From: a virus | Reading direction: 5' to 3' (one strand) | Length of the DNA stretch: 25,422 bases | Virus genome (UHGV): UHGV-0247665 | Shown here: positions 1-25,422 of the stretch, one piece after another | Position numbering within the stretch: the first letter of the stretch is position 1 | Layout: every line of letters starts with the position of its first letter | Position numbers and translations under genes: made by a program | The notes under the pieces: model-generated | What the model was told of the DNA's origin: nothing | The model's database searches: none | Seen by the model: the letters and a program-made list of their open reading frames with translations, nothing else

Positions 1-1443
1 TCCATCAAATGATGCATCTGAATACGTATATACTGATTCACTGCCAGCAATTTTAAACTGTTTAACTGAAGTTATTCTCATCGACTTTTTATGTTTAAAT
101 GTCACTGAGCTTTCAGTATTACTTACAAGATCAATCTGAGGGCTATTCCTTATCGCGATTCCTGACTGTACATAAACGTTATTAAAGTGCGTTTTTTCAG
201 GATTTCCCTTCATTGAAAGGCTCCCGTCATTTTCTGTCAGTAGTAGTCCTTTTACCCTCCAATAGCCGACAATCTGTACGTTATCAATAACTGAATCACA
301 GCTATCGTATACATGCAACCCTATATCCCAGTCATCACCCAATGAATAAGAATCAGGGTTATTGTATCCTTCAATACCATTTTTACTTACCATTATTCTC
401 AGGTTGCGTAACTGTGATGCCCTGTTGATACTAACAGCTACGCTCATGGCTTTTGGTGTAGCAGGAGTAACACCTACAGAATCTTCATTTGTAAACTCAG
501 TGAACTTACAAGATATCCCTTCAACAATTTTAACTGGTCTTTCATTAGAGATGTTAAAAAAATATTTGTTTTTTTCTCCATCACCAGTAAATACAAGATG
601 GGTTCCTTTACTCCAACTTTTTAATAATCTTTCAGGCGCTGGTCTATATGTATCCCAATAATCAATGCCATCACCAATTAAAGACACTCCAGGAGGCACA
701 TCTATGTTCTTAGAAATCATCCATTTACCTGCAGGTATTCTAACGACACTTGCACCAGAATTTATCGCATTAATTAACCATTCAGACGCATCAACTTCAA
801 AATTTAATGCAGCATATCTTTGCTCAAACGGAACAAAATCAAGAGCGTTAACGTTATCCCGCATCTTATCCTGGAACGTTCGGTATACTGCTCCAGAACC
901 ATACTGAATAAACCAACCAAAACCACCAACAACTCCGGCGATTGCAGCATCAACATAATTGCGCATTGATCGATTATTTACAGCATCCTGCTCAAGTGAT
1001 GGATCTGCAAGGTTAGAAATTTTGTTTTGCTTTGCATCGTAATATTTTGCAAGCAAAGATGGTTTCATCAATGCACGTCTGAACCATCCAAAACATTGCT
1101 GGATCAGCATCGTCAGATAGTCAAAGGCATCTTCATGCACCTCGGGGAAAAATTTTCCCTGATTACGAAGATCAGTCTCCTGCACCACATCAAGCACACG
1201 ATCTATCGTAATTCGCCATCCAGCAGCAAGCGGCGACGGAAGAACAACAGAACCGCCACTATAAGTGCCCGCCCCTGTTACCGTATAACCGGTATCCAGA
1301 ACCAATTCTGTTACGTTCCCGTTCAGGTCAGACACCTGAACAACCAGGTCGGATTTTTTGAAAATACGGAAGGTATACGGAAATGATGTCGTAGCTCCGT
1401 TACCTGTGTATTCGTTGTGGTCAACTTCGGTTGAGACCGTCAT
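1..1443 (-). CDS. Tailspike / tail fibre protein, N-terminal 481 codons (3' end lies beyond the window start)
   Basis: ATG at 1443 (minus) with GGAG 7 nt upstream. My own minus-strand translation is open from 1443 to position 1; it is absent from the ORF track only because no stop falls inside the window. N-terminus MTVSTEVDHNEYTGNGATTSFPYTFRIFKKSDLVVQV... has the architecture of the T7 gp17-type N-terminal tail-attachment domain. A later segment (ALDFVPFEQRYAALNFEVDASEWLINAINSGASVVRIPAGKW) resembles the start of beta-helix depolymerase domains. GC content drops 3' of roughly nt 900. Confidence 0.8.
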   Translation of the reverse strand, partial: MTVSTEVDHNEYTGNGATTSFPYTFRIFKKSDLVVQVSDLNGNVTELVLDTGYTVTGAGTYSGGSVVLPSPLAAGWRITIDRVLDVVQETDLRNQGKFFPEVHEDAFDYLTMLIQQCFGWFRRALMKPSLLAKYYDAKQNKISNLADPSLEQDAVNNRSMRNYVDAAIAGVVGGFGWFIQYGSGAVYRTFQDKMRDNVNALDFVPFEQRYAALNFEVDASEWLINAINSGASVVRIPAGKWMISKNIDVPPGVSLIGDGIDYWDTYRPAPERLLKSWSKGTHLVFTGDGEKNKYFFNISNERPVKIVEGISCKFTEFTNEDSVGVTPATPKAMSVAVSINRASQLRNLRIMVSKNGIEGYNNPDSYSLGDDWDIGLHVYDSCDSVIDNVQIVGYWRVKGLLLTENDGSLSMKGNPEKTHFNNVYVQSGIAIRNSPQIDLVSNTESSVTFKHKKSMRITSVKQFKIAGSESVYTYSDASFDG

Positions 1444-1547
1444 GTTAAATCTCCAGATAGTCGCAGCACCCGTTGCGCCGCATATCTGGTTATTCTATTA
1501 CCTGAAAAACCACATATGGATAGAAAGACTGTAAATACGAATAGATA

Positions 1548-1562
1548 TTACCTTTCGGGTAA
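1548..1562. promoter_or_regulatory. TTACC-N5-GGTAA palindromic motif copy (ATTACC-tttcg-GGTAAT)
   Basis: In the divergent intergenic region between the tailspike start (1443) and the LexA box/85-aa gene; followed by TTGCAA. Confidence 0.5.
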
Positions 1563-1601
1563 TTTGCAAAACGTGCTGGATAGCAAACAAATTATTTGAT
1601 A

Positions 1602-1617
1602 CTGTATAAATATACAG
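1602..1617 (+). promoter_or_regulatory. LexA (SOS) box, CTGT-N8-ACAG
   Basis: 20-mer TACTGTATAAATATACAGTT (about 1600-1619) matches the E. coli LexA consensus TACTGTATATATATACAGTA at 18 of 20 positions with both CTGT and ACAG arms intact. It is preceded by TTGATA (1596-1601) and lies 21 nt upstream of the ATG at 1639. Confidence 0.75.
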
Positions 1618-1638
1618 TTATTACATGGAGAAGATAAG

Positions 1639-1896
1639 ATGCAGCAGTATCACTATCCACTGGAAGACGGATTTACCGAAAGGATTCACACGCCGGGAGG
1701 CGTCAGGTCACTGGTGGAGGGATCGCACTTGATGAAATTACTCCGGGATCTCGATAAGGATGGATTTAATGTCGATGGCCCACTTGCCGAACTGACTGCA
1801 CTGATTAACTACGTCACCAGCTCACAGATGTCTATGCAGGATCTACAAACACATCTCGACTATTGTGCCGAACAATTACGAAAACAAACCAGATAA
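1639..1896 (+). CDS. Small protein (85 aa) homologous to the C-terminal domain of the downstream antirepressor; candidate SOS-controlled antirepressor or modulator
   Basis: ORF track 1639..1896; GGAG at 1627-1630, 8 nt before the ATG. Its sequence (HTPGGVRSLVEGSHLMKLLRDLDKDGFNVDGPLAELT...DLQTHLDY) aligns with antirepressor residues HSPSGVLGLTENSLLMNLLNQLQEDGHDVSGAAAELT...DIQTHAEY at roughly 35-40% identity by eye. Confidence 0.7.
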   Translation: MQQYHYPLEDGFTERIHTPGGVRSLVEGSHLMKLLRDLDKDGFNVDGPLAELTALINYVTSSQMSMQDLQTHLDYCAEQLRKQTR

Positions 1897-1927
1897 GGTT
1901 TGCAATTACCAAATGGAGTGCTTATAT

Positions 1928-1942
1928 TTACCTTTGCGGTAA
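1928..1942. promoter_or_regulatory. TTACC-N5-GGTAA palindromic motif copy (TTTACC-tttgc-GGTAAA)
   Basis: Between the 85-aa ORF stop and the antirepressor leader; followed by TTTACA. Confidence 0.5.
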
Positions 1943-1977
1943 ATTTACATCGCACTCCTCTTGTGCCATAGTAATCG

Positions 1978-1999
1978 GGCACTGGCAAAATCCAGTGCC
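1978..1999 (+). other. Perfect 8-bp inverted repeat stem-loop (GGCACTGG-caaaat-CCAGTGCC) in the antirepressor leader
   Basis: Read directly from the sequence; no U-run follows, so it is not a classical terminator. Confidence 0.5.
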
Positions 2000-2035
2000 G
2001 GGATTGGCGTCACGAGTTACTACAGAGGCACATAT

Positions 2036-2055
2036 GCCGCATAAGCGGTTTTTTT
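2036..2055 (+). terminator. Weak intrinsic terminator-like hairpin (gCCGC-ataa-GCGGt followed by TTTTTTT)
   Basis: 4-5 bp stem followed by seven T residues, 140 nt downstream of the 85-aa ORF and about 150 nt upstream of the antirepressor start. Confidence 0.35.
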
Positions 2056-2208
2056 ATGTGTAAAGCGCACCTATTCTATGGTGGGCTGTGTGGGGGCACC
2101 GAAAGGTGCGCCGGGTCCTTTGTAGCCGGTTACGCCAACCCTGCACAGTTCACCACCAACCGATTGGCGTCGGTAGTGGTGATTAACCTAACTACAAAGG
2201 TGATCGCT

Positions 2209-2895
2209 ATGACTGCTAACGTAACCCCATCTGTTTTTCATTTTGAATCAGAAGCAACCATTCGAGCCATTGTTATTGATGGAAATCCTTGGTTTGTTGC
2301 CAAAGACGTTATTAAAGCTCTTCAACTGACAAACCCCACTATGTCAATAAAATCTCTTGATGATGATGAAAGGGCTAAATTTAACTTAGGCCGTCAAGGC
2401 GAAACCAATATTATCAACGAGTCAGGCCTCTACACACTGTTCCTCCGCTGCCGCGATGCGGTGACACCAGGCACTACCCCCTACCGCTTTCGTAAATGGG
2501 TTACAGGTGAGGTTCTTCCTCAGATCCGCCGCACCGGAAGCTACATTAAAAACTCGCTCCCGCAGGAAGAACGCATAAAGATGGTTGCCGACCAGGTAGC
2601 CAACGCCACGGCGTCAGCAGTAATGCAGGCGATGAAGATAGAGAACAAAACCTACAGCGCCCCGCTGAAGCCCGGCTACCGCAGTTTGATTCACTCGCCG
2701 TCTGGTGTTCTCGGCCTGACGGAGAACTCACTGCTGATGAATCTGCTGAACCAGTTACAGGAAGACGGGCACGACGTATCGGGCGCGGCGGCGGAACTGA
2801 CCACCATGTTCTGCTACATCGTCGGTGTGAGTAAATGCCTGCGTGATATCCAGACCCACGCGGAATACATCAACGACAAGGCAGGGGTCTTCTGA
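2209..2895 (+). CDS. Phage antirepressor with N-terminal Bro-N domain (228 aa from ATG 2209)
   Basis: In frame within ORF track 2056..2895. The ATG at 2209 is preceded by AAAGGTGA. N-terminus SVFHFESEATIRAIVIDGNPWFVAKDVIKAL...NIINESGLYTLFLRCRD...FRKWVTGEVLPQIRRTGSY matches the Bro-N consensus. The sequence upstream of 2209 within the tracked ORF is structured leader, not coding. Confidence 0.85.
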   Translation: MTANVTPSVFHFESEATIRAIVIDGNPWFVAKDVIKALQLTNPTMSIKSLDDDERAKFNLGRQGETNIINESGLYTLFLRCRDAVTPGTTPYRFRKWVTGEVLPQIRRTGSYIKNSLPQEERIKMVADQVANATASAVMQAMKIENKTYSAPLKPGYRSLIHSPSGVLGLTENSLLMNLLNQLQEDGHDVSGAAAELTTMFCYIVGVSKCLRDIQTHAEYINDKAGVF

Positions 2896-2904
2896 CAGAA
2901 CGGC

Positions 2905-2931
2905 GGCACAGGGATGTGCCTTTAAATAATT
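2905..2931 (+). terminator. Intrinsic terminator after the antirepressor gene (GGCACA-GGGA-TGTGCC then TTTAAATAATT)
   Basis: 6-bp GC-rich stem with a 4-nt loop and a T/A-rich tail, starting 10 nt after the stop at 2893-2895. Confidence 0.5.
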
Positions 2932-2961
2932 CTGTACAGATTGCAGGTGAATAGCGTACTA

Positions 2962-2976
2962 TTACCCCAAAGGTAA
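2962..2976. promoter_or_regulatory. TTACC-N5-GGTAA palindromic motif copy (ACTATTACC-ccaaa-GGTAAG)
   Basis: About 120 nt upstream of the two-gene cassette start; followed by TTGATT. Confidence 0.5.
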
Positions 2977-3093
2977 GAAAGTTGATTTGTAACATTTTAG
3001 TTTGTAGTTACCGTGATGGTTTTGCTGCAGAAAGTTAACTAGTCAAAATCACACCGTATGTAAGTCACGTCTGTTCCCGTATGGGAGGATGAT

Positions 3094-3312
3094 ATGTTTA
3101 AATTTGATATGCAACTCAACCAAAACTATGCCTCTTTTTACCATCCAGAAACTGGTAAAGCTGTTTTCGTTGACTCTTTCGATAATGAAGAATTTGATAT
3201 CAGAATTGGGACCCTACGCCAAAGTAAGCATGTTGCTACTGTACGTGCATCCAATGATGATGAATTAAATCAAAAAATAAGTGAGGCGACCTCCCGTTAT
3301 CTATGTCTATAA
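3094..3312 (+). CDS. Hypothetical protein (72 aa), first gene of an AT-rich two-gene cassette
   Basis: ORF track 3094..3312; strong SD GGGAGG 5 nt before the ATG. Local GC is well below the flanking phage DNA. No recognisable family. Confidence 0.6.
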   Translation: MFKFDMQLNQNYASFYHPETGKAVFVDSFDNEEFDIRIGTLRQSKHVATVRASNDDELNQKISEATSRYLCL

Positions 3313-3680
3313 CAGAACAACAACTCATTGATCTTGAGGATGAGATTAACGAGATCTTGCAAGAAGATGCGGCAAGAATTCACTTTTCATTTCACGCAGC
3401 ATATGAACGCCTGAACGACGAGAGGAACAAACCGCCAATTACTCTTGCTGAGCTTGAAGATGTGTTTAAATCGTTTATATCTGCACATCTGCAGACTGTT
3501 TTGGATTTTGCTGAAGGTACAACTTTCACCATAAAGTGCAACAAAAGCGCCCTTCATTTTCCTTGCGCCATTGTACACGAAAGAGAGTTTGGGAAAACGT
3601 GGGTTATCCAAAACGTCATTACAGCCATGAGGAAAGTGGGATTCAAGTCTAAAGATTCTATTATCCTCGAAGTTAATTAA
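3303..3680 (+). CDS. Hypothetical acidic protein (125 aa), second gene of the cassette, translationally coupled
   Basis: ORF track 3303..3680. Its ATG at 3303 overlaps the upstream stop at 3310-3312 (ATGTCTATAA) with no independent SD in range. Followed directly by a terminator. Confidence 0.65.
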   Translation: MSITEQQLIDLEDEINEILQEDAARIHFSFHAAYERLNDERNKPPITLAELEDVFKSFISAHLQTVLDFAEGTTFTIKCNKSALHFPCAIVHEREFGKTWVIQNVITAMRKVGFKSKDSIILEVN

Positions 3681-3701
3681 GCCCGCACTGAGGGCTTTTT
3701 T
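3679..3701 (+). terminator. Intrinsic terminator (AAGCCC-gcactga-GGGCTT then TTTT)
   Basis: 6-bp stem with a 7-nt loop and a U-run immediately after the TAA at 3678-3680. Confidence 0.6.
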
Positions 3702-3773
3702 ATGGACGAAACAAAAGTCAGTGCTACACTCATTGACGCCACATTGAGGTGGCTTATAGATGGAAATTTCACA

Positions 3774-3935
3774 ATGAAAAAAGCATTTGCTGCACTGTTC
3801 GTTTTGTTGTCTCTGGTAGCTTCAACTCAGGCCTTTGCCGGTCGTTGTCAGCACGACAGCGACACTGCTGCTGACGGCTCCCGCTGCGGTGGGCGTTCTG
3901 CGGATTCCCGCCCGGGTGGCGGTGGCATTCGTTAA
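3774..3935 (+). CDS. Small secreted protein (53 aa precursor; Sec-type signal peptide, about 31-aa Gly/Arg-rich mature part with two Cys)
   Basis: Internal ATG of ORF track 3702..3935. MKKAFAALFVLLSLVASTQAFA is a canonical signal peptide with an AxA cleavage motif; the mature part is GRCQHDSDTAADGSRCGGRSADSRPGGGGIR. Possible promoter TTGACG (3733-3738) and TATAGA (3755-3760). The SD is weak. Confidence 0.5.
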   Translation: MKKAFAALFVLLSLVASTQAFAGRCQHDSDTAADGSRCGGRSADSRPGGGGIR

Positions 3936-3958
3936 AAACAAGGCCGCGAAAGCGGCCT
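3931..3958 (-). terminator. Intrinsic terminator for the minus-strand lipoprotein gene (7-bp GC stem with GNRA-type loop, U-run on the minus strand)
   Basis: AGGCCGC-GAAA-GCGGCCT at 3941-3958. On the minus strand it is followed by TTGTTTTTAAC. It sits between the convergent genes ending at 3935 (+) and 3967 (-). Confidence 0.55.
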
Positions 3959-3970
3959 GTGACATGTCAC
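3959..3970. repeat. 12-bp perfect palindrome GTGACATGTCAC (copy 1)
   Basis: Exact match; contains the TGA stop of the lipoprotein gene. Confidence 0.6.
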
Positions 3971-4347
3971 GCAACGCAATTATTACCGCGCCATGTAACA
4001 TTTTTAATAATCTTATCAGCACCAAACTCAACGTAAACAGAGCAACTGAAATGGAGTGTATAACCGCCATCAGTTGTTGCGTATGTGTTTGAATATATAG
4101 TATTACCAATTAGATTAGACGTAGTATTATACGTTGTGGTTTGTGGTACGTTATAACTACCAGAGCTTGAGTAAACATACACTCTGTTTCCATCTGGAGA
4201 TGTAAGCTCTCCCTGAGGATACCCCCACTGCTGAACCATTGCGTCTATACTCTGCCCGCGCCACGTAAGCATATTTCTTTCAAACTGTGCAGCTGACTGG
4301 CATCCAACGAGAAGCATAAATCCAAAAATCAAAAATACTTTTCTCAT
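3967..4347 (-). CDS. Outer-membrane lipoprotein (126 aa); candidate lysogenic-conversion or superinfection-exclusion protein
   Basis: In frame within ORF track 3967..4383. The ATG at 4347 is preceded by GGGGG with a 5-nt spacer. N-terminus MRKVFLIFGFMLLVGCQSA carries a lipobox (LLVGC). The mature part is Ser/Thr/Asn/Tyr-rich. The stop codon lies inside the GTGACATGTCAC palindrome. Confidence 0.75.
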   Translation of the reverse strand: MRKVFLIFGFMLLVGCQSAAQFERNMLTWRGQSIDAMVQQWGYPQGELTSPDGNRVYVYSSSGSYNVPQTTTYNTTSNLIGNTIYSNTYATTDGGYTLHFSCSVYVEFGADKIIKNVTWRGNNCVA

Positions 4348-4432
4348 AATTACCCCTATCATGGAAAAACAGCACCAATCCACAAATTAACTAGTTATTT
4401 TATTATTCTTCCGAACAATACAATTCCGAATA

Positions 4433-4555
4433 CTACAAAGCCGAACCATGCCGCTGCACGCAACAGAGATTCCAATTGAAACCCATTTTTATCAAAATGT
4501 ATGAATAGCATAAAAACGCTGCACATATTAGTACAATAAAAGTTATTTGAACCAT
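4433..4555 (-). CDS. Small hydrophobic membrane peptide (about 40 aa), not in the ORF track
   Basis: Tandem ATGs at 4558 and 4555 (minus) lie 2 and 5 nt after the SD AAAGGAG, which itself directly follows the TAA of the 824-aa gene. Reading frame MMVQITFIVLICAAFLCYSYILIKMGFNWNLCCVQRHGSAL*. It is in a different frame from ORF-track entry 4395..4583, which lacks an SD. Confidence 0.45.
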   Translation of the reverse strand: MVQITFIVLICAAFLCYSYILIKMGFNWNLCCVQRHGSAL

Positions 4556-4566
4556 CATATCTCCTT

Positions 4567-7041
4567 TTATTGCGGAGTGACATCCTGTGGTCGCCACCAG
4601 TATGTCTGGTTAAACTCTTTCTTCGAACGTTGCTCCATTTTACGCAAATAGCCTGGTGAAAAATACTCCTGCATCTGGTTAAAGATCATGTGATCGAGAG
4701 CCGCCTTCAAGTACCAGAGATTCGCACCAGGCATCAAACCTTTCCCCAGCTTCACCAGATCACCACCAGTCTGCTCACTCTTCCCTTCCACAGCATTTAA
4801 CGGTATGCCCTGAGCAATCTTCACTACGTCATCAACCAGACCAGCTACCGGGCCAAGCATCGACGCCAGCGCGCCGCTTCCGTACCTAGTGTGATCTGAC
4901 AATAAAAAGTCACCGTAAAGGCCAAGACCACCACCTTTCAGTAGAGCACCAAGCCAGAATTTTGCGGCATCTTCTCCTGTCATCTCTCGAGGATTACGAC
5001 CAGACGCAAGGTCGTTAAGTTGCTGCGACAAAGCGCCAAGAATGGTCGTACTGGCAATAAACGTCGCAATATATGCCGCACGCCCACCAGCAGACGGCAT
5101 ACCCATAGCGCGTGACCAGTGACGCATAACAACCGAGATAGGGAACGATTTAAACAGGAAAACACTTCTCGTTAATTCACCTTTCCATGTTCCACGCTGA
5201 ATACCAGAACCGGTTATCAGTTGCTCACGTGCTCCCGGTGTAATAACAGCCATATCAACTTCTTCAGTTACGGCACCGAGCAGTTTACGCATTGCCTCAA
5301 ATTTCACGCGTTCAGGCTCACCAAGATGTTTAACTGCTGAATCAGAGATACGCATAATGCTTTCCGGTGTCAGCATCGTATTATTACCGTTCCCCCAGTC
5401 CTCCTGTTTCGCCAGCTTCCATACGCTCCAGTCTGTGTCAGTAATCCCTTTGCTTTTCAGGATACGAAAATCAGAGTCATCGAGGCTACGAAGGTCTGGT
5501 GTCCGTGACACTACTTCTCCCAGGCTTCCCATCATGGTTACGCCATAGGCGCGCTTGTGCGCATCTGACCATGCTGTAAGCCCACTGGCACGCATTACCG
5601 CCGTTGCCGCCCAACGAGACACTGACGGCCCCATATTATCCATCGCCCAGCGGTTAACGCTGCCAAGTAGAGATTCCATCGCCAGACCAGCGCGGCGCGC
5701 CCGCGCAAGTTCTGTACGGTTCGTTGGGTCCATAGCTTCAAGCTGGTTGCGGAATAACTGGTTCATTGGAAGGTTGGTAACCTTCGCAGACAGATACATG
5801 GTTCCAAGATCAGAGAACGATGACAGCAACGCGGATCCGAGTCTGCTGGCAACCAGCCAGTTGCGGATATTGTCAGACCATCGCGCGATGTGCGGATTCG
5901 CTACAGGCTGTGTCTTTCCGGAAATAAAGTTGTACAGATTCTCTGTGTTGTTCGCCAGCCGCTCGACTTTACCGGTTTTACTCGGGTTAGCTGTTGCCGT
6001 TTCTGCCTTCACCTGATCAAGAAGAGAGCGGAAAACATGATCGGGGTTTGGGCCATATGTTTCCACCAGTGCAATATCTTTACTGATACCTTCCAGGTGA
6101 CCGACCATGATTTCCCATAGAGAGCGATCGCCATAAAGTTGCTGATATTGCAGATAGGAATCTGCATCTTTGAAATGTATCTGTCGTGATGCATTACCAC
6201 GGTTAGCACGTGCGCCGGAAATTCGCATTCCGGTATCAGTAAGCTTATTCAGCCCACCAGTAGCGATCGTGTTATAAGCCTCTCCAAGAAATGAAGACAA
6301 CTCGGCATCGTTCATCAGTTGTCCATCGGCTCGGATATAATATTTGCGATCCAGCTTACCTATAACATCGCTAACCCACTTATCCTTTGATACTGCCCCA
6401 ACCTTTTCCATAGAATGATGTTGAGGGATCCCCCAGTTTTCGAGATAGCCAATGTCCCCACCAGCATCATTAAACCGGCGGCGCAGCAGCTCTGTAACTT
6501 CTCTCCACGCCTTAGCACCGTTTCTTGCTTTAGCATTGCCAGTATTTTGCCCCCGCATTTCATATACCAGGTCACGTACGCCCGCTTCATCTTCAAACAG
6601 ACCAAAAAAGCGAGGATCAACTGCTTCGAATGCCTCCTGCAATTGACTCAATGCATAATCACGGGTGGCTTTTGTTCTGGATTCAACAGAGAGGAAATTA
6701 GATTTACCGTCTGCATTAAAAGCTATAGTACGGTTAAGAGCGCCAAGTTTCCCATCAGCCCCTTGATAGCTATTGATAAATTTATCCAATCTCTGACGCG
6801 CGGCTATAGTGAGAGCCACACGACGTTTCTTTAATGCCGCTTCTCGCTGTAATTCTTCAGATGCCAATTGTGCTGCTCGATATAGCCGCTCTGATTCGGA
6901 AAGTTGTCGCCACGACATAGGGTCATCACGAGCAATGGAGCGCATATTTCGATAAATGCGGTCTTCAATGTTCTGTATTTCTCGCGCCGTTAACATGCGC
7001 TGCGCCGCCTGCTGAACCGCTTGTATACATTCCTGTCTCAT
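4567..7041 (-). CDS. Internal virion / ejection protein (824 aa)
   Basis: ORF track. Last large gene of the minus-strand core-protein block, with a Gly-rich hydrophobic C-terminal region typical of membrane-inserting ejection proteins. Functional analogue of T7 gp14-16 by position and size only. Confidence 0.75.
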   Translation of the reverse strand: MRQECIQAVQQAAQRMLTAREIQNIEDRIYRNMRSIARDDPMSWRQLSESERLYRAAQLASEELQREAALKKRRVALTIAARQRLDKFINSYQGADGKLGALNRTIAFNADGKSNFLSVESRTKATRDYALSQLQEAFEAVDPRFFGLFEDEAGVRDLVYEMRGQNTGNAKARNGAKAWREVTELLRRRFNDAGGDIGYLENWGIPQHHSMEKVGAVSKDKWVSDVIGKLDRKYYIRADGQLMNDAELSSFLGEAYNTIATGGLNKLTDTGMRISGARANRGNASRQIHFKDADSYLQYQQLYGDRSLWEIMVGHLEGISKDIALVETYGPNPDHVFRSLLDQVKAETATANPSKTGKVERLANNTENLYNFISGKTQPVANPHIARWSDNIRNWLVASRLGSALLSSFSDLGTMYLSAKVTNLPMNQLFRNQLEAMDPTNRTELARARRAGLAMESLLGSVNRWAMDNMGPSVSRWAATAVMRASGLTAWSDAHKRAYGVTMMGSLGEVVSRTPDLRSLDDSDFRILKSKGITDTDWSVWKLAKQEDWGNGNNTMLTPESIMRISDSAVKHLGEPERVKFEAMRKLLGAVTEEVDMAVITPGAREQLITGSGIQRGTWKGELTRSVFLFKSFPISVVMRHWSRAMGMPSAGGRAAYIATFIASTTILGALSQQLNDLASGRNPREMTGEDAAKFWLGALLKGGGLGLYGDFLLSDHTRYGSGALASMLGPVAGLVDDVVKIAQGIPLNAVEGKSEQTGGDLVKLGKGLMPGANLWYLKAALDHMIFNQMQEYFSPGYLRKMEQRSKKEFNQTYWWRPQDVTPQ

Positions 7042-7046
7042 TTAAT

Positions 7047-8849
7047 TTAACCTCTCAAGAAACACGCCACAGCGACATCAAACAGGCTGGAATCCTGTAT
7101 TGCCTGCTCACTTTCCCTGTTCGCTTCATCCAGTGCTTCACGCGCACTGCGCGATTGTGGATTACCATCATCATCCAGCACGGTGATTATCATGTCAGGT
7201 GATTCAAGCAGCGAGTCTTCAGCTATGCGCAAATCAATATCTCCTGCCTGATCTGACATCATTTTTTGTTCTGCCTGTTGCAATATTTTATCAGGCTCAA
7301 AAGGAGCTACTTCGTCTGGCGTCCTGACCTCTGCTGTTTTATAGAATGAAACAGCCTGAGCATTAAGTTCACTTTCTGCCTGCTGTCTCCGAGCCAGTTC
7401 TGCTCGAGCTTCAAAAAACTGACCGCCAGGCTCATGCGGTGCCAACGCGTTACGAGAAAATTCCAGGCGTTCTTGTGCCTGCCGGATTCGTTGGTCAATA
7501 TCGCGAAGTCTGGCCTGTTTATCTGATCGAGCACGAGATAAAGCCTTACCGCTACCGGCTGGATCTTCTGCAAGAATTTGTGCGCGCTGTTCAGTGAGAT
7601 TTTCAATAATTCGTTGGCTATTAGCGATTTCAGACTGGTAAACCTGTCTATCGCCACGCGGCAAAAGCTGCGCGGCCTGTTCTTCAAGCAACCGATTTTC
7701 TATAGCGCGCGCCGTTACTCCATCATCTACAGATGACAGAGCCTCATTAACTGCCTGAGACAGCAGACTCTTGCGTCCAGGAATTTCACTGAAAGATGCA
7801 GACTCAACAATGCTGGCAACGTCTACAGGTCTCCCCTGGCTAACATCAGACATGGCTTTTCGCAGAGCCTGAATGTGCGAATTACGCGAAAGCACGTTGA
7901 TCGGCACGCCGGGAGCAATATCAATTTCAGCATGATGAGCGGCATTCGCCGCCAGTGCAGCATCGATATCAACTGGTGAAAAATTTGGTGCGCTTGTAGA
8001 CTCGCCGCGAGAGTTAATAAATCTGCCGACACCACCAAACGCCACCCCAAGAACAGCATCAATAGCAATTGCCTGTCGATCCAACACATCATACTGGTTA
8101 GCCATTTCGCTATAGCCACCATCACGAAGCGTTTTTGCAGTAAGCCCACGCTGTGCCATACCGAACGCAATATTTGTACCTGCGGCATAGGCAATATCTG
8201 GCGTTGCACGTACTGCTGTTGCTGCGGCGCGTCGCACTGAACTTTCACCCGTCCGCGCAAGCTGAGCCGCCACACCTTCCGCCAGCGCACCACCAGCACG
8301 TAACCCGAGGCTCATAGGGATCAGTGTTCCGGCACCAGCAGTAATACCCTGCACTAATCCCGCTTCCTGCGCCGTCCTGAAATCAACACCCTGTGCTGTA
8401 AGCCGTTCAAACTCAGAAAAACCCTGTAGAGAAGTTACCGCCGCAGCACCTCCGACCGGACCACCGAGCGTTGTACCGACAACAGCCTGCCCGCCCATAT
8501 CGAACAACCCATAAAGGACCTGCCCGGCGGTTCCGGTTGTCGCGGCATCAGGCGTCAGCCGCTTAACCTGCTGCTCTGCTAGTTTTCTCTGCTCAGCAAT
8601 GTATGAAACTGAAGTGTCATTGATCGAGGTGTTTTCGTTAACAAACTGAGCAATCGGGGATACGATTTTATCCATCCCTGCCCATAGCAACTGATCTGGC
8701 TTTGCCACCAGCCCGGAGTACAAACCAGACAATGCCGCTCCTACAGCATTGTCGAAAAAACCAACATCGCTGTTAAAACCAGCTGGATTTGATGCTGCTT
8801 CGTCAAGCTGCTGATTCTGGTTTACTGGATTAAGGCCAAAGTAACTCAT
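7047..8849 (-). CDS. Internal virion / ejection protein (600 aa), Gly/Ala-rich
   Basis: ORF track. Contiguous with its neighbours at 5-nt spacing or 4-nt overlap. Long Gly/Ala-rich hydrophobic stretch. Confidence 0.75.
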   Translation of the reverse strand: MSYFGLNPVNQNQQLDEAASNPAGFNSDVGFFDNAVGAALSGLYSGLVAKPDQLLWAGMDKIVSPIAQFVNENTSINDTSVSYIAEQRKLAEQQVKRLTPDAATTGTAGQVLYGLFDMGGQAVVGTTLGGPVGGAAAVTSLQGFSEFERLTAQGVDFRTAQEAGLVQGITAGAGTLIPMSLGLRAGGALAEGVAAQLARTGESSVRRAAATAVRATPDIAYAAGTNIAFGMAQRGLTAKTLRDGGYSEMANQYDVLDRQAIAIDAVLGVAFGGVGRFINSRGESTSAPNFSPVDIDAALAANAAHHAEIDIAPGVPINVLSRNSHIQALRKAMSDVSQGRPVDVASIVESASFSEIPGRKSLLSQAVNEALSSVDDGVTARAIENRLLEEQAAQLLPRGDRQVYQSEIANSQRIIENLTEQRAQILAEDPAGSGKALSRARSDKQARLRDIDQRIRQAQERLEFSRNALAPHEPGGQFFEARAELARRQQAESELNAQAVSFYKTAEVRTPDEVAPFEPDKILQQAEQKMMSDQAGDIDLRIAEDSLLESPDMIITVLDDDGNPQSRSAREALDEANRESEQAIQDSSLFDVAVACFLRG

Positions 8850-11359
8850 TGCGGAATATCTCCGGAGAATCTCTGACGCTTCTGTGTCAGATTAAGAACA
8901 ACGGGAGAACCATCATCTTTCAGCAGATAACCAGTACCAAGTTTCACCAGGTACTGACTATCGCCGTAACTTTGCAAACCATACTGACCAGGCGGTGTTT
9001 TTATCCCGGAGCCGACAACTTGTTCATTCCAAGCCTGATTAACCTGCTTATCGAATTGCTCTGCAGACATTCCCCACGGCAAAAGGACATTCCCCATTCC
9101 GTTATAGTCATGCACGCCACCTGTAGCTACGTTAACAGCCTGTTTCCAGACATCATTGTCAATTTCGCCTGATACCACGCCTTTTTTCGCCATCACACCA
9201 GCGTAATAATCCTTTGCGATCTCGTATGCCATTGATGCGCCCTGAGCGTCACCAGCAAATGCATCCTTCACCATGTCAGAAAACTCAAGGCGAAGATCAG
9301 CATCTTTAGGCATCGGAATACCTTTCGCATCATCAGTACCTTTACGAGCCGCCGCGCCAGCAAGAATTGTCTGCGCAGCGGTTTCAGGAGACACGGAAAC
9401 ATCCGGATTAAACCAGTTTTTTTCTGCCAAAATACCACCAGGCTTATCCATCAGTATCCCGGCAACGGCAGCAGATGGAGCGTTGGCACTGATCTGCTGT
9501 AGTGCTGACATATACACCTGCCCACCACCAGTGCTCTGCCTGATGGTATCGAGATATGCTGCCTGTTGGGAAACTGGAGCATCACGAAAGAAAACACCGA
9601 TCTGATTGGCCTCGTCTTTGGAAAAGAACGTCAGTGGAGTGCCATATGACTTAGCAAGGTCACTGACCTGAGCGGCACGCAAGGCAACGCTCTGTCCAAA
9701 GTTATCCTTATTGCTCATGTCGATAGGCTTTGCCTGTCCGGAGGCAAGAGAGAACTGCACAGGATCCGACTGCCGCTGCTTTATCACCTGATTTGCAGCC
9801 GAAACAACGTTGTCATAAAGAGTTGCGCGTGCCGCATACCCCTCCCCTGTATCACCAGTATCCGGGCGTAATTGCTCAACATATGCTGTAATGCTGCTTG
9901 TCGGCATGTTGCGGAAAGAGCCTATATACTGTCCGGCGATCTGCGTATTCTTAAACTCGGTATATCGCAGGTTTCCTTCTCTGACTCCATAAGCTGCAAT
10001 AAAATCATCCTCACCAGGTGGGTTAGGAAATTCAATGCCACGCATATACGCAGCCGTCGCATCGCGAACCCGGCTGTCGAGCATCGTTTTATATTCAGCC
10101 TGCTGTTGTCTGGCTAGTGCATCAGTCTGTCGCAACACGCTGGCCTGATCTGATTCACTTAAAGCATCGAACCAGGCTACACCGGTATAACGTTTATTTT
10201 TTGTCGGTAGCTGAGAAAGCCCCAGCGCAGCACTAACACCTGCAGTTAACTGCTGATCACTGTATGGCTGGCTACCGTTTTCATGATGGATAATGGCTGC
10301 ACAAAGCGCCTTCAGGGTATCAGGATTTGATGCATCGAGAGGCTCATCAGCAGAAACGCCAAGTTGTTCGCACACTGCTTTGATATACGACATAGTGTCA
10401 TTTTTATCAGTAGGCGGTGCCCAGCGATTAATTATCTCGCTGACGGTATCAATACCCTGCCGCTGATACGACATCAGGTTCCGCCCTAATGCACGAATAC
10501 CGTGTTCAGGGGTTTCGAATTTGGCAAAGCGACCATCATCACCAGTCTGCCCAACCCACGGATTAGTTTTGCTGTATTCAAGATTGCCGGGGTTATTGTT
10601 GCGTATACCGCGGGTACGATCGGAAGAGCCACTATCTGCTACAGCACGGCGAGAACCAGCAGCAGTATCGCTTAACTCGCCGTTTTGCTGTCTTACCTGA
10701 AGATAGTTTGCTCCAATAGCATTTTGAGCAGTTGCTTTTGCTGTTGCTTCTTTAAACTCGATTTTCTTGGCCTGGATTTGCTCGTCACTCCAGCCATGTG
10801 CAATGCCGTAATCCTCAATTTGCTGGAAAGTTTGCTTATTAGCCAATACGTATGCGGCGTTGTCGCCATACAATGCTGCGGCATTTTTACCATTGTTCAG
10901 CAGCGTAGCCTGAAACTGGCCTTCTTCGTAGGCATTTATTTGCCCTATCTCGTGCCGCCCGGCCTGCGTAGTGAACTGAATGCGCTGCTGCTGCGCCTGC
11001 TGCATGAAAGCATTACGAGCCTGTTCATCCGGCAGCGACATAGCCAGTTGTTCGACCTGAGCATCAAACTGCTGCGTATACTCCTGACCTTTTCCAATAG
11101 CATTTTTCCCTTTCAGGTTAAGCAAACCTGTTTCAGGATTATTCAGCAGATCGCTGCTTATCTGGCTTAAGCTAAGAGAAGCATCCTGAGCCATAGCAAC
11201 ATTCGCACGCTGTTTTGCCTGCGCAATAATACCTGCATATTGCTCTGCAACATCGCCAAGTACATCACCGACATTTGGTGTCTGAAACGATGAGAATCCC
11301 TGCGTCGAAATCCCTCTGCTCTGAACCTGACGGCCCGATGTTGTTGGTACAACTGGCAT
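8846..11359 (-). CDS. Internal virion protein (837 aa) with a conserved internal block (GIRNNNPGNLEYSKTNPW...)
   Basis: ORF track. Position in the core-protein block; the conserved-looking block at about aa 251-310 (about nt 10430-10609) has no function I can assign. Confidence 0.75.
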   Translation of the reverse strand: MPVVPTTSGRQVQSRGISTQGFSSFQTPNVGDVLGDVAEQYAGIIAQAKQRANVAMAQDASLSLSQISSDLLNNPETGLLNLKGKNAIGKGQEYTQQFDAQVEQLAMSLPDEQARNAFMQQAQQQRIQFTTQAGRHEIGQINAYEEGQFQATLLNNGKNAAALYGDNAAYVLANKQTFQQIEDYGIAHGWSDEQIQAKKIEFKEATAKATAQNAIGANYLQVRQQNGELSDTAAGSRRAVADSGSSDRTRGIRNNNPGNLEYSKTNPWVGQTGDDGRFAKFETPEHGIRALGRNLMSYQRQGIDTVSEIINRWAPPTDKNDTMSYIKAVCEQLGVSADEPLDASNPDTLKALCAAIIHHENGSQPYSDQQLTAGVSAALGLSQLPTKNKRYTGVAWFDALSESDQASVLRQTDALARQQQAEYKTMLDSRVRDATAAYMRGIEFPNPPGEDDFIAAYGVREGNLRYTEFKNTQIAGQYIGSFRNMPTSSITAYVEQLRPDTGDTGEGYAARATLYDNVVSAANQVIKQRQSDPVQFSLASGQAKPIDMSNKDNFGQSVALRAAQVSDLAKSYGTPLTFFSKDEANQIGVFFRDAPVSQQAAYLDTIRQSTGGGQVYMSALQQISANAPSAAVAGILMDKPGGILAEKNWFNPDVSVSPETAAQTILAGAAARKGTDDAKGIPMPKDADLRLEFSDMVKDAFAGDAQGASMAYEIAKDYYAGVMAKKGVVSGEIDNDVWKQAVNVATGGVHDYNGMGNVLLPWGMSAEQFDKQVNQAWNEQVVGSGIKTPPGQYGLQSYGDSQYLVKLGTGYLLKDDGSPVVLNLTQKRQRFSGDIPQ

Positions 11360-11371
11360 CTTATTATCCCC

Positions 11372-11911
11372 TTATCGACCGGTTGGAGTGCCAACAGCAG
11401 CAGAAATCGGCGCAGCCTTCTGAGAGAACGGGCTCCACGTTCCGCCGCCCATCTGGTATGCACCGTATGCTTTTAGTGGTGCCGTTAACAAAGTGCTGGT
11501 CATCGATGATTTAGCAGCCGACTGAGCAGCAGCCCCCTGTGCCTGAGCATTCATTCCCTGAACCTGATACCCATATGCCTCACGCTGAGCATTATTCACT
11601 GTCGTTAACGCATCAAGAGTGCCGAACTGAGCATTATCCGCAAAAACGTCAAGAGCTGTTCCGCTACTTAATTCCGCACCGGTAGCCCCCATAGTGGCCG
11701 CCGCAGTGCCTGAGCGTTGACGCATTTCACGACGACGCTGATCCGCTTCAATATTCCCACGATTGATTGAATCCTGTGCCTGAGCTTCAGCAATTTCAGC
11801 ATTCCGATCAGCTATGGCTGACTGGTATTTTGCCTGCTTGCTCTGGCTGTACATTGACGCGGCTGTGGATGCCACTGTGACGGCAACCAAAGCGATGGCT
11901 GGGTTACACAT
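11372..11911 (-). CDS. Small internal virion protein (179 aa) with N-terminal transmembrane helix
   Basis: ORF track. N-terminal hydrophobic segment AIALVAVTVASTAASMY followed by a Gln/Ala-rich region. Lies between the nozzle and the large core proteins. Confidence 0.65.
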   Translation of the reverse strand: MCNPAIALVAVTVASTAASMYSQSKQAKYQSAIADRNAEIAEAQAQDSINRGNIEADQRRREMRQRSGTAAATMGATGAELSSGTALDVFADNAQFGTLDALTTVNNAQREAYGYQVQGMNAQAQGAAAQSAAKSSMTSTLLTAPLKAYGAYQMGGGTWSPFSQKAAPISAAVGTPTGR

Positions 11912-12375
11912 TATTTTCTCTCCATGTGAAATCTGTGGAAATTAAGACCAAGAGCACCATAAGGCGCGGCTTCTTCAAGCCTGAATCCAAGCCAGTGCAG
12001 CCATGCTTTGGCAACATGGTTTCGCTCGTCGACGTAGTTTTCCAGGCGCGGATAAACTGCCAGCATCTGCTGCAATACAGGGCGGCAGTGGCGAAGAAAT
12101 GTCTTCTGATATTTTTCAATACGGCTGGTTCCTACCAGCCAGGGCGTACCATTGCCACCGATCATTGACGCCGGAGATACGCCAAACATGGTTACCAGTT
12201 CTCCGTTCGCAAATCCTGACCAGGCCATAGTCGCAGTACGCAGACCAACACGCAGCGCATCTTCGGTAGTCATCAGTGATACCGCATACAGTTCGTCAAT
12301 ATCAGCCTGACGAACATCCGGCAAAATCATCTGAAGATGCTCTTCGGTTGCGGGAATAATTTGAACATCGATCAT
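11911..12375 (-). CDS. Hypothetical virion/assembly protein (154 aa)
   Basis: ORF track. Start and stop overlap the adjacent genes, indicating translational coupling within the structural operon. Confidence 0.65.
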   Translation of the reverse strand: MIDVQIIPATEEHLQMILPDVRQADIDELYAVSLMTTEDALRVGLRTATMAWSGFANGELVTMFGVSPASMIGGNGTPWLVGTSRIEKYQKTFLRHCRPVLQQMLAVYPRLENYVDERNHVAKAWLHWLGFRLEEAAPYGALGLNFHRFHMERK

Positions 12376-14846
12376 CAGAACCCACCAACAGTAAGGCGAG
12401 GAATAACGGCAAGAACAGACAGCGGCAACGGATCAAGCTGACGGATTTTTACACGTCCGTTTTTTCCCCAGTTACTGTCCAGTTTCACTTCTACTTTTCC
12501 GGTAGCATCATCAACAGGATCATCGTAGAACTCGAATTCACGCTGTGGATATTCGTACCATTTACCGCCGGGCGTAGTCGCCCAGATGCCGCGACTGGCA
12601 TTCACAACCAGAGTAACGGAGGGGATCACCTGTTTTTTGTCCAGCAGCGTTTCCTGTCCGTTAATGTTGATATCCAGTGTTTCGAATTCAGCAGTTATTG
12701 GCAGGCCGATGTGCACTACAGCCCCCGGAGATTCCAGCGTGACGGCACCTCCGGAAACCACTTTCTGTGGTTCCACGTTCGCATCAGAGAGAATGTTTAC
12801 GGTCTGGCCTTCAAGATGAGACAGGCCTCCAAATGTCCGGCGCGCCATCTGCCAGTTCGTGGTGGCCACATTCCTGAGGGATGGCGGGACGTTCCTGTTA
12901 GCACGAACCACTACAGCGGTATTGCTGGTTACAGAAATAATGTCGCAACGTAATTCTTTTGACACCTCATCGCCAGTATCAGGATCAGTTCCGGTATAAG
13001 GGAACTGTAGTTGCGCGCCGACATCACTACTGGTGAAGTACGCACCACCAGAAACACTGATTGTATATTCCGCGCGGTAATCCCATTCGCCAGAACCACC
13101 AGTGATGATCATCGTTCTGTCAGACGTATTTCTTCCATCATAGCTAAGGCCAGAATCAACAAAGAAAGCATCTTCATCGCTGGTAAATAAACGGCTGGAC
13201 AGTCGCTCGATGTATCTCACTGTTTGCCCGTTAACGGTTCGGTTAACGACGAAATACACCGCATCTTCATTGCCTTCGCTGATACTGCATGTGCTTTCAT
13301 ATTTTCCGGTACTGGATTGTGGTGCCCATGCAAAAACCTGCTGATCACGCAAATAGGTCATCACCAGTAATTTACCGTCATCACGGATGCAGAAGGCGCT
13401 GGAGTAAGGGACTATTGAGAAGCACCAGTCAACAATGCTGTGCTTCTGAAAAAGATGATTGGCAAGGATAGTAAGGTCGTTCCCCTGATAGCCGTCAACA
13501 TCGAATGAGTAGGCCAGATCACGGACAACACTGCCTTTCTCCTGGACGAACAGAGCAATATTCGCCACGGCAATTGGTGGGACATTGCTCGAGCCATTTG
13601 ATCCCTGAGAGCTGAATGCAAATGATGATGGGGTAAGCACTTTGTTCTGGTCGCCAGTGATGACGTACTCACCTCCGGAAGTCAGCGCCACCAGCGAACC
13701 AACATCAATCAGGTGACGGATCTCATTAACCTGACGCCCGGCATAGGTGTAGATAATTCTGTCGTCATCCTGCGTAGGATTGCTTTTGCCAAAATCCTTA
13801 TAATCCCCAGTACGGCTGGCCCAGATAGTCTGAGGGAACGCAGTCGATGCGGCGAAGTAAAGACGCTGTTGATAATAAACAACAGTGCCAGGATAACCAT
13901 TAACACTGTTCCAGGCATATTTAGCCCATTTATAGCTGGCATTATCCTCGCCAACGACCTGCGAAGGGATATAGGAAATCACCTCGGCAGTTGCAGTAGT
14001 GCCGTTTACAGCAGTGATACGGGTAATGCCAAAACCACTGTGCAGATACTCCCACTCAATGCCAGTATCATCATCACCGGATCCGCCCCAGCCATCCCAT
14101 GATGTGCCTTCTGTATGCGAAGGGCGCAAAGTACCTGTTTTGCCTGCTGTAACGGCGCGATAGTAGTTACTGTCTGCACGGCGAATATCGCCAATCGACG
14201 TACTCTTACTGGTTTCCCATACCGGCACAGAATCCACTGCAGGCTGTTCCAGATAGAACAATTTGCCTACCTGCTCCGCGCCAAAAATAGAGGCGCTTGC
14301 CGTTAACGTAATTGTCCCGGTGCTGGCGCTGGCATAAACCGTCACTGACTCGTCAATATTGATATCTTCAAATGGCCCGTTCTTCGTTACCACATCAACC
14401 AGTTGCCAGTTGTCATGCGCATAGCGGCGCAACTCTTTCGGCGGGTATGCCGGATGAACCAGCGTAAGCACGTCTGCGCTTTGCGTGAATTTAATTCGGA
14501 ACAGATCGGTTTCAGTATATGGCGTGGAAATTTCATAAATAACATTGCTGCTGTTCAGCACCAACGCACCATCTTTGATAACGCGCATATACTGGTGTCC
14601 GAACTCCAGAGCATAAGTCTGAACCGTCGAGAACTGGAACGGGATCAGGCGGCATTTCCGATTTGGGTATTTGGCGGCACCGACAAAACGCGTACCAGGT
14701 CGATTCTCAACTCCGCCATACTGCCGCACGATAAAGTTATCGCACTTGCGCAATGCCACCTGGTACTTCGCCATGTCGATACGACCGTACAACGACGGTC
14801 CAATCTCACCACCGGCAAAGCTGGGCTGGATCCAACTGATAGCCAT
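12375..14846 (-). CDS. Tail tubular protein B / nozzle (T7 gp12-like, 823 aa)
   Basis: ORF track. About 800 aa, immediately downstream of a gp11-like gene. Assigned by size, order and overall resemblance to T7 gp12; not verified by search. Confidence 0.65.
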   Translation of the reverse strand: MAISWIQPSFAGGEIGPSLYGRIDMAKYQVALRKCDNFIVRQYGGVENRPGTRFVGAAKYPNRKCRLIPFQFSTVQTYALEFGHQYMRVIKDGALVLNSSNVIYEISTPYTETDLFRIKFTQSADVLTLVHPAYPPKELRRYAHDNWQLVDVVTKNGPFEDINIDESVTVYASASTGTITLTASASIFGAEQVGKLFYLEQPAVDSVPVWETSKSTSIGDIRRADSNYYRAVTAGKTGTLRPSHTEGTSWDGWGGSGDDDTGIEWEYLHSGFGITRITAVNGTTATAEVISYIPSQVVGEDNASYKWAKYAWNSVNGYPGTVVYYQQRLYFAASTAFPQTIWASRTGDYKDFGKSNPTQDDDRIIYTYAGRQVNEIRHLIDVGSLVALTSGGEYVITGDQNKVLTPSSFAFSSQGSNGSSNVPPIAVANIALFVQEKGSVVRDLAYSFDVDGYQGNDLTILANHLFQKHSIVDWCFSIVPYSSAFCIRDDGKLLVMTYLRDQQVFAWAPQSSTGKYESTCSISEGNEDAVYFVVNRTVNGQTVRYIERLSSRLFTSDEDAFFVDSGLSYDGRNTSDRTMIITGGSGEWDYRAEYTISVSGGAYFTSSDVGAQLQFPYTGTDPDTGDEVSKELRCDIISVTSNTAVVVRANRNVPPSLRNVATTNWQMARRTFGGLSHLEGQTVNILSDANVEPQKVVSGGAVTLESPGAVVHIGLPITAEFETLDININGQETLLDKKQVIPSVTLVVNASRGIWATTPGGKWYEYPQREFEFYDDPVDDATGKVEVKLDSNWGKNGRVKIRQLDPLPLSVLAVIPRLTVGGF

Positions 14847-15454
14847 CAGGACAACCTCGCAATGGTAAACTCGTCAACCGGTGGCAGTGGTTCCTGTGAT
14901 TCATTCTGGCTATGCGAGCCAGCACTAAGAATCACGCGATTGTACATATTGAGGGCAAACGTACCGAGGTCTGCATTCCCAGTCAGCGCCATGTTAATAG
15001 CTGCCGCAAGACGCCAGGCCAACGCCTCCATAAAAATGGCATCAAACATGTTCACATCTGAAACGCGAGAGACATACTTGAGCCATGCCTGCGGCTGGTC
15101 TGTGTAGATCAACTTTCCTGTTCCGTTGGTGTCTGCACCAACTTCGTACTGAACGCGCATTGCTGCTGTTGGATTGCGTACACCAGGAAGCATAATTTCA
15201 GTAATGCGCAGACAATCGGACGGGTACTGATACGCATATTCCCAGTCAGGCGGTGGATTGCTCGTATCTGCAAGCGCCACGCGTTTGGTAGCAAAGTTCC
15301 AGTCAAAATCAGAAAGCACAGCATCACGGCAGGCCTCAAAGTGCAGCGAACATTCCCCCGCTTCCTTGCTGGCTTCCGTCAGGCTGTTAATGCTGCGGCT
15401 ATTGCCAATATTGGACAGCGCACGATTACAGATCTCTACTACAGAGGCCATCAC
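14846..15454 (-). CDS. Tail tubular protein A / adaptor (T7 gp11-like, 202 aa)
   Basis: ORF track. About 200 aa. Its N-terminal VEICNRALSNIGNSRSINSLTEASKEAGEC pattern resembles the T7 gp11 N-terminus; position upstream of the nozzle gene. Confidence 0.6.
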   Translation of the reverse strand: MMASVVEICNRALSNIGNSRSINSLTEASKEAGECSLHFEACRDAVLSDFDWNFATKRVALADTSNPPPDWEYAYQYPSDCLRITEIMLPGVRNPTAAMRVQYEVGADTNGTGKLIYTDQPQAWLKYVSRVSDVNMFDAIFMEALAWRLAAAINMALTGNADLGTFALNMYNRVILSAGSHSQNESQEPLPPVDEFTIARLS

Positions 15455-15774
15455 TCACCCCCGTTACCGTAGAGGGTTTCAGCCGCTGATTTTTCTACAT
15501 CACCGGAAACAGGAGCGATTGCCATATCAGTGATCTGCAGATCGGCGCTGCGATTAACACCATCGTCAGTTTCTCTGGCAGACAGGCCTCGAATAACAGC
15601 CTTTGCAGTTATCATCACTTCTGTTCCGACGCCCTGAGGTTGCGCCTTCAGCTTATTCAATGTGTCGTTATTAAGAGTGATGCACAGCCCCCACGGGTAT
15701 TCATCGCGAGTTCTGGTTTCTCCGCTCTCATCCTGGTAGCTGTCAGTGCCGGTTTTGAGGTTTACGAGTTCCAT
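15451..15774 (-). CDS. Hypothetical small virion protein (about 108 aa)
   Basis: ORF track 15451..15780 (GTG start); I prefer the ATG at 15774, which is preceded by AGGAG with a 5-nt spacer. Confidence 0.55.
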   Translation of the reverse strand: MELVNLKTGTDSYQDESGETRTRDEYPWGLCITLNNDTLNKLKAQPQGVGTEVMITAKAVIRGLSARETDDGVNRSADLQITDMAIAPVSGDVEKSAAETLYGNGGE

Positions 15775-15824
15775 ATACACTCCTGCAATAAAGGGGCCGA
15801 AGCCCCTTGTCGGATTCGCGAGGC

Positions 15825-16160
15825 TTACACGCCCAGTTCTTTACGCTTATCTGCGATCTTCTCGCGGAGCGTTTCGGCTTTAGCGTTATGGTGTGGCTTC
15901 TCGTTAAAGAGCAATTCGTACTCTTCACGGAGCTTATCCAGTTCACCATCATCTGACACATCATTGATGATTTTGGTGCTGGTTGCTGCCATTGACACCT
16001 TTCCTGCAACTTTTGCTTTTGCCTGTCTGGCTGCATCGTTAACAGGTTCCAGTGCGCTACCAGGCTCACCTTCGTATTCGATTTCTGCCCCCTCCGGCCA
16101 CAGAGTGTTATGGATATGAGAGAGGCGCAGAACGAGGTATCTTGGTTTCTCACCTGACAT
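15825..16160 (-). CDS. Hypothetical small virion protein (about 111 aa)
   Basis: ORF track 15825..16169 (GTG start); I prefer the ATG at 16160, which is preceded by AAGGTGA with a 5-nt spacer directly after the upstream stop. Confidence 0.55.
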   Translation of the reverse strand: MSGEKPRYLVLRLSHIHNTLWPEGAEIEYEGEPGSALEPVNDAARQAKAKVAGKVSMAATSTKIINDVSDDGELDKLREEYELLFNEKPHHNAKAETLREKIADKRKELGV

Positions 16161-16170
16161 CGATATCACC

Positions 16171-16608
16171 TTAACCAGTTACTTTTGAGCGGATCGGATA
16201 CGGCGTATTGGCATCAACATCAAGACTGATACCAGCAGTGAATTCGCCAGCCGTTAGTGGGCCAGTTGCGACGGAGTAGTTAACACGCAGATATCGCTGA
16301 ACACCGGCAGGCACCTTTGCAGAAACAACTCGTTTACCTGCTGTCAGGGCGGTCTTTGCCAGTGCGCCACTATCATAAATAGTGGTCCATGAGCTGTTAT
16401 TTTCACTCGTCTGCAACTGGATGTTTACAGTTGCATCACCGCTTGCCGCGGCGGCTGTGTTAACCAGCGCCCAAAACTCAAGCTGGTAACCAACGCCGAT
16501 ATCACGACGTTTTCCGTCAATTGGACCGAGATCGATTACGTCAGTAGAAGCCGCGGTATCAGTTACCGCCTGTGCTTCGGAGAACATCAACAGTTTGTCG
16601 GTGATCAT
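16171..16608 (-). CDS. Putative capsid-associated (decoration-type) protein, 145 aa
   Basis: ORF track. First gene after the major capsid gene; SD GGAGA 6 nt before the ATG. Function inferred from position only. Confidence 0.5.
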   Translation of the reverse strand: MITDKLLMFSEAQAVTDTAASTDVIDLGPIDGKRRDIGVGYQLEFWALVNTAAAASGDATVNIQLQTSENNSSWTTIYDSGALAKTALTAGKRVVSAKVPAGVQRYLRVNYSVATGPLTAGEFTAGISLDVDANTPYPIRSKVTG

Positions 16609-16623
16609 CTTCTTTCTCCATTA

Positions 16624-16643
16624 GTGGGTCTGTTACGACCCAC
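16624..16643 (-). other. GC-rich 7-bp stem-loop directly after the major capsid gene stop
   Basis: GTGGGTC-tgttac-GACCCAC between the capsid stop (16660) and the next SD. No U-run follows. Confidence 0.4.
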
Positions 16644-16659
16644 AGGTTAATAACAGGCG

Positions 16660-17652
16660 TTACACCACGCGGGCTTCTGTTTCCAGAAGCGCATCAGTTT
16701 CACGGATTGGTACACCACGGAATGAAGTCCACCACTCGCCTTCTGTCTCTTTTACGCTGATAGCCAGAGATGTTTTCTCCAGAGACTGCAGATCAAGAGC
16801 CTGGCCTACAGTGCGGTTCATGTAGAACACCGGGCGGCCCATGCCACGGTTTGGAATGCGATGTAGTGCTTTAACCATCAACTTCGCAATATTTGCGGCA
16901 GAGGATGGTTCTGAAAGATTGCTGACATCGATGTTTGCAATGCGAACAACATAACGCCAGTCACGCAGAGCAAGTCCGTTATCCCATTTGTAATGGGTGC
17001 GATAGCCTTCGTACTTGCCGCCATTAGCATCTTCCAGTGTCACCTGGCCTTTATCTTCCATCTGGATGCCAGCCTTCTGCCCTTTCGGGAAGATGCCATG
17101 CACGGTGTTTTCGCCCCACACCACTAACCAGATTGAAGTGTTATCTGTACCCGTGCCACCAGCATCAATGATGTTCTGAGCATTACCCGCAGACAGGCTG
17201 GAATAGCGGGAGGACAGTCCCATAAACTGCTGAGGGTTAACGCTGGAATCACCATAAAACAGCGTCTGCGCCATCTGCTGATTCATCGCTTCAATAAATG
17301 CGCGGTCTTCAGACAGGCGGAATTCGGCGGTATTGCCGTTCAGATCAGCCAGTGACTTATCGACTTCCGCATAGGTTTCCAGCATGCCAACGGAATCGGT
17401 TACCTGCACTGTGGTTGATTTGCTTGGCTGTACGCCATAGTTCAGCAAACGCCAGGTAGCTGAAGGTAAACCAGAACGAATGGTGGTTCGGTGTCCGGTA
17501 GGAAGGTTCCCTTCGACAAAAGGCATATCCTGAAGGATCGGGTTAGTTTGACCGAGAAGCTCGATAATCTTATCGACTTTCCCGTTTGGATCGACGCGCT
17601 TACCCCAGTCAGCCAGCGTTAGCGCAGTTAAGCCTTTAACAGCCATTGTCAT
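16660..17652 (-). CDS. Major capsid protein (330 aa)
   Basis: ORF track. Placed directly after the scaffold gene, with the only strong SD of the region (GAGAGGAA). The true start may be the second ATG at 17646. Not verified by search. Confidence 0.7.
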   Translation of the reverse strand: MTMAVKGLTALTLADWGKRVDPNGKVDKIIELLGQTNPILQDMPFVEGNLPTGHRTTIRSGLPSATWRLLNYGVQPSKSTTVQVTDSVGMLETYAEVDKSLADLNGNTAEFRLSEDRAFIEAMNQQMAQTLFYGDSSVNPQQFMGLSSRYSSLSAGNAQNIIDAGGTGTDNTSIWLVVWGENTVHGIFPKGQKAGIQMEDKGQVTLEDANGGKYEGYRTHYKWDNGLALRDWRYVVRIANIDVSNLSEPSSAANIAKLMVKALHRIPNRGMGRPVFYMNRTVGQALDLQSLEKTSLAISVKETEGEWWTSFRGVPIRETDALLETEARVV

Positions 17653-17660
17653 TTCCTCTC

Positions 17661-18362
17661 TTATTTGCCATAGAGCACTTCGGCCGCACTACGCTGGCCT
17701 TCATTACCACCGGTGACCATGCCATCTTCAGACATCGCCTTTCCGATTTTCACGAACGTTTTGACCAGATCAGGGTGATTACCCAGCCCGGTGGTGTTCA
17801 GATATTCTTTGAGTTCAGGTGTCCCGAACTGGTCAAGCGCACGCTGTGCGGCGCTAAGGTTAGAAATCAACTTGTCGCCACCGATTTCTTTGTCGGCTTT
17901 TACATCCGCAGCCCACTGCTCGGTTGTTTTCTGCCAGGCTTCTGCCTGGCGCTGCTGAACACCTGCCAGAATCTTCGGATAAGCATCAACCAGCTTTTGC
18001 GCTTGCTCGTTGGTCAGGTTTAGTTCTCGCGCCACCGGCTCGAATTCCTTCAACGCTTCTGTATCCAGCTCTACGCCTTCGGCAGCCTGAAACTCGTACT
18101 TTTCAGGCGCACCCTCTGGTTTATCGCCGTCCTTTTTTTCATCCTGCTTATCGTTTTCAGGCTTTTTGTCATCAGCAGGTTTATCGCCATCAGCAACAGG
18201 TTGTGGCTTATCACCTTCCTGTTGTGATGGATCACCAACTGGAGCAGGGTTATCACCTGCAGGCGCTGACGGTTCTGACGCAGCCGGAGCTGCTCCACCA
18301 TCGACTGGTTGCTCATTGCAAAGACGGCGATACAGCAAACGCTCAAATAAATTCATGATCAC
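17661..18362 (-). CDS. Scaffolding protein (233 aa)
   Basis: ORF track. Highly acidic, Pro/Ala/Lys-rich low-complexity N-terminus with a helical C-terminal part; lies between portal and capsid genes. Confidence 0.65.
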   Translation of the reverse strand: MIMNLFERLLYRRLCNEQPVDGGAAPAASEPSAPAGDNPAPVGDPSQQEGDKPQPVADGDKPADDKKPENDKQDEKKDGDKPEGAPEKYEFQAAEGVELDTEALKEFEPVARELNLTNEQAQKLVDAYPKILAGVQQRQAEAWQKTTEQWAADVKADKEIGGDKLISNLSAAQRALDQFGTPELKEYLNTTGLGNHPDLVKTFVKIGKAMSEDGMVTGGNEGQRSAAEVLYGK

Positions 18363-18655
18363 TCCTGTTCACTGGCCTCTTTGGCCATCTTCAAATACTG
18401 TTCAGGGCAATGCGCCATAACGCGCTGAAACAGTTCCAGCGCCAGATTGCGTTGCCCCTCATTAAATGCCATTGCCATAGCATCCATCGGAGAGATAGCG
18501 GAAAACACCCGGCCTTTCTCCAGCACCGACCAGACAACGCGACGCCCCTGTTCACTGCTCATGACAAAGCAAATGTCATCAATTTCACGCTGTGCCATGT
18601 CACGTTGCTTACGGGCGTTTTCTTCTTTCAGTTGATCGTCTTCGTAATCTGTCAT
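18359..18655 (-). CDS. Hypothetical head-morphogenesis protein (98 aa)
   Basis: ORF track. 4-nt overlaps with both the portal stop and the scaffold start. Confidence 0.55.
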   Translation of the reverse strand: MTDYEDDQLKEENARKQRDMAQREIDDICFVMSSEQGRRVVWSVLEKGRVFSAISPMDAMAMAFNEGQRNLALELFQRVMAHCPEQYLKMAKEASEQE

Positions 18656-20331
18656 TGTGATTGCCCACCCTGACCACTAACTGCATTCGCCATAGCTGAC
18701 AAAACACTCGGATCCGAAGTTTTAGCTTCGCTTAGCGTCTTGGCACCCTGTGCCGCCGCCATCCCCATCGCCATCATTTGTTGCTGCTGTTGTTGCTGTG
18801 CCCGTTGCTGGCGAGCCTGCTCAACCTGTTCCTGCGGAACAATGACGGTTGGAGACACTCCGGACATATCAGCGAATGCATCGATCGCCTGATCAACGTT
18901 GAGTTTGTCGAGAGCTTCTGGTTTCGCTTGCGCAAGTTGACCAATGAAGTTGACCGTAGACGCCAGACTGGACAGGCCGATAGACTTCTGCGCCTGAGCC
19001 ATGACGGAAATGTATTCGACCTTCAGGGGCATACCTTCCATTGCGTCAGGCGGTGGCGGCAGCATGTTTTTACGCACCATCATCGAGAAAGCGCGGTCAA
19101 TGAGAGGATTAAGACATTCGTCGTTCAGACGCTCCAGAACCGGCCCCAACATCAGAAGTTTTTCTTCTTTCATTTCGATCACCGCTTCAACAGGCATCGA
19201 GCGGGTATTGATGTTCTGCAACATCATGAACAGATCGACAAAGTAGGCGCTGTTAATGATTTGACGGGTGTCCTGAATGTCTGCCACCAAATCTGCTGTA
19301 CTGGGGTTAACCAGATAAGCAGGCCTGAAGCCATCCTGACCAGTAATCTGATCGATATACGTGATGTCGCCAGGAAGAAGGGAGGCGCGCTGATTCTTGA
19401 GGGAAGTCGGAGCAACCATCGGCGGATTGGTGGCTTTATCAATCAACTGCGACTTGCGCTTCTGGAGAAGCTGCAATGCCTTAACAGGTCCAAGCGCCAG
19501 CATACCCGGGCATGATGATCCATAAACATCTTCGCCATTAACTTCCCAGCGCGGAGCCATAATTGGAAACTCATCAAATCCGGACTCACGCAACAACTTG
19601 TCGTTATCGCCACCAACCTCGTAATAAACCGATTTGAATGGCTTGTTCTTGCTATCCAGCTTCGATGTATCGCGGTCAATGTTCGGGTAAACCGAATGCA
19701 TCACGTCAATCCACTTCTCGTAGGTGCCGCTTTCCCACATGCTTTTTACGGATTCGCTGACGTTATTTAGCCCGAACTCCTGAACAAGCTGACGAACAGT
19801 CATAGAGAACTTGCGAAAACAGGTGTCCACACTGCCACGAGGTGAGTTAGCCAGGTAGTAACTGCCTATCGGGAATGGCATTGTGCGAATGATGTCCTCG
19901 TCATCCTCCAGCACCGCCATTGCACCAGTGCTGTATGTGCCGAGGCTTCCGTATAACTGCGGAAGAGACTGGTAGAGATTCGACTTATTGAACATATCGT
20001 TCATGCGGTTCTGCACCGCCTCGAGCCACAACTTAACAGGACCATAATCCATCATTTCAGGATCTGGCGTAGCCAGGCGAAACCACGGACGCGCAGGGCT
20101 TGTGATGCCTGACATCATGCCGCTGGCGAGAGTGCGCGCCGCCATAGTCCCGGTCGAATCAATAATGCGTGTATTGCGTCGATCGTTACGGTTGACCTCA
20201 GAAGTCAGAAAGCGGGAACCACGCGGGTTGATGTAATCACTCAACTCGCGCCAGTGCGGCTCGAACGACTGACGCTCGCTTTCAAGTTGTGCGAACTGTT
20301 TGTTCAATCGCTCTTTAGTTGTTTCCGCCAT
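18652..20331 (-). CDS. Portal (head-tail connector) protein, 559 aa
   Basis: ORF track. About 560 aa, downstream of terminase. Its C-terminal Gln/Ala/Met-rich tail (QQQQQQQMMAMGMAAAQGA) resembles the T7 gp8-type portal C-terminus. Confidence 0.85.
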   Translation of the reverse strand: MAETTKERLNKQFAQLESERQSFEPHWRELSDYINPRGSRFLTSEVNRNDRRNTRIIDSTGTMAARTLASGMMSGITSPARPWFRLATPDPEMMDYGPVKLWLEAVQNRMNDMFNKSNLYQSLPQLYGSLGTYSTGAMAVLEDDEDIIRTMPFPIGSYYLANSPRGSVDTCFRKFSMTVRQLVQEFGLNNVSESVKSMWESGTYEKWIDVMHSVYPNIDRDTSKLDSKNKPFKSVYYEVGGDNDKLLRESGFDEFPIMAPRWEVNGEDVYGSSCPGMLALGPVKALQLLQKRKSQLIDKATNPPMVAPTSLKNQRASLLPGDITYIDQITGQDGFRPAYLVNPSTADLVADIQDTRQIINSAYFVDLFMMLQNINTRSMPVEAVIEMKEEKLLMLGPVLERLNDECLNPLIDRAFSMMVRKNMLPPPPDAMEGMPLKVEYISVMAQAQKSIGLSSLASTVNFIGQLAQAKPEALDKLNVDQAIDAFADMSGVSPTVIVPQEQVEQARQQRAQQQQQQQMMAMGMAAAQGAKTLSEAKTSDPSVLSAMANAVSGQGGQSQ

Positions 20332-20345
20332 TTCAATGACTCCGG

Positions 20346-20552
20346 TTACTGACCAAGCAGCGTTTTACCGCTGGTATTAGCGGTTGATGTGTCGCCCTGA
20401 GAACCGGTAAGCAGCGTAGAACTACGACCAGCAGCAGCGCGACGGCGACGTGTTTCTTCGTCGCGGGCATCAACAACGGCGGCATCCTGCTCCTGTGGTG
20501 CTGCCTGAACTTCTGGTGTTGCAGGCACTGACGGTGAGCTACCCATGCACAT
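20346..20552 (-). CDS. Small hypothetical protein (68 aa), low complexity
   Basis: ORF track. Its start context CGGAGTCATTGAT-ATG is near-identical to the portal context CGGAGTCATTGAA-ATG. The overlapping 79-aa alternative frame is rejected. Confidence 0.5.
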   Translation of the reverse strand: MCMGSSPSVPATPEVQAAPQEQDAAVVDARDEETRRRRAAAGRSSTLLTGSQGDTSTANTSGKTLLGQ

Positions 20553-20642
20553 ATCAATGACTCCGTACGCAATTAAATTATCACCAATTTAACCACATAT
20601 GATTTATTTATCGTAGATAGTTGACATTTAACGCATGAATTA

Positions 20643-20657
20643 TTACCTTTCAGGTAA
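20643..20657. promoter_or_regulatory. TTACC-N5-GGTAA palindromic motif copy (ATTACC-tttca-GGTAAG)
   Basis: Intergenic, between the 68-aa/portal gene start and the tRNA; a TTGACA hexamer lies at 20621-20626. Confidence 0.5.
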
Positions 20658-20979
20658 GTAAAGTGTTCATTCCGGTTATTAACCTGACTGGCTTATCGTT
20701 AAATTGAACAGGTGGAGTGAGCTTTTATTTTGAGCAGTACGGCGTATGGCACATGCGCCGATAGCGGTCTGGATACGTTTAAGGGGCACCCTCCCTTGCT
20801 CGGGCAAACGAACCAGGTAGCCGGAATGTGCAAGTCGAGCGGTTTTATTCCGCGCACGGGGATTCACCATCCCGGCGATTCGGTGTGACGCCTCGGAAGA
20901 GACGAGGGTACAACGATGAGAGCATTTATGGAGCCGCGACAAAGTGTGGCGCCTTAACAGGCTAAGTGCTCTCAGCGTT

Positions 20980-21056
20980 GTGGCATTAGCTCAGTTGGAC
21001 AGAGCAACCGCCTTCTAAGCGGTTGGTCGCAGGTTCGAATCCTGCATGCCACGCCA
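20980..21056 (+). tRNA. tRNA-Arg (anticodon UCU), 77 nt with encoded CCA
   Basis: Folded by hand: 7-bp acceptor stem GTGGCAT/ATGCCAC, D-arm, anticodon stem ACCGC/GCGGT with loop CTTCTAA (U33, anticodon TCT, A37), T-arm GCAGG-TTCGAAT-CCTGC, discriminator G, CCA. Close to the E. coli argU-type tRNA. Confidence 0.92.
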
Positions 21057-21099
21057 GAATCACGCCTAAGGACCGTGATGCCAGAAGTTCCAGGTGCTT

Positions 21100-21141
21100 G
21101 GCGGTGATGGTTTCCCTTGAAGGACTATCACCGCCCTTTTT
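21100..21141 (+). terminator. Intrinsic terminator downstream of the tRNA (9-bp stem GGCGGTGAT/ATCACCGCC, 18-nt loop, CTTTTT)
   Basis: Inverted repeat at 21100-21108 and 21127-21135 followed by a T-run. Confidence 0.5.
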
Positions 21142-21219
21142 ACAGCAGGACGCCATTGCGATGACTTCATGCTGTAAACCCGTACAGCCACGGAAGGCAT
21201 AACTCATTGCTTCCAGTTC

Positions 21220-21243
21220 GCCCGGTTCGCCGGGCATTTTTTT
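21220..21243 (+). terminator. Terminator-like hairpin (GCCCGG-TTCG-CCGGGC then ATTTTTTT) immediately upstream of the 118-aa gene SD
   Basis: 6-bp GC stem with a UUCG tetraloop and a 7-T run; the downstream SD AAGGTGA begins at 21244. Confidence 0.45.
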
Positions 21244-21254
21244 AAGGTGAGATT

Positions 21255-21611
21255 ATGAACGACCAGCAAATCGAAAAAGAAATCGTTGAGAAAGGCAAAA
21301 CCGCTCCGCGAGTTACGCCTCAATATATCGAAAGCATCATTCTTGAAGAGCATTTCTTTACTGCTTATGACGGCATTCGTGCTGCCAATATGGGCGTTGG
21401 CGATACGTGGACAGCGCATAAATCTACAGACCTCCTTACTTTCTGCGTACTGGTGCTGAAGAATGGCTTCACCGTCACCGGAGAGAGTGCCTGTGCAAGC
21501 CCGGAAAACTTTGATGCAGAAATTGGTCGGAAAATTGCCCGGCAGAATGCTGTAAACAAAATCTGGATGCTTGAAGGTTACTTGCTGAAGCAGAAGTTAA
21601 GCGAGCAATAA
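21255..21611 (+). CDS. Small conserved phage protein (118 aa); tentatively N4 gp49 / Sf6 gp66-like family
   Basis: ORF track; SD AAGGTGA. The family assignment is recalled from the motif FCVLVLKNGFTVTGESACASPENFDAEIGRKIA and is unverified. Confidence 0.65.
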   Translation: MNDQQIEKEIVEKGKTAPRVTPQYIESIILEEHFFTAYDGIRAANMGVGDTWTAHKSTDLLTFCVLVLKNGFTVTGESACASPENFDAEIGRKIARQNAVNKIWMLEGYLLKQKLSEQ

Positions 21612-21615
21612 CACC

Positions 21616-21627
21616 GTGACATGTCAC
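21616..21627. repeat. 12-bp perfect palindrome GTGACATGTCAC (copy 2)
   Basis: Exact match; 5 nt after the stop of the 118-aa gene and adjacent to the terminator hairpin. Confidence 0.6.
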
Positions 21628-21631
21628 AAAC

Positions 21632-21659
21632 AGCCAGCTCATAGGCTGGCTTTGTTTTA
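21632..21659 (+). terminator. Intrinsic terminator (AGCCAGC-tcatag-GCTGGCT then TTGTTTTA) between convergent genes
   Basis: 7-bp stem with a T-rich tail on the plus strand; lies between the 118-aa gene stop and the large terminase stop. Confidence 0.55.
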
Positions 21660-21701
21660 TCCTCATCAGAGGATATCAACGACATTATCCCCACCAGCGG
21701 A

Positions 21702-23177
21702 TTAAGCATACGGGTCATAATCTGTGATGGCCTTGCCTTGCTGGTTCTGCTGCCCAGGAATTCGCAGACGCTTCGACACAGGGAAAGCAAACGTCAGCAA
21801 TAGCGCATCGCCTTTACCAGGAGAACGCCCAAGCCGCTCCTTGATATCTTCCTTCGGTTCGATAACGATTTTACCGTCCACGCGAACTTTGTACTCTGCC
21901 GCCGACAGGTCGTCCGCTGTTTCCTGGTCATCCAGCATGCCGCCCAGCCTCAGCCATGTCTTGCATGAGTTGAACATCTCCCCACGCTTGTTAAGCATCT
22001 GCGGGTCAGTAGACGCGCCACCGAACGGAACAAGTTGCCATGTACGCCCCCAACCATCACCGATTGACTTCAAACCGGTTCCGTAACCGAAGTCGATGAA
22101 CACCGCGTCAGCCTGGTACTGGTCTTCAAAGTCAGCGATACGCTTCGCCATAATCAGATCGTCAGTGGTCTTGTTGCCGGTCCACAGCACCTTACTGTGC
22201 AGCCCCTGCCGCAGATATATCACCGCGTCATCAACACCGGAGTATGCCGGGTCAACGCCGATTATCACCGGAGCATGTGCAACCTGCGCAGCGGTGACCA
22301 CCCGTTTCATTGCCTCGTCAGTAAGTCCGGTAGGGATAAACTGCAATTCAGATGCATCCGGGAATATGCCGCGCACACGGATTTTAACGAAGTCGCTATC
22401 TTCCCCGTAGTCATCAACCCATTTCTGCAACTGCTGTTTGTTAGTGCCTTCCACCGTCCGGCTGTCAATCTGCGCAGTTTTCCAGCGGTGTTTGTATTTG
22501 CGGAAACATTCGCGAAAACGCCCGGTATTACGTGTAGGGTTTCCGAACGCCACCCAGATAATCTCAGTGTCTTCGTCCGTAAGCGCACCCTCAGCAACTT
22601 CCCACACCAGATCCGCAATGTTCGACGCTTCATCGAATACCACGATGATGCGTTTGCGCTCGTTGTGTAGTCCGGCGAATGCCTCAGTGTTGTGCTCAGA
22701 CCAGGGGATTGCGTCAGCTCGCCACCGCTTGTCGTGCCCAGGATCATTGCTGTACATCGCAGTAGCGGTACAGGTAAACCAGTCTTTCGTGATAGCAAGG
22801 TTCGACCACTTGATAATTTCCGGCCAGGTCTTCGTTCGTAGCTGGTTGTCGGTGTTGGCGGTCACCACGACCTTACAATCCTCGCAAGTGGACATGCCCC
22901 AGTTGATCAGCATTGAGATGAATGCGGATTTACCAATACCGTGACCCGAAGCACGTGCCAGCATAAGCGGCTGATAGCGCGTCTCTGGATTCTGCAGGTG
23001 ATCACGTATCTCTCGGAACGCATCAGCCTGCCACTGACGTGGGCCGGTAGCATGTGCCAGTTCAGTCCCCTCTTCCCCCCACGGGAACGCATAGAGGGCA
23101 TAGCCAAGCGGATCGTGAGTGAACCCTGCAATATCCTCGATCAACTGCTCTTCAGGAGATAACGCTGTATCTGTCAC
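21702..23177 (-). CDS. Terminase large subunit (491 aa)
   Basis: ORF track. Walker A-like GHGIGKSAF, Walker B-like IIVVFDEAS, and C-terminal nuclease-type motifs (GVDPAYSG, FIDFGYG). 4-nt overlap with the small-subunit gene. Confidence 0.9.
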   Translation of the reverse strand: MTDTALSPEEQLIEDIAGFTHDPLGYALYAFPWGEEGTELAHATGPRQWQADAFREIRDHLQNPETRYQPLMLARASGHGIGKSAFISMLINWGMSTCEDCKVVVTANTDNQLRTKTWPEIIKWSNLAITKDWFTCTATAMYSNDPGHDKRWRADAIPWSEHNTEAFAGLHNERKRIIVVFDEASNIADLVWEVAEGALTDEDTEIIWVAFGNPTRNTGRFRECFRKYKHRWKTAQIDSRTVEGTNKQQLQKWVDDYGEDSDFVKIRVRGIFPDASELQFIPTGLTDEAMKRVVTAAQVAHAPVIIGVDPAYSGVDDAVIYLRQGLHSKVLWTGNKTTDDLIMAKRIADFEDQYQADAVFIDFGYGTGLKSIGDGWGRTWQLVPFGGASTDPQMLNKRGEMFNSCKTWLRLGGMLDDQETADDLSAAEYKVRVDGKIVIEPKEDIKERLGRSPGKGDALLLTFAFPVSKRLRIPGQQNQQGKAITDYDPYA

Positions 23178-23770
23178 TGATTACCATCCTGACGTTCTTT
23201 GAGTCGCTTCCTGGCTGCTGCTATGCGATCAGCAATTGTCACATTCACATTAACATCCAGACGTTCTTTGAACGCGTTGACATCAACATGCTTACCAATC
23301 AGCTCAAGGTTCTTCACCTTGTCAGGCCATTTAATTTTTTTGAGGATTGTCTCTATCGAATCCTCGTTCATGTTCATGATGGTCGATGACAGATCAAAGC
23401 CACTAAGCGTAGTGCGCCAGATTTTCGGCCACTCACGGATTGGTTTAAGGCTCCCATCGTCGTTGAGGATGTCGATCACGTCCATCTGGTCGATCTGCAC
23501 CAGGCGCATGAGAACGTAATCAGCACTGACGCGCATTCGTTTGTTGCGCTCCTCCATCAACTCGGCAATCCGTTTTTGAATGCGTTCATCGCGCATCATG
23601 ACACTGGCTTTAACTGCCGCTGTATTTGGGGAGAATCCTGCGTTAATCGCTGCCTGAGTCTGGTTTTCAGGCGTTTTGATGTATGACTGGCAATAAGCCT
23701 CCTGCATTGCTGTTAGTGGCTTAAATTGCGTTGATTTGCGTTTATAGGTTTTAGGTTCAGCAGGCATCAT
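23174..23770 (-). CDS. Terminase small subunit (about 199 aa from ATG 23770)
   Basis: ORF track 23174..23848 uses a TTG start. I prefer the tandem ATGs at 23770 and 23767, preceded by GGTGG, because a terminator hairpin and motif cluster occupy 23771-23848. The LTAMQEAYCQSYIKTPENQTQAAINAGFSPNTAAVKA region resembles small-terminase (Terminase_2-type) N-terminal domains. Confidence 0.75.
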   Translation of the reverse strand: MMPAEPKTYKRKSTQFKPLTAMQEAYCQSYIKTPENQTQAAINAGFSPNTAAVKASVMMRDERIQKRIAELMEERNKRMRVSADYVLMRLVQIDQMDVIDILNDDGSLKPIREWPKIWRTTLSGFDLSSTIMNMNEDSIETILKKIKWPDKVKNLELIGKHVDVNAFKERLDVNVNVTIADRIAAARKRLKERQDGNQ

Positions 23771-23787
23771 AACCACCGTGGTAATAG

Positions 23788-23802
23788 TTACCGTTTTGGT
23801 AA
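23788..23802. promoter_or_regulatory. TTACC-N5-GGTAA palindromic motif copy within a cluster of GGTAATAGT repeats
   Basis: GGTAATAGTTACC-gtttt-GGTAATAGTACC lies 20-40 nt upstream of the small terminase ATG. Confidence 0.5.
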
Positions 23803-23813
23803 TAGTACCATGC

Positions 23814-23839
23814 AAAATAAAGCCGCCATAGTTGGCGGC
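23814..23839 (-). terminator. Intrinsic terminator on the minus strand between the 115-aa gene and the terminase operon (GCCGCCA-n4-TGGCGGC then UUUAUUUU)
   Basis: 7-bp GC stem at 23822-23839; the minus-strand U-run corresponds to plus-strand A-run 23814-23821. Confidence 0.5.
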
Positions 23840-23880
23840 AGTATTCAAAACCCATCAAATTCATCATGCATAATCTACTC

Positions 23881-23892
23881 GTGACATGTCAC
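23881..23892. repeat. 12-bp perfect palindrome GTGACATGTCAC (copy 3)
   Basis: Exact match; contains the TGA stop of the 115-aa gene, upstream of the terminase operon. Confidence 0.6.
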
Positions 23893-24236
23893 ACTATTAA
23901 TTTCGTTTCATGCCAGCCTTTAGTCACCCAGCATTGCGAGTCACCATTACACGGGCATGAATTAACGGGAACTCTCTCGCCGCACTTACCGCAACGTTTT
24001 CTGCTGATCGATTTTATACGCCCGCGCACACGTGCATCATCCTGGCGGATCAGCAGCGCGATGTACTCGGACATTTCATAGGGATCGCGACCAGGGCGCC
24101 GGGCGGCGCAGTTCCGCGCCAGCATTTCCTGCTCCTGCTTATCCAGCACCAGTTCAATTTTGCGCTCACCGGCGGCGGACTGCCGAGCGCGCTGCGCGGC
24201 TTTGCGTTCTGCGGGGGATTTAGCCACGAATCGCAC
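23889..24236 (-). CDS. Basic protein with C-terminal Cys cluster (zinc-ribbon-like), 115 aa
   Basis: ORF track (GTG start). CGKCGERVPVNSCPCNGDSQC near the C-terminus; Lys/Arg-rich N-terminus. The stop codon is embedded in the GTGACATGTCAC palindrome. Confidence 0.5.
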   Translation of the reverse strand: MRFVAKSPAERKAAQRARQSAAGERKIELVLDKQEQEMLARNCAARRPGRDPYEMSEYIALLIRQDDARVRGRIKSISRKRCGKCGERVPVNSCPCNGDSQCWVTKGWHETKLIV

Positions 24237-24342
24237 TCCACGCCAGATTGATTAATGACTCCCAGGTAATATAAACCCGGATACCAGCAGCCAGGCCGAA
24301 ACCAATCACCATGGCATAAAGCAGAGCGTTGCACTTGTTCAT
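24220..24342 (-). CDS. Small membrane peptide (40 aa), translationally coupled to the upstream gene
   Basis: ATG at 24342 overlaps the TAA of the 279-aa gene (TAATG); strong SD AGGAGG 7 nt upstream. MNKCNALLYAMVIGFGLAAGIRVYITWESLINLAWSAIRG has a single predicted TM helix. The ORF-track entry 24220..24489 is the same frame extended upstream. Confidence 0.5.
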   Translation of the reverse strand: MNKCNALLYAMVIGFGLAAGIRVYITWESLINLAWSAIRG

Positions 24343-25181
24343 TACTTCGCCTCCTGCGGCGGTTCCGGTAGCGGCATCCAGAACAAGGCGTTCCCTAACC
24401 ACGATAAAGTGCCATCGCTCAACTCCACGTATTCCCCTTGTACCTGTCCTGCCATATACTCGCCGTGCTTTGAATAAATTAAAATCCAATCATCTTGAGG
24501 GGGCATTCGCTCACTACAGCTTATCCAACCATCCGGAGTTACCGGAGAGTTGCCTGCCAGTCTACGCAAAACAGCCTTAACAGCCTCAATACGGTCATCA
24601 TCGCAATTTTCCAGCGTATCTATGCGGTCGAGCATGATGATGGCGTTATCAATATCAGGATTGCCGGTCCACTCATTACCGCGATTGGATTCGGCAGCCT
24701 GGTTGCCAGATGCTGGCTGATTGTCGGCTTTACCCAGTCTGTCGTCGCTGCATGAATGCCCTTCCAGCCAGGCCAATGCTTGTCGCATGAAATACGCAAT
24801 ATGTTTGCCGTGGTAATCGTCTTCATCGATGTGAAAAGCGATACTACGAATGTATTCAATTGCGTTTTCAATGGCCTCTAACGCTATCGGCGCTGGCGGA
24901 GTGGTATATAGTTTTCGACATTTGTATATCCAACCGGCATGGTCAGGCGTGTCTGTAAAACGCAAATCGTCTTCGTAGCACTCACGACTACGTTCTTTCC
25001 ATTCCGTCCACGGAACACCGCTATTCCAGGTGGGGCGAGTGCAGGACTGATACAGAACAGGCTCTGCTTCCAGCGATGCCAGTGCAATCCGTGCCAGTTC
25101 CATTTGTTCGCCACGGGTAAGTCCGTTTTCAAGCGGATTTTTAATGAACAATTCAATACGTTCTTTGGTAATAGTGGTCAT
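24342..25181 (-). CDS. Phage protein with C-terminal DUF551-type domain (279 aa)
   Basis: ORF track; SD GAGGA 7 nt before the ATG. The C-terminal signature DGWISCSERMPPQDDWILIY...ALFWMPLPEPP matches my recollection of DUF551. Confidence 0.65.
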   Translation of the reverse strand: MTTITKERIELFIKNPLENGLTRGEQMELARIALASLEAEPVLYQSCTRPTWNSGVPWTEWKERSRECYEDDLRFTDTPDHAGWIYKCRKLYTTPPAPIALEAIENAIEYIRSIAFHIDEDDYHGKHIAYFMRQALAWLEGHSCSDDRLGKADNQPASGNQAAESNRGNEWTGNPDIDNAIIMLDRIDTLENCDDDRIEAVKAVLRRLAGNSPVTPDGWISCSERMPPQDDWILIYSKHGEYMAGQVQGEYVELSDGTLSWLGNALFWMPLPEPPQEAK

Positions 25182-25184
25182 GTG

Positions 25185-25422
25185 TTAGTCCTCATCCACT
25201 TCAACGCCATCTTTCAGCGTGATGCCGTGCCAATCATCAGCCCAACTGGTTAGCCCTGGCGCATCAATGCTAGGCATATAAACGCTTGCAGTGTGGTAGC
25301 CCTTATCGTTATCAATGCTGGCAACGTGCTCGCCGTTGTATGCGCTCAGCGTGTCCAGGACGCTATAAAACTTTCCTCCGGCTGCCCTGAAATCCTTTAC
25401 AGCCTTCACAAGGCGATTCCAC
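25185..25422 (-). CDS. Hypothetical protein, 3' part (the frame stays open to the window end, so the 5' end is probably outside)
   Basis: ORF track 25185..25409 (GTG start); the frame remains open upstream to 25422. Confidence 0.4.
   Translation of the reverse strand, partial: WNRLVKAVKDFRAAGGKFYSVLDTLSAYNGEHVASIDNDKGYHTASVYMPSIDAPGLTSWADDWHGITLKDGVEVDED

Follow-up and report, generated by a model that had tools for sequence, protein, structure and literature searches.

A mosaic prophage tailspike gene with a remote T7-type anchor module and a low-GC, putative beta-helix cassette shared with P22-type tailspikes

The DNA analysed here (the window, 25,422 nucleotides of virus genome UHGV-0247665) most probably carries, on the minus strand of its first 1443 nucleotides, the first 481 of the 918 residues of the receptor-binding tailspike of an E. 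coli prophage of the epsilon15/phiV10 type (Uetakevirus); the gene appears to be a recently swapped mosaic, and we put the probability of this reading at roughly 85%. The tailspike is a four-part mosaic (aa 1-196, 197-257, 258-759 and 760-918), a patchwork that homologous recombination probably put together at joints of conserved sequence. The modular exchange of tailspikes is amply documented and belongs to textbook knowledge; this gene is a plain, ordinary example of how a phage changes its host range, and it leaves current understanding unchanged.

Reading frame and genomic context

The gene starts with an ATG at 1443-1441, and its frame stays open to base 1. The sequence-only reading had proposed a real frame, missing from the list of open reading frames and cut by the window edge, and this was borne out by the 481 open codons, the GGAG upstream of the start and a 918-aa orthologue. 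The frame is absent from the list because the list omits ORFs running off the window end. A chance open frame is ruled out by the match of the fragment to PHROG 1171 'tail spike protein' (E 3e-172, aa 1-480). A search of the tailspike protein against NCBIfam returned no family. The full-length orthologue in NZ_OZ040490 (L003, 6687-9443) is a single intact ORF with 2 differences in the first 1443 nt; it reads on to residue 918, and no stop was found just past position 1. Beyond codon 481, where the window ends, the tailspike is known from orthologues with 98-99.9% gene identity. The features are collected in Table 1.

Table 1. Features of the tailspike gene and of its predicted docking partners in the window
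Feature	Position	Strand	Basis
Tailspike gene, 5' part (481 of 918 codons)	1..1443	-	Open frame; PHROG 1171; near-identical prophages
Shine-Dalgarno GGAG	1451..1454	-	7 nt 5' of the tailspike ATG, read off the sequence
Particle-binding (anchor) module, aa 1-196	856..1443	-	Carin-1 match, AF2, Foldseek, hhalign, megablast ends
Beta-sandwich of the anchor module (predicted), aa ~6-85	1189-1428	-	AF2, pLDDT ~88
Joint segment, aa 197-257 (putative N-terminal cap and first beta-helix turns)	673..855	-	GC 0.37; sub-threshold PF12708
Putative receptor-binding beta-helix cassette, window part, aa 258-481	1..672	-	nt identity to P22-type tailspike genes, break at nt 670; AF2/Foldseek of P0003
Tail nozzle, predicted docking partner of the anchor module	12378..14846	-	8ck1_A Carin-1 nozzle, E 5.3e-217; PHROG 376 tail protein
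Tail adaptor ('connector'), predicted docking partner of the anchor module	14849..15454	-	8ck1_E Carin-1 connector, E 1.5e-26; PHROG 394 tail protein

As had been proposed, transcription is divergent: the tailspike gene points away from the plus-strand ORF at 1639-1896 and the antirepressor block, and the structural operon, further up, shares its strand. Genes for a holin, a GH19 endolysin and a DUF2514-domain protein (a possible spanin) come next on the 3' side in the orthologous prophage. The window also encodes a terminase, a T7-type portal (PF12236), an epsilon15 GP7 capsid protein and a T7_gp14-like protein (PF24072), and its best phage matches are Uetakevirus.

The gene could instead sit in a defective prophage remnant and be out of use. 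A promoter scan found no sigma-70-like promoter on the minus strand 5' of the gene, and the related GenBank record KM389360 has frameshifts in its tailspike gene; that record, however, is flagged UNVERIFIED, whereas the RefSeq orthologue is intact and the window part is matched end to end in 14 complete genomes. The packaging, head and tail gene set in the window looks complete, and Phi05_1387 B was deposited as an Escherichia phage. We consider a remnant very unlikely, and a pseudogene was rejected because the examined orthologue is intact.

Anchor module and its predicted docking partners

The shared N-terminal module spans 196 codons rather than the 110-150 first suggested. Past the beta-sandwich it continues as a linker/coiled-coil region with the last residues ...YRTFQDKMRD. 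Judged by sequence, its nearest family is of the epsilon15/phiV10/Carin-1 type: the Dpo31/Carin-1 fibre (PDB 28lx/8ck1) matched tailspike aa 1-180 with E 5.5e-32, a profile of 20 N-modules matched the Dpo31/Carin-1 chain with E 3.8e-64, and many PHROG tail-spike and tail-fibre families matched aa 1-166 or 1-203. When the AF2 model of the module, which is confident for aa 6-85 only, was compared by Foldseek, the top 26 matches were all podovirus fibre or spike anchors.

The module had been described as a T7 gp17-type adaptor. This description held as remote homology but not as membership of the T7 tail family, PF03906 (Phage_T7_tail), which reached 16.0 bits (E 0.0099) on the fragment, below the gathering cutoff of 25.2, over aa 135-161 against profile positions 123-149, and 14 bits against the same cutoff on the full-length orthologue. 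Foldseek matched the T7 gp17 N-terminus with probability 1.0 and TMt ~0.5 (7boz_a, E 3.1e-5; 7ey9_a, 2.6e-5; 8dsp_E, 1.2e-5). An hhalign comparison with just one T7 sequence reached E 0.0011 at a probability of 20%, and a T7 family of 11 members was therefore built. Alignment of the 20 N-modules with these 11 T7 gp17 N-termini gave a probability of 96.5% (E 9.2e-10, score 63.2) and was collinear over 130 columns, from query 11-163 to T7 10-152; the reversed control gave 0.3%, and the best of 21 controls, 20 of them column shuffles, scored 24.7, well short of the 63.2 of the true pair. In a search of PDB sequences with the N-module family profile, T7 fibres were reached only at E ~0.6. BLASTP against T7 gp17 (E 0.11 on only 22 residues) was set aside as not usable alone for homology. 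Profile and fold comparison together support remote homology between the anchor module and the N-terminal domain of T7 gp17. An anchor that is very widespread among E. coli prophages would thereby be linked with both the T7 gp17 fold and the solved Carin-1 tail complex.

In related virions, the fibre trimer touches both the adaptor and the nozzle (PMC12407071; PMC13317679). Since N-module, adaptor and nozzle all have homologues in the Carin-1 tail complex, the N-module, a beta-sandwich with a coiled-coil neck, is predicted to plug into the adaptor/nozzle junction. By the same homology, the tailspike would trimerise and six trimers would ring the short tail.

Exchange and probable function of the low-GC cassette

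Genome comparison places the anchor module in hundreds of E. coli prophages, where it is combined with a wide variety of bodies. By megablast, the gene was matched in 508 of 5426 complete E. coli genomes; most matches ended at nt 834-860, and 14 covered the whole window part (identity 98.2-99.9% in the two listed). The module was 93-96% identical at the nucleotide level in most sampled genomes of the approximately 480 bearing other bodies. Near-identical N-modules (97-99.5%) occurred in proteins with GH28-like, endosialidase, peptidase-G2 or SGNH hydrolase bodies, and E. coli APEC O1 carries the same N-module fused to an endosialidase. With aa 1-170 as query and a limit of E <= 1e-3, 26,787 representative sequences were retrieved, each standing for a cluster at 50% identity; the relatives listed in that representative search are all at least 60% identical, with remote family members falling outside them.

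The body, conversely, travels with other N-termini. It was found in 29 genomes, in 16 of them within P22-type genes. In 16 E. coli genomes, genes annotated 'phage tailspike protein' were 99.0-99.4% identical to bases 1-670, where the similarity stopped sharply, and aa 258-481 were 99.6% identical to tailspikes bearing a P22 head-binding domain instead. The complete cassette, aa 258-759 (GC 0.36), was delimited to gene nt 774-2278 by comparison with the P22-type gene of strain 04-00955, to which it was 97.7% identical; its flanks lay outside the blastn match and showed ~25-70% identity in a forced global alignment. Members of the body family were in addition seen behind Tail_spike_N (PF18668), which makes at least three unrelated virion anchors, the other two being of the T7/epsilon15 and P22 head-binding types. 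The joint segment, by comparison, has no close relative: its identity was at most 60% to every one of 251 retrieved proteins. The near-identical N-module on other bodies and the near-identical body on a P22 head-binding domain support the proposed mosaic, and the identity that breaks off at nt 670 supports the proposed recent horizontal swap of the body. The low-GC cassette was probably exchanged recently between this gene type and P22-head-binding-type tailspike genes.

Strain 04-00955 is O2:H6, the only firm serotype among the carrier strains examined for an O-antigen target.

The sequence-only reading had also noted a sharp fall of GC toward lower coordinates, and the fall is real. GC is 0.48 over aa 1-110, 0.42 over aa 111-196 and 0.365 over aa 197-481 (GC3 0.26), against 0.49 for the whole window; by module, from the N- to the C-terminus, it is 0.45, 0.37, 0.36 and 0.45. 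The 855-nt stretch from base 1 (GC 0.365) lies near the bottom of the distribution of 855-nt stretches in the window (minimum 0.364, mean 0.494, sd 0.032), 0.02% of which are as low or lower. The recombination joints mapped to codons 196/197 and 257/258. The onset of the drop is at approximately codon 110-120, inside the conserved N-module, and the GC step therefore does not mark a recombination joint. That same onset, away from any joint, is what one might expect if low 3' GC came from the residues or codons that a beta-helix requires, under vertical evolution, rather than from a foreign origin. However, the cassette has a GC3 of 0.26 compared with 0.41-0.61 in structural genes, and the bias therefore sits at synonymous sites; in addition, similarity to the P22-type genes is lost abruptly, and numerous unrelated bodies follow the N-module elsewhere. 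A purely compositional origin was rejected on the low GC3 and the sharp breakpoints; it is largely refuted and, in our estimate, extremely improbable.

For the beta-helix body that had been proposed downstream of the adaptor, AF2 modelling was done on a proxy, P0003, which is 99.6% identical over aa 258-481. Foldseek matched the P0003 model with probability 1.0 to the P22 and Sf6 tailspikes, WceF, phiAB6, CBA120 TSP1 and GH28, and the fold matches also included GH87, bearing the proposal out at the level of the proxy. The model shows a short-strand pattern with a mean pLDDT of 71; global TM-scores to the P22 and Sf6 tailspikes are low (0.15-0.21), and the best TMt of any body-type match is ~0.49 (RbmB lyase). 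PF12708 scored 16.7 bits on the fragment (aa 225-261), below its cutoff of 27. This proxy evidence supports, with moderate confidence, a right-handed beta-helix as the central domain. The helix (aa ~205-750) would bind, and probably cleave or deacetylate, a host surface polysaccharide (O-antigen or capsule), and binding would thereby set the host range.

A body that binds its receptor without depolymerising it, as a non-enzymatic fibre or adhesin, is also conceivable. Pfam gave no catalytic family above threshold in aa 260-700, no PDB sequence relative of the body was found, leaving aa 258-700 without a characterised sequence relative, and the orthologue is annotated at NCBI only as 'tail fiber domain-containing protein'. 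On the other hand, the fold matches listed above are depolymerases and glycanases; Dpo31, with the same anchor module, breaks down host exopolysaccharide (PMC13317679), and epsilon15 gp20 is an endorhamnosidase (PMC5380687). An adhesin is therefore judged unlikely, and an enzymatic tailspike is preferred. We suggest only tentatively that the cassette is a depolymerase directed at a surface glycan of E. coli, with a specificity or catalytic family not characterised so far, and that it is moved via the conserved GIDYWDTYRPAP and RWAQVYSA stretches as dedicated recombination joints.

The fourth part of the mosaic lies outside the window. In the full-length orthologue, aa 760-918 form a K1F-endosialidase-type chaperone (PF13884, Peptidase_S74, scoring 40.6 bits with the cutoff at 22), and 3gw6 matched this C-terminus with E 4.7e-34. 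The TSDGREK motif seen in the orthologue contains Ser758 and Lys763, a Ser/Lys dyad; the intramolecular chaperone would help the trimer to fold and then probably be cut off.

Tailspikes determine which strains can be infected, and engineers swap them to retarget phages, tailocins and diagnostic reagents. The gene offers a natural example with precisely mapped joints (codons 196/197, 257/258 and ~759/760), in which one receptor-binding cassette is carried on two virion chassis with ~99% DNA identity in the window part and 97.7% over the whole cassette. Since the cassette is near-identical on both, the joints are usable fusion points for chimeric tailspikes.

Comparison with known tailspike systems

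The tailspikes of Uetakevirus (epsilon15 gp20, phiV10 and vB_EcoP_ZX5) share the genus-level context, the N-module and the location immediately ahead of the lysis genes. At the nucleotide level, similarity to phiV10 sets in at window nt 1320 and continues into the region upstream; similarity to ZX5 sets in at nt 856. Their receptor-binding bodies differ, the ZX5 gene encoding 1039 aa, whereas the cassette studied here is without a characterised relative. phiV10 is O157-specific, and gp20 of epsilon15 is a Salmonella endorhamnosidase (PMC5380687).

Dpo31 of the marine podovirus Carin-1 (28lx, 28mg, 8ck1) has a comparable anchor of D1 beta-sandwich and D2 coiled coil, with 51% identity in the Foldseek alignment, and the Carin-1 nozzle and connector are homologous to the nozzle and adaptor of the window. 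A beta-helix (D3) and a C-terminal D4 that is cleaved are present in Dpo31 too (PMC13317679). However, its beta-helix body is without detectable sequence similarity to this one, and it has another host and another substrate (Cobetia exopolysaccharide). The T7 gp17 N-terminal domain (PF03906; 7boz, 7ey9) is alike in ~130 collinear residues, in fold class and in its adaptor/nozzle docking site, but the T7 body is a fibre with a C-terminal tip domain and not a beta-helix enzyme.

The K1F endosialidase follows the same three-part plan of T7-type N-terminus, catalytic body and C-terminal intramolecular chaperone, and the chaperone is homologous; its body is a sialidase beta-propeller, whereas a beta-helix is predicted here. 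Adaptor swapping around one body is known from the K1F endosialidase and its P22-type counterpart CUS-3 (PMC5380687). Finally, tailspikes of the P22/Sf6/HK620 type (Head_binding, PF09008) include proteins with a near-identical cassette (P0003/WP_194085859). These proteins carry another variant of the C-terminal chaperone, and their P22 head-binding domain attaches to a P22-type tail hub, whereas the tailspike of the window has a T7/epsilon15-type anchor.

Open frame and base composition

Translation of the reverse strand of window 1-1443 gave 481 stop-free codons from an ATG at 1443-1441, with a ribosome site (GGAG) 7 nt 5' of it. The frame is missing from the mechanical ORF list because it runs off the window. 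The 855-nt stretch from base 1 has a GC of 0.365, at the bottom of the window distribution (minimum 0.364, mean 0.494, sd 0.032), and only 0.02% of the window stretches are as low or lower. The open frame and the GC fall toward its 3' part, both described in the sequence-only reading, are therefore real, but the fall sets in at about codon 110-120, inside the conserved anchor module. A second low-GC stretch was seen on the plus strand (855-nt windows with a GC of 0.40 or less begin at 2903-2986); its two small ORFs have no Pfam match and look like moron-type cargo.

Tailspike gene modules, neighbouring features and structural genes of the window
Feature	Position (strand)	Property
Tailspike aa 1-110		GC 0.48
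Tailspike aa 111-196		GC 0.42
Tailspike aa 197-481		GC 0.365; GC3 0.26
Anchor module, aa 1-196		GC 0.45
Joint segment, aa 197-257	673-855 (-)	GC 0.37
Cassette, aa 258-759		GC 0.36
Chaperone, aa 760-918		GC 0.45
Whole window		GC 0.49
Large structural genes		GC3 0.41-0.61
Palindrome TTACC-N5/6-GGTAA	1548-1565; 1671-1683 (reverse complement); 1928-1945	three copies
LexA/SOS box	1600-1619 (+)	2 mismatches to consensus
SOS-box ORF	1639-1896 (+)	85 aa
isrK RNA (Rfam)	1979-2055 (+)	65.5 bits
C4 antisense RNA (Rfam)	2074-2160 (+)	79.5 bits
BRO-N domain protein ORF	2209-2895 (+)	Pfam 3.8e-19
Second low-GC stretch	~2900-3840 (+)
Small ORFs in second low-GC stretch	3094-3312; 3303-3680 (+)	no Pfam match
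Terminator-like hairpin	3941-3958 (-)	AGGCCGC-TTTC-GCGGCCT, then T run
tRNA-Arg	20980-21056 (+)	anticodon TCT
Small and large terminase		packaging genes
T7-type portal		PF12236
Epsilon15 GP7 capsid protein		PF20911
Adaptor protein		202 aa
Nozzle protein		823 aa
T7_gp14-like and other internal virion proteins		structural genes

Genomic context of the gene

The GenBank record KM389360, labelled UNVERIFIED (Escherichia phage Phi05_1387 B, a Uetakevirus), is 99.9% identical to window 1-2200. The tailspike gene is frameshifted there, with KM389360.1 5059-7442 split into several frames, probably through homopolymer sequencing errors rather than real pseudogenisation. The E. coli chromosome NZ_OZ040490 carries an intact gene of 918 aa with 2 differences in the first 1443 nt (WP_001531864.1, 'tail fiber domain-containing protein'); the stop codon just past position 1, which the sequence-only reading had considered as an objection to a tailspike, is therefore absent. 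The proposal that the gene is part of a defective remnant is contradicted by this intact orthologue and by full-length matches in 14 complete genomes. On NZ_OZ040490, two holin genes, a GH19 endolysin gene and a DUF2514-domain gene (possible spanin) were found 3' of the tailspike gene, past which the prophage end adjoins yfgI.

The remainder of the window is an epsilon15-like podovirus module for packaging, head and tail. A plus-strand block (1639 to ~3935) lies between these genes and the tailspike gene, which shares their strand and runs divergently from the block. A scan of the minus strand upstream of the tailspike gene yielded no sigma-70-like promoter. A strong hairpin resembling an intrinsic terminator lies past the last late-operon ORF and raises the issue of how transcription gets to the tailspike and lysis genes beyond it. 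The tRNA-Arg gene falls between the terminase and portal regions and is oriented against the packaging and head genes.

Upstream of the tailspike gene, a LexA/SOS box close to consensus, TACTGTATAAATATACAGTT (chance expectation, 0 matches), is flanked by TTGATA and TATTAC hexamers 5' of a small ORF of no assigned function, which suggests that this gene beside the antirepressor block may be SOS-controlled. The TTACC-N5/6-GGTAA palindromes flank this ORF and occur within it, and may be operator sites for a regulator. The Hfq-binding sRNA isrK and the C4 RNA lie directly 5' of the BRO-N ORF, whose counterpart in phage ZX5 is annotated as an anti-repressor; this order resembles a P1/P7 immI-like c4-ant antirepressor module, here separating the tailspike from the tail genes.

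Recombination joints

With aa 1-170 as the query (E <= 1e-3), 26,787 representatives of 50%-identity clusters were retrieved; in the best 150 of these the anchor is 60-98% identical, yet the proteins belong to different whole-protein clusters. By megablast, the gene has a match in 508 of 5426 complete E. coli genomes and a whole-gene match in only 14. Most matches stop at nt 834-860 (codon 196-203), directly past ...YRTFQDKMRD, and the bodies beyond are annotated as GH28-related, endosialidase (e.g. APEC O1), S74 tail fibre or SGNH hydrolase.

Only 29 genomes contain the body (nt 1-855), 13 of them in this same gene and 16 in 'phage tailspike protein' genes, the latter with 99.0-99.4% nucleotide identity and a sharp end at nt 670. 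One of these 16 (strain 04-00955, annotated 'phage tailspike protein') was taken for comparison, together with a protein representative, P0003, which has the P22 head-binding domain (PF09008, E 7.5e-66). Gene-to-gene alignment with 04-00955 delimited a common cassette of 97.7% identity, spanning aa 258-759 (gene nt 774-2278); its flanks, at ~25-70% identity in a forced global alignment, fall outside the blastn match, and the C-terminal chaperones are unlike. A third N-terminus, Tail_spike_N (PF18668), precedes a more diverged form of the body (65-79% aa identity). Of the carrier-strain serotypes, sought as a pointer to the target glycan, only O2:H6 was obtained, for 04-00955.

The mosaic tailspike proposed earlier is thus borne out, with one anchor joined to many bodies and the body joined to a P22-type anchor. 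Both GC3 and the sharp breakpoints contradict a low GC due to composition alone. The cassette is ~99% similar across two anchor types, against 93-96% for the anchor among most epsilon15-type prophages. The exchange is therefore recent relative to anchor divergence, in line with the recent horizontal swap supposed in the sequence-only reading. The joint segment had no close relative among 251 retrieved proteins (<=60% aa identity), unlike the neighbouring anchor and cassette, which both have near-identical copies elsewhere.

Anchor, body and chaperone

The anchor (aa 1-196) matches the N-terminal D1-D2 of Dpo31, the tailspike of marine podovirus Carin-1 (PDB 28lx/8ck1), at E 5.5e-32. It also has hits in dozens of tail-spike and tail-fibre PHROGs, spanning aa 1-166 or 1-203. 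The window nozzle matches the Carin-1 nozzle (E 5e-217) and the window adaptor the Carin-1 connector (E 1.5e-26); in tails of this T7-like kind, adaptor and nozzle are both in contact with the fibre trimer (PMC12407071; PMC13317679).

The suggestion of a T7 gp17-type adaptor was retained as remote homology, but not as membership of the Pfam family: PF03906 scored 16 bits, short of its cutoff (25.2), and covered only aa 135-161. BLASTP to T7 gp17 gave E 0.11, and the family profile reached T7 fibres in the PDB only at E ~0.6, though collinearly. When 20 diverse anchor modules were aligned by hhalign with 11 members of the gp17 N-terminal family (T7, Yersinia, Pseudomonas, Vibrio, Ralstonia, Klebsiella, Kayfunavirus and cyanophage genomes), the probability was 96.5% (E 9.2e-10, score 63.2) over 130 collinear columns (query 11-163, T7 10-152); reversed-alignment and 20 column-shuffle controls scored <=24.7. 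The AF2 anchor model has a confident beta-sandwich (aa 6-85, pLDDT ~88) followed by a weak helical region, as expected when a trimeric coiled coil is modelled as a monomer. Foldseek ranked Carin-1 best (1.3e-11), followed by LME-1, PhiM1, the T7 gp17 N-terminus (7boz/7ey9/8dsp, ~1e-5 to 3e-5), Kp7/Kp9 fibres and a cyanophage fibre, and all of the top 26 matches were podovirus fibre anchors. By profile and model comparison, the anchor is thus remotely homologous to the N-terminal domain of T7 gp17, and its predicted docking role is the same. The anchor lies outside PF03906 as curated and belongs to its own family, of the epsilon15/phiV10/Carin-1 type.

In the joint segment, a pectate-lyase-like cap motif scored below threshold (PF12708, 16.7 bits). 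For the body, aa 258-759, neither Pfam nor the PDB has a sequence relative, and the NCBIfam search of the protein found no family. The body was viewed through a model of P0003 (99.6% identical over aa 258-481), which has a short-strand beta-helix pattern and Foldseek matches at probability 1.0 to the P22 and Sf6 tailspikes, WceF, phiAB6, CBA120 TSP1, GH28 and GH87; this proxy supports the beta-helix body predicted earlier. In the orthologue, aa 760-918, which fall outside the window, are a Peptidase_S74 intramolecular chaperone (PF13884, 40.6 bits; K1F endosialidase chaperone 3gw6, E 4.7e-34), with the Ser758/Lys763 dyad in TSDGREK.

These results are best explained by a tailspike that would be trimeric, with its T7/epsilon15-type anchor docked at the adaptor-nozzle junction. 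Its beta-helix would bind a host surface polysaccharide and probably degrade it, a non-enzymatic adhesin being a less likely alternative; the chaperone would be released by autocleavage after folding.

Tailspikes generally have an anchor at the N-terminus, a beta-helix in the middle and a chaperone at the C-terminus and evolve by domain swapping, the classic case being one endosialidase common to K1F (T7-type anchor) and CUS-3 (P22-type anchor) (PMC5380687). The present gene is a further case of this modular exchange, here of an uncharacterised cassette.

Follow-up and report, generated by a model that had tools for sequence, protein, structure and literature searches.

Fold-back inhibition in IS10 and IS50, a mechanism associated with Davis, Simons and Kleckner in 1985, reportedly protects the transposase gene from outside transcription. 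Other leader hairpins act on the message itself. RNase III processing at such sites is known from phage T7 and the lambda N leader, while a stem flush with the 5' end is known to stabilise mRNAs such as ompA. Two described systems concern antirepressor genes in temperate phages. In SPC32H, LexA is said to control Ant, as reported by Kim and Ryu in 2013, and to our knowledge the work on that phage does not describe a tailspike leader hairpin. In P22, the mnt-arc-ant genes of immI lie directly before tailspike gene 9; ant has the same orientation as gene 9, and late transcription passes through immI.

Here, a comparable junction was analysed in a 25,422-nucleotide stretch of viral DNA (UHGV virus genome UHGV-0247665), referred to below as the window. 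Judged by its similarities, the window is a phage or prophage of the phiV10/epsilon15 type (Uetakevirus). Over bases 1-4700 it shares 99.9% identity with Escherichia phage Phi05_1387 B, and parts of this span are 92-95% identical to phiV10, HEMP4, ZX5 and others. The region 1380-1700 was found in 532 of 5426 complete E. coli genomes (~10%). At this locus E. coli FDAARGOS_1257 shows 99.7% identity, and related leaders also occur in prophages of Salmonella, Citrobacter, Enterobacter and Erwinia as well as in many metagenome contigs. An earlier sequence-only reading had described positions 1444-1638 as a divergent control region, and this description holds: a tailspike gene on the minus strand and a LexA-controlled antirepressor gene on the plus strand stand back to back.

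1 to 1443, minus strand: 5' part of the tailspike gene, with its ATG at 1443-1441, running off the left end of the window
1639 to 1896, plus strand: ant, encoding a small antirepressor of 85 aa of the SPC32H type, a homologue of epsilon15 gp19, with a Shine-Dalgarno (SD) sequence GGAG at 1627-1630

The translated N-terminus of the tailspike (MTVSTEVDHNEYTGNG...) is a head-binding domain of the epsilon15 gp20 type. The gene matches phrog_1171 (tail spike, E = 3e-172) and has annotated homologues in phiV10, Tyrion and epsilon15. Residues 2-84 of Ant match PDB 5D50 chain E, 'Anti-repressor protein' (E = 4e-47), and the protein also matches phrog_450. On the 3' side of ant follow isrK and C4 antisense-RNA matches and then a Bro-N antirepressor. 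Because the late structural operon, encoded on the minus strand, stops at a terminator (3958-3941, minus), the antirepressor module is an inverted insert that separates it from the tailspike gene. The oac gene of phiV10 is oriented towards ant, its end lying 12 nt from the stop codon of the tailspike gene.

The locus therefore resembles P22 immI in that an antirepressor module separates the late structural genes from the tailspike gene of a temperate podovirus. It differs from P22 in the inverted orientation of the module and in a predicted promoter and a leader hairpin that belong to the tailspike gene itself. The resemblance to the LexA-Ant-Rep switch of SPC32H and epsilon15 is also clear, with the same divergent module, the Ant match, a LexA box over the promoter and a repressor-type operator nearby, but this switch accounts for the plus-strand half only.

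The minus-strand half contains the inverted repeat CCAGATA (1453-1459) / TATCTGG (1483-1489), present exactly as the sequence-only reading had claimed. On the tailspike mRNA, the order is 5'-CCAGAUA (1489-1483), UAUCUGG (1459-1453), AGAUUUAAC and AUG (1443-1441), and three elements of this leader are relevant to translation.

1451 to 1454, minus strand: tailspike SD sequence GGAG, 7 nt before the AUG, read from the sequence
1453 to 1489, minus strand: leader RNA hairpin of 15 bp, predicted by folding and covariation, containing the repeat as its outer helix
1447 to 1450, minus strand: AUUU, which in the minimum free energy (MFE) structure can pair with GAAU at 1495-1492, the last four bases of the predicted -10 hexamer

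The hairpin consists of a 7-bp outer helix (1489-1483 with 1459-1453) and a GC-rich inner helix of 8 bp (1482-1475 with 1469-1462), separated by a 2-nt bulge at 1461-1460 and capped by a 5-nt loop (1474-1470). Folding of the tailspike leader, which had been suggested as a check, gave a stable structure with an MFE of -22.4 kcal/mol (z = -3.6; 1 of 200 shuffles was equal). With a 4-bp GAAU/AUUU extension, the AG of the SD comes to lie in a 2x2 internal loop, so that the hairpin encloses the SD. Since GAAU belongs to the -10 hexamer, this extension is possible only in RNA that begins upstream of the promoter. The SD itself, GGAG(A), is kept in nearly all relatives. That the repeat overlaps it, as had been stated, is correct for the GG of GGAG (1454-1451), which the 3' arm pairs; in the window's clade just two of the four SD bases lie in the stem. 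The partial sequestration that had been proposed is substantial only when AUUU (1450-1447) pairs with the GAAU of the -10 hexamer.

Taken alone, the bare 7-bp repeat is weakly unusual, since a perfect 7-mer inverted repeat with a 3-40 nt loop arises somewhere in the 195 bp in 41% of dinucleotide shuffles, and one no more than 16 nt from the start codon in 5%. Covariation in relatives shows the predicted hairpin to be more than chance. An Rfam covariance-model scan (E-value mode) of 1200-4700 found nothing at 1440-1500, and its sole matches were C4, isrK and c4-a1b1 at 1966-2160. A leader peptide or small ORF was also considered and rejected, as a 30-aa ORF at 1498-1590 (minus) and other stop-free stretches vary between clades.

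For the comparison with relatives, 176 loci encoding this tailspike N-terminus were gathered from reference genomes, IMG/VR and metagenomes. Hits from a tblastn search with an approximate query (first 50 residues exact) served as pointers to loci only, without identity values. The E. coli AST205 locus is a deletion-scarred prophage and was uninformative. Most enterobacterial loci follow one recurring order: divergent ant, LexA box, GTGCTGGATAG, ATTACC-N5-GGTAAT, TTCATA, a 17-nt spacer, TA(G/A)A(A/C)T, hairpin, GGAG and ATG. This layout was seen in E. coli, Salmonella, Citrobacter, Enterobacter, Erwinia, Buttiauxella and Rahnella, while loci from Proteus and Pantoea deviate from it. The stem sequence varies by clade with the hairpin present throughout, and in every clade its 3' arm either borders on the SD or covers it. 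The outer helices (5' arm, then 3' arm) read as follows.

E. coli clade: CCAGAUA with UAUCUGG
L116: CGAUA with UAUCG
L117: CGGUA with UGCCG
L108: AUCUCC with GGAGAU
L123: AAUGUCUCCA with UGGAGACAUU
L131: UGCUCCU with AGGAGCA
TAAACT clade: CUGUCCAG with CUGGAGACAG

Full anti-SD pairing is found in L108, L123, L131 and the TAAACT clade. Representatives of eight other clades with differing stems folded with z scores from -1.1 to -4.4. Alignment with MAFFT followed by RNAalifold recovered a 4-bp core and missed the outer helix because the helix register shifts between clades, and for this reason a covariance-model alignment was used instead. The model was built from six gap-free E. coli-clade sequences, and 30 distinct relatives were aligned to it. 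In this alignment, which is fitted to the structure being tested, 91.8% of cells were paired, compared with 81.1% in column shuffles and 24-49% with slid partners. Changes on both sides occurred in 11 of 15 pairs, and none of 500 shuffles of the 30-sequence alignment reached the observed values. One clear compensatory path links A-U (L116), G.U (L118) and G-C (L117). Together, the comparisons show a hairpin under selection as an RNA on the tailspike-sense strand.

The assignment to that strand draws on two kinds of evidence. In 37 of 44 distinct leaders the sense RNA gives the more stable fold, and the means are -17.4 kcal/mol for sense and -13.6 kcal/mol for antisense. In addition, the model alignment holds 75 G.U cells against 8 A.C cells when read on the sense strand, although many of the G.U cells are inherited within one clade; each sense-strand G.U is an A.C mismatch on the opposite strand. 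For instance, phiV10 (CCGGAUA) and L141 (UCGGAUA) differ from the window by sense-strand wobbles alone. The evidence on strand speaks against a terminator on the plus strand, a cruciform and a DNA palindrome bound by protein. A sense-strand intrinsic terminator was rejected separately: it lacks a U-tract, the stem being followed by AGAUUUAAC.

The 5' arm of the hairpin coincides with a predicted promoter, whose elements are listed here.

1492 to 1497, minus strand: predicted -10 hexamer TAGAAT of the tailspike promoter (P_ts), from conservation
1515 to 1520, minus strand: predicted -35 hexamer TCCATA (in most clades TTCATA), at a spacing of exactly 17 nt to the -10
1508 to 1521, no strand assigned: near-palindrome AACCACATATGGAT (AACCATATATGGTT in relatives), overlapping the -35
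1485 to 1487, minus strand: predicted P_ts transcription start, the 5th to 7th nt after the -10 by promoter geometry, falling within the outer helix on its 5' arm

Four bases of the -10 (T1, A2, A4 and T6) are invariant in 24 divergent relatives, among the variants TAGAAT, TAAACT, TAAAAT and TAAGAT. At the 17-nt spacing, the -35 reads TTCATA in 27, TCCATA in nine and TACATA in two of 43 distinct leaders (38/43 together). Such a pattern of conservation is typical of a sigma-70 promoter. The near-palindrome recurs 18-21 nt upstream of -10-like hexamers before a portal-region gene and the lysis cassette, and the window holds a second copy at 20591-20601 (minus).

How closely the helix is fixed to this promoter can be seen across the 43 distinct leaders. 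In every one of them pairing sets in ahead of the expected start, at -5 to +3 counted from the first post-hexamer base; in 31, it begins inside the -10 hexamer (at its last base or deeper). In L108, L123 and L131, the anti-SD (AUCUCC, GUCUCCA and GCUCCU, respectively) fills the gap from the -10 to the predicted +1 purine. Because the predicted start falls inside the 5' arm, as it does in all 43 distinct leaders, RNA begun at P_ts should be unable to form the SD-covering pairs. Conversely, RNA begun upstream of P_ts presumably exists and matters, because pairing to promoter bases would otherwise not be maintained. By partition-function calculation, the SD of read-through RNA is unpaired with a mean probability of 0.33, compared with 0.61 for starts 5-10 nt after the hexamer; for the window itself the values were 0.33 (read-through) and 0.70 (promoter-initiated). 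Were transcription to start at 1487 (an A that follows a C), the 5' end of the RNA would coincide exactly with the base of a 13-bp stem, leaving no 5' overhang.

With the predicted start at 1485-1487 inside the 5' arm, the sequestration put forward in the sequence-only reading would probably be confined to read-through transcripts. That reading had named a tailspike start downstream of the repeat as evidence against itself, and the predicted position touches on this point. We infer the distinction between promoter-initiated and read-through RNA wholly from consensus geometry; no start-site or transcriptome data for Uetakevirus were found in the literature searched, which did not include Kim and Ryu 2013, Kropinski 2007 and Kim 2016.

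From these observations, we tentatively suggest that translation of the tailspike depends on the origin of the transcript, with the hairpin covering the SD in read-through RNA only. Transcripts from P_ts (+1 at ~1485-1487) would be made without the SD-covering part of the 5' arm. At the very 5' end they would retain the inner GC-rich stem, a feature that would favour stability, and their SD would be free. Transcripts arriving from upstream, by late-operon read-through across the inverted antirepressor module, would carry the whole 5' arm. Such RNA would fold back over the SD and be either poorly translated or cut there.

The suggested arrangement parallels IS10 and IS50 in two respects: the 3' arm of an inverted repeat covers the ribosome-binding site, and the gene's own promoter (predicted here) lies in or against the 5' arm, so that only upstream transcripts would form the inhibitory stem. 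Unlike in those elements, the gene concerned is a phage late structural gene beside an inverted lysogeny module rather than a transposase gene, half of the SD is in the stem in the window's clade, and the start site and translational effect are predictions. The leader also shares with ompA-type 5' stabilisers an inner GC-rich stem placed 0-4 nt from the predicted 5' end of the promoter-initiated mRNA. The helix, however, extends upstream of the predicted start and over the SD, neither of which a pure stabiliser needs.

Some points weigh against fold-back control. The predicted change in SD accessibility is modest in the window's clade. Read-through is perhaps rare unless late transcription is antiterminated, because the terminator at 3958-3941 (minus) intervenes. 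Furthermore, the benefit of silencing the tailspike on read-through RNA is not evident.

A second case is provided by the leader of the lysis cassette, which sits outside the window and was examined in the window's own phage and in six others, among them phiV10, epsilon15, Tyrion and SPN1S. This leader forms a sense-strand hairpin of 22-24 bp, at -25 to -38 kcal/mol versus -7 to -20 for the antisense strand. The -10 of that unit (TATAAT or TATGAT in six of the seven) lies in the 5' arm of the hairpin, whose 3' arm extends as far as the SD. Inverted lysogeny modules precede both the tailspike gene and the lysis cassette, and the two units share an upstream set made up of the ATTACC-N5-GGTAAT operator, a AACCATATATGGTT-like element over the -35, and the -10. 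The occurrence of a promoter embedded in the 5' arm at both places supports a fold that depends on transcript origin.

By analogy between the two leaders, it is conceivable, though rather doubtful, that Uetakevirus phages hide an anti-SD arm in the promoter at the tailspike gene and the lysis cassette alike and in this way insulate both from read-through. If true, this would be a phage-encoded counterpart of IS10 fold-back inhibition, operating at two late-region restarts after inverted lysogeny modules. Structural and lysis genes would then be shielded from read-through across antirepressor and O-antigen-conversion inserts.

Two other readings share much of this evidence with transcript-dependent fold-back. 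In one, which is that of the sequence-only reading, all tailspike mRNA would start upstream of 1489 or at the stem base, and the ever-present hairpin would lower translation initiation and/or protect the 5' end from RNase E. We consider a constitutive leader of this type unlikely, although structure, covariation and strand bias fit it equally well, a start at 1487 would bring the 13-bp stem flush with the 5' end, and less translation would be sensible for a protein present in few copies per virion. What speaks against it is the position of the helix, which enters the conserved -10 hexamer in 31/43 distinct leaders. The whole anti-SD of several clades is situated between the -10 and the expected +1 and would be absent from P_ts RNA. 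A constitutive hairpin consequently requires a second, upstream promoter, and no good consensus was found there.

The other reading, a distinctly unlikely one in our estimation, would make the hairpin an RNase III site in a long late transcript, where cutting would detach the tailspike cistron from the antisense-ant RNA upstream and leave the SD accessible. The hairpin does stand directly upstream of an SD in a podovirus late region and offers 15-19 bp with the extension, interrupted by internal loops, in the manner of the T7 and lambda N-leader hairpins, which are likewise stem-loops with internal loops immediately 5' of the SD. In addition, the epsilon15 RefSeq record annotates the analogous, longer lysis-cassette hairpin as 'RNaseIII mRNA processing'. 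Compared with the T7 and lambda structures, the tailspike stem is shorter (15-19 bp) and unannotated, and cleavage here is hypothetical. The criterion for RNase III is ~20 bp of near-continuous duplex, and its substrates typically span about two turns; the helix has 15 bp and a 4-bp extension, is interrupted by a bulge and an internal loop, and falls short of that length. The epsilon15 annotators left the tailspike hairpin unmarked, and cleavage leaves the pinning of the 5' arm to the promoter unexplained.

Antiterminated read-through of the late region, which would suit an RNase III site, is hinted at by a layout resembling Q/PR'/tR' upstream of the terminase (23892-23812), comprising a gene for a Cys-rich regulator, a promoter-like site at 23892-23863 and a terminator at 23839-23822. 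The Cys-rich candidate late regulator (115 aa, 23889-24236) had no Pfam or PDB sequence match, and its AlphaFold model was poor (pLDDT 62.5, pTM 0.37). Processing by RNase III is compatible with fold-back and does not exclude it. That a genuine RNA structure exists at the SD on the sense strand is a robust conclusion common to fold-back, a constitutive leader and RNase III processing, which part ways only over the transcripts that carry it and the consequences.

An intrinsic terminator on the plus strand (the stem followed by TTATTCTATT) would stop tailspike-antisense transcripts, possibly coming from the convergent O-antigen conversion gene, before they reach ant, thus avoiding prophage induction. 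Insulating ant in this way would be useful because phiV10 oac ends so near the tailspike stop and faces ant, and the plus-strand RNA of the hairpin does fold (-18.1 kcal/mol, z = -4.1) ahead of a T-rich stretch. This reading is nevertheless very improbable, given that the wobbles lie on the other strand (75 G.U versus 8 A.C) and that the antisense fold is the weaker one in 37/44 leaders, often by 7-10 kcal/mol. The T-rich tail (UUAUUCUAUU) is the conserved -10 hexamer read backwards and is interrupted, the antisense stem contains A.C mismatches, and the terminator scan made no call. Least credible of all is a chance inverted repeat or a DNA-level protein-binding palindrome without an RNA role, since, frequent as 7-bp repeats are in shuffles of the region (41%), neither the folding z of -3.6 nor the compensatory changes across clades with differing stem sequences suit chance, and a DNA palindrome cannot give a strand-specific G.U bias.

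The tailspike leader hairpin is unannotated in the reference records of epsilon15, phiV10 and Tyrion; the LexA-Ant module and the repressor sites have been described or annotated before. The hairpin belongs to a known general kind, that of SD-occluding or processing leader hairpins, and does not represent a new principle. Its promoter-embedded geometry and the repetition at the lysis cassette make for a testable hypothesis of moderate interest, in a family of prophages that is very common. The tailspike is a host-range determinant that is swapped as a cassette: the head-binding N-terminus is common to tailspikes with many C-terminal domains, and the same leader precedes them. A leader that combines a promoter with a translation-gating or processing hairpin would matter for the engineering of phiV10-based reporter and therapeutic phages. 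It would also help to explain how late genes are still expressed correctly after inverted 'moron' insertions into a late operon.

The remaining elements of the control region belong to the ant side or are shared between the two genes.

1600 to 1619, no strand assigned: LexA box TACTGTATAAATATACAGTT, with the core CTGT-N8-ACAG at 1602-1617, overlapping the ant promoter
1577 to 1605, plus strand: predicted ant promoter, TGGATA at 1577-1582, a 17-nt spacer and TACTGT at 1600-1605, from conservation
1547 to 1563, no strand assigned: palindrome ATTACC-TTTCG-GGTAAT, a dispersed candidate operator between the two -35 hexamers

Both the LexA box (1600-1619) and the TTACC-N5-GGTAA palindrome (1548-1562) that the sequence-only reading had listed can be read from the sequence. 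CTGT-N8-ACAG is kept at the same place in 10 of 16 loci examined. A second LexA half-site, within a direct repeat at 1528-1551 / 1601-1624, was considered and rejected, as it is not conserved in phiV10 or other clades. GTGCTGGATAG and its 17-nt spacing to TACTGT are conserved in phiV10, Tyrion and an epsilon15-like phage, and this conserved spacing makes TGGATA-N17-TACTGT the best reading of the putative ant promoter; an alternative pairs TTGATA (1596-1601) with TATTAC (1619-1624).

The proposal that tailspike and antirepressor expression are co-ordinated from one compact region did not fare as well. The LexA box overlaps the ant promoter only, ~105 bp from the tailspike -10, and by this overlap would act on the divergent ant gene alone. 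The palindrome is not specific to this region either. TTACC-N5-GGTAA occurs at six sites in the window against 0.48 expected, a number reached in none of 100 shuffles, and phiV10 carries at least 10 intergenic copies, three of them between rep and a cro-like gene and others before the tailspike, lysis, portal-region and integrase genes. The epsilon15 RefSeq record NC_004775 marks the identical motif as repressor-binding, including the homologous site (19895-19911, in the gp19-gp20 gap), which is annotated 'protein_bind repressor', and recurrence at promoters and in the immunity region is consistent with this annotation of the palindrome as the Uetakevirus repressor operator. The region thus appears to hold two separate controls and a shared operator, through which co-ordination by the repressor is possible. 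Measured from the centre of the palindrome, which lies upstream of both, the predicted P_ts start is ~70 bp away and that of ant ~57 bp.

Downstream of ant, the small SPC32H-type antirepressor gene, lies a second antirepressor gene, preceded by three RNA family matches:

1966-2018, plus strand: c4-a1b1 targets, Rfam match
1979-2055, plus strand: isrK, Rfam match (65.5 bits)
2074-2160, plus strand: C4 antisense RNA, Rfam match (79.5 bits)
2056/2200-2895, plus strand: open reading frame of the Bro-N antirepressor

The three Rfam matches (1966-2160) are flanked by the LexA-controlled ant and the Bro-N gene, a grouping that resembles immI of P1 and P7 and would make Bro-N an RNA-controlled second antirepressor. 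Because the last ~80 residues (C-terminal) of the Bro-N protein share homology with the small Ant, with phrog_450 matching both, this phage seems to carry two antirepressors under different control that have one Rep-binding domain in common.

The TTACC-N5-GGTAA palindrome, annotated in epsilon15 as a repressor-binding site, occurs six times in the window (0.48 expected), at 1548, 1928, 2962, 20643, 23770 and 23788. These copies are scattered over the genome, in an arrangement that recalls the C1 sites of P1 or the stoperators of mycobacteriophages. Three copies occupy the rep/cro-like intergenic region of phiV10, and others lie immediately 3' of terminators.

Another element, the near-palindrome AACCATATATGGTT (CATATGTGGTT), was found at the following positions:

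1508-1521 and 20591-20601, minus strand: window copies
24735-24750, 33131 and 35116: phiV10 copies

It stands 18-21 nt from the -10-like hexamers that precede the tailspike gene, the portal region and the lysis genes, and elsewhere its copies adjoin operators. It may be a late-activator site or a second type of operator. Matches of this type number 5 in the window, where 1.8 would be expected; 4 of 100 shuffles have at least as many, so the count is not significant alone.

In a deletion-scarred prophage of E. coli AST205 (L183; NZ_AP043614 2687096-2692238), the stretch that runs from the tailspike gene through its hairpin to the -35 of its promoter is fused directly to a truncated gene for replication protein P. 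The fusion junction falls at the CATATGTGG element.

Three copies of TGGATAG were also noted:

1517-1523, plus strand: copy overlapping the tailspike -35 region
1577-1583, plus strand: copy forming the predicted ant -35
1653-1659, inverted: copy within the ant coding region

Outside the E. coli clade, only the copy at 1577 (GTGCTGGATAG) is conserved.

At the tailspike start, GAGAUU, which overlaps the Shine-Dalgarno sequence (SD), has a second possible partner, GGUCUC, within codons 2-4 (ACG GUC UCA). In several MFE predictions this pairing gives a hairpin:

1432-1453, minus strand: predicted weak hairpin enclosing the tailspike AUG

Nucleotide-level conservation of ATGACGGTCTCAACC, in this start region, is high.

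Beyond the window, leader hairpins were also found in the lysis cassettes of seven phages, on the sense strand:

phiV10 (L176) 24730-24830; L177 24742-24842; L178-L182: lysis-cassette leaders

The hairpin has 22-24 bp (-25 to -38 kcal/mol), with the promoter -10 inside the 5' arm and a 3' arm that stops at the SD of the cassette's first gene. Compensatory changes occur among the phages, and the epsilon15 annotation gives this hairpin as an RNase III site.

Upstream of the terminase gene, the features are:

23889-24236 (within 23812-24236), minus strand: Cys-rich 115-aa 'transcriptional regulator' (phrog_536)
23892-23863, minus strand: promoter-like site GTGACA-18-CATGAT, after this reading frame
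23839-23822, minus strand: strong terminator, only ~24 nt downstream of the -10

After the terminator come two operators, with the terminase gene next. This layout is like that of lambda Q/PR'/tR' and suggests that the late genes are under antitermination control. The Cys-rich product had no match in Pfam or PDB, and its predicted structure was too poor for classification.

The late operon closes with one further gene, ahead of the terminator at 3958-3941:

3967-4383, minus strand: 138-aa reading frame of unknown function (phrog_3716) that carries a lipoprotein-type signal (…LLVGC…)

This gene may be a moron or a candidate for superinfection exclusion.

What the first reader, a model, noticed from the sequence alone, without database searches (positions are those of the whole stretch)
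1485..25176. Recurrent palindromic motif TTACC-N5-GGTAA (extended half-site CTATTACC / GGTAATAG) confined to intergenic junctions
Five full copies lie at 1548-1562, 1928-1942, 2962-2976, 20643-20657 and 23788-23802. The 9-mer GGTAATAGT occurs four more times: twice around the terminase start, once in the first codons of the 279-aa gene (25167-25175), and once as its reverse complement at 2958-2966. Isolated ATTACC half-sites sit at 1487, 1905 and 4349. By my rough estimate, about 0.02 chance copies of the 10 fixed positions are expected in 25 kb. All full copies sit in front of operon starts on either strand, several just upstream of -35-like hexamers, as expected for the operator of one dimeric phage regulator.
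Basis: seen in the sequence. Interest (0 to 1): 0.8.

Follow-up and report, generated by a model that had tools for sequence, protein, structure and literature searches.

The report
Prophage repressor operator sites (known type)
The repeated palindrome TTACC-N5-GGTAA is the binding site of the main repressor (Rep) of epsilon15/phiV10-like prophages, a motif already annotated in a sister phage, so the finding is real but ordinary.

Summary
All six lie in the 7% of the window that is non-coding.

The window is an E. coli prophage of the phiV10/epsilon15 group (Uetakevirus). It is 100% identical to contigs of phage Phi05_1387 B.

The same motif is annotated as 'protein_bind: repressor' in the epsilon15 GenBank record. 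It flanks the rep gene in every relative examined, including SPC32H, whose Rep and antirepressor Ant have solved structures. The source phage encodes a Rep identical to phiV10's. The window itself encodes the SPC32H-type Ant behind a perfect LexA box.

Across 72 prophages with identical Rep, the half-sites never change while the spacer varies freely.

It is already known for this genus. The isolated half-sites are at chance level, and one of them belongs to a different conserved element.

Less ordinary side results:
- Operator copies sit exactly at the junctions where accessory-gene cassettes are exchanged.
- Two further recurrent palindromes, AACC-N6-GGTT and GTGACATGTCAC, mark other positions in the transcription units.

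The parts
1547..1563 (.). Operator A, ATTACCTTTCGGGTAAT. It lies in the divergent region between the tailspike start (1443, minus strand) and ant (1639, plus strand), and abuts a conserved TTGCA(A/T) -35-like hexamer that reads toward ant.
   Evidence: Orthologous to the epsilon15 site 19895-19911, which is annotated 'repressor'. Present 91-92 bp upstream of the ant ATG in 76 of 79 related loci.
1927..1943 (.). Operator B, TTTACCTTTGCGGTAAA. It directly abuts the -35 of the promoter for the isrK-C4-Bro/Ant (P1 immI-like) module.
   Evidence: The promoter is TTTACA(1944)-17-TGcCATAGT(1972), and the isrK Rfam match starts at 1979. Orthologous sites exist in phiV10 (20497) and phiv142-3 (5138). 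The right flank is constant across loci.
2961..2977 (.). Operator C, ATTACCCCAAAGGTAAG. It lies 67 bp after the Bro-N gene and ahead of an accessory-gene cassette (3094-3935). It also marks a cassette junction.
   Evidence: TTGATT(2982)-17-TAGTTA(3010) was read. In related loci at least 7 unrelated sequences begin at the first base after GGTAA.
20642..20658 (.). Operator D, ATTACCTTTCAGGTAAG. Its left half contains the -10 (TACCTT, 20644-20649) of a conserved + strand promoter with a perfect -35 (TTGACA, 20621-20626). That promoter points toward tRNA-Arg and the gp49/66-family gene.
   Evidence: TTGACA is invariant in 5 genomes. Orthologous to the epsilon15 site 2931-2947, annotated 'repressor'.
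23787..23803 (.). Operator E, GTTACCGTTTTGGTAAT. It lies between an intrinsic terminator (23839-23822, minus strand) and terS.
   Evidence: Orthologous to the epsilon15 site 12-27, annotated 'repressor'.
23770..23784 (.). Operator F (one mismatch), TAACCACCGTGGTAA. It is in tandem with E (3-bp gap) and covers the terS Shine-Dalgarno sequence and first ATG (23770-23768).
   Evidence: The same tandem pair occurs in phiV10 (87/105), epsilon15 (12/30) and phiv142-3 (26472/26454).
1602..1617 (+). LexA box CTGTATAAATATACAG in front of ant.
   Evidence: Conserved in 5 genomes.
1639..1896 (+). Ant, an 85-aa antirepressor of the SPC32H type. It is the protein that removes Rep from these operators.
   Evidence: Matches PDB 5D50 chain E 'Anti-repressor protein' at E=4e-47.
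1979..2895 (+). Second antirepressor module behind operator B: isrK (1979-2055), C4 antisense RNA (2074-2160) and a Bro-N protein (2209-2895).
   Evidence: Rfam matches. Pfam Bro-N at E=3.8e-19.

Best explanation
The motif is the operator of Rep, the CI-like master repressor of epsilon15/phiV10-type (Uetakevirus) prophages. The rep gene lies just outside this window.

Binding. Each 15-17 bp palindrome, (A)TTACC-wwWww-GGTAA(T), is contacted by a pair of Rep N-terminal helix-turn-helix domains. Rep is reported to be a tetramer, so one molecule can hold two operators. These can be adjacent (the 18-bp tandem pair at terS), about six helical turns apart (the 62-bp pairs elsewhere in the genome), or possibly joined by looping.

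In the lysogen, bound Rep blocks RNA polymerase at the head of each transcription unit:
- It abuts the -35 of the ant promoter (A) and of the isrK-C4-Bro promoter (B).
- It precedes the accessory-cassette promoter (C).
- It covers the -10 of the tRNA-Arg/gp49-66 promoter (D).
- It sits as a tandem block between a terminator and the terS start (E and F).

Induction. DNA damage removes LexA from the box in front of ant. Ant then binds Rep and releases it from all operators at once.

Shown here: the motif, its statistics, its conservation, its positions, and the homology of Rep and Ant.

Inferred: physical binding in this phage, which promoter each site controls, and looping.
For: 1. Five exact sites and one 1-mismatch site, against 0.06 expected. 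All are non-coding.
2. The epsilon15 GenBank record annotates seven 16-17-mers as 'protein_bind: repressor / lysogeny'. These are exactly TTACC-N5-GGTAA. Three of them are positional orthologues of window sites A, D and E.
3. In every genome checked the motif lies between rep and the divergent cro-like gene (2-3 copies) and just downstream of rep (2-3 copies). This holds for phiV10, epsilon15, SPC32H, phiv142-3, Klebsiella BUCT711 and Enterobacter Tyrion.
4. Window positions 1-8018 are 100% identical to KM389360.1. That contig carries a Rep 100% identical to phiV10 p40, with operators at 1410/1458 and 2170/2232 around it.
5. phiV10-type Rep matches the SPC32H Rep structure 5D50 at E=4e-42. The presumed recognition helix NLVNRW is invariant across Reps that are only 43% identical overall. 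This fits the unchanged half-site.
6. The window encodes the cognate Ant (E=4e-47 to 5D50 chain E) behind a perfect LexA box.
7. In 72 prophage loci with identical Rep, the half-sites have zero entropy while the spacer and immediate flanks vary, with 19 variants at one site.
8. Secondary literature states that SPC32H Rep binds palindromic DNA sites as a tetramer and that Ant disassembles it (PMC9638917; PMC9986798).
9. Overexpressing the identical Rep in phage ZX5 cut lysis-gene transcription by more than 99.9% (PMC9782041).
Against: - No binding experiment exists for this phage. I could not read the primary SPC32H and epsilon15 papers, so I have not seen the exact DNA used in their binding assays.
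- Sites A and D lie about 67-79 bp upstream of the late-type promoters they adjoin. That is too far to occlude those promoters, so their assignment to the opposite-strand promoters is my reading.
- In relatives, one site sits about 40 bp upstream of lysogenic-conversion genes that should be expressed in lysogens. Not every copy need therefore be a simple repressing site.
- A Cro-like protein may share the same sites.
Confidence: 0.9

Rival explanations
1. The sites are bound mainly by a different phage regulator rather than by Rep. Candidates are the small Cro-like protein encoded divergently from rep, or a late-gene activator.
For: The motif also precedes late, lysis and integrase units. In lambda-type switches CI and Cro share operators (established knowledge). 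The Cro-like ORF has no Pfam match, so its specificity is unknown.
Against: The epsilon15 record assigns the sites to the repressor. The Rep recognition helix is invariant where the half-site is invariant. Copies flank rep itself, as autoregulated repressor operators do. Shared use by Cro would add to Rep binding, not replace it.
Confidence: 0.06
2. The palindromes act as RNA hairpins in the transcripts, for example as processing, attenuation or terminator-like elements, rather than as DNA operators.
For: Each site can form a 5-7 bp stem. The epsilon15 record predicts RNase III sites in some of the same intergenic regions.
Against: The stems are weak (-4 to -7 kcal/mol, z about -1.2 to -1.9). 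One-mismatch variants (TCACC..GGTAA, TTACC..GGTAT, TTACC..GGTAC, TTACC..GGTGA) are never compensated in the other arm. The arm sequence itself is invariant rather than co-varying. Several copies lie upstream of promoters, where they would not be transcribed.
Confidence: 0.02
3. The copies are primarily short 'linker' sequences for recombination between gene cassettes, and any regulatory role is secondary.
For: At site C, at least 7 unrelated downstream cassettes begin at the first base after GGTAA, and the same cassette is found joined to a different upstream module. At site B, three unrelated upstream contexts end within 6 bp of the operator.
Against: Operators flanking rep and cro are not at module junctions, yet they are just as conserved. 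Positions relative to -35/-10 elements are conserved. Junctions at operators may only mean that each cassette must bring or keep a repressible promoter.
Confidence: 0.02

Closest known systems
Rep operators of Salmonella phages epsilon15 and SPC32H (Uetakevirus), with the LexA-controlled antirepressor Ant (PDB 5D50, 5D4Z)
   Same: The half-sites and 5-bp spacer are identical. The genome positions match: upstream of terS, upstream of the portal operon, between ant and tailspike, and on both sides of rep. Rep is homologous (E=4e-42), Ant is homologous (E=4e-47), and the LexA box is present.
   Different: Rep here is the phiV10 type, only about 43% identical to SPC32H Rep. This phage has two extra operators (B and C) attached to a P1-like isrK-C4-Bro module and to accessory cassettes, both of which epsilon15 and SPC32H lack.
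Phage P1 C1 repressor with operators dispersed round the genome, including the one controlling the immI operon (c4 antisense RNA, ant). This comparison is from my own knowledge and was not checked here.
   Same: One repressor directly controls many separate transcription units through scattered operators. One of those units is a C4-RNA/antirepressor module (the C4 Rfam match is).
   Different: As I recall, the P1 operator is an asymmetric 17-mer and C1 is unrelated to Rep. Here the sites are symmetric and the protein is an HTH tetramer.
Mycobacteriophage L5 gp71 'stoperators' (from my own knowledge)
   Same: Many short repressor-binding sites are confined to intergenic regions throughout the genome, including positions downstream of promoters and terminators where they could block readthrough. 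Sites E and F here resemble that arrangement.
   Different: Stoperators are asymmetric, orientation-dependent and far more numerous. The sites here are palindromic and number about 15 per genome.
Lambda CI with OL/OR and tetramer/octamer-mediated looping (established knowledge)
   Same: There are clusters of 2-3 operators on each side of the repressor gene, a divergent cro-like gene, and a repressor able to bridge two sites.
   Different: Lambda CI controls only PL, PR and PRM and is inactivated by RecA-stimulated self-cleavage. According to the cited literature, Rep is inactivated by an antirepressor, and its sites extend to late, lysis and accessory units.

Membership tests
Uetakevirus (epsilon15/SPC32H/phiV10) Rep operator | Palindrome (A)TTACC-N5-GGTAA(T) with an A/T-rich spacer | tested here: met
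   Five exact sites and one 1-mismatch site. They have the same sequence as the epsilon15 features annotated 'repressor'. The central base is A or T in 23 of 23 unique sites.
Uetakevirus (epsilon15/SPC32H/phiV10) Rep operator | A cognate Rep gene in the same genome, flanked by multiple copies of the motif | tested here: met
   rep lies outside the window. Contig KM389360.1 is 100% identical to window 1-8018. It carries a Rep 100% identical to phiV10 p40, with sites at 1410, 1458, 2170 and 2232.
Uetakevirus (epsilon15/SPC32H/phiV10) Rep operator | Rep homologous to the structurally characterised SPC32H Rep, with a conserved DNA-recognition helix | tested here: met
   E=4e-42 to 5D50_A. NLVNRW is invariant in 5 Reps at 43-100% identity.
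Uetakevirus (epsilon15/SPC32H/phiV10) Rep operator | Positional orthology with annotated operators of relatives | tested here: met
   Sites A, D and E/F align with epsilon15 sites 19895, 2931 and 12/30, and with the SPC32H and phiV10 equivalents.
Uetakevirus (epsilon15/SPC32H/phiV10) Rep operator | Partner antirepressor Ant under LexA control | tested here: met
   Ant matches 5D50_E at E=4e-47. The LexA box CTGTATAAATATACAG is at 1602-1617.
Uetakevirus (epsilon15/SPC32H/phiV10) Rep operator | Physical, sequence-specific binding of Rep to the sites, with repression of the adjoining promoters | not testable with these tools
   Only indirect support is available: purifying selection on the half-sites, the GenBank annotation and secondary literature.
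RNA hairpin / processing element | Stable structure with compensatory changes in the stem | tested here: not met
   Weak folds with z of -1.2 to -1.9. Arm variants are uncompensated.

The most novel reading that the evidence does not exclude
Besides being operators, the dispersed Rep sites may be the 'linker' sequences at which accessory-gene cassettes are swapped between these prophages.

- In 79 related loci, operator C is the only sequence shared between one constant upstream module and at least seven unrelated downstream cassettes. The breakpoints fall at the first base after GGTAA.
- Operator B is preceded by three unrelated contexts. Each carries a second palindrome, AACC-N6-GGTT, exactly 27 bp upstream.

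If the phage's own RecE/RecT-type recombinase uses these 15-17 bp repeats, every new cassette would arrive already wired into Rep control. The operator would then be both the regulatory element and the evolutionary joint of the genome.
Probability: 0.25. Interest if true: 0.5.

Novelty: already known. Interest (0 to 1): 0.25.

Why it matters
For annotation, this assigns a function to about 15 intergenic sites per genome in a very common family of E. coli prophages. phiV10-type Rep was found unchanged in at least 80 viral contigs. It also shows that two different antirepressor modules, SPC32H-type Ant and P1-type C4/Bro, sit behind Rep operators in one phage. It adds nothing new about how such operators work. 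The part worth a follow-up is the coincidence of operators with cassette junctions. That bears on the old question of whether short conserved 'linker' sequences drive phage mosaicism.

Tried and rejected
- The primary papers are not held, so the exact DNA used in their binding assays was not seen. I tried Kropinski 2007 (PMC2698709), Kim & Ryu 2013 (PMC3807360) and Kim et al. 2016 (PMC4983836).
- A full-text search for the motif string returned only unrelated primer matches.
- I wanted a co-variation test with distant Rep homologues. The viral-contig scan returned only Reps 100% identical to phiV10's. NTD-only homologues from Pseudomonas and Moraxella phages gave no clear repeated palindrome.
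- Sigma-70 consensus scans were at background level. They supported only the promoter next to site B. The other promoter assignments rest on reading conserved hexamers in alignments.
- The RNA-hairpin reading was rejected: folds are weak and there is no compensation.
- The isolated half-sites and the 25167 9-mer were rejected as part of the system (sequence).
- A sigma-54 or DnaA-box reading of the second motif (ATGTGGTT) was considered by eye and dropped, because the spacing and consensus do not fit.
Full report
**Observation.** A pattern search finds TTACC-N5-GGTAA exactly five times, at 1548, 1928, 2962, 20643 and 23788. Dinucleotide-preserving shuffles give 0.06 expected, and none of 100 shuffles reaches five.

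Allowing one mismatch adds a sixth site at 23770-23784. It lies three bases from the 23788 site and covers the ribosome-binding site and first ATG of the small terminase gene.

With a gene map built from the ORF list and homology, 7.3% of the window is non-coding, and all six sites fall in it. All 17 two-mismatch matches that lie inside genes look like noise.

The isolated half-sites do not stand out. ATTACC/GGTAAT occurs 25 times, 16 of them in genes. The first half-site is at 1497, not 1487.

In 50 kb of E. coli K-12 DNA there are one exact and two one-mismatch matches, all inside genes and close to chance.

**What the window is.** It matches phiV10, phiv142-3 and other Uetakevirus phages at 96-98% identity over about 80% of its length. 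It is 100% identical to two unannotated contigs of Escherichia phage Phi05_1387 B.

The minus strand carries terS, terL, portal, capsid and tail genes, and the start of the tailspike gene. The plus strand carries several other features:
- An 85-aa ORF (1639-1896) that matches the SPC32H antirepressor Ant (PDB 5D50 chain E) at E=4e-47. It lies behind a perfect LexA box.
- An isrK RNA, a C4 antisense RNA and a Bro-N protein, which together form a P1 immI-like module.
- Small accessory genes with no Pfam match.
- tRNA-Arg and a gp49/66-family gene.

**Identity of the motif.** The epsilon15 GenBank record carries seven 'protein_bind: repressor / lysogeny' features. Their sequences are exactly TTACC-N5-GGTAA with an A...T flank.

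The motif (at most one mismatch) occurs 14 times in phiV10 and 15 times each in epsilon15 and phiv142-3. SPC32H has 18 such matches, of which 13 are intergenic. All exact copies in these genomes are intergenic.

In each genome there are two or three copies between rep and the divergent cro-like gene, and two or three just downstream of rep. The same holds in Enterobacter phage Tyrion and a Klebsiella relative.

The source-phage contig that overlaps this window encodes a Rep identical to phiV10's, with the expected operators round it. That Rep matches the SPC32H Rep structure at E=4e-42.

Across five Reps that are 43-100% identical, the helix NLVNRW is invariant. This fits an unchanged half-site across the genus.

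I could not read the primary papers. Papers that cite them say SPC32H Rep binds palindromic sites as a tetramer and is taken off the DNA by tetrameric Ant. They also say Rep has an N-terminal DNA-binding domain, a middle dimerisation domain and a C-terminal tetramerisation domain of a type linked to DNA looping. In phage ZX5, overexpressing the same Rep abolished lysis-gene transcription.

**Selection on the sites.** In 72 viral contigs with identical Rep, the half-sites of the operators flanking rep show zero entropy. The five spacer bases and the three to five flanking bases vary, with 19 variants at one site.

In 79 contigs carrying Ant, site A is present 91-92 bp upstream of the ant start in 76. 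One-mismatch variants are never compensated in the opposite arm, and the RNA folds are weak. This is the signature of a protein-binding DNA site, not of a hairpin.

**How the six sites are placed.**
- Site A abuts a conserved TTGCA(A/T) hexamer reading toward ant, upstream of the LexA box.
- Site B abuts the -35 of TTTACA-17-TGcCATAGT. The predicted start of that promoter coincides with the 5' end of the isrK match.
- Site C lies 5 bp before TTGATT-17-TAGTTA, ahead of the accessory genes.
- Site D contains the -10 (TACCTT) of a promoter whose perfect -35 (TTGACA) is invariant in five genomes. That promoter points toward tRNA-Arg.
- Sites E and F form a tandem pair between an intrinsic terminator and the terS start. 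The arrangement is conserved in all relatives.

The most likely mechanism is steric exclusion of RNA polymerase at A-D, and a block at the entry to the packaging operon at E/F. All would be relieved together when LexA cleavage lets Ant accumulate.

Elsewhere in these genomes, operator pairs recur at 62 bp centre to centre, about six helical turns. This would suit a tetramer holding two sites. That point, and looping between the single sites in this window, are inference.

The preferred extension is only A-TTACC / GGTAA-T.

The 'half-site' at 1497 is part of a different conserved element, CATATGTGGTT-N5-GGTAAT. It occurs exactly twice per genome, upstream of the tailspike gene and upstream of the portal operon. 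In both places it lies 35-47 bp from a Rep operator, and its GGTAAT overlaps a -10-like TAATAG/TAATAA.

**Comparison with known systems, and novelty.** All sequence-level defining features of the Uetakevirus Rep operator are met. Only physical binding is untested. The motif and its role are already recorded for this genus, so the finding is already known. Operators B and C, which attach a P1-type antirepressor module and accessory cassettes to Rep control, are additions not present in epsilon15 or SPC32H. Functionally the system resembles P1 C1 with its scattered operators, and to a lesser extent L5 stoperators. Both comparisons are from my own knowledge.

**Side result.** At site C the upstream flank is constant, but at least seven unrelated sequences start at the first base after GGTAA. 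The same downstream cassette is also found joined to a different upstream module.

At site B the downstream promoter is constant, while three unrelated upstream contexts end within 6 bp of the operator. Each of those contexts carries AACC-N6-GGTT exactly 27 bp upstream.

Operators therefore coincide with mosaic junctions. Whether they cause the exchange, or junctions are merely tolerated there, is open.

Noticed in passing
window 1497-1518 (-) and 20580-20601 (-); phiV10 L001 3308-3329 and 20921-20942: A second conserved element, CATATGTGGTT-N5-GGTAAT(A), occurs exactly twice per genome: upstream of the tailspike gene and upstream of the gp3/portal operon. It lies 35-47 bp from a Rep operator. 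It resembles a phage-specific late promoter with a weak -35, ATGTGGTT in the spacer and a -10-like TAATAG/TAATAA. A related form precedes the lysis genes in phiV10 (AACCATATATGGTT-N7-TATAAT).
   Followed up: partly
window 1887-1900; L001 24736 and 33132; L002 33749; L003 34799; L085 1054; loci L091-L170: A 14-bp palindrome, AACC-N6-GGTT, recurs in intergenic regions. It lies 5 bp from the operator downstream of cro, and exactly 27 bp upstream of operator B in three otherwise unrelated sequence contexts. The protein or RNA that uses it is unknown.
   Followed up: partly
window 3959-3970, 21616-21627, 23881-23892: The perfect 12-bp palindrome GTGACATGTCAC occurs three times (0.07 expected for one mismatch or fewer). 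Each copy is at the 3' end of a transcription unit, overlapping or next to a stop codon and just before an intrinsic terminator. The same placement is seen in SPC32H and phiv142-3. The phiV10 record starts in the middle of one copy.
   Followed up: partly
window 2961-2977 compared with loci L091-L170: Operator C is a mosaic junction. The upstream flank is constant, and at least 7 unrelated downstream cassettes begin at the first base after GGTAA. The spacer mostly travels with the downstream cassette.
   Followed up: yes
loci L006-L084 (around rep), e.g. locus positions ~3143, ~38 and ~100: Among prophages with identical Rep, operator spacers and 3-5 flanking bases are hypervariable (up to 23 variants at one site). 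The half-sites are invariant, and the surrounding intergenic DNA is much less variable.
   Followed up: partly
window 1602-1617 and 1639-1896; 1979-2895: Two antirepressor systems lie side by side. One is an SPC32H-type Ant behind a perfect LexA box. The other is a P1 immI-like module (isrK, C4 antisense RNA, Bro-N protein). Each has its own Rep operator.
   Followed up: partly
window 20658-20979: About 320 nt lie between the conserved TTGACA-17-TACCTT promoter and tRNA-Arg(TCT) (20980-21056). This stretch has no Rfam match. phiV10 annotates an opposite-strand hypothetical ORF here, and epsilon15 annotates a predicted RNase III site.
   Followed up: no
L001 41-715 (phiV10 terS): The annotated phiV10 terS start at 41 places both terS operators inside the gene. 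epsilon15, SPC32H and phiv142-3 all start about 80 bp further downstream, so the phiV10 start is probably annotated too far upstream.
   Followed up: no
window 3967-4347 (-): A 126-aa ORF begins MRKVFLIFGFMLLVGCQ, which looks like a lipoprotein signal peptide with a lipobox. It has no Pfam match. The 'half-site' at 4349 overlaps its ribosome-binding site.
   Followed up: no

Follow-up and report, generated by a model that had tools for sequence, protein, structure and literature searches.

Two predicted antirepressor genes, one behind a LexA box and one behind an IsrK-C4 RNA cassette, in the probable induction region of a phiV10-like prophage

The DNA analyzed here (the window, 25,422 nucleotides of the virus genome UHGV-0247665) belongs to a Uetakevirus prophage of the phiV10/epsilon15-like group of E. 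coli. The region of interest is bounded by the tailspike gene (minus strand, start at 1443) and by the gene of an 824-aa virion structural protein (4567-7041, minus strand). Between them lie a near-consensus LexA box (1600-1619), an 85-aa gene, ant (1639-1896), and a gene with a Bro-N domain (2209-2895), an arrangement that the initial annotation had described and that was found as described. The placement of this module between tail and internal-virion genes also holds, with four small moron ORFs (3094-4383) intervening between the Bro-N gene and the virion structural gene. Absent from that annotation were two RNAs, of the IsrK and C4 families, which separate the two antirepressor genes. Most of the module is present in 129 of 5426 complete E. 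coli genomes (~2%).

LexA sites were scored with a position weight matrix (PWM) built from a set of 22 SOS boxes of E. coli. The 20-mer at 1600-1619, TACTGTATAAATATACAGTT, reached 28.0 bits, compared with 27.9 bits for the best training site, 12.8 bits for the next-best match in the window and a maximum of 19.3 bits in 200 shuffles; it is the sole strong box in the window. The window has four copies of the motif CTGT-N8-ACAG where 0.41 would be expected; the full box is present only in the copy at 1600-1619, and the copies at 422, 16630 and 21172 were rejected as LexA boxes, each scoring 10.9 bits or less. The box lies 39 bp upstream of ant, and in all Uetakevirus loci fetched the top-scoring LexA site (18-28 bits) was located 39 bp 5' of this gene, a distance common to the Uetakeviruses of E. 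coli, Salmonella, Enterobacter and Klebsiella. The half-sites CTGT and ACAG stay unchanged at the matching position over these four genera while the flanks diverge; the left half-site of the Klebsiella homolog is degenerate (18.3 bits). The window box aligns column for column with that of Salmonella phage SPC32H, to which it is orthologous. SPC32N differs from SPC32H by a C-to-A change in the conserved part of the box (ACAG to AAAG), a mutation that Kim and Ryu reportedly described in 2013 as rendering Ant constitutive.

Two core promoter candidates for ant can be read from the sequence on the plus strand (1577-1624), both overlapping the LexA box: TGGATA (1577-1582) with TACTGT (1600-1605), or TTGATA (1596-1601) with TATTAC (1619-1624), each pair with a spacer of 17. 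In a comparison of six phages the TGCTGGATAG block and its spacing to TACTGT were invariant, while the TTGATA and TATTAC hexamers were without conservation; a consensus promoter scan recovered neither reading. Going by these hexamer candidates, the LexA box would overlap the ant promoter.

The ant gene, on the plus strand, is preceded by the ribosome-binding site GGAG (1627-1630), and its product is the ortholog of SPC32H Ant: it matched chain E of PDB 5D50, 'Anti-repressor protein', with E = 4e-47 and 88% identity over residues 2-84 (83 residues), and PHROG 450 with 9e-48. The homologous gene is annotated 'ant' in both SPC32H and SPC32N, and the small Ant of the E. coli phage ZX5 is 100% identical to that of the window. 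RefSeq lists the protein as 'hypothetical protein' and PHROGs as 'unknown function', and a Pfam search assigned it to no family, the sole match being DUF724, below threshold. SPC32H Ant is a tetramer which binds two dimers of the repressor Rep and disrupts the Rep tetramer (PMC9638917), and its control by LexA is cited in PMC7380047. As for the target, the Rep of phiV10 (gp40) matched SPC32H Rep (5D50_A) with 4e-42, and ZX5 and phiV10 have been reported to share one repressor (PMC9782041). The 25-kb window does not include the immunity region, and these relatives suggest that the cognate repressor would be a homolog of this Rep. The likeness to the SPC32H Ant/Rep system (PDB 5D50, 5D4Z) extends from the protein to the divergent orientation of ant and tailspike genes, the box 39 bp before the ant ATG, an operator palindrome upstream, and Rep homologs in the close relatives of the window. 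Judged by this orthology, the 85-aa protein would itself be the LexA-controlled antirepressor, a role which the initial annotation had given to the Bro-N protein; its broader proposal, that a LexA-repressed antirepressor drives induction with no self-cleavage of the repressor, gains support from the same orthology. For epsilon15-like podophages the LexA-Ant switch reportedly appeared in print in 2013 (Kim and Ryu, J Virol) and its structure in 2016 (Kim et al., PNAS).

The palindrome TTACC-N5-GGTAA was found in the window in five exact copies and one with a single mismatch, against 0.48 expected. One copy, TTACCTTTCGGGTAA (1548-1562), occupies the spacer from which the tailspike and ant genes diverge and is kept at the same position in SPC32H, epsilon15, phiV10 and Tyrion, its epsilon15 ortholog being annotated 'protein_bind: repressor'. 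Another, TTACCTTTGCGGTAA (1928-1942), lies between two promoter-like sites 5' of isrK and is kept in place in phiV10, Tyrion and TL-2011b, while a third, TTACCCCAAAGGTAA (2962-2976), 3' of the Bro-N gene and 5' of the moron ORFs, has an equivalent in TL-2011b. Further copies lie at 20643 and 23788. The palindromes are putative Rep operators, and they flank the module.

Downstream of ant, SPC32H and epsilon15 differ from the window: in both phages the small ant stands alone with a terminator directly after it, whereas in the lineage of the window, phiV10, Tyrion and ZX5 a cassette comprising isrK, C4 and the Bro-N::Ant-domain gene is inserted 3' of ant. The Rfam models for IsrK and C4 found neither RNA in SPC32H and epsilon15, and both scored above their gathering thresholds in the window, phiV10, TL-2011b, Tyrion and ZX5. 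Two promoter-like sites on the plus strand were recovered here by a consensus scan. The first, TTGCAA-17-TATATT (1900-1928, 9/12 matches), has a -10 hexamer that abuts the operator-like palindrome, and its equivalent at the same place in Tyrion reads TTGTAA-17-TATTAT; the other, P(isrK), TTTACA-17-CATAGT (1944-1972), is preceded by TG and has an identical hexamer pair in Tyrion; its predicted start, near 1979, falls where the IsrK model begins. The IsrK-family sRNA (1979-2055, plus strand; Rfam RF01394, 65.5 bits vs a gathering score of 50) contains two candidate decoy sites complementary to C4, a1 (TTGGCGT, 2004-2010) and b1 (CTACAGAGG, 2020-2028), and ends in a Rho-independent terminator (2036-2055, plus strand; stem 2036-2049 followed by a run of seven T) identified by a terminator scan. 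The same scan detected no intrinsic terminator from the stop codon of ant (1896) to isrK. A composite hairpin at 1915-1958 is probably not a terminator for ant, having no proper U-tract and an outer stem that is unconserved in Tyrion and TL-2011b; it could serve as an attenuator of read-through.

The C4 antisense RNA (2074-2160, plus strand) matched Rfam RF01695 over model positions 1-87 of 87, with 79.5 bits vs a gathering score of 45. Its b' segment, CCUUUGUAG (2117-2125), is placed within an 11-nt loop by the minimum-free-energy fold, and a' (ACGCCAA, 2132-2138) is single-stranded. The predicted target is the leader of the Bro-N gene (2164-2200, plus strand), which contains a2 (TTGGCGT, 2164-2170) and b2 (CUACAAAGG, 2192-2200), the latter overlapping the Shine-Dalgarno sequence AAGGTG (2197-2202). 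All nine of the b'-b2 pairs, over the Shine-Dalgarno sequence, and all seven of the a'-a2 pairs are Watson-Crick. Across seven loci 83.8% of the cells in the C4/leader alignment were paired, vs 22-45% when the strands were slid, and the a'-a2 helix was paired in 100% of cells with compensatory changes at three of its seven pairs; for C4 against a1-b1 the figure was 85.7%, with seven compensatory pairs. Moreover, one nucleotide is deleted jointly in b', b1 and b2 of phiV10 and TL-2011b, and the close relatives display at least three a'/b' specificity variants (window, phiV10, Tyrion). The pairings of C4 are therefore backed by covariation, while their regulatory outcome would be a block on Bro-N translation. 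An identical isrK-c4-Bro-N arrangement, with complementary a'/b' sites, has been described in the APSE phages (PMC7313666).

The gene that follows (2209-2895, plus strand) encodes a Bro-N domain (PF02498; 3.8e-19, 69.5 bits vs a gathering score of 25.6) at residues 18-104 (nt 2260-2520), and a C-terminal domain like SPC32H Ant at residues 147-224 (nt 2647-2880). Over its last 80 residues the protein shares 40% identity with the small Ant (E = 8e-16), and the C-terminus matched 5D50_E with 1e-13. The protein also matches PHROG 130, 'anti-repressor Ant', and PHROG 450, and is 81% identical to the ORF4 antirepressor of ZX5, whose overexpression lowers the number of lysogens about 1000-fold (PMC9782041). 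The homology of its C-terminus to the small Ant makes it probable that the two proteins share a target, and the most likely role of this domain is to attack the same Rep. Among the 20 homologs of the C-terminal domain returned by the search were standalone forms of 95-97 aa and one protein in which the domain is joined to an AntA/AntB domain. In phiV10 the gene, annotated there as 'putative anti-immunity protein', is frameshifted within the Ant-like domain, which suggests that the second antirepressor is dispensable. A longer ORF at 2056-2895, extending the Bro-N gene by 51 codons through C4 in the manner of P1 Ant1/Ant2, was rejected because its ATG at 2056 falls in the T-run of the terminator and lacks a ribosome-binding site, and because the frame is closed by stops in phiV10.

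Several known systems resemble parts of this locus. As in the immI regions of P1 and P7 (c4, icd, ant1/2), a C4-family RNA lies upstream of and co-oriented with an antirepressor gene, its a'/b' segments face a2/b2 in a leader with b2 on a ribosome-binding site, further copies a1/b1 lie upstream, specificity varies among relatives, and a putative operator for the primary repressor is found at the promoter. The window differs in that no conserved icd-like ORF was found between C4 and the Bro-N gene (all that is present is a 15-codon ORF at 2078-2125 and, at 2056, an in-frame ATG that is not conserved), in that b2 lies on the antirepressor's own ribosome-binding site, in that this antirepressor is a fusion of Bro-N and SPC32H-Ant domains, and in that a1/b1 belong to a terminated IsrK-family sRNA. 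The order IsrK with terminator, C4-family RNA (STnc1160 in Gifsy-1) and antirepressor is also that of the isrK-orf45-anrP region of the Salmonella prophage Gifsy-1 (Hershko-Shalev et al. 2016, PMC4825925), where IsrK is likewise complementary to the downstream RNA and controls translation of the downstream antirepressor. However, the Bro-N protein is unrelated to AnrP, homology having been rejected for want of any similarity, and there is no LexA box near the Gifsy-1 region, whereas the window cassette lies directly behind the LexA-controlled ant. A counterpart of orf45, which is not conserved here, was rejected as well, just 15 codons being open (2078-2125); in Gifsy-1 this ORF is needed for translational coupling, so the IsrK mechanism may differ here.

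The logic of the small ant gene is that of Tum (186), AntC (N15) and GfoA/GftA/GfhA (Gifsy), in which a small LexA-repressed antirepressor encoded outside the immunity region inactivates a non-cleavable repressor (Lemire et al. 2011, PMC3121763), although these belong to separate protein families and no sequence relationship was detected (Pfam being blank for the small Ant). The comparison with the immI region of P22 (mnt-arc-ant, sar), drawn in the initial annotation, stands for genomic place only, that is, an antirepressor module adjoining the tailspike gene: no homolog of the ribbon-helix-helix repressors Mnt and Arc was found, the neighbouring ORFs giving no Pfam match, no sar was found in the window, and control is predicted to lie with LexA and C4/IsrK. 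A true arc-ant-sar module is carried by the relative TL-2011b.

Taken together, these data suggest an induction region with two antirepressor genes, each wired to a separate input, an explanation to which we assign a probability of roughly 85%. In a lysogen, LexA of the host would occupy the box (1600-1619), cover the ant promoter and keep the 85-aa Ant off; upon DNA damage, RecA-stimulated cleavage of LexA would allow Ant to be made. By homology to SPC32H, Ant would then bind the C-terminal domain of a non-cleavable HTH repressor, Rep, and break up its DNA-binding tetramer, inducing the prophage. Downstream, in a transposable-looking cassette of P(isrK), IsrK, C4 and the Bro-N::Ant-domain gene, pairing of a'/b' with a2/b2 would occlude the Bro-N ribosome-binding site and block translation, as in P1/P7 immI, and the a1/b1 copies in IsrK would titrate C4 and release it. 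The Bro-N protein may thereby provide a second route of derepression with no direct dependence on LexA. With an operator-like palindrome between the promoter-like sites before isrK, inactivation of Rep should raise transcription of the cassette.

A tentative extension, which we consider unlikely, would couple SOS induction and the RNA switch in cis into a two-stage feed-forward commitment switch. In the apparent absence of an intrinsic terminator between ant and isrK, the ant mRNA would carry all of IsrK, a1/b1 sites included, as a 3' UTR and would end at the IsrK terminator; the burst of ant-isrK transcript that follows damage would act as a sink for C4 and free the Bro-N::Ant-domain gene, a second antirepressor sharing the Rep-binding domain of Ant, for translation, and once Rep left the operator at 1928-1942 the cassette would be boosted further. 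If true, the switch would combine a LexA-controlled antirepressor with an antisense-RNA sponge.

The two-input reading has to be weighed against others. That the LexA-like palindrome arose by chance or belongs to another protein, with ant independent of SOS, is very improbable; the degenerate Klebsiella half-site could be taken in its favor, but its score matches the top genuine boxes of E. coli and far exceeds the shuffles, the half-sites persist over four genera while their flanks diverge, and the difference between SPC32H and SPC32N sits in the box. Moreover, phiV10-type prophages are DNA-damage inducible, induction of 21- to 47-fold having been seen for prophages of the phiV10 species under a microcin that damages DNA (bioRxiv 10.64898/2026.05.26.727859). 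A single LexA operon over 1596-2895, with the Bro-N protein as effector and the 85-aa ORF as an accessory or leader, would suit the shared strand, the lack of an intrinsic terminator up to isrK and the partial read-through of IsrK terminators in Gifsy-1 (PMC4825925). We nevertheless regard it as improbable, given that the small protein is 88% identical to a crystallised antirepressor, that SPC32H and epsilon15 have box and small ant with no Bro-N gene, and that the phiV10 Bro-N gene is frameshifted. The terminator at 2036-2055, the gene's own promoter-like sites and the operator-like palindrome would insulate the Bro-N gene from ant, and the co-transcribed C4 would occlude its ribosome-binding site; the earlier view of LexA as the switch of the module suits ant, while the Bro-N gene is predicted not to be simply LexA-driven, a P1-immI-like RNA switch being present in the region as well.

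It is also possible, if somewhat doubtful, that the Bro-N::Ant protein acts in trans at superinfection, like the Ant of P22 and P1, inactivating the Rep of resident related prophages, with C4 as the immunity against such attack; this partly overlaps the two-input reading. Diversifying immunity would predict a'/b' variants like those seen among the relatives, and the phiV10 annotation points the same way, as does the P1/P7 c4 specificity (a'/b'), which Citron and Schuster reportedly showed in 1990 to define heteroimmunity. The overexpression data from ZX5, however, do not separate induction from anti-immunity (PMC9782041).

All components of the module are of known kinds and their combination is mildly interesting; no new class of mechanism is opened, the LexA-Ant type of switch being known already from SPC32H and the RNAs as IsrK and C4. 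The ZX5 study covers only the Bro-N protein and mentions neither LexA, SPC32H nor the small ant (PMC9782041), and identification of the small Ant corrects its annotation. As an SOS-controlled antirepressor, this small gene would account for the reaction of phiV10-type prophages to agents that damage DNA and to bacteriocins, and together a LexA-controlled Ant and an RNA-controlled Bro-N::Ant fusion would make a compact natural case of two inputs converging on one repressor.

The initial annotation had described a near-consensus LexA box upstream of an 85-aa ORF followed by a Bro-N antirepressor, amid tail and virion genes, and this observation was confirmed, since all its parts were found: the box, the ORF (ant, 1639-1896, + strand, with GGAG eight bases 5' of the ATG), the Bro-N gene (2209-2895, + strand, 228 codons; Bro-N domain PF02498, 3.8e-19), the tailspike gene (1-1443, - strand, start at 1443) and an 824-aa virion structural protein gene (4567-7041, - strand). 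The box, TACTGTATAAATATACAGTT at 1600-1619 as read from the window sequence, was scored with a LexA position weight matrix trained on 22 published SOS boxes of E. coli; it reached 28.0 bits, above all training sites (the top one at 27.9), while the runner-up 20-mer across the 25.4-kb window had 12.8 bits and the top score in 200 shuffles was 19.3 bits. The module region shares 92-100% identity with phiV10-like podophages of E. coli (genus Uetakevirus, epsilon15 group). Among complete E. coli genomes, 129 of 5426 have a place spanning at least 80% of a 1.7-kb query.

Located 39 bp 5' of ant, the box is the best-scoring site in all Uetakevirus loci fetched, with 23-28 bits in phages of Escherichia, Salmonella and Enterobacter; the copy in a Klebsiella phage has 18.3 bits. 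Alignment of the tailspike-ant spacer from the window, phiV10, SPC32H, SPC32N, epsilon15 and Tyrion showed an orthologous box in the six phages, with CTGT and ACAG invariant except for ACAG (SPC32H) to AAAG (SPC32N). This would be the single-base change in the LexA site that, as Kim & Ryu reportedly found, makes Ant constitutive.

The small ORF itself had not been recognised as an antirepressor; however, its product matches the Anti-repressor protein of Salmonella phage SPC32H (PDB 5D50 chain E) at E = 4e-47 and 88% identity, the annotations of SPC32H and SPC32N name the orthologous gene ant, and on this homology it is predicted to be the antirepressor. Together with the orthologous LexA box, the orthology to SPC32H Ant indicates that the LexA-antirepressor reading was right. 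A passage of PMC7380047, citing Kim & Ryu 2013, states that SPC32H Ant is made after LexA cleavage, and a DNA-damaging microcin gave 21- to 47-fold induction of phiV10-species prophages in gut E. coli (bioRxiv 10.64898/2026.05.26.727859). The family has a crystal structure yet no Pfam family; PHROGs list it as phrog_450, "unknown function", and almost every RefSeq or NCBI record calls the protein "hypothetical protein", leaving a gap in annotation.

The gene for Rep, the HTH repressor bound by Ant in SPC32H, lies beyond the window; in phiV10, gp40 is homologous to SPC32H Rep over its full length (5D50_A, 4e-42). Palindromes of the form TTACC-N5-GGTAA lie at 1548-1562, 1928-1942, 2962-2976, 20643-20657 and 23770-23802, with exact copies starting at 1548, 1928, 2962, 20643 and 23788 (0.48 expected in the window), and they adjoin transcription-unit starts, 5' of terS, the portal operon, tailspike, isrK and the moron ORFs. 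The phiV10 genome has 14 such sites with at most one mismatch (0.78 expected), all intergenic, including the rep-cro spacer and early and late operon starts, and orthologous sites in the epsilon15 RefSeq record carry "protein_bind: repressor". The set looks like P1-C1-style dispersed operators for Rep, one between the tailspike and ant promoters and another flanked by two promoter-like sites 5' of isrK, a layout kept in Tyrion. The minus-strand late operon is interrupted between its terminase and portal genes by a + strand insert comprising tRNA-Arg(UCU) (20980-21056) and a 118-aa ORF (21255-21611; PHROG 322, unknown function); the hexamer TTGACA and a palindrome of the Rep type (20622-20657) lie immediately 5' of this insert.

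Residues 147-224 of the Bro-N protein are 40% identical to small Ant (E = 8e-16), and its C-terminal part matches 5D50_E at 1e-13; we infer that both proteins probably share one target, the Rep C-terminal domain. TL-2011b, Tyrion and ZX5 all keep this fusion, and ZX5 ORF4 (81% identity overall, near-identical across the C-terminal 150 residues) reduced lysogens from 1e9 to 1e6 when overexpressed (PMC9782041). The phiV10 gene (3310-3989) is frameshifted inside the Ant-like domain and split into gp23 and gp22, being either a pseudogene or a reference sequence error. TL-2011b also carries a P22-type arc-ant module (5142-7200) with a sar RNA that scores 44.8 bits in Rfam, plus a YafO-family toxin, and thus has three antirepressor genes in one prophage.

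The initial annotation missed the known RNA switch of the Bro-N gene: an IsrK-family sRNA (1979-2055, +; Rfam 65.5 bits, gathering score 50) and a C4 antisense RNA (2074-2160, +; 79.5 bits, gathering score 45). A promoter-like TTTACA-17-CATAGT (1944-1972) has its predicted start at 1979, where the IsrK model begins, and the region's only + strand intrinsic terminator in our scan (2036-2049 plus T run) forms the IsrK 3' end. The Bro-N genes of phiV10, TL-2011b, Tyrion and ZX5 likewise have both RNAs upstream, whereas SPC32H and epsilon15 have no IsrK or C4 and a terminator directly 3' of ant; one lineage has therefore gained isrK-C4-Bro-N as a cassette inserted 3' of ant.

Within the 11-nt C4 loop, b' (CCUUUGUAG, 2117-2125, +) is a perfect complement of b2 (CUACAAAGG, 2192-2200, +), which overlaps the Bro-N Shine-Dalgarno sequence, and pairs with b1 in IsrK (CUACAGAGG, 2020-2028, +) with one G-U pair; likewise a' of C4 (ACGCCAA, 2132-2138, +) is complementary to TTGGCGT both in IsrK (a1, 2004-2010, +) and in the Bro-N leader (a2, 2164-2170, +). 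These pairings covary: one nucleotide is missing jointly from b', b1 and b2 in phiV10 and TL-2011b, Tyrion has AGACCAA in a' and TTGGTCT in a1 and a2, and APSE-8 has ATGCGAA in a' with TTCGCAT in a1 and a2, and b' CCUGUUUAG with CUAAACAGG in b1 and b2. Across seven loci the a helices had 100% of cells paired, with compensatory changes at 3/7 positions, and overall pairing was 84-86% vs 22-47% with the partner slid 1-3 columns. The simplest reading is that C4 would directly occlude the Bro-N ribosome-binding site and that IsrK would titrate C4, relieving the occlusion. The design is that of P1/P7 immI, where c4 represses ant via a2 and b2 (PMC7313666, the APSE paper, citing Citron & Schuster 1990), except that the upstream a1/b1 element is here the IsrK sRNA. 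IsrK of Gifsy-1 turns on translation of AnrP, an antirepressor encoded downstream, and stationary-phase induction requires it (PMC4825925); there orf45 serves coupling, but it is not conserved in the window. An ATG in the IsrK terminator T run opens a frame (2056-2208) continuous with the Bro-N gene (279-aa ORF), and a 15-codon ORF within C4 (2078-2125) has its end in b'; phiV10 conserves neither, and both may be remnants of an orf45/icd-type leader ORF.

Around the module, the tailspike has a conserved epsilon15-type head-binding N-terminus (MTVSTEVDHNEYTGNG...) and a remainder whose GC content of 36-40% hints that the receptor-binding domain was exchanged; among E. coli matches, the best carries the annotation endosialidase beta-propeller protein. 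Four small ORFs separate the module from the virion genes at 3094-4383, of 72, 125 and 77 aa (+) and a lipoprotein-like one of 138 aa (-); their PHROG matches are all of unknown function bar one "membrane associated protein" (moron category), and phiV10 and SPC32H carry different cargo at this position.

The LexA-Ant switch was already known, being published in 2013 with the structure solved in 2016. Between ant and isrK no terminator was detected in our scan, so that IsrK may form the 3' UTR of the SOS transcript. A stem GGAGUGC/GCACUCC encloses the operator palindrome in a composite hairpin (1915-1958; z = -3.8 for 1880-1985), conserved in phiV10 and not in Tyrion, which may attenuate read-through from ant; TL-2011b tolerates an insertion of roughly 0.8 kb between ant and isrK (3019-3850). 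Such read-through is the one reading with some novelty: although we hold it to be rather unlikely, it would tie release of the second antirepressor to LexA cleavage.

Follow-up and report, generated by a model that had tools for sequence, protein, structure and literature searches.

A predicted SOS antirepressor and a probable second, RNA-locked antirepressor with a paralogous domain in an epsilon15-like prophage

Introduction

Why would a prophage encode the same kind of protein domain in two neighboring genes? The virus genome UHGV-0247665 (25,422 nucleotides; we refer to this whole stretch as the window) covers an E. coli prophage of the epsilon15/phiV10-like kind (Uetakevirus) from the tail fibre to the terminase. 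Uetakevirus prophages of the phiV10 type are induced by a DNA-damaging microcin. A first-pass annotation of the window, made from its sequence, described an 85-amino-acid protein as a free-standing copy of the C-terminal domain of a larger protein with an N-terminal Bro-N domain. It suggested that the free copy could be the actual antirepressor, a decoy, or a modulator of the Bro-N protein.

Here we argue that the LexA-controlled small protein (Ant) is the antirepressor that induces the prophage, and that the Bro-N protein (Bro-N::AntC), locked by the C4 and isrK RNAs, is a second, modular antirepressor. We estimate the probability of this explanation at about 70%. For leaving dormancy, the phage appears to have two triggers that are wired differently. 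Every part of the locus is of a known kind. We found no description of the Ant/AntC paralogy or of the dual wiring in the searchable literature.

Results

The small gene encodes a predicted SOS antirepressor

The small gene has a LexA box just upstream:

1600-1619, + strand: LexA box TACTGTATAAATATACAGTT (CTGT-N8-ACAG)
1639-1896, + strand: ant, predicted 85-aa antirepressor and SPC32H Ant ortholog (tblastn, PDB, and PHROG matches)

As measured with tblastn, the 85-aa protein is 88% identical to the product of ant from phage SPC32H. Its residues 2-84 match chain E of PDB entry 5D50 ("Anti-repressor protein", E = 4e-47), a structure of SPC32H Ant crystallized with the repressor Rep. It also matches PHROG 450 (9e-48). 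A Pfam search gave no family for this protein. (DUF724 came up at 17.6 bits, as compared to a cut-off of 38.4, and we consider it to be noise.) For SPC32H Ant, both control by LexA and binding to Rep were established by experiment (Kim & Ryu 2013, via PMC7380047 and PMC9638917), and this protein is a tetramer (PMC9638917).

The first-pass annotation had proposed direct LexA control of the free copy. The box at 1600-1619 is just outside the region that it described (1639-2895). The box matches what we take to be the E. coli consensus at 18 of 20 positions. It is found at the same place in ZX5, phiV10, SPC32H, Tyrion, and one Salmonella prophage, and with one mismatch (ATGT-N8-ACAG) in Klebsiella relatives; a LexA box upstream of ant is kept in eight relatives. 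As for the promoter of ant, several pairings of hexamers are possible and none is convincing.

These similarities strongly support the view that the 85-aa protein is the ortholog of SPC32H Ant and a DNA-damage-triggered antirepressor. Among the suggested roles for the free copy, that of the actual antirepressor fits the 88% identity to SPC32H Ant, and nothing supports a decoy or a modulator. The small gene is labelled "hypothetical" in nearly all records. It could be re-annotated as an SOS antirepressor.

The Bro-N protein ends in a diverged relative of Ant

The larger gene encodes two domains:

2209-2895, + strand: Bro-N::AntC gene, 228 aa from ATG 2209 (Pfam Bro-N plus an Ant-like C-terminus)
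2260-2520, + strand: Bro-N domain, aa 18-104 (Pfam PF02498)
2647-2880, + strand: Ant-like C-terminal domain (AntC), aa 147-224, after a linker

The Bro-N domain is well above threshold (PF02498, 3.8e-19, 69.5 bits versus a gathering cut-off of 25.6). AntC matches chain E of 5D50 (E = 1e-13) and PHROG 450 (5e-36); no Pfam family covers it, and the PHROG family carries the label "unknown function". The start codon had originally been placed too far upstream, at 2056 instead of 2209. The resulting 279-aa open reading frame is an over-extension across the C4 RNA (see below), and ATG 2209 is invariant in seven relatives.

The alignment of the two proteins held up well. In BLASTP, residues 2-79 of Ant align to residues 147-224 of the Bro-N protein without gaps, with 31 of 78 positions identical (40%), 58% positives, and E = 8e-16. 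The Smith-Waterman score is 161, versus 26.6 ± 4.4 in 2000 shuffles of either partner (z ~31), and far above the highest shuffled score of 61. The blocks that had been listed as shared (H-[TS]-P-x-G-V, LMxLL, DG-x-V-G, AELT, and QTH) are present in both proteins, as IHTPGGV/IHSPSGV, LMKLL/LMNLL, DGFNVDG/DGHDVSG, and as AELT and QTH in each. Fifteen residues are invariant in both classes: Y4, H17, P19, G21, L25, S29, L35, D41, G42, V45, A50, E51, Y58, T71, and H72.

The corresponding DNA segments are only 47% identical, with 32% identity at third codon positions, so the two copies arose by an old duplication and are not a recent repeat. The dN/dS ratios of 0.04-0.25 indicate purifying selection on both Ant and AntC. 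Identities between Ant and AntC are 36-44% in every combination of phages, and pairs from the same phage are no closer than pairs from different phages. There is thus no within-phage signal of co-variation between Ant and AntC.

We also considered structure. In the AF2 model of the full-length monomer, the Bro-N domain is confident, and the linker and the C-terminal domain have low confidence (pLDDT below 60 for the latter). For AntC by itself, the AF2 monomer has a pLDDT of 79, and Foldseek found no match to it in the PDB at E ≤ 0.001, 5D50 included. This is probably because Ant is an obligate oligomer. Given this result, the identity of the AntC fold rests on sequence similarity.

The Ant-like domain is a mobile module

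The relatives of the C-terminal domain were gathered with the full-length query and an exhaustive profile search. (With the C-terminal fragment as query, a word-indexed protein search gave few matches, some of them incomplete.) Besides Bro-N, domains of the AntC type are fused to AntA, Rha, and ORF6N N-terminal domains. Between the window and ZX5, AntC is nearly identical and the Bro-N domains have diverged. These architectures show the Ant-like domain to be a mobile module at the C-terminus. The mosaic fits the earlier proposal that repressor specificity resides in the C-terminal domain. The polarity of the first-pass annotation is reversed, though: the small protein is the archetype and its "full-length antirepressor" is a derived fusion.

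There is also a natural hybrid (P0142), with the N-terminal half of Ant and the C-terminal half of AntC, in the LexA-controlled slot of one prophage that has no Bro-N cassette. Stand-alone 95-aa "class II" proteins (P0137 and similar) looked like a second free-standing family, but they are remnants in a decayed Klebsiella element.

Outside of phages that carry Rep, we found no similarity to the Ant-type domain at E ≤ 1e-3. Most likely, AntC contacts the same class of Rep as Ant. The Bro-N gene of phiV10 has a frameshift inside AntC, which shows that the second antirepressor can be dispensed with.

A probable RNA lock lies in front of the Bro-N gene

The small gene had been described as lying directly upstream of the Bro-N gene. 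In fact, the 310 bp between them contain two RNA genes that were overlooked, and that are predicted to control the Bro-N gene:

1944-1972, + strand: isrK promoter-like site, TTTACA-17 nt-CATAGT with TG in front (consensus scan)
1979-2055, + strand: isrK / c4-a1b1 RNA element (Rfam RF01394, 65.5 bits, gathering cut-off 50)
2020-2028, + strand: C4 decoy site CUACAGAGG in isrK, complementary to the C4 loop
2036-2055, + strand: predicted intrinsic terminator of isrK (terminator scan)
2074-2160, + strand: C4 antisense RNA (Rfam RF01695, 79.5 bits, gathering cut-off 45, full length 1-87)
2117-2125, + strand: C4 loop CCUUUGUAG, predicted to pair with the Bro-N target and the isrK decoy
2192-2200, + strand: C4 target CUACAAAGG, overlapping the Shine-Dalgarno sequence of the Bro-N gene

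The promoter-like site of isrK is found in Tyrion too, and the block CTTGTGCCATAGT at this site is invariant in seven relatives. The C4 loop can form nine perfect base pairs with the Shine-Dalgarno site of the Bro-N gene and nine with the isrK decoy (including one G-U). Furthermore, the loop, the decoy, and the target change together. In ZX5 and phiV10, there is a 1-nucleotide deletion in each of the three sites, and they have also co-changed in Klebsiella ST11-OXA245phi3.2, as well as from one cassette to the other in prophage L025. These co-changes are compensatory indels and substitutions. C4 is present in all relatives with the Bro-N gene and is absent from SPC32H and from the hybrid locus (L017).

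On the basis of the Rfam matches and the pairing, we identify isrK/C4 as a probable antisense lock on the Bro-N gene, of the type known from P1 immI, N15, and Gifsy-1. C4 presumably blocks translation of the Bro-N gene here. (A conserved ATG at 2078 opens a frame of just 15 codons, whose stop codon, TAG at 2123-2125, is 84 nt before ATG 2209. The ZX5 counterpart has 37 codons and ends 5 nt before the start codon of ZX5's Bro-N gene.)

Rep and its probable operators

As the first-pass annotation stated, the prophage repressor is outside the window. A Rep homolog (E = 3.5e-42 to chain A of 5D50) is found in the 100%-identical phage record KM389360 and in 36 other records, all of the relatives included, and the phages with Rep are about the same as those with Ant (tblastn). 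The E. coli-type Rep is a protein of 194 aa (WP_000836293.1). In precomputed Pfam results, Rep matches only faint HTH families, and we found no peptidase domain and no S24. Because no S24 peptidase domain was detected, Rep is probably not self-cleaving and would need an antirepressor for induction.

There are at least three types of Rep, with only 43-45% identity and with common operator half-sites. Between the E. coli and SPC32H lineages, Ant is 88% conserved and Rep just 43%. Since Ant does not track Rep, we rejected the idea of reading specificity from the co-divergence of Ant or AntC with Rep, and the fit of the window's Ant to the E. coli-type Rep is presumed.

The motif TTACC-N5-GGTAA is present in three copies in the rep-cro intergenic region of SPC32H and in two copies in an E. 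coli relative. The window contains five exact copies and one with 1 mismatch, versus 0.48 expected. Three palindromes are near our genes:

1548-1562, unstranded: palindrome TTACCTTTCGGGTAA, putative Rep operator, ~54 bp upstream of the LexA box
1928-1942, unstranded: palindrome TTACCTTTGCGGTAA, putative Rep operator, abutting the -35 of the isrK promoter
2962-2976, unstranded: third palindrome TTACCCCAAAGGTAA, downstream of the Bro-N gene and ahead of cargo ORFs 3094-3935

The position of TTACCTTTCGGGTAA upstream of ant is kept in eight relatives, including SPC32H. For TTACCTTTGCGGTAA, all seven relatives have the same half-sites, with a 5-nt spacer that varies, and the palindrome is always ~51 bp before the start of isrK. 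This pattern suggests that the palindromes at 1548 and 1928 are probably Rep operators. ZX5 has an equivalent of the third palindrome after its Bro-N gene.

How the two antirepressors may work

We propose that LexA sits on the box at 1600-1619 and that DNA damage would remove it, so that Ant is made. As in SPC32H, Ant would bind Rep dimers and break up the DNA-binding Rep tetramer. The Bro-N::AntC gene would have its own promoter and would be held off post-transcriptionally by an RNA switch: the C4 loop would pair with the ribosome-binding site of the Bro-N gene, and isrK (a1b1), just upstream, would provide a matching decoy and a leaky terminator.

Alternatively, Bro-N::AntC could be aimed at heterologous Rep variants, as an anti-immunity or cross-talk weapon like Ant from P22 or P1. 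With it, the phage could superinfect related Uetakevirus lysogens or be co-induced with them, and the small Ant would deal with the Rep of the phage itself. We see this as possible but not likely. In relatives, the slot between the tail fibre and virion genes gathers antirepressor modules (KilA-N, P22_AR_N with Arc, and a second Bro-N::AntC cassette), and the diversity of Rep types with shared half-sites fits as well. C4-type locks are the classic way of silencing an anti-immunity gene in lysogens, as in P1 immI, so the presence of such a lock also points this way, as does the name that phiV10's annotators gave to its Bro-N gene, "anti-immunity". But the divergence of AntC, like that of Ant, follows the phage lineage, and ORF4 from ZX5, which is a protein of the Bro-N::AntC type, acts on ZX5's own lysis-lysogeny balance (PMC9782041). 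This alternative is compatible with our main explanation.

Another scenario, which strikes us as unlikely, is that Ant and AntC form a coupled two-stage trigger, with Rep tuning both. A terminator scan found no terminator-like site between the stop codon of ant and isrK, so SOS-induced ant mRNA would enter isrK and end at isrK's terminator. The C4 decoy site would then be part of every ant transcript. Made in a burst, such transcripts would titrate C4 away and release Bro-N::AntC for translation, and this feed-forward would make induction irreversible. And because palindromes that resemble Rep operators adjoin both promoters, Rep would itself control how much of its antagonists is made. In this scenario, Ant and AntC might also differ in which Rep variants they disable.

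It is quite improbable that the Ant-like domain is just an oligomerization (tetramerization) module, with its likeness to Ant due to the reuse of a coiled helical scaffold, and that the Bro-N protein acts by binding DNA, without touching Rep. SPC32H Ant is a tetramer, as mentioned above; the residues that are invariant across Ant and AntC could be structural; and Bro-N is regarded as a DNA-binding domain. However, the Ant-like domain is confined to phages with a Rep-type repressor, and its association with four different N-terminal domains is the pattern expected of a target-specific module. Also, the natural hybrid puts the C-terminal half of AntC into a stand-alone Ant, and ZX5's ORF4 behaves as an antirepressor.

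Finally, we give very little credence to the small protein being a decoy or modulator (for instance, via mixed Ant/AntC tetramers) of a Bro-N protein that is the real inducer: hetero-oligomers are conceivable for paralogs of a tetramer-forming protein, but efficient mixed assembly is doubtful at 40% identity, phiV10 has no intact AntC, and SPC32H and all Salmonella epsilon15-like phages in our collection carry only the small gene, through which these Salmonella phages are SOS-inducible (PMC7380047).

Comparison with known systems

The Ant/Rep antirepression system of SPC32H was reportedly described by Kim & Ryu (J Virol, 2013) and Kim et al. (PNAS, 2016), with PDB entries 5D50 and 5D4Z. SPC32H resembles the window in the 85-aa protein, the position of the LexA box, the upstream palindrome, and the slot between the tail fibre or tailspike and virion genes, as well as in its homologous Rep and the TTACC-N5-GGTAA sites in its rep-cro region. 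In contrast to the window, it lacks isrK, C4, and the Bro-N gene: ant is followed directly by a terminator. Its Rep is only 43% identical.

As in immI of P1 and P7 (c4 RNA - icd - ant1/ant2) and in N15, the order is a1b1/isrK, C4, and an antirepressor gene, with complementarity between a C4 loop and the ribosome-binding site of this gene, and specificity variants arise via compensatory changes. N15 has the same Rfam layout, and its gp30 has a Bro-N domain. Ant1 and Ant2 of P1 have a common C-terminal part because of in-frame starts, and the antirepressor operon of N15 is LexA-controlled. In the window, by contrast, the LexA-controlled and the C4-locked proteins are encoded by two genes with paralogous domains, and the C-terminal domain belongs to the type of SPC32H Ant. 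Unlike P1, the window has no long icd-like ORF (15 codons).

The isrK-orf45-anrP locus of Gifsy-1 also has an isrK that is transcribed from a promoter of its own and ends in a leaky terminator, followed by a C4 RNA (STnc1160) and an antirepressor. Expression of AnrP induces the Gifsy-1 prophage independently of SOS, and activation of AnrP depends on IsrK (Hershko-Shalev et al. 2016, PMC4825925). However, AnrP consists of ORF6N and an unrelated C-terminus, and the translational coupling via orf45 is absent here, as ATG 2078 opens only 15 codons. No Gifsy records were among the tblastn matches of Ant. A small ORF next to dinI in Gifsy-1 (a candidate small antirepressor, putative GfoA) has no similarity to the C-terminus of AnrP, so paralogy of the Ant/AntC type is not general.

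The "anti-repressor" ORF4 of Escherichia phage vB_EcoP_ZX5 (ZX5), from the same genus, is syntenic and 81% identical to the window's Bro-N protein, with a nearly identical AntC; its Bro-N domain and its C4 specificity are unlike the window's. When ORF4 was overexpressed, lysogens fell from 10^9 to 10^6 and transcription of the repressor dropped by 75% (PMC9782041). The work on ORF4 is the sole direct experiment on a protein of the Bro-N::AntC type. The terms "SPC32H" and "Bro-N" do not appear in that paper, and where it deals with the repressor and anti-repressor, it says nothing of the small Ant (annotated as hypothetical), the RNA elements, or the paralogy (PMC9782041).

Implications

This single 1.4-kb locus links the Ant/Rep structure from SPC32H, the C4-isrK lock of P1, N15, and Gifsy-1, and the poorly understood Bro-N "antirepressors". 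If we are correct, then the C-terminal domain of a Bro-N protein gains a structurally characterized, repressor-binding identity. The locus is also a natural system for asking why one prophage keeps two antagonists of one repressor, with one input from SOS and another from RNA immunity. For the origin of C4 specificity, the variants with 1-nucleotide indels are ready-made test cases. About one fifth of complete E. coli genomes match the 1.4-kb locus at least in part.

The small protein is an SPC32H-type antirepressor

In the window, an 85-amino-acid ORF (1639-1896) is followed by a longer ORF that ends at 2895 and encodes a Bro-N protein. The first-pass annotation offered three options for the small protein: the actual antirepressor, a decoy, or a modulator of the Bro-N protein. 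Several pieces of evidence support the first option.

First, by tblastn, the small protein (Ant) is matched in 35 phage records, and its counterpart in the Salmonella phages SPC32H and SPC32N, which is annotated as "ant: anti-repressor protein," is 88% identical. Residues 2-84 also match chain E of PDB:5D50, "Anti-repressor protein" (E = 4e-47). Ant from SPC32H is a LexA-repressed antirepressor that directly binds and inactivates the non-cleavable repressor Rep (Kim & Ryu 2013, summarised in PMC7380047). Ant, itself a tetramer, binds two dimers of Rep and disrupts the Rep tetramer (PMC9638917).

Second, a LexA box precedes ant. The box and the other regulatory elements that we discuss below are:

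Regulatory elements in the window
1548-1562, 1928-1942, 2962-2976, 20643-20657, 23770-23784 and 23788-23802: TTACC-N5-GGTAA sites from a motif search of the window
1600-1619: near-consensus LexA box, TACTGTATAAATATACAGTT, 20 bp upstream of the ant start codon
ending 7 nt upstream of the isrK start: promoter-like site for isrK (TTTACA, 17 nt, CATAGT, preceded by TG)
1979-2055: isrK (Rfam, 65.5 bits, above the gathering score)
2020-2028: C4 decoy site within isrK, CUACAGAGG, which pairs with the C4 loop with one G-U
2036-2055: intrinsic terminator at the 3' end of isrK
2074-2160: C4 antisense RNA (Rfam, 79.5 bits, above the gathering score)
2117-2125: C4 loop, CCUUUGUAG, a perfect complement of the Bro-N target
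2192-2200: C4 target, CUACAAAGG, overlapping the Bro-N Shine-Dalgarno sequence

The position of the LexA box is kept in ZX5, phiV10, SPC32H, Tyrion, and a Salmonella prophage, and the Klebsiella relatives have a version with one mismatch.

Third, Rep co-occurs with Ant. We found a homolog of Rep in 37 phage records, including a record that is identical to the window, and the phages that carry Rep and those that carry Ant are essentially the same set (16 and 15 from E. coli, 12 and 12 from Salmonella, 4 and 4 from Klebsiella, and 3 and 3 from Enterobacter). Rep is similar to chain A of 5D50 (E = 3.5e-42); its only Pfam matches are faint ones to helix-turn-helix domains, with no peptidase domain. 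Finally, a DNA-damaging microcin induces Uetakevirus prophages of the phiV10 type. Together, these observations support the small protein's being the actual antirepressor. It is an already characterised antirepressor, and the SOS part of the locus is known biology.

The C terminus of the Bro-N protein is an old paralog of Ant

The proposed alignment of the small protein with the C terminus of the Bro-N protein was confirmed. Residues 2-79 of Ant align without gaps to residues 147-224 of the Bro-N protein (40% identity, 58% positives, E = 8e-16 by BLASTP), and all of the motif blocks that had been named are present. The local alignment score was 161, whereas 2000 shuffled versions of either protein scored 26.6 ± 4.4 (z of about 31), so the paralogy is correct and far beyond chance. 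The duplication is old, as the DNA segments encoding Ant and the Ant-like domain of the Bro-N protein (AntC) are just 47% identical, or 32% at third codon positions. Both copies are under purifying selection (dN/dS of 0.04-0.25 versus relatives).

Between the E. coli and SPC32H lineages, Ant is 88% identical but its presumed target Rep is only 43% identical, and the operator half-sites are the same. Perhaps the contact surface is conserved, ant has been exchanged horizontally, or the specificity of Ant is broad. Also, Ant-AntC pairs from the same phage show no extra similarity. Given these two patterns, specificity cannot be deduced from sequence.

A probable RNA lock precedes the Bro-N gene

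Rfam places isrK and C4 between ant and the Bro-N gene. Some gene callers report a 279-amino-acid ORF that starts at ATG 2056, but the stretch upstream of 2209 is the C4 RNA, so this ORF is an over-extension. In seven relatives, neither ATG 2209 nor its AAGG Shine-Dalgarno sequence varies, and NCBI calls the 228-amino-acid form. The -10 block of the isrK promoter-like site is unchanged in relatives.

The C4 loop, the Bro-N target, and the isrK site change together across relatives. ZX5 and phiV10 have the same 1-nt deletion in all three sites, and in the Klebsiella phage ST11-OXA245phi3.2 the three sites are CCGUUUAG, CUAAACGG, and CUAAGCGG. In E. coli prophages with two convergent cassettes, each cassette has a matched C4 variant. 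(One such prophage, L025, has isrK-C4-BroN::AntC cassettes at 2270-3193 (+) and 4307-5235 (-), and L024 and L027 are similar; in these three loci, the two C4 loop/target specificities are a matched 1-nt indel apart.)

This architecture is shared with the immI locus of P1/P7 and the antirepressor operon of N15, and the seqA-CI-seqC system of phage P4 has been described as structurally homologous. N15 and Gifsy-1 have the same Rfam layout as the window; in Gifsy-1, the Rfam family c4-a1b1 overlaps isrK. In Gifsy-1, IsrK acts in trans to activate translation of AnrP, an antirepressor encoded downstream, which then induces the prophage (PMC4825925). Unlike in Gifsy-1, coupling of the orf45 type is unlikely in the window, because the ORF from the conserved ATG 2078 has only 15 codons (2078-2125). 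In ZX5, the ORF from this ATG is 37 codons long and of the "ash family"; the difference in length is due to the 1-nt indel that also sets the C4 specificity. We looked for an analogous paralogy in Gifsy-1 and saw none.

Probable Rep operators

The palindrome TTACC-N5-GGTAA occurs five times exactly and once with one mismatch in the window, versus 0.48 expected (about a 12-fold excess). It is probably the Rep operator, as the rep-cro intergenic region contains three copies in SPC32H and two in an E. coli relative. In SPC32H and every other relative, one palindrome precedes the LexA box by about 54 bp; another abuts the -35 of the isrK promoter (PisrK) in 7/7 relatives; and a third is downstream of the Bro-N gene. 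(Two more lie within the terminase small-subunit gene, 46-78 nt from its 5' end.) We found no terminator-like site between ant and isrK, so the ant transcript made on SOS induction is expected to end within isrK and to include the C4 decoy.

Function of the Bro-N protein

We propose that two inputs act on one class of target. In the first, which is known by homology, DNA damage would lead to LexA cleavage, Ant would be made, and Rep would be inactivated. In the second, the isrK terminator would stop most PisrK transcripts. Read-through RNA would contain C4 and the Bro-N message, with the Bro-N ribosome-binding site occluded by C4. An excess of isrK, or a shifted isrK:C4 ratio, would free that site, and the Bro-N::AntC protein would then disable Rep via its Ant-like domain. 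The large protein is a Bro-N fusion with an Ant paralog, and the RNA lock that probably controls it is of a known type.

ORF4 of ZX5, which is 81% identical to the window's Bro-N protein, is the one member of this protein type with a direct experiment behind it. In PMC9782041, overexpression of ORF4 reduced the number of lysogens from 10^9 to 10^6 and lowered transcription of the repressor by 75%. Neither "SPC32H" nor "Bro-N" occurs in that paper, and where it deals with the repressor, the small Ant and the RNAs go unmentioned.

The second antirepressor is accessory. SPC32H, epsilon15, and the rest of the Salmonella phages in our collection lack the Bro-N gene. In phiV10 (PhiV10p23/p22, L001 3710-4389) and the O157 typing phages 9 and 10, it is frameshifted inside AntC (194 amino acids plus a 29-amino-acid ORF), so it is dispensable for a viable temperate phage. 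Alternatively, AntC may be aimed at heterologous Rep variants, with a role in anti-immunity or cross-talk, which fits with the other antirepressor modules that relatives have accumulated here (KilA-N, P22_AR_N with Arc, and a second Bro-N::AntC cassette). Or, the Ant-like domain might be only a tetramerisation scaffold for Bro-N.

The Ant-like domain is a module

Pfam places the Bro-N domain at residues 18-104. The C terminus of the Bro-N protein matches 5D50 chain E (E = 1e-13) and PHROG 450 (5e-36). PHROG 450 also matches Ant (9e-48), and its label is "unknown function"; Pfam has no family for the domain. When 1.84 billion representative proteins were searched exhaustively with a profile, only 65 clusters had the domain, some stand-alone and others C-terminal to Bro-N, AntA, Rha, or ORF6N domains. 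(AF2 monomer models were uninformative for the Ant-like C-domain.)

Between the window and ZX5, AntC is nearly identical (dN = 0.005), whereas the Bro-N domain has diverged (dN = 0.28). The L025 cassettes repeat this pattern, with nearly identical AntC and different Bro-N domains. These comparisons show that the C-domain stays with the phage lineage and its Rep, while the N-domain is exchangeable, as would be expected of a target-recognition module.

We also found a natural hybrid, P0142 (84 amino acids, L017 3001-3255, on 4 contigs), whose N-terminal half is that of Ant and whose C-terminal half is that of AntC. This is the product that would be expected from recombination between the paralogs, and it suggests that the halves are functionally interchangeable. 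Upstream of the hybrid are the palindrome and a LexA-like box; downstream of it, isrK, C4, and Bro-N sequences are all absent.

Another epsilon15-like E. coli prophage encodes, next to its integrase, an AntA-domain protein with the C-terminal half of AntC only (L016 6001-6531). It adds one more fusion of the Ant-like domain, which may be a decayed one, in another genomic location. The same contig encodes a 194-amino-acid, Rep-sized helix-turn-helix protein.

The kinds of components at this locus (the Ant antirepressor and the RNA lock) are already known. In the literature that we searched, we found no description of the two proteins as paralogs, of how the Ant domain has spread as a module, of the dual wiring, or of where the probable operators lie.

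Genomic setting

Over the 1.5 kb around the locus, identity is 100% with "Escherichia phage Phi05_1387 B" and 92-95% with phiV10, TL-2011b, ZX5, and other Uetakevirus (epsilon15-like) podophages. Of 5426 complete E. coli genomes, 998 have a match to this segment, and in 268 the match covers at least 80% of its length. The small gene is flanked by the tail-fibre/tailspike gene and the virion-protein genes in phiV10, ZX5, and SPC32H. At its left end, the window has the tail-fibre gene on the minus strand; structural genes follow, and then the terminase. The immunity region is outside the window, several kb past the right end on the prophage map.

The slot that follows the Bro-N gene (3094-4383; also in L011, L017, and L020-L024) varies in its cargo. 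In the window, it contains four small ORFs that match only PHROGs labeled as unknown or membrane protein. In relatives, it carries HicAB and YafO toxin-antitoxin genes, or KilA-N and P22_AR_N antirepressors with Arc-like repressors. A tRNA gene (20980-21053, +; Rfam, 73.3 bits) lies amid the phage structural and packaging genes.

Follow-up and report, generated by a model that had tools for sequence, protein, structure and literature searches.

Leader RNAs of phage antirepressor operons

In phage P22, the sar RNA is a transcript of the strand opposite its target, to which it is fully complementary, and pairs at the ribosome-binding site of ant. The CI RNA of P4 (seqA/seqC) and the CA RNA of N15 are small RNAs that are processed from the leader of the operon they control. 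They have complementary sites both upstream and downstream and act mainly through transcription termination.

The immI operon of phages P1 and P7 consists of c4, icd and ant (Citron and Schuster 1990, as cited in PMC7313666 and PMC12197685). The GenBank record of P1 gives the order of elements as the operator Oc4, two promoters, a1, b1, c4, a2, b2, icd and ant, and published work on P1 has established that the 5' end of the C4 RNA is made by RNase P.

In Gifsy-1, an antirepressor-like gene, anrP, is preceded by isrK and orf45. The short IsrK RNA activates translation of the antirepressor in trans, and its terminator is leaky, with a measured partial read-through that gives the ant mRNA. A processed, stable RNA, STnc1160, was seen at the place where C4 maps, in the segment there called "orf45", and a resemblance of this segment to seqA/CI of P4 was remarked upon (PMC4825925). 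Hfq binding and activation in trans by IsrK are known for Gifsy-1 only (PMC4825925). The APSE phages of Hamiltonella have isrK and C4 together with a Bro-N gene, whose leader is targeted directly (PMC7313666), and isrK, C4, a' and b' are already marked beside that gene in their GenBank records.

The locus and its antirepressor gene

The window analyzed here is a viral DNA stretch of 25,422 nucleotides (UHGV-0247665). It is 100% identical to Escherichia phage Phi05_1387 B, the record of which is without annotation, and 92-95% identical to three epsilon15-like podoviruses, phiV10, TL-2011b and ZX5. By its sequence, it is a phiV10/epsilon15-like podovirus of E. coli.

The regulated gene, ant (2209-2895, plus strand), encodes a 228-aa Bro-N antirepressor. 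It is recognized by Pfam (Bro-N, 3.8e-19, with the domain starting at residue 18 counted from the ATG at 2209) and by PHROG 130, anti-repressor Ant (2.9e-55). The protein is 81% identical to ORF4 of vB_EcoP_ZX5, the overexpression of which lowered lysogeny (PMC9782041). An 85-aa gene ends upstream of ant at 1896, leaving a spacer of 312 nt. The original prediction had drawn attention to this spacer and its hairpins, and the spacer is real, although it had been given as 310 nt and ant starts at 2209 rather than 2210.

The structure in the spacer is beyond chance: two Rfam covariance models match it above their curated thresholds, and the 262-nt leader folds with a z-score of -3.95. We consider it likely, with a probability of roughly 0.8, that the spacer is the leader of an antirepressor operon of the P1 immI type, a C4/IsrK switch residing in a phiV10/epsilon15-like podovirus.

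The IsrK-like RNA

An Rfam scan of the whole window gave a match to isrK (RF01394) at 1979-2055 on the plus strand, which covers positions 1-77 of the model and scores 65.5 bits against a gathering score of 50. This IsrK-like short RNA, or a1b1 leader, is made up of a first hairpin, a hairpin containing a1, a single-stranded b1 and an intrinsic terminator. It is delimited by a predicted promoter, with a start at about 1979, and by the terminator at 2036-2055.

The hairpins at the two ends of this RNA, its 5' hairpin and its terminator, are the first two of those originally pointed out. The perfect 8-bp hairpin at 1978-1999, GGCACUGG-CAAAAU-CCAGUGCC, is confirmed. It has a ΔG of -13.6 and a z-score of -4.8, none of 200 shuffled sequences was as stable, and compensatory changes are found at 6 of 7 pairs among 35 loci. 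What had been called a terminator-like element is a genuine intrinsic terminator that would bound a short RNA, the isrK match ending at 2055. It has a 5-bp GC stem with an AUAA loop, GCCGC-AUAA-GCGGU (2036-2049, ΔG -7.5), followed by U7 up to 2055, exceeds shuffled sequence in stability, as do the other two hairpins, and was picked up by the terminator scan; the phiV10 record annotates the equivalent element as a terminator. A riboswitch or ligand-sensing attenuator was also considered for the spacer and rejected.

The a1 hairpin is weakened in the window by substitutions relative to its closest relatives and contains one non-standard pair, G2001-A2012. In a permissive Rfam scan, the c4-a1b1 model (RF03163) reached 32.1 bits at 1966-2018, under its gathering score of 46.7; this stretch is also covered by the isrK match. 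The same model gives 51 bits with P1 and 48 bits with Gifsy-1. The leader of P1, in turn, aligns with the whole of the isrK model, including the terminator, at 35 bits, and Gifsy-1 matches isrK, c4-a1b1 and C4, in that order. Judged by these matches, the IsrK of Gifsy-1 and the a1/b1 leader of P1 are one and the same element, the leader of immI-type operons; a 2025 review still treats them as separate.

The C4 RNA

The second family match, to the C4 antisense RNA (RF01695), is at 2074-2160 on the plus strand and covers the full model (1-87) with 79.5 bits against a gathering score of 45. All Rfam matches in the spacer are on the plus strand, and none was found on the minus strand. The minimum-free-energy fold of 2074-2160 is the family consensus (ΔG -45.2, z -3.6), with a 17-bp closing stem (2079-2095 with 2139-2155), two hairpins at 2096-2109 and 2110-2130, and a single-stranded junction. 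Among 35 loci, the closing stem is 99.8% paired, with six compensatory pairs, and the C4 helices as a group are 91-100% paired, likewise with compensatory changes.

The first of the two hairpins, GCACC-GAAA-GGUGC (2096-2109), is the GNRA hairpin of the original prediction and is present as described, with a ΔG of -9.9 and a z-score of -4.1 relative to shuffled sequence. However, it is not an element of its own, but one arm of C4. Neither the closing stem nor the second hairpin (2110-2114 with 2126-2130), which has b' as its loop, had been described in the original prediction. The b' sequence, CCUUUGUAG, occupies 2117-2125 on the plus strand, and a', ACGCCAA, occupies 2132-2138 in the single-stranded junction.

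The closing stem resembles an acceptor stem and is followed by CCA at 2156-2158. By homology to the 77-nt C4 of P1, the ends of which were taken from the annotation of the P1 record, the mature C4 is predicted to extend from about 2080 to 2157. Weak Rfam matches to RsmV and sR10 within 2700-2920 were rejected as chance.

Target sites of a' and b'

When C4 was searched exhaustively for helices with the sequence around it, complementary sites came up on both sides. On the downstream side, a2 (UUGGCGU, 2164-2170, plus strand) forms seven Watson-Crick pairs with a', and b2 (CUACAAAGG, 2192-2200, plus strand) forms nine with b'. The b2 site overlaps AAGGUGA, the Shine-Dalgarno sequence of ant (2197-2203). 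A second set of targets is present upstream of C4, within the IsrK-like RNA, where a1 (UUGGCGU, 2004-2010, plus strand) forms seven Watson-Crick pairs with a', and b1 (CUACAGAGG, 2020-2028, plus strand) forms eight with b', plus one G-U pair. These four complementary sites were absent from the original prediction.

The spacing is close to that of P1. The distance from a1 to b1 is 14 in P1 and 16 in the window, that from a2 to b2 is 29 and 28, and that from the start of b2 to the start codon is 18 and 17, respectively, while a2 begins 4 nt past the end of C4 in both. The first open reading frame past b2 is the 228-aa Bro-N Ant, with no icd in between.

The energies of the predicted duplexes are less telling. 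Cofolding of C4 with the ant leader and with IsrK gave a ΔΔG of about 0, in a calculation that cannot represent loop-loop contacts, and duplex and cofold energies discriminated weakly, with 22 of 500 and 8 of 500 shuffled sequences doing as well. Because these calculations barely separated the real sequence from shuffled ones, covariation was used as the evidence for pairing.

Covariation among related loci

In an alignment of six phages (the window, P1, Gifsy-1, APSE-8, Tyrion and phiV10), phiV10 is one base short in each of b', b1 and b2, and Tyrion has changed a', a1 and a2 together, with AAGACCAA in C4 and UUGGUCU at both targets. APSE-8 and P1 each carry their own matching sets.

When IMG/VR was scanned for the pattern of the conserved 5' strand of C4, 120 loci were obtained, 54 of which could be parsed cleanly. 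The regular-expression parser lost about a third of the true C4 loci (from 88 to 59 to 54), so the locus counts are a sample, not a census. The 54 loci include 19 b' loops and 12 a' types in 27 combinations. Each C4 was compared, independently of any alignment, with its own flanks and with the flanks of loci of another type. The mean helix length is 8.6 with own flanks and 3.8 across loci for b2, 8.4 and 5.5 for b1, 7.0 and 3.6 for a2, and 6.7 and 4.9 for a1.

In an alignment of 35 sequences, 93.8% of the intramolecular structure is paired, compared to 36-46% when the partners are slid, and 22 pairs are compensatory. Pairing in the a1-a' helix is 85.7%, and both sides have changed at 6 of its 7 pairs. 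The b1-b' helix is 58.6% paired in the MAFFT alignment, in which differences in loop length shift the columns; for this helix, the alignment-free comparison of own and foreign flanks is the valid test, rather than the column count. As far as the sequences of about 54 loci go, C4 and both of its target sets change together. The longer helices with own flanks and the paired changes therefore indicate that the pairing scheme is under selection and is no coincidence of a single sequence. These data are also a compact demonstration of the co-evolution of a', b' and both target pairs.

Loci differ in the first gene past b2, which may be Icd-like (64-81 aa), Rha-like (120 or 181 aa), Bro-N (194-234 aa) or KilA-N-like, so icd is a feature of P1 and not of the RNA family. 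By the same sequence comparison, a Bro-N gene under direct control is a common subtype, to which the window belongs.

Promoter, operator and the upstream gene

A promoter scan found a sigma-70 promoter-like site at 1944-1972 on the plus strand (TTTACA-17-CATAGT, with TG) with a predicted start at about 1979. This site is also missing from the original prediction. At the -10, the letters A-T-A-x-T do not vary among the window, P1, Gifsy-1, APSE-8, Tyrion and phiV10, and the -10 of the window aligns with the annotated -10 of P1c4 (P51b) in P1.

One base 5' of the -35 hexamer is the palindrome TTACC-N5-GGTAA (1928-1942), a candidate repressor operator. The window has four perfect copies of this palindrome and two with one mismatch, where 0.3-0.5 would be expected, and phiV10 has 14 copies, all of them intergenic, against 0.66 expected. 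Two pairs of palindromes flank the phiV10 repressor gene, p40, and in Tyrion and phiV10 the arms are conserved while the spacer is free to vary. The palindrome is probably the operator to which the phage repressor would bind, paralleling Oc4/Op51 of P1.

The 85-aa gene upstream shares 88% identity with the gene annotated as ant in Salmonella phage SPC32H, and its protein shares 40% identity with residues 147-224 of the Bro-N Ant. Ahead of the gene, at 1600-1619, lies a near-consensus LexA box that is conserved in SPC32H, Tyrion and phiV10. The Ant of SPC32H is presumably under LexA control, in keeping with the GenBank annotation and the LexA box. In SPC32H, the small gene stands alone, followed by a different terminator of its own and without the isrK-C4 cassette, and the isrK-C4-ant cassette is therefore an add-on in the phiV10 group. 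The terminator scan found no plus-strand terminator between 1896 and 2036, so SOS-induced transcripts of the 85-aa gene may reach the a1/b1 segment. A sub-threshold Pfam match of the 85-aa protein to DUF724 is regarded as noise.

Proposed control of ant by C4 and the IsrK-like RNA

The reading of the spacer as an immI-type leader is founded on its family membership, the predicted structure, the complementarities, the position of b2 at the ribosome-binding site and the three-way covariation. Under this reading, transcription would start at about 1979, from the promoter beside the candidate repressor operator. Most transcripts would probably stop at 2055, giving a 77-nt IsrK-like RNA that displays a1 and b1, whereas those that read through would include C4 together with the ant mRNA. 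The 5-bp terminator is a weak one, in agreement with a partial read-through like that in Gifsy-1. Attenuation, one of the two modes of control originally suggested for the spacer, may hold in this limited sense, as a leaky IsrK terminator whose read-through gives the ant mRNA in Gifsy-1 (PMC4825925).

By analogy with P1, C4 is presumably excised from the read-through RNA and accumulates. Its b' and a' sequences would then pair with b2 and a2, so that the Shine-Dalgarno sequence is covered and translation of ant is blocked; C4 would act directly on the ribosome-binding site of ant. The IsrK-like RNA would compete for C4 as a decoy, both in cis, as part of the precursor, and in trans, in its short form, and the balance between IsrK and C4 would therefore set the synthesis of Ant and the induction of the prophage. 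Processing and translational block, like activation by IsrK, are modeled on what has been published for P1 and Gifsy-1. When the C4-containing segment was co-expressed constitutively in Gifsy-1, the toxicity of IsrK was enhanced and not relieved (PMC4825925), which is a poor fit to a simple repressor-plus-decoy scheme and argues against it.

A more far-reaching version, which we offer only tentatively, is a two-input switch without a coupling open reading frame, in which C4 occludes the Shine-Dalgarno sequence of ant, the IsrK-like RNA serves as a sponge, and SOS transcripts titrate C4. Since there is no terminator between the 85-aa gene and a1/b1, SOS-induced transcripts would carry the decoys and could titrate C4 in this way. 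DNA damage would then unlock a second antirepressor, with a C-terminal domain paralogous to the first. Such a switch would also make explicit that the IsrK of Gifsy-1 is the a1/b1 leader of P1.

Relation to the known systems

The window shares with the immI operon of P1 and P7 the order of operator, promoter, a1, b1, C4, a2, b2 and first gene, with nearly equal spacings. It also shares the C4 fold, where a hairpin loop holds b' and the junction holds a'; b2 likewise falls on the first gene's ribosome-binding site, the promoter has a site that resembles a repressor operator, and the regulated product is an antirepressor. Unlike P1, the window has no icd, and b2 covers the Shine-Dalgarno sequence of ant itself. 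Its antirepressor is a Bro-N protein, whereas P1 has Ant1/Ant2; its a' and b' sequences differ, implying another specificity; its operator motif is a different one; and it belongs to an integrating podovirus, whereas P1 is a plasmid prophage.

The similarity to isrK-orf45-anrP of Gifsy-1 (PMC4825925) lies in the two RNA families, which precede an antirepressor-like gene in the same order, in the identical a' and a1/a2 sequences (ACGCCAA/UUGGCGU), and in a leaky terminator that bounds the short RNA, the leakiness being measured in Gifsy-1 and predicted in the window. However, orf45 is not intact in the window (15 codons) and is uncoupled from ant, the specificity of b' is different, and the upstream gene encodes a small antirepressor, apparently LexA-controlled, where Gifsy-1 has antQ. 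A permissive Rfam scan found no isrJ downstream in the window, again unlike Gifsy-1. The window is also like the APSE phages in its combination of isrK, C4 and Bro-N and in the apparent direct targeting of the Bro-N leader (PMC7313666), but the identity over the leader is about 69%, and a'/b', phage type and host differ.

The spacer structure is thus real and functional and belongs to known Rfam families in an arrangement that is annotated elsewhere; as such, it is already known. The local variation, we infer, is the absence of any icd or orf45 coupling frame, with C4 aimed straight at the ribosome-binding site of ant. Current understanding of phage immunity is unchanged. What is gained is the annotation of a previously unannotated stretch of a phiV10-like E. 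coli phage and an explanation of how its Bro-N antirepressor, the ZX5 homologue of which shifts the balance between lysis and lysogeny, is probably kept silent.

The CI and CA RNAs of P4 and N15 are from other sequence families. With P22 sar, the window has in common that the synthesis of the antirepressor would be limited by an RNA that pairs at the ant ribosome-binding site; in contrast to sar, its regulators are on the same strand and make loop contacts of 7-9 nt.

Alternative explanations

The main rival, which we think unlikely but keep in view, is activation by remodeling alone, as in Gifsy-1. Here, a1/b1 would pair in cis with a'/b', leaving the mRNA inactive until IsrK remodels it, and the C4 segment would be a structure of the mRNA, or a small open reading frame, and not a free repressor. 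The minimum-free-energy fold of 1979-2240 does pair a1/b1 with a'/b', like "structure A" of the Gifsy-1 study, and the genetics of Gifsy-1 support activation by IsrK in trans (PMC4825925). However, the Gifsy-1 model needs translation of orf45 to be coupled to that of the antirepressor. The orf45 frame begins at ATGGUGGG, which forms the 5' strand of the C4 stem, and in the window it runs from the ATG at 2078 for 15 codons to the TAG at 2123-2125, which lies in the b' loop and 84 nt short of the ant start; the coupling step therefore cannot apply. Moreover, the compensatory changes in the C4 stem are of the RNA type, a processed RNA was seen in Gifsy-1 (PMC4825925), and a2/b2, which covary with a'/b', would be superfluous.

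An immI-type leader also accounts better for the spacer than an ordinary intergenic region would, in which the hairpin with U7 would simply end transcription of the 85-aa gene, the other hairpins being incidental. There is indeed a terminator 3' of that gene, and no other on the plus strand in between. Such a view is nonetheless very improbable in the face of two covariance-model matches, compensatory changes and three-way target covariation, and the homologous small gene of SPC32H has a different terminator of its own and no cassette.

Just as improbable is that the spacer is coding, either for a leader peptide or for an N-terminal extension of Ant from the ATG at 2056 (279 aa). The frame 2056-2895 is open and in frame with ant, but this ATG directly follows the U7 run and has no Shine-Dalgarno sequence, whereas the ATG at 2209 has a good one, with Bro-N beginning at residue 18 of its product. 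The corresponding ATG of phiV10 (1548), also directly behind the U-run, is in a different frame from that of Bro-N (1710), and the frame it opens, followed by eye, ends after 25 codons at the TAG of the b' loop. The pattern of variation is also that of paired RNA.

The original prediction was right that a small RNA is likely to control antirepressor translation, but its comparison to P22 sar fails mechanistically, and a minus-strand countertranscript over the ribosome-binding site of ant is scarcely credible: on the minus strand, the scans showed neither a promoter-like site in 1300-3200 nor a terminator in the spacer, the Rfam matches are all on the plus strand, the IsrK-like and C4 RNAs are on the same strand as ant and inside its leader, and the complementarities that covary are between segments of that one strand.

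Two Antirepressor Genes in Tandem

The cassette of IsrK-like RNA, C4 antisense RNA and ant is preceded by a gene for an 85-aa protein (1639–1896), which lies 20 nt downstream of a near-consensus LexA box at 1600–1619 (TACTGTATAAATATACAGTT, two mismatches to the consensus). The product of this gene is 88% identical to a protein of Salmonella phage SPC32H that is annotated as “ant: anti-repressor protein”, and SPC32H, Tyrion and phiV10 all retain the LexA box together with its flanks. The near-consensus box and the identity to the SPC32H protein together indicate that the locus carries two tandem antirepressor genes, one predicted to be SOS-controlled and the other predicted to be controlled by C4.

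The two proteins belong to the same family, PHROG 450. Over 78 residues, the 85-aa protein is 40% identical to the C-terminal third of the Bro-N antirepressor (2647–2880; E = 8e-16), and by sequence it is a paralogue of that part. This paralogy suggests that the domain common to both antirepressors would be the part that contacts the repressor.

A probable operator for that repressor is the palindrome TTACC-N5-GGTAA, which occurs in the window at 1548–1562, 1928–1942, 2962–2976, 20643–20657, 23770–23784 and 23788–23802, and at 14 sites in phiV10. It is strongly over-represented, and every copy in both genomes is intergenic. The phiV10 repressor gene has two pairs of copies flanking it, while terS, the lysis genes, int and both ant promoters are each preceded by a single copy.

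Variation of the Cassette

In some viral contigs the complete IsrK-C4-gene cassette occurs as two or three tandem copies. One viral locus (L036) has three copies, 656 nt apart, within 9770–11104, and another (L094) has tandem copies at 4806 and 5462. Tandem cassettes differ in the specificity of the C4 pairing elements a' and b', and in each the cassette's own targets match. When the P1-like loci L022 and L054 are compared with P1 itself (L005) and the P1-like locus L010, all four combinations of a' and b' types are found: the P1 a' occurs with an alternative b', and the reverse pairing occurs too. The presence of all four combinations indicates that a' and b' behave as specificity elements that recombine independently.

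In many loci with Rha-like downstream genes (L007, L012 and L036, for example), the ATG of the conserved ATGGUGGG, which is the 5' strand of C4, opens a reading frame that is free of stops into the start of the downstream gene and in register with that gene. The frame from this ATG closes after 14–15 codons in P1 and the window. In the Rha-like subgroup the open frame may possibly be used, as is claimed for orf45, the frame downstream of IsrK in Gifsy-1.

Additional Complementarities

The sequence GUGGUGA (2176–2182), which lies in the ant leader 3' of a2, complements the 3' strand of the closing stem of C4 (2150–2156). It is conserved across loci, its G and U being invariant in 35 sequences. 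When the leader is folded alone, GUGGUGA is predicted to pair with the Shine-Dalgarno/AUG region, displaying b2 in a loop, and it may possibly act as an alternative-helix switch.

The 22-nt linker between the IsrK terminator and C4 contains GCGCACCU (2065–2072), which is perfectly complementary to AGGUGCGC (2104–2111) within C4. This element is limited to the closest relatives of the window and is absent from phiV10 and the other loci compared. In its 3' arm (2011–2017), the a1 hairpin differs from that of the closest relatives by three substitutions (GUCACGAG in the window, GUCCCGGA/G in the relatives), which disrupt one hairpin pair (G2001–A2012) and reduce the c4-a1b1 score.

Flanking Features and Annotation

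Nine nucleotides past the ant stop codon, a hairpin, GGCACA-GGGA-UGUGCC (2904–2920), is followed by a U/A-rich stretch and is possibly a weak terminator. Its match to the RsmV GGA hairpin is at chance level (E = 0.59). Gifsy-1 has isrJ, whereas no isrJ homologue was found downstream of ant in the window. A tRNA-Arg gene (anticodon TCT) is present within the phage genome at 20980–21056.

In the phiV10 GenBank record (L004), positions 1537–1604, which span the IsrK terminator and extend into the 5' part of C4, are labelled [quoted passage not shown]. Judging from this label, some genomes apparently have the RNA gene of the C4/IsrK region annotated as protein-coding.

Follow-up and report, generated by a model that had tools for sequence, protein, structure and literature searches.

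An exchangeable two-gene cargo in an epsilon15/TL-2011b-like Escherichia coli prophage: a candidate toxin-antidote module in a phage-owned slot

The window, i.e., the whole 25,422-nt stretch of DNA that was analyzed, carries two short, adjacent genes (ORF-A and ORF-B) that are real, conserved and outside any described family. The comparisons below support the view that the A-B pair is an AT-rich, horizontally exchangeable two-gene moron whose genes are translationally coupled. The reading tentatively preferred here, held with somewhat less than even confidence, is that the pair is a toxin-antidote-type module of two new families, carried as cargo in a repressor-wired slot of the prophage.

Walls and cargo of the slot

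The window comes from an epsilon15/TL-2011b-like prophage of E. coli. Escherichia phage Phi05_1387 B and E. coli strain Es_ST80 both matched the query stretch around the pair at 100% identity, and ETEC H10407 matched it at 98.9%. Among 5426 complete E. coli genomes the whole query stretch, with the full cargo, was found in four and its two flanks in 461. Genes for the terminase small and large subunits, portal, major head protein, and tail/internal virion proteins run from right to left on the minus strand. The plus strand carries an accessory region (1500-3935) that begins with an 85-aa ORF and includes an isrK-like RNA and C4 antisense RNA (1979-2160), a Bro-N antirepressor-like gene (approximately 2203-2895), the A-B pair, and a gene for a small signal-peptide protein (3774-3935). 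No Rfam RNA families were found inside the two-gene cassette.

The window was aligned with four prophages carrying other cargo at the same site: TL-2011b, KC-Dl-1, SCZE5, and MS 196-1. Identity on the left extended through the Bro-N stop codon, a hairpin, a promoter-like element, and a TTACC-N5-GGTAA palindrome, and ended at approximately position 2976. Identity on the right restarted exactly at the stem of a terminator, at approximately 3679. Because flank identity stops and resumes at these positions, the exchangeable cargo was delimited to approximately 2977-3678. The cargo (2977..3678, plus strand) comprises a 117-nt leader, ORF-A, and ORF-B. Its GC content was 0.389 versus 0.492 for the window, and just 2.4% of 700-nt windows were equally low, which bears out the AT-rich two-gene cassette described in an earlier note made from the sequence alone. 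Regions 1-1600 and 3967-4583 of the window were as AT-rich as the cargo.

Five alternative cargos share identical flanks with the window. The slot of TL-2011b contains a 59-aa gene overlapping a YafO-family toxin gene (gp45/gp44), that of MS 196-1 a 108-aa gene with YafO, that of SCZE5 a pair of 62-aa and 110-aa genes, and that of KC-Dl-1 a single 210-aa gene. DUF2335, DUF4760, and YafO were found as cargos of neighboring slots.

Two hairpins belong to the walls. The left one (GGCACA-GGGA-TGTGCC; 2905..2920, plus strand) lies just past the Bro-N stop codon in the conserved flank and was unchanged in all five aligned prophages. It was not called by the terminator scan because its T run is interrupted, and it is probably a weak or leaky terminator. 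The right one is an intrinsic terminator (AAGCCC-GCACTGA-GGGCTT followed by TTTTTA; 3679..3702, plus strand) supported by the terminator scan, the inverted repeat, and conservation across cargos. Its hairpin spans 3679-3697, with the T run after it, and it forms the right wall common to all cargo variants.

According to the alignments, the operator-like palindrome and the terminator, and also the probable promoter, are phage scaffold and not a property of the cassette. The earlier note had regarded the cassette as self-contained, with its own terminator; the hairpin and T run of that terminator were confirmed, but they are conserved across all cargos, and the regulatory walls as a whole are conserved phage sequence. 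The pair combines deviant GC content, a promoter/terminator bracket, and replacement in relatives, as expected of a moron, with the promoter and terminator being those of the slot.

The palindrome and the slot promoter

The palindrome that makes up the left wall of the slot (2962..2976) was kept in all cargo variants. This copy reads TTACCCCAAAGGTAA, and its span includes the end of the -10 element as well as position +1. In total, the window contained six such sites with no more than one mismatch, versus 0.48 expected: one before the 85-aa ORF, one before the isrK/C4/Bro-N unit, one before the cargo, one at 20643, and two in tandem immediately ahead of the gene for the terminase small subunit. 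In the complete TL-2011b genome 14 sites were counted versus 0.82 expected. Two palindromes lie to the left and two to the right of gp10, an HTH repressor-like gene, at the OL/OR positions, and further sites precede the terminase gene, Bro-N, and the slot. Every site comes directly after a -10-like hexamer. One site is preceded by TATATT ending at 1928, which the promoter scan called with TTGCAA-17, and the slot palindrome is directly preceded by TACTAT ending at 2962.

The palindrome is thus a phage-wide operator-like motif and not a cassette-specific one, so that the site previously credited to the cassette itself has to be reassigned: it is common to prophages with other cargo and is one of the six copies in the window. 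We infer that it is the operator of a phage CI/Cro-type repressor. As the motif is phage-wide and operator-like, expression of the cargo is probably repressor-controlled, and if the palindrome is indeed a repressor operator the cargo would be silent or weakly expressed in the lysogen and would be switched on upon induction or infection.

Upstream of the palindrome the alignment revealed a promoter remnant (2941..2962, plus strand) composed of a -35-like TTGCAG (2941-2946) and a -10-like TACTAT (2957-2962). An alternative pairing is TGTACA (2933-2938)-18-TACTAT. The slot promoter of TL-2011b and KC-Dl-1 has the sequence TTGCAG-N17-TACTAT; seven nucleotides are absent from the alignment in the window, H10407, and SCZE5, and this 7-bp deletion leaves a spacer of 10 nt in all three. 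Klebsiella prophages have TTGCAA-17-TATATT followed by TTACCTCAACGGTAC ahead of the A-B pair. The promoter scan of 2900-3094, cargo leader included, found no sigma-70-like promoter, and the -35-like hexamer that had been placed inside the cassette was not recovered. The plausible promoter lies in the conserved flank and not in the cargo interior. In the phage of the window, cargo expression may rely on read-through transcription that starts at the Bro-N promoter.

The two genes, their families, and their distribution

ORF-A (3094..3312, plus strand) encodes 72 amino acids and is preceded by a Shine-Dalgarno sequence, GGAGG (3084..3088, plus strand), 5 nt ahead of its ATG. The GGAGG was kept in the homologous Klebsiella and Pantoea loci. 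The protein is acidic (pI 5.2) and carries an invariant VDSFDN-EF motif. It matched phrog_14630 (9.5e-50), had no Pfam match, and its close homologues formed 30 clusters. Structure prediction, which the earlier note had proposed for each protein, succeeded for this one: the AF2 model of ORF-A had a pLDDT of 90.9 and consisted of four beta-strands and a C-terminal helix. This beta4-alpha model had no significant structural neighbor.

ORF-B (3303..3680, plus strand) encodes 125 amino acids. It starts with an ATG at 3303, 7 nt before the stop codon of ORF-A (3310-3312), so that the two genes overlap by 10 nt, and no Shine-Dalgarno sequence was found before this ATG. Having no such sequence of its own, ORF-B is considered translationally coupled to ORF-A. 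The strong Shine-Dalgarno sequence and the 10-nt overlap reported earlier were both confirmed. ORF-B is likewise acidic (pI 5.2), matched phrog_14518 (5.6e-78), and its close-homologue family contained 67 clusters. Its structure model, built on a shallow alignment, was of low confidence (pLDDT 54), with an order of two helices followed by four strands, and a fold search with it gave no informative match.

Among 1.84 billion representatives, a profile search with ORF-B detected 689 relatives at E ≤ 0.001. Counted at 50% identity, the family has at least 689 representatives. A second profile search gave 956 clusters, nearly all from marine or other metagenomes and carrying neither a name nor a Pfam domain. 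ORF-B founds a large unannotated domain family that occurs mostly in marine phages. Of the top 149 representatives, 43 consisted of the full 120-residue B domain alone, 45 carried it N-terminally, 43 carried it C-terminally, and 18 carried it internally. The multidomain proteins ranged from 200 to more than 1200 aa. Of 105 multidomain carriers, 20 had CTP_transf_like, 15 had DUF5824, and seven had Zeta_toxin/AAA_33 as fusion partner; other partners were DUF5661, DUF3008, PAP2, HNH, GNAT, and a tRNA-ligase phosphodiesterase (CPD) domain. Contigs with stand-alone members encoded RNR, ThyX, and a T4-type spanin and in this respect resembled lytic phages. Most members of the B family were from lytic marine phage contigs or were domains of large proteins, and they had no A-like partner.

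Seven residues were invariant across the B family (H31, R36, R41, E50, T107, R110, and F114) and six were nearly invariant (N38, D39, N42, P87, M109, and K111). The retention of invariant polar residues among 689 distant relatives suggests that the conserved residues of ORF-B form an active or ligand-binding site.

Searches of both proteins against Pfam, NCBIfam, PADLOC, and PHROGs returned nothing except two function-unknown PHROGs for each, in agreement with the previous observation that neither protein belongs to a known family. Both proteins and four neighbors had no match in PADLOC-DB 2.0 at E ≤ 1. When 34 diverse B-domain sequences were scanned against Pfam at E ≤ 10, no recurrent family emerged, and models of the DUF4258/RelE-like type were absent. 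MuF_C appeared once in that scan; the only two matches of the B family to MuF_C were faint (E approximately 0.003-0.006), in inconsistent registers, and below threshold. Profile searches against PDB sequences gave chance-level matches alone (Sse1, DbpA). Comparison by hhalign of the B family with the YafO toxins of the same slot was negative (probability 0.6%), and ORF-B was rejected as a YafO relative. A literature search on the accessions, PHROG identifiers, and partner DUFs found no papers.

Close homologues of both proteins occurred in Escherichia, Klebsiella, Enterobacter, Salmonella, and Pantoea, and one ORF-A homologue occurred in Chromobacterium. In every genomic look-up ORF-A was directly upstream of ORF-B. 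Five Klebsiella prophage variants carried the pair after Bro-N in the same slot, with the protein indexed in 3112 blocks. In a Chromobacterium siphovirus prophage the pair lay between a Rha/ANT antirepressor gene and the tape-measure gene, and its ORF-B had previously been uncalled. Other copies were found outside phages: in Pantoea allii and Pantoea sp. EA-12, in chromosomal islets amid transporter/acetyltransferase (housekeeping) genes; on a 405-kb metagenome contig, beside purC, with a B protein just 34% identical; on a Vibrio chromosome, within an array of eight copies of a 128-nt repeat that looks like a superintegron or integron-like array, with a previously uncalled ORF-A; and on Aeromonas plasmid pS44-1, just after the integron cassette qnrVC6. 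The chromosomal copies in the Pantoea islets and the metagenome contig were outside defense islands. The neighborhood check proposed in the earlier note therefore came out in favor of a unit, the pair being kept together in Klebsiella, Chromobacterium, Pantoea, Vibrio, and Aeromonas loci.

The junction between the genes varied. Klebsiella and Pantoea allii both had an overlap of 4 nt; the overlap was 1 nt in metagenome locus L014, 41 nt in Pantoea EA-12, and 35 nt in Vibrio, and Chromobacterium had a 4-nt gap. Identities of A and B to the window were 69/64, 71/74, 66/65, and 48/34%, i.e., A and B diverged in step. Both genes are under strong purifying selection: pN was 0.16-0.21 for ORF-A and 0.14-0.24 for ORF-B versus a pS of approximately 0.8. 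For the most distant A-B pair pN reached 0.44, and the pS of approximately 0.8 represents saturated synonymous sites.

Decay of the pair was one-sided. ORF-A was intact while ORF-B was frameshifted at one locus (L025), shortened by truncation at another (L026/27), and split by an IS5 insertion at a third (L023). On a Pseudomonas silvicola megaplasmid both genes were frameshifted; protein P0098, a candidate A-B Rosetta-stone fusion, was in fact this type of frameshifted pseudogene pair in P. silvicola. Altogether, an intact ORF-A with a broken ORF-B was found at three independent loci and two broken genes at one, and no intact ORF-B without ORF-A was found among approximately 12 independent loci, which is a small sample. 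Within this set of about a dozen loci, such decay is what is expected of a toxin and its antidote. ORF-A-like sequences were not found in lytic-phage loci, in multidomain proteins, or in other slot cargos. Their absence from phage loci and proteins points to ORF-A as a partner gained by one ORF-B clade.

Comparison with known systems and rival explanations

The closest comparison is with the YafO pair of TL-2011b (gp45/gp44), which occupies the same slot, with the same promoter-operator and terminator, and is likewise a bicistron in which a small upstream gene overlaps a larger downstream gene. [quoted passage not shown] It differs in that neither a recognized toxin superfamily nor an antitoxin DNA-binding domain was found. 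The pair has no sequence or profile similarity to YafO or to Pfam toxin or antitoxin families; ORF-A has no RHH, HTH, AbrB, or Phd domain of the kind found in type II antitoxins; and ORF-B is acidic, unlike typical RNase toxins. The operator-like site upstream also belongs to the phage, in contrast to the antitoxin-autoregulated operon of type II TA systems. The TA function suggested in the earlier note therefore remains partly supported: distribution, decay, and the same-slot YafO pairs fit it, while a match to a toxin or antitoxin family was missing.

With respect to RelE/ParE toxins, ORF-B is of similar size (about 100-130 aa), and its low-confidence model (pLDDT 54) places helices before a small antiparallel sheet, an order that may recall the BECR fold, in which helices pack on a four-stranded antiparallel sheet. 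DUF4258 is an uncharacterized BECR-fold family of the RelE/ParE type (PMC11980606). Neither ORF-B nor its 34 diverse relatives had a HMMER match to DUF4258 or other BECR Pfam families at E ≤ 10, and without that link ORF-B was not placed in DUF4258. Its motifs H-x4-R-x4-R-x4-I-T-x2-E-L and, at the C-terminus, V-I-T-x-M-R-K recall what we take to be the DUF4258 signature. The resemblance is treated as a lead and not as membership.

Lambdoid phage morons, as reportedly described by Hendrix and colleagues, consist of a promoter, a gene, and a terminator inserted between conserved genes. A-B is similar to them in its lower GC content, in its bracketing by a promoter-like element and a terminator, and in its presence/absence and replacement among close relatives. 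It differs from them in that the coding cargo alone is swapped, whereas the promoter-operator and terminator are conserved phage sequence, and in that the slot promoter carries a putative operator of the phage-repressor type, in contrast to the constitutive expression of lambdoid morons in the lysogen. A further comparison is with the domains of large polyvalent or multi-effector phage proteins, which Iyer, Aravind and colleagues are said to have cataloged in 2017. Like those domains, the B domain recurs in N-terminal, C-terminal, and internal positions beside zeta-toxin-like kinases, nucleotidyltransferases, HNH, and GNAT. Unlike them, it is not any named Pfam domain (LPD families, MuF_C), and the ORF-B of the window stands alone as a 125-aa protein accompanied by a dedicated partner.

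Under the toxin-antidote reading, ORF-A and ORF-B would form one functional unit. ORF-B would be the effector or toxin, with a conserved polar site made up of H31, R36, N38-D39, R41-N42, E50, T107, and R110-K111. ORF-A, a small acidic beta4-alpha protein, would be made first and in an amount at least equal to that of ORF-B, since the sole ribosome-binding site is that of ORF-A and ORF-B starts inside the last codons of ORF-A; it would then bind and neutralize ORF-B. The unit would be passive cargo in a swap slot of the prophage, downstream of the C4/isrK-controlled Bro-N antirepressor gene, with the slot supplying the promoter, an operator for the phage HTH repressor, and the terminator. Transcription of the pair would probably not be constitutive in the lysogen; it would occur when the prophage is induced or a cell is infected, or through transcripts that run on from the antirepressor promoter. 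Physical interaction of A with B, toxicity of ORF-B and its biochemical activity, and binding of the repressor to the palindrome are all predictions of this scheme.

Against the toxin-antidote reading stand the searches of Pfam, NCBIfam, PADLOC, and PDB profiles, which gave no toxin, antitoxin, or defense family, and the composition of the B family. That family is mostly from lytic marine phages or consists of domains of large multidomain proteins and has no A partner, so that an effector of benefit to the phage would explain it no less well than a toxin. The main rival, which we consider possible although rather unlikely, is a lytic-cycle effector pair in which ORF-B is a host-takeover or counter-defense domain acting on nucleic acid, nucleotides, or proteins, and ORF-A is a specificity, chaperone, or timing partner, the phage gaining without addiction or abortive infection. 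The dominance of marine metagenome and lytic-phage contigs with RNR, ThyX, and T4-type spanin speaks for it, as do the fusions, which join B to nucleotide-handling enzymes and have the architecture of large multi-effector phage proteins, and the position of the pair behind an antirepressor gene in three phage types. The slot palindrome, which is the same as at the HTH repressor and terminase genes of TL-2011b, implies lytic expression. However, the pair also occurs free of phage in the Pantoea islets, the Vibrio cassette array, and the Aeromonas plasmid, ORF-A is limited to one B clade and absent from lytic-phage loci, and decay that keeps A and loses B is not predicted by a lytic effector. 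The toxin-antidote and lytic-effector models are compatible: what began as an effector domain of phages may have been domesticated together with an antidote.

Judging from the operator-like site, the lysogen would express little of the pair, which weakens both an addiction role and a lysogen-defense role. It is improbable that the pair is an anti-phage system that the lysogen expresses for its own protection and that incoming phage triggers, acting by abortive infection or superinfection exclusion. Such a system would suit a prophage accessory hotspot with presence/absence polymorphism and with YafO, DUF2335, and DUF4760 as cargos of neighboring slots, and TA pairs often serve defense (PMC11980606). 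Yet neither protein had a PADLOC match or a sensor-like domain, the chromosomal copies were outside defense islands, and the slot promoter is overlapped by the operator-like site, its spacer damaged by the 7-bp deletion. The lack of a PADLOC match and of a nearby defense island, together with an operator on the promoter, makes dedicated lysogen defense less likely, and the defense role proposed in the earlier note has lost ground, the genes possibly being off in the lysogen. Least probable, and in our estimate very unlikely, are two unrelated, co-transcribed small phage proteins, e.g., regulators acting in the antirepressor or lysis-lysogeny circuit, with no toxin-antidote tie. The pair does adjoin Bro-N or Rha/ANT antirepressors in E. 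coli, Klebsiella, and Chromobacterium prophages, and no biochemical family was matched; against this, A and B co-occur strictly and co-diverge in non-phage contexts free of antirepressors, their translational coupling is conserved, and the B domain is widely distributed among lytic phages without a lysogeny circuit.

A broader proposal, which as a whole strikes us as doubtful though worth stating, is that ORF-B is the first bacterial, tractable member of an unannotated effector superfamily and was domesticated with ORF-A as a new antidote. Marine phages would use B alone or fused to NMNAT-like nucleotidyltransferases or zeta-like kinases, and domestication would have taken place in Enterobacterales, Vibrio, and Chromobacterium. 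The result would be a new toxin-antitoxin or phage-conflict family, with expression wired to the prophage repressor. If true, the toxin-antidote reading would enlarge the toxin-antitoxin and phage-conflict repertoire by one new family of toxins and one of antidotes, and would make a common yet wholly unannotated marine phage domain accessible to functional work for the first time, in E. coli and Klebsiella. If the pair is instead ordinary cargo without a phenotype, the regulatory finding would still explain how such cargos are controlled. The slot, with its repressor-operator promoter, swappable cargo, and fixed terminator, is a clean natural cassette system that can be used to find more accessory modules in epsilon15-like prophages, and its Klebsiella version is present in thousands of assemblies.

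Operator-like palindrome and antirepressor control unit

The window contained six TTACC-N5-GGTAA sites (1548-1562, 1928-1942, 2962-2976, 20643-20657, 23770-23784, and 23788-23802), against 0.48 expected in a motif count allowing up to one mismatch. In the complete TL-2011b genome (L028) the motif count was 14 sites against 0.82 expected. This palindrome lay on the flanks of the HTH repressor gene and was also found 5' of terminase, antirepressor, and accessory units. It appears to be the operator through which the immunity repressor would control a phage-wide regulon.

Rfam models identified two RNAs on the + strand, the Hfq-binding RNA isrK (1979-2055; 65.5 bits) and the antisense RNA C4 (2074-2160; 79.5 bits), directly 5' of the long ORF of the Bro-N gene (2203-2895, + strand) and overlapping the 5' end of that ORF. 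Together, isrK, C4, and Bro-N form an antirepressor control unit of the P1 immI / Gifsy-1 isrK-anrP type, with a promoter (TTGCAA-17-TATATT) at 1900-1928. An 85-aa ORF (1639-1896, + strand) with its own promoter and operator-like site matched phrog_450 (9e-48). Since the last 80 residues of the Bro-N protein also match phrog_450, this ORF is a stand-alone copy of that C-terminal antirepressor domain.

Slot promoter and alternative cargos

Compared with TL-2011b (L002) and KC-Dl-1 (L003), the window has lost 7 bp in the slot-promoter spacer at 2946/2947, reducing TTGCAG-N17-TACTAT to N10. The deletion, which may weaken cargo expression, was common to the window, ETEC H10407, and SCZE5; neither TL-2011b nor KC-Dl-1 had it.

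Other cargos occupied the slot in TL-2011b (L002 4144-4843), KC-Dl-1 (L003 2644-3276), MS 196-1 (L004 1714-2515 and 2877-3702), and SCZE5 (L005 2603-3125), with MS 196-1 carrying a second, also filled slot in tandem. Cargos of the slot and tandem slot included two distinct pairs of a small gene and a YafO-family toxin, a 108-aa and DUF2335 pair, a 62- and 110-aa pair, and a single 210-aa gene; most of these alternative cargos had no Pfam match.

The A-B pair and ORF-B-like domains elsewhere

Gene callers overlooked ORF-B in the Chromobacterium prophage (L012 5215-5592) and ORF-A in the Vibrio array (L017 about 3780-4035), so the pair is under-counted in public annotations. ORF-B-like domains (relatives including P0113, P0145, and P0167) occurred twice in one 1244-aa protein, and in proteins of ~1000 aa they followed CTP_transf_like, DUF5824, and Zeta_toxin/AAA_33, in that order. 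A 5704-aa protein had nine partial matches, all weak.

Other accessory features

An AT-rich (GC 0.38) gene for a lipoprotein-like protein of 116-138 aa (3967-4383 and 4395-4583, - strand; phrog_3716) stands in the position filled by an arc/ant (P22 immI-like) pair in TL-2011b and KC-Dl-1. The site appears to be a further position at which accessory genes are exchanged. A tRNA-Arg gene (anticodon TCT; 20980-21056, + strand) is on the strand opposite to the packaging and head genes surrounding it.

Follow-up and report, generated by a model that had tools for sequence, protein, structure and literature searches.

A prophage accessory gene predicted to encode a small Sec-exported peptide with a conserved two-cysteine mini-domain

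The window analyzed here, a 25,422-nucleotide stretch of virus genome UHGV-0247665, contains a small plus-strand gene whose product, as predicted from its sequence, should be exported and then cut to a 31-residue, disulfide-looped peptide. Comparative evidence supports the initial annotation, which had proposed a small Sec-exported peptide from the accessory region of a prophage. On balance, and taken as a single joint explanation, we favor an autonomous prophage accessory gene, or moron (putative promoter, 5′ hairpin, 53-codon ORF and hairpin terminator), with an exported product that would bind the envelope and benefit the lysogen. In silico support covers the gene, its start codon, the export signals, the family, its architectures and the association with prophages.

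Reading frame, start codon and export signals

The ORF list of the window includes a 77-codon frame at 3702..3935 on the plus strand, ending in the stop codon at 3933-3935. Within it, an in-frame ATG at 3774 opens a 53-residue precursor, MKKAFAALFVLLSLVASTQAFA followed by GRCQHDSDTAADGSRCGGRSADSRPGGGGIR. The coding features are as follows.

3774..3935, plus strand: coding sequence of the 53-residue pre-peptide, stop codon included (RefSeq, PHROG, dN/dS)
3774..3839, plus strand: predicted signal peptide, 22 residues, with n-region MKK, h-region AFAALFVLLSLVA and c-region STQAFA (sequence and family pattern)
3840..3932, plus strand: predicted mature peptide, 31 residues, GRCQHDSDTAADGSRCGGRSADSRPGGGGIR, 3060 Da, pI 8.1 (computed from sequence)
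3846..3920, plus strand: conserved mini-domain Cys25-Gly49, C-x4-D-x-A-x-D-G-S-R-C-G-x-R-x4-R-P-G-G (alignments)

The initial annotation had drawn the feature from 3702 to 3958. The ORF and the peptide exist, but on comparative grounds the true start is the ATG at 3774, not 3702. We rejected the upstream start because its 24 extra codons are unconserved and overlap the T-run of the upstream terminator, a conserved −10 element and a 5′ hairpin. N-terminal extensions upstream of MKK are different in each lineage, with the MKK start kept, and the RefSeq coding sequence at the equivalent position (WP_000708858.1) is the 53-residue form, identical in protein sequence. Given the lineage-specific extensions, the RefSeq form and the −10 and hairpin within 3702-3773, the idea of a better-supported start at 3702 that buries the hydrophobic segment fails. 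The PHROG 14503 profile matches residues 1-53 of the peptide to 1-53 of its 53 positions (E = 2.3e-40), and PHROG 3117 is a model of the over-long 77-residue reading.

Among 14 gammaproteobacterial copies, synonymous sites are saturated and the core is nearly unchanged, with pS = 0.71 versus pN = 0.11 in the core (dN/dS about 0.05) and a dN/dS of 0.17 in the signal region. Third-position variation is visible in the nucleotide alignment of relatives, and a single-sequence search found its best homologues at E = 2e-26. By these comparisons the peptide gene is real, far above chance. An alternative is that the ORF goes untranslated and the block acts as an RNA or as a regulatory or terminator element, as might be suggested by the two hairpins in the module and by phage phiV10, which keeps the terminator part only. 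Codon-periodic substitutions, together with the saturated synonymous sites and low dN/dS, essentially refute this reading; homologues are also detectable at the protein level across phyla despite unrelated DNA, and Rfam returned no match.

We called the signal peptide by n/h/c-region criteria together with family conservation. A basic n-region, with Lys or Arg no more than five residues after the Met, is present in 154 of 174 distinct family presequences. The 13-residue h-region is shorter than a membrane span and reaches a maximum 10-residue Kyte-Doolittle mean of 2.92, the same as the family median. Among the same 174 presequences, the presumed −3 position (five residues before the first Cys) is Ala, Ser, Val, Thr or Gly in 92%, and the presumed −1 position (three before it) is Ala, Ser or Thr in 89%. 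Signal peptidase I is predicted to cut after Ala22, between AFA and Gly, and the A-x-A pattern is found family-wide. In the family alignments, the hydrophobic N-terminus is free to diverge yet stays signal-peptide-like, and the mature part is almost invariant. With the MKK start, the 13-residue core and conserved −3 and −1 positions, the Sec signal peptide and 31-residue mature peptide with two cysteines that had been read from the sequence at the outset both hold as predictions. The mature 31-mer contains 2 Cys, 8 Gly and 5 Arg. The lipobox pattern [LVI][ASTVI][GAS]C with Cys at +1 is absent: the sequence is F-A-G-R-C here and A-G-N-C in most relatives, so that Arg (here) or Asn (most relatives) precedes the first Cys.

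The databases describe this product otherwise. NCBI and phage TL-2011b (gp43) use the names “transmembrane anchored protein” and “membrane associated protein,” and PHROG 14503, PHROG 3117 and the NCBI “transmembrane anchored protein” cluster are the same gene family. These names, and the membrane tethering of the domain in some relatives, would fit an uncleaved N-terminal signal-anchor that holds a 31-residue tail on the periplasmic face of the inner membrane. We consider such an anchor unlikely. The hydrophobic core has only 13 residues and ends in the conserved A-x-A before Gly, and relatives that are truly anchored keep a cleavable-looking signal peptide and use a separate C-terminal helix. 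The names themselves are annotations without experimental basis; the PHROG and NCBI groupings are automatic, and the anchor that the name implies lacks sequence support in this peptide.

Regulatory elements and the mobile block

The gene is flanked by the following elements.

3679..3702, plus strand: intrinsic terminator of the upstream 125-residue gene, AAGCCCGCACTGAGGGCTT and a T-run (terminator scan and fold)
3722..3730, plus strand: putative −10 TACACT (3725-3730) with TG at 3722-3723, an extended −10 (conservation)
3738..3753, plus strand: GC hairpin GCCAC-ATTGAG-GTGGC at the predicted mRNA 5′ end (recurs at the same place in relatives)
3762..3766, plus strand: weak Shine-Dalgarno-like GGAAA, 8-12 nt 5′ of the ATG (read from sequence)
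3941..3958, no strand assigned: GC-rich hairpin AGGCCGC-GAAA-GCGGCCT, −17.9 kcal/mol (terminator scan and fold)
3967-4347, minus strand: convergent lipoprotein gene, lipobox LLVGC (ORF list)

The peptide gene has a putative promoter of its own at 3722..3730. T3725, A3726 and T3730 (TAnnnT) never vary among 13 aligned enterobacterial copies, the rest of whose flanks cannot be aligned, and transcription is predicted to start near 3736-3738. A scan for consensus promoters did not call this element because it has no good −35. Another candidate, TTGACG at 3733-3738 with TATAGA at 3755-3760, was rejected; neither hexamer is kept in relatives.

Of 14 taxa, 11 have a predicted 5′ hairpin of 4-7 bp that is equally far from the ATG, and a twelfth has a marginal stem of 3 bp. 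Stem sequences differ by taxon (GCCAC/GTGGC, GCCGTC/GATGGC, GCCGC/GCGGC, TTGCC/GGCAA and CTGCT/GGCAG). Loop lengths vary as well, and the arms fall out of register in the MAFFT alignment. The hairpin could be an mRNA-stabilizing stem-loop or, alternatively, a palindromic operator. At the Shine-Dalgarno spacing, relatives carry purine-rich GGA, GGT, AGG or AAGGA.

Downstream, the 3941..3958 hairpin sits between the stop codon of the peptide gene and that of the convergent lipoprotein gene. Its U-run is present only on the minus strand here (AGGCCGCTTTCGCGGCCT TGTTTTT), and the plus strand continues with TGTGACATG; the hairpin is therefore a good leftward terminator but serves the peptide gene less well. 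Relatives have compensatory variants of the stem, and in phiV10, which is without the peptide ORF, the hairpin is kept and annotated “terminator.” The hairpin belongs to the peptide module. The initial annotation had the peptide gene converging on the lipoprotein gene and sharing its terminator. The genes do converge with a hairpin between them, but the good terminator faces leftward only, and of 88 loci with the peptide gene just 7 contain the lipoprotein cassette. This neighbor is incidental, and the shared terminator is an accident of this prophage.

Terminator elements or hairpins were found on both sides of the peptide gene by the terminator scan, and these bound a block of roughly 290 bp (about 3680 to 3971) that occurs with differing neighbors. 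The 3679..3702 terminator, also present in the Klebsiella copy, forms the left edge of this conserved mobile block, and the 3941..3958 hairpin forms the right edge. A block beginning at about 3680 is common to TL-2011b and many E. coli prophages. The G+C content is 64% at 3826-3975 versus 35-42% in the flanks, and the conserved core likewise has 64% where its surroundings have about 40%; the high value is partly forced by the Gly/Arg/Ala/Asp-rich sequence.

In this genome, the peptide gene lies between the gene for an 824-residue virion protein and a BRO/Ant gene of the accessory region, which in close relatives is bounded on its far side by the tailspike gene. A prophage location near tail-fiber or ejection-protein genes recurs in all enterobacterial contexts examined and in three of the four alphaproteobacterial contexts detailed. 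In a Rhizobium prophage, for example, the gene has a tail fiber gene on one side and, on the other, a homologue of the 824-residue virion protein (27% identity, E = 6e-72). The Microvirga, Methylobacterium and Pectobacterium copies are also prophage-borne, and those of E. coli and Klebsiella are in podophages. Elsewhere the neighbors include GmrSD, NERD, an IS-like HTH gene and Prim-Pol, and for the Mesorhizobium copy and cyanobacterial fusion proteins the surroundings are not clearly those of a phage. An all-against-all comparison of ORFs within 5 kb at 57 genome loci found no conserved partner gene apart from the epsilon15-like virion genes.

The peptide gene is present in about 8% of complete E. 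coli genomes and also in prophages of Klebsiella, Salmonella, Cronobacter, Pectobacterium and rhizobia, and 307 IMG/VR contigs contain the family. The E. coli carriers include K1 ExPEC (meningitis) and APEC (avian pathogenic) strains such as CE10 and APEC O1. Such carriers raise the prospect of a host-fitness or virulence conversion factor rather than an anti-phage one, acting for example through serum or antimicrobial-peptide resistance or modulation of envelope stress in ExPEC. The classical morons bor and lom of phage lambda behave as conversion factors of this kind. However, bacteria from plants, soil and water, as well as cyanobacteria, have a near-identical peptide. An animal-host-specific role is thus unlikely to explain the conservation, and we judge a conversion factor improbable, if somewhat less so than the membrane anchor.

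Our preferred reading, an autonomous moron with an exported envelope binder, follows the moron concept (PMC3573123) in several respects. Like the classical morons (lambda bor, lom), the gene would be an independent transcription unit lying between virion genes; it has atypical G+C content and a predicted export signal, and is presumably expressed in the lysogen. Unlike bor and lom, to which it is unrelated in sequence, its product would be a soluble mature peptide of 31 residues and not a lipoprotein or an outer-membrane barrel. Conservation of the classical morons also stays within one phage group, whereas the peptide is conserved across bacterial phyla.

A conserved mini-domain in a large family

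Alignments spanning Proteobacteria and Cyanobacteria leave C, A, D, G, S, C, G, R, G and G of the mini-domain invariant. A profile search returned 1133 clusters at 90% identity (E ≤ 1) and, at E ≤ 0.001, 592 representatives at 50% identity from both phyla. One 805-residue hit with 11 partial matches (P0232) was set aside as a false positive, as it resembles a chitin-binding-type repeat protein. The AlphaFold2 model has a moderate overall pLDDT of 76, rising to 81-85 over the loop, and we presume a Cys25-Cys38 disulfide that closes a 14-residue loop.

The same core occurs in several architectures. Relatives combine signal peptide, core, transmembrane segment and cytoplasmic domain (P0162, P0166, P0181), or signal peptide, core, linker and beta domain (P0167, P0176), or carry tandem cores (P0139, P0155), and some cyanobacterial relatives have a lipobox further upstream (ITSC, LTAC). 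The extra domains of the membrane-anchored and fused relatives had no match in Pfam, NCBIfam, PHROGs or the PDB; the contigs of these relatives are short, with a recurring small-gene cluster that includes an SNase gene. From these comparisons, the peptide appears to be the free, soluble form of an extracytoplasmic mini-domain of roughly 26 residues. That the domain is elsewhere lipid-tethered, transmembrane-tethered or fused points to a modular binding unit.

Searches of Pfam, NCBIfam and PADLOC gave no family match for the peptide, and PHROGs gave matches to three uncharacterized families only (14503, 3117 and 27544). No match was found in the PDB by sequence, with single or profile queries, or by Foldseek. 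Weak matches to MarB, HxsA3, Spackle, PepSY_2 and spanin models were judged to be signal-peptide noise. We found no sequence, profile or fold similarity to described exclusion or defense proteins, and literature searches on the motif, the accession and the database name returned nothing relevant. The family is large, resides mainly on the mobile elements of Gram-negative hosts, and is undescribed in the libraries and literature searched.

Excalibur, Ivy-loop and arbitrium analogies were rejected by motif or context. Excalibur (PF05901) is a small extracytoplasmic calcium-binding module with a Cys and the motif D-x-D-x-D-G-x-x-C-E. The likeness to the D-R-x-x-D-G-x-x-C of the peptide family is superficial: the family loop, D-[RT]-A-[AS]-D-G, has an invariant Ala at the third ligand position, and no Excalibur match was found among 30 members searched against Pfam, including PF05901, even at E ≤ 10. 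Arbitrium peptides (AimP) follow the pattern xxxxG[GA], which the C-terminal x-R-P-G-G-x recalls, and a Sec pre-peptide of about 50 residues from a temperate phage might likewise be a secreted phage-phage or phage-host signal whose RPGG-x end is active after processing. The genomic context lacks an adjacent receptor gene and indeed any conserved neighbor, and fusions of the domain to membrane and periplasmic proteins occur as well. Conservation takes in the entire mature region and the Cys pair, beyond the short tail, with the whole 26-residue core kept. Near-identity of the peptide in unrelated phages and hosts would, moreover, abolish signaling specificity, and we regard such a signal as very improbable.

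Proposed function in the envelope

The steps from transcription off the gene's own promoter through cleavage and disulfide formation to the ligand and the phenotype are inferred, as follows. The pre-peptide would be exported through the Sec pathway and cleaved by signal peptidase I after Ala22, freeing the 31-residue product into the periplasm, where oxidation of the two invariant cysteines would form the 14-residue disulfide loop. The prophage-expressed peptide would then bind, and mask or modify, a conserved component of the Gram-negative envelope. The lysogen would gain a benefit at the level of the envelope, most plausibly by interfering with penetration by superinfecting phages or by other mobile elements. 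Because the peptide is almost unchanged while its carrier phages and hosts diverge beyond recognition, the target is most likely such a conserved envelope component and not a phage-specific protein. Our best guess is a soluble periplasmic binder, possibly one that excludes other phages.

On the P22 map, sieA occupies the same interval, with the ejection-protein genes on one side and, on the other, the tailspike gene beside the ant region. P22 SieA is a prophage envelope protein that mediates superinfection exclusion (PMC10461980). As would be the case for the peptide, it is an envelope protein from the prophage of a short-tailed temperate phage. However, SieA is polytopic, resides in the inner membrane and targets gp16 and gp20, which are variable ejection proteins (PMC10461980), whereas the peptide is predicted to be soluble, and the two have no sequence similarity. 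Exclusion proteins of the SieA type co-vary with their phage targets; the peptide, at about 50-80% identity where the ejection protein has 27%, does not, which points to a host target.

In mechanism, the closest precedent for a soluble exclusion factor of the periplasm is T4 Spackle (gp61.3), a small Sec-exported phage protein that inhibits the tail lysozyme gp5 in the periplasm and excludes superinfecting phages (PMC7677548, PMC7650644). Spackle is helical, about 10 kDa and from a lytic phage, without detectable sequence or fold similarity to the peptide. As a sub-case of exclusion, the peptide might inhibit peptidoglycan hydrolases in the manner of Spackle or Ivy, acting on the transglycosylase or lysozyme of an incoming virion. 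Muralytic domains occur in the virions of nearly all phages that infect Gram-negative hosts and would offer a conserved target, the 837-residue virion protein of this very prophage has a transglycosylase-like region, and Spackle provides the periplasmic precedent (PMC7677548). Such an inhibitor could, however, hamper the prophage's own lysis, and family-wide conservation does not extend to the His of the enterobacterial CQHD. Similarity to Spackle or Ivy comes down to one chance-level match, to Pfam T4_Spackle in 1 of 30 family members (E = 0.065). We therefore see hydrolase inhibition as a slim prospect, well above the signaling idea and slightly below the anchor.

Beyond the envelope binder that we favor, a bolder proposal, which we offer tentatively and think unlikely to hold in full, is that the 26-residue disulfide loop constitutes a new kind of extracytoplasmic binding domain, one able to fold on its own. 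Its free form would then be the smallest known soluble periplasmic exclusion factor, active across phyla by blocking a conserved envelope step needed by incoming phages or DNA-transfer machines. The relatives in contexts that are not obviously phage suggest that the domain may have a cellular housekeeping role and be merely borrowed by phages.

The gene is common, at the frequency given above for E. coli, yet it is labeled “hypothetical” or misleadingly named. At 31 residues with one disulfide, the peptide could feasibly be synthesized, making ligand fishing, NMR and phage-exclusion assays unusually cheap. Should it have no measurable effect, it would still be a well-defined case of a strongly conserved small phage gene. 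If the domain does bind a universal envelope component, it would represent a new small binding module and a new route by which prophages remodel the periplasm.

Start codon and export signals of the peptide gene

The initial annotation described an ORF encoding a Sec signal peptide and a 31-residue mature peptide with two cysteines. This ORF, 3702..3935 (+), is present in the window, and the description is accurate by sequence reading. The possibility had been raised that a start at 3702 is better supported, but four observations favor the in-frame ATG at 3774 instead. First, the RefSeq form of the peptide (WP_000708858.1) has 53 aa, as does gp43 of TL-2011b. Second, homologs from a dozen genera align from MKK on, while the residues ahead of MKK are unrelated between lineages. 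Third, a terminator scan places the terminator of the upstream gene at 3679-3697, with its T-run immediately abutting the ATG at 3702. Finally, the 72 bases between the two ATGs hold noncoding signals conserved in 13 enterobacterial copies; the flanks of these copies are otherwise unalignable.

Features of the peptide module and its convergent neighbor
3725-3730 (+): candidate -10 element TACACT, TG ahead of it; T-A-n-n-n-T invariant in the 13 enterobacterial copies
3738-3753 (+): GC hairpin GCCAC-N6-GTGGC, six or seven bases 3' of TAnnnT
3774 (+): in-frame ATG of the pre-peptide; MKKAFAALFVLLSLVASTQAFA (signal part), predicted cut, GRCQHDSDTAADGSRCGGRSADSRPGGGGIR (mature part)
3941-3958 (no strand assigned): seven-pair GC-rich hairpin, -17.9 kcal/mol, between the peptide stop and the convergent lipoprotein stop
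3967-4347 (minus): lipoprotein gene, 126 aa, N-terminus MRKVFLIFGFMLLVGC, lipobox LLVGC; phrog_3716, unknown function

A 5' hairpin is predicted at the same position in 12 of 14 taxa, one of the 12 having a marginal 3-bp stem. The stems comprise at least five different sequences, which differ between genera while the position stays constant. This pattern suggests that TACACT is a -10 element and the hairpin a 5'-terminal mRNA stem-loop; alternatively, the hairpin may be a palindromic operator. A consensus promoter scan did not call TACACT at 3725-3730, and no -35 element is evident.

We analyzed substitutions in 14 copies from Enterobacterales and Tolumonas. In the 25 codons of the core (the mini-domain running from Cys25 to Gly49), pS is 0.71, with synonymous sites saturated, pN is 0.11 and dN/dS is approximately 0.05. 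Signal-peptide codons are under looser constraint (dN/dS approximately 0.17), and a two-in-three conservation pattern is directly visible in the DNA alignment. An Rfam search of the module returned no family match, and the substitution pattern refutes the idea that it is a noncoding element. On this comparative evidence, the peptide ORF is a real gene. Its G+C content peaks at 64% (3826-3975), limited to the mature-peptide codons and terminator, against 35-42% in the surrounding accessory region. The amino-acid composition accounts for part of this peak, and the gene may also have come from a GC-rich lineage.

All three Sec signal-peptide regions are found at the N-terminus of the pre-peptide: a basic n-region (MKK), a 13-residue hydrophobic core and a c-region ending in A-F-A. 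Presequences vary freely across the family, yet A-x-A is retained immediately ahead of G-[NPRS]-C. The database name 'transmembrane anchored protein' implies an uncleaved membrane anchor, but the h-region is short and A-x-A is conserved, which disfavors this reading. Instead, the pre-peptide would be exported by Sec and cut after Ala22, Cys25 and Cys38 would be oxidized through the Dsb system, and the mature peptide (31 residues, including 2 Cys, 8 Gly and 5 Arg; 3060 Da; pI 8.1) would act in the periplasm. AlphaFold2 models a compact irregular loop, with pLDDT values of 81-85 in the disulfide loop and approximately 65 or less in the tail, and comparing this model with PDB folds gave no match. 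Overall, our in silico analysis finds a gene with its own boundaries, strong purifying selection and conservation of its export and cleavage signals, and its product is very probably an exported, cleaved mini-protein moron.

Distribution and architectures of the mini-domain

By its invariant and near-invariant positions, the core reads C-x4-D-[RT]-A-[AS]-D-G-S-R-C-G-x-R-x4-R-P-G-G, with four conserved Arg and two conserved Asp. A single-sequence search matched approximately 57 Enterobacterales clusters, all unnamed or called 'transmembrane anchored protein'. Using a pattern search with one genome per species, we confirmed relatives far outside this order: in Rhizobium, Mesorhizobium, Bradyrhizobium, Agrobacterium, Devosia, Methylobacterium, Microvirga, Kaistia and Aureimonas, in Vibrio, Tolumonas, Rhodoferax and Bacteriovorax, in several cyanobacteria and in one Polyangiaceae MAG. 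Profile searching retrieved 1133 clusters at 90% identity (E <= 1), and an exhaustive HMMER scan 592 representatives at 50% identity (E <= 0.001).

Short pre-peptides like that of the window account for 168 of 251 motif-bearing proteins. Most of these short members have one residue between core and stop codon, sometimes none and up to four, as in the window. In 35 others the core directly follows the signal peptide and precedes a long C-terminal extension; in a further 35 it lies at the C-terminus of a longer protein, some with two cores (P0139, P0155, P0174); and 13 fall outside these classes. Most extensions that we read consist of a transmembrane helix and a cytoplasmic domain of 100-200 residues (P0162, P0166, P0181), others of a proline-rich linker and a beta-rich periplasmic domain (P0167, P0171, P0176). 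Cyanobacterial members often have an upstream lipobox. Because it occurs free, lipid-tethered, helix-tethered and fused, the core behaves as an independent extracytoplasmic domain, and the window's gene encodes its free form, carried mainly on prophages and other accessory DNA.

We found no match for the mini-domain in Pfam, NCBIfam, PADLOC or PDB sequences. PHROGs alone group the peptide, in 14503 (labeled 'membrane associated protein', moron category), 3117 (an over-long form) and, distantly, 27544. Full-text literature searches for motif, accession and name found no relevant mention.

Ten relatives are type I membrane proteins (P0162, P0163, P0166, P0181, P0183, P0184, P0188, P0199, P0210, P0251), ordered as signal peptide, mini-domain, ...RNPDTDW, transmembrane helix and a cytoplasmic domain with a GGN-x-[YF]DAA-x-x-Y motif, for which we found no family match. 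Their genes, on short metagenomic contigs (L143, L148, L150-L152), lie in a recurring cluster of small unknown genes and an SNase-family nuclease gene. Separately, we treated P0232 as a false positive despite its E = 1e-9 against the peptide profile. This eukaryote-like protein of 805 aa has 11 tandem Cys-rich repeats (...CDYPSSPTTNGSLCTGRPDG...) resembling a chitin-binding type, and its local pattern C-x-Y-P-...-G-S-x-C-x-G-R is similar to the peptide's.

Genomic setting

The window carries the gene set of an epsilon15/phiV10-like temperate podophage, including an 824-aa virion protein (phrog_684), internal proteins of 600 aa and 837 aa (the latter with a transglycosylase-like region) and an 823-aa tail protein. 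The accessory region adjoins an endosialidase tailspike in the E. coli prophages closest to this one. Escherichia phage Phi05_1387 B and a prophage of E. coli Es_ST80 match positions 3300-4400 with 100% identity. Of 5426 complete E. coli genomes, 422 contain at least 80% of the module; among sequenced phages of E. coli and Klebsiella, 12 carry the gene, as do 307 IMG/VR contigs. Three of 543 E. coli genomic places are on plasmid-labeled records; the size of one, the 38.7-kb NZ_CP076267.1, suggests that it is not a true plasmid but the same phage in an extrachromosomal or circularized copy.

Prophages with differing neighbor genes share a block of approximately 290 bp (about 3680-3971), from the upstream terminator to just beyond the downstream hairpin; in TL-2011b it is flanked by a YafO-like toxin gene and ant. 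Among 88 peptide-bearing loci, a BRO/Ant homolog lies close by in 86 and the 824-aa virion protein within 4.5 kb in 55. An all-against-all ORF comparison across 57 genome loci showed no conserved partner gene outside the epsilon15-like virion genes. Two overlapping upstream plus-strand genes, 3094-3312 (72 aa) and 3303-3680 (125 aa), have their own PHROGs (14630, 14518), co-occur in 8 of the 88 loci and have no match in Pfam, NCBIfam or PADLOC.

The initial annotation had the peptide gene converge on the lipoprotein gene and share its terminator. The convergence and the intervening hairpin stand; in this window, however, the hairpin has a U-run for the minus strand only. Since just 7 of the 88 loci carry the lipoprotein gene, the convergence is incidental. 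The lipoprotein has no Pfam or NCBIfam family and no homologs in 59 other species-representative or alphaproteobacterial loci searched. In the same seven loci it is always accompanied by an unannotated 41-codon hydrophobic ORF (98-100% identity). In the window this ORF (MMVQITFIVLICAAFLCYSYILIKMGFNWNLCCVQRHGSAL; 4433-4558, minus strand) lies between the 824-aa virion gene and the lipoprotein gene, in a gap that RefSeq leaves empty. A strong Shine-Dalgarno sequence, AAGGAG (4561-4566), accompanies the ORF, which has no PADLOC match and probably encodes a small membrane protein.

Outside the enterics, the Rhizobium ruizarguesonis copy lies between a tail-fiber gene and a homolog of the 824-aa protein (27% identity, E = 6e-72), in the prophage stretch L141 1055-6908. 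By sequence comparison, this is the same slot in a distantly related alphaproteobacterial prophage, although the peptide gene has the opposite relative orientation. Microvirga, Methylobacterium and Pectobacterium copies lie in other prophages, close to tail-fiber, ejection, SLT or lysis genes. Still others adjoin GmrSD, NERD, an IS-type HTH gene, a Prim-Pol/AAA_25 primase or a glycosyltransferase, and one Mesorhizobium copy lies in a region without obvious mobility. In the Methylobacterium prophage (L146), a second small, secreted-looking, Gly/His/Arg-rich ORF (6850-6999; MKKAFAAISAALVIASVFATAADARGRTGSHRVGGTNSHGKGSHYYGGR) ends where the peptide homolog starts, so that a two-peptide operon is possible; 6 kb away there is a DarT/Macro pair.

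Possible target and role

In P22, sieA and the ant region occupy the genome interval that corresponds to the peptide gene's position. The prophage probably benefits by protecting its lysogen at the envelope, by analogy, given the genome position, the defense-type neighbors and the periplasmic precedent of T4 Spackle (PMC7677548). Inhibition of a muralytic enzyme would be a specific, testable sub-case, for which we found no supporting similarity. That the phenotype consists in excluding phages or other mobile DNA is a tentative proposal, which we consider less likely than not. A host-fitness or virulence factor is disfavored by the family's environmental breadth. An arbitrium-like signal peptide is a further rival, but the receptor gene is absent, the entire core is conserved and the peptide is near-identical between unrelated phages.

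If a factor is directed against a phage-specific protein, one would expect it to diversify along with that target; P22 SieA, for example, targets gp16 and gp20, which are variable ejection proteins (PMC10461980). The peptide core is 50-90% identical between Rhizobiales and E. coli, hosts of different classes, whereas the adjacent virion protein is only 27% identical. Because the core stays similar while virion protein and hosts diverge, we favor a conserved envelope component as ligand and lean toward a host-envelope rather than a phage-specific target. Speculatively, peptidoglycan stem peptides, LPS phosphates or another ligand of anionic or zwitterionic character would fit the conserved Arg and Asp residues.

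The gene was already annotated, and a prophage moron with an exported product is a known kind. New beyond that annotation are the correct start and the predicted promoter and hairpin anatomy; a product that, judged by its sequence, is probably soluble after cleavage and not 'transmembrane anchored'; a domain of approximately 26 residues that Pfam, NCBIfam and PDB lack and that has hundreds of diverged representatives in several architectures; and its recurrence in prophages from Enterobacterales to Rhizobiales. Nothing about the family conflicts with current understanding, and it is sizeable, strongly constrained, uncharacterized and very tractable by experiment.
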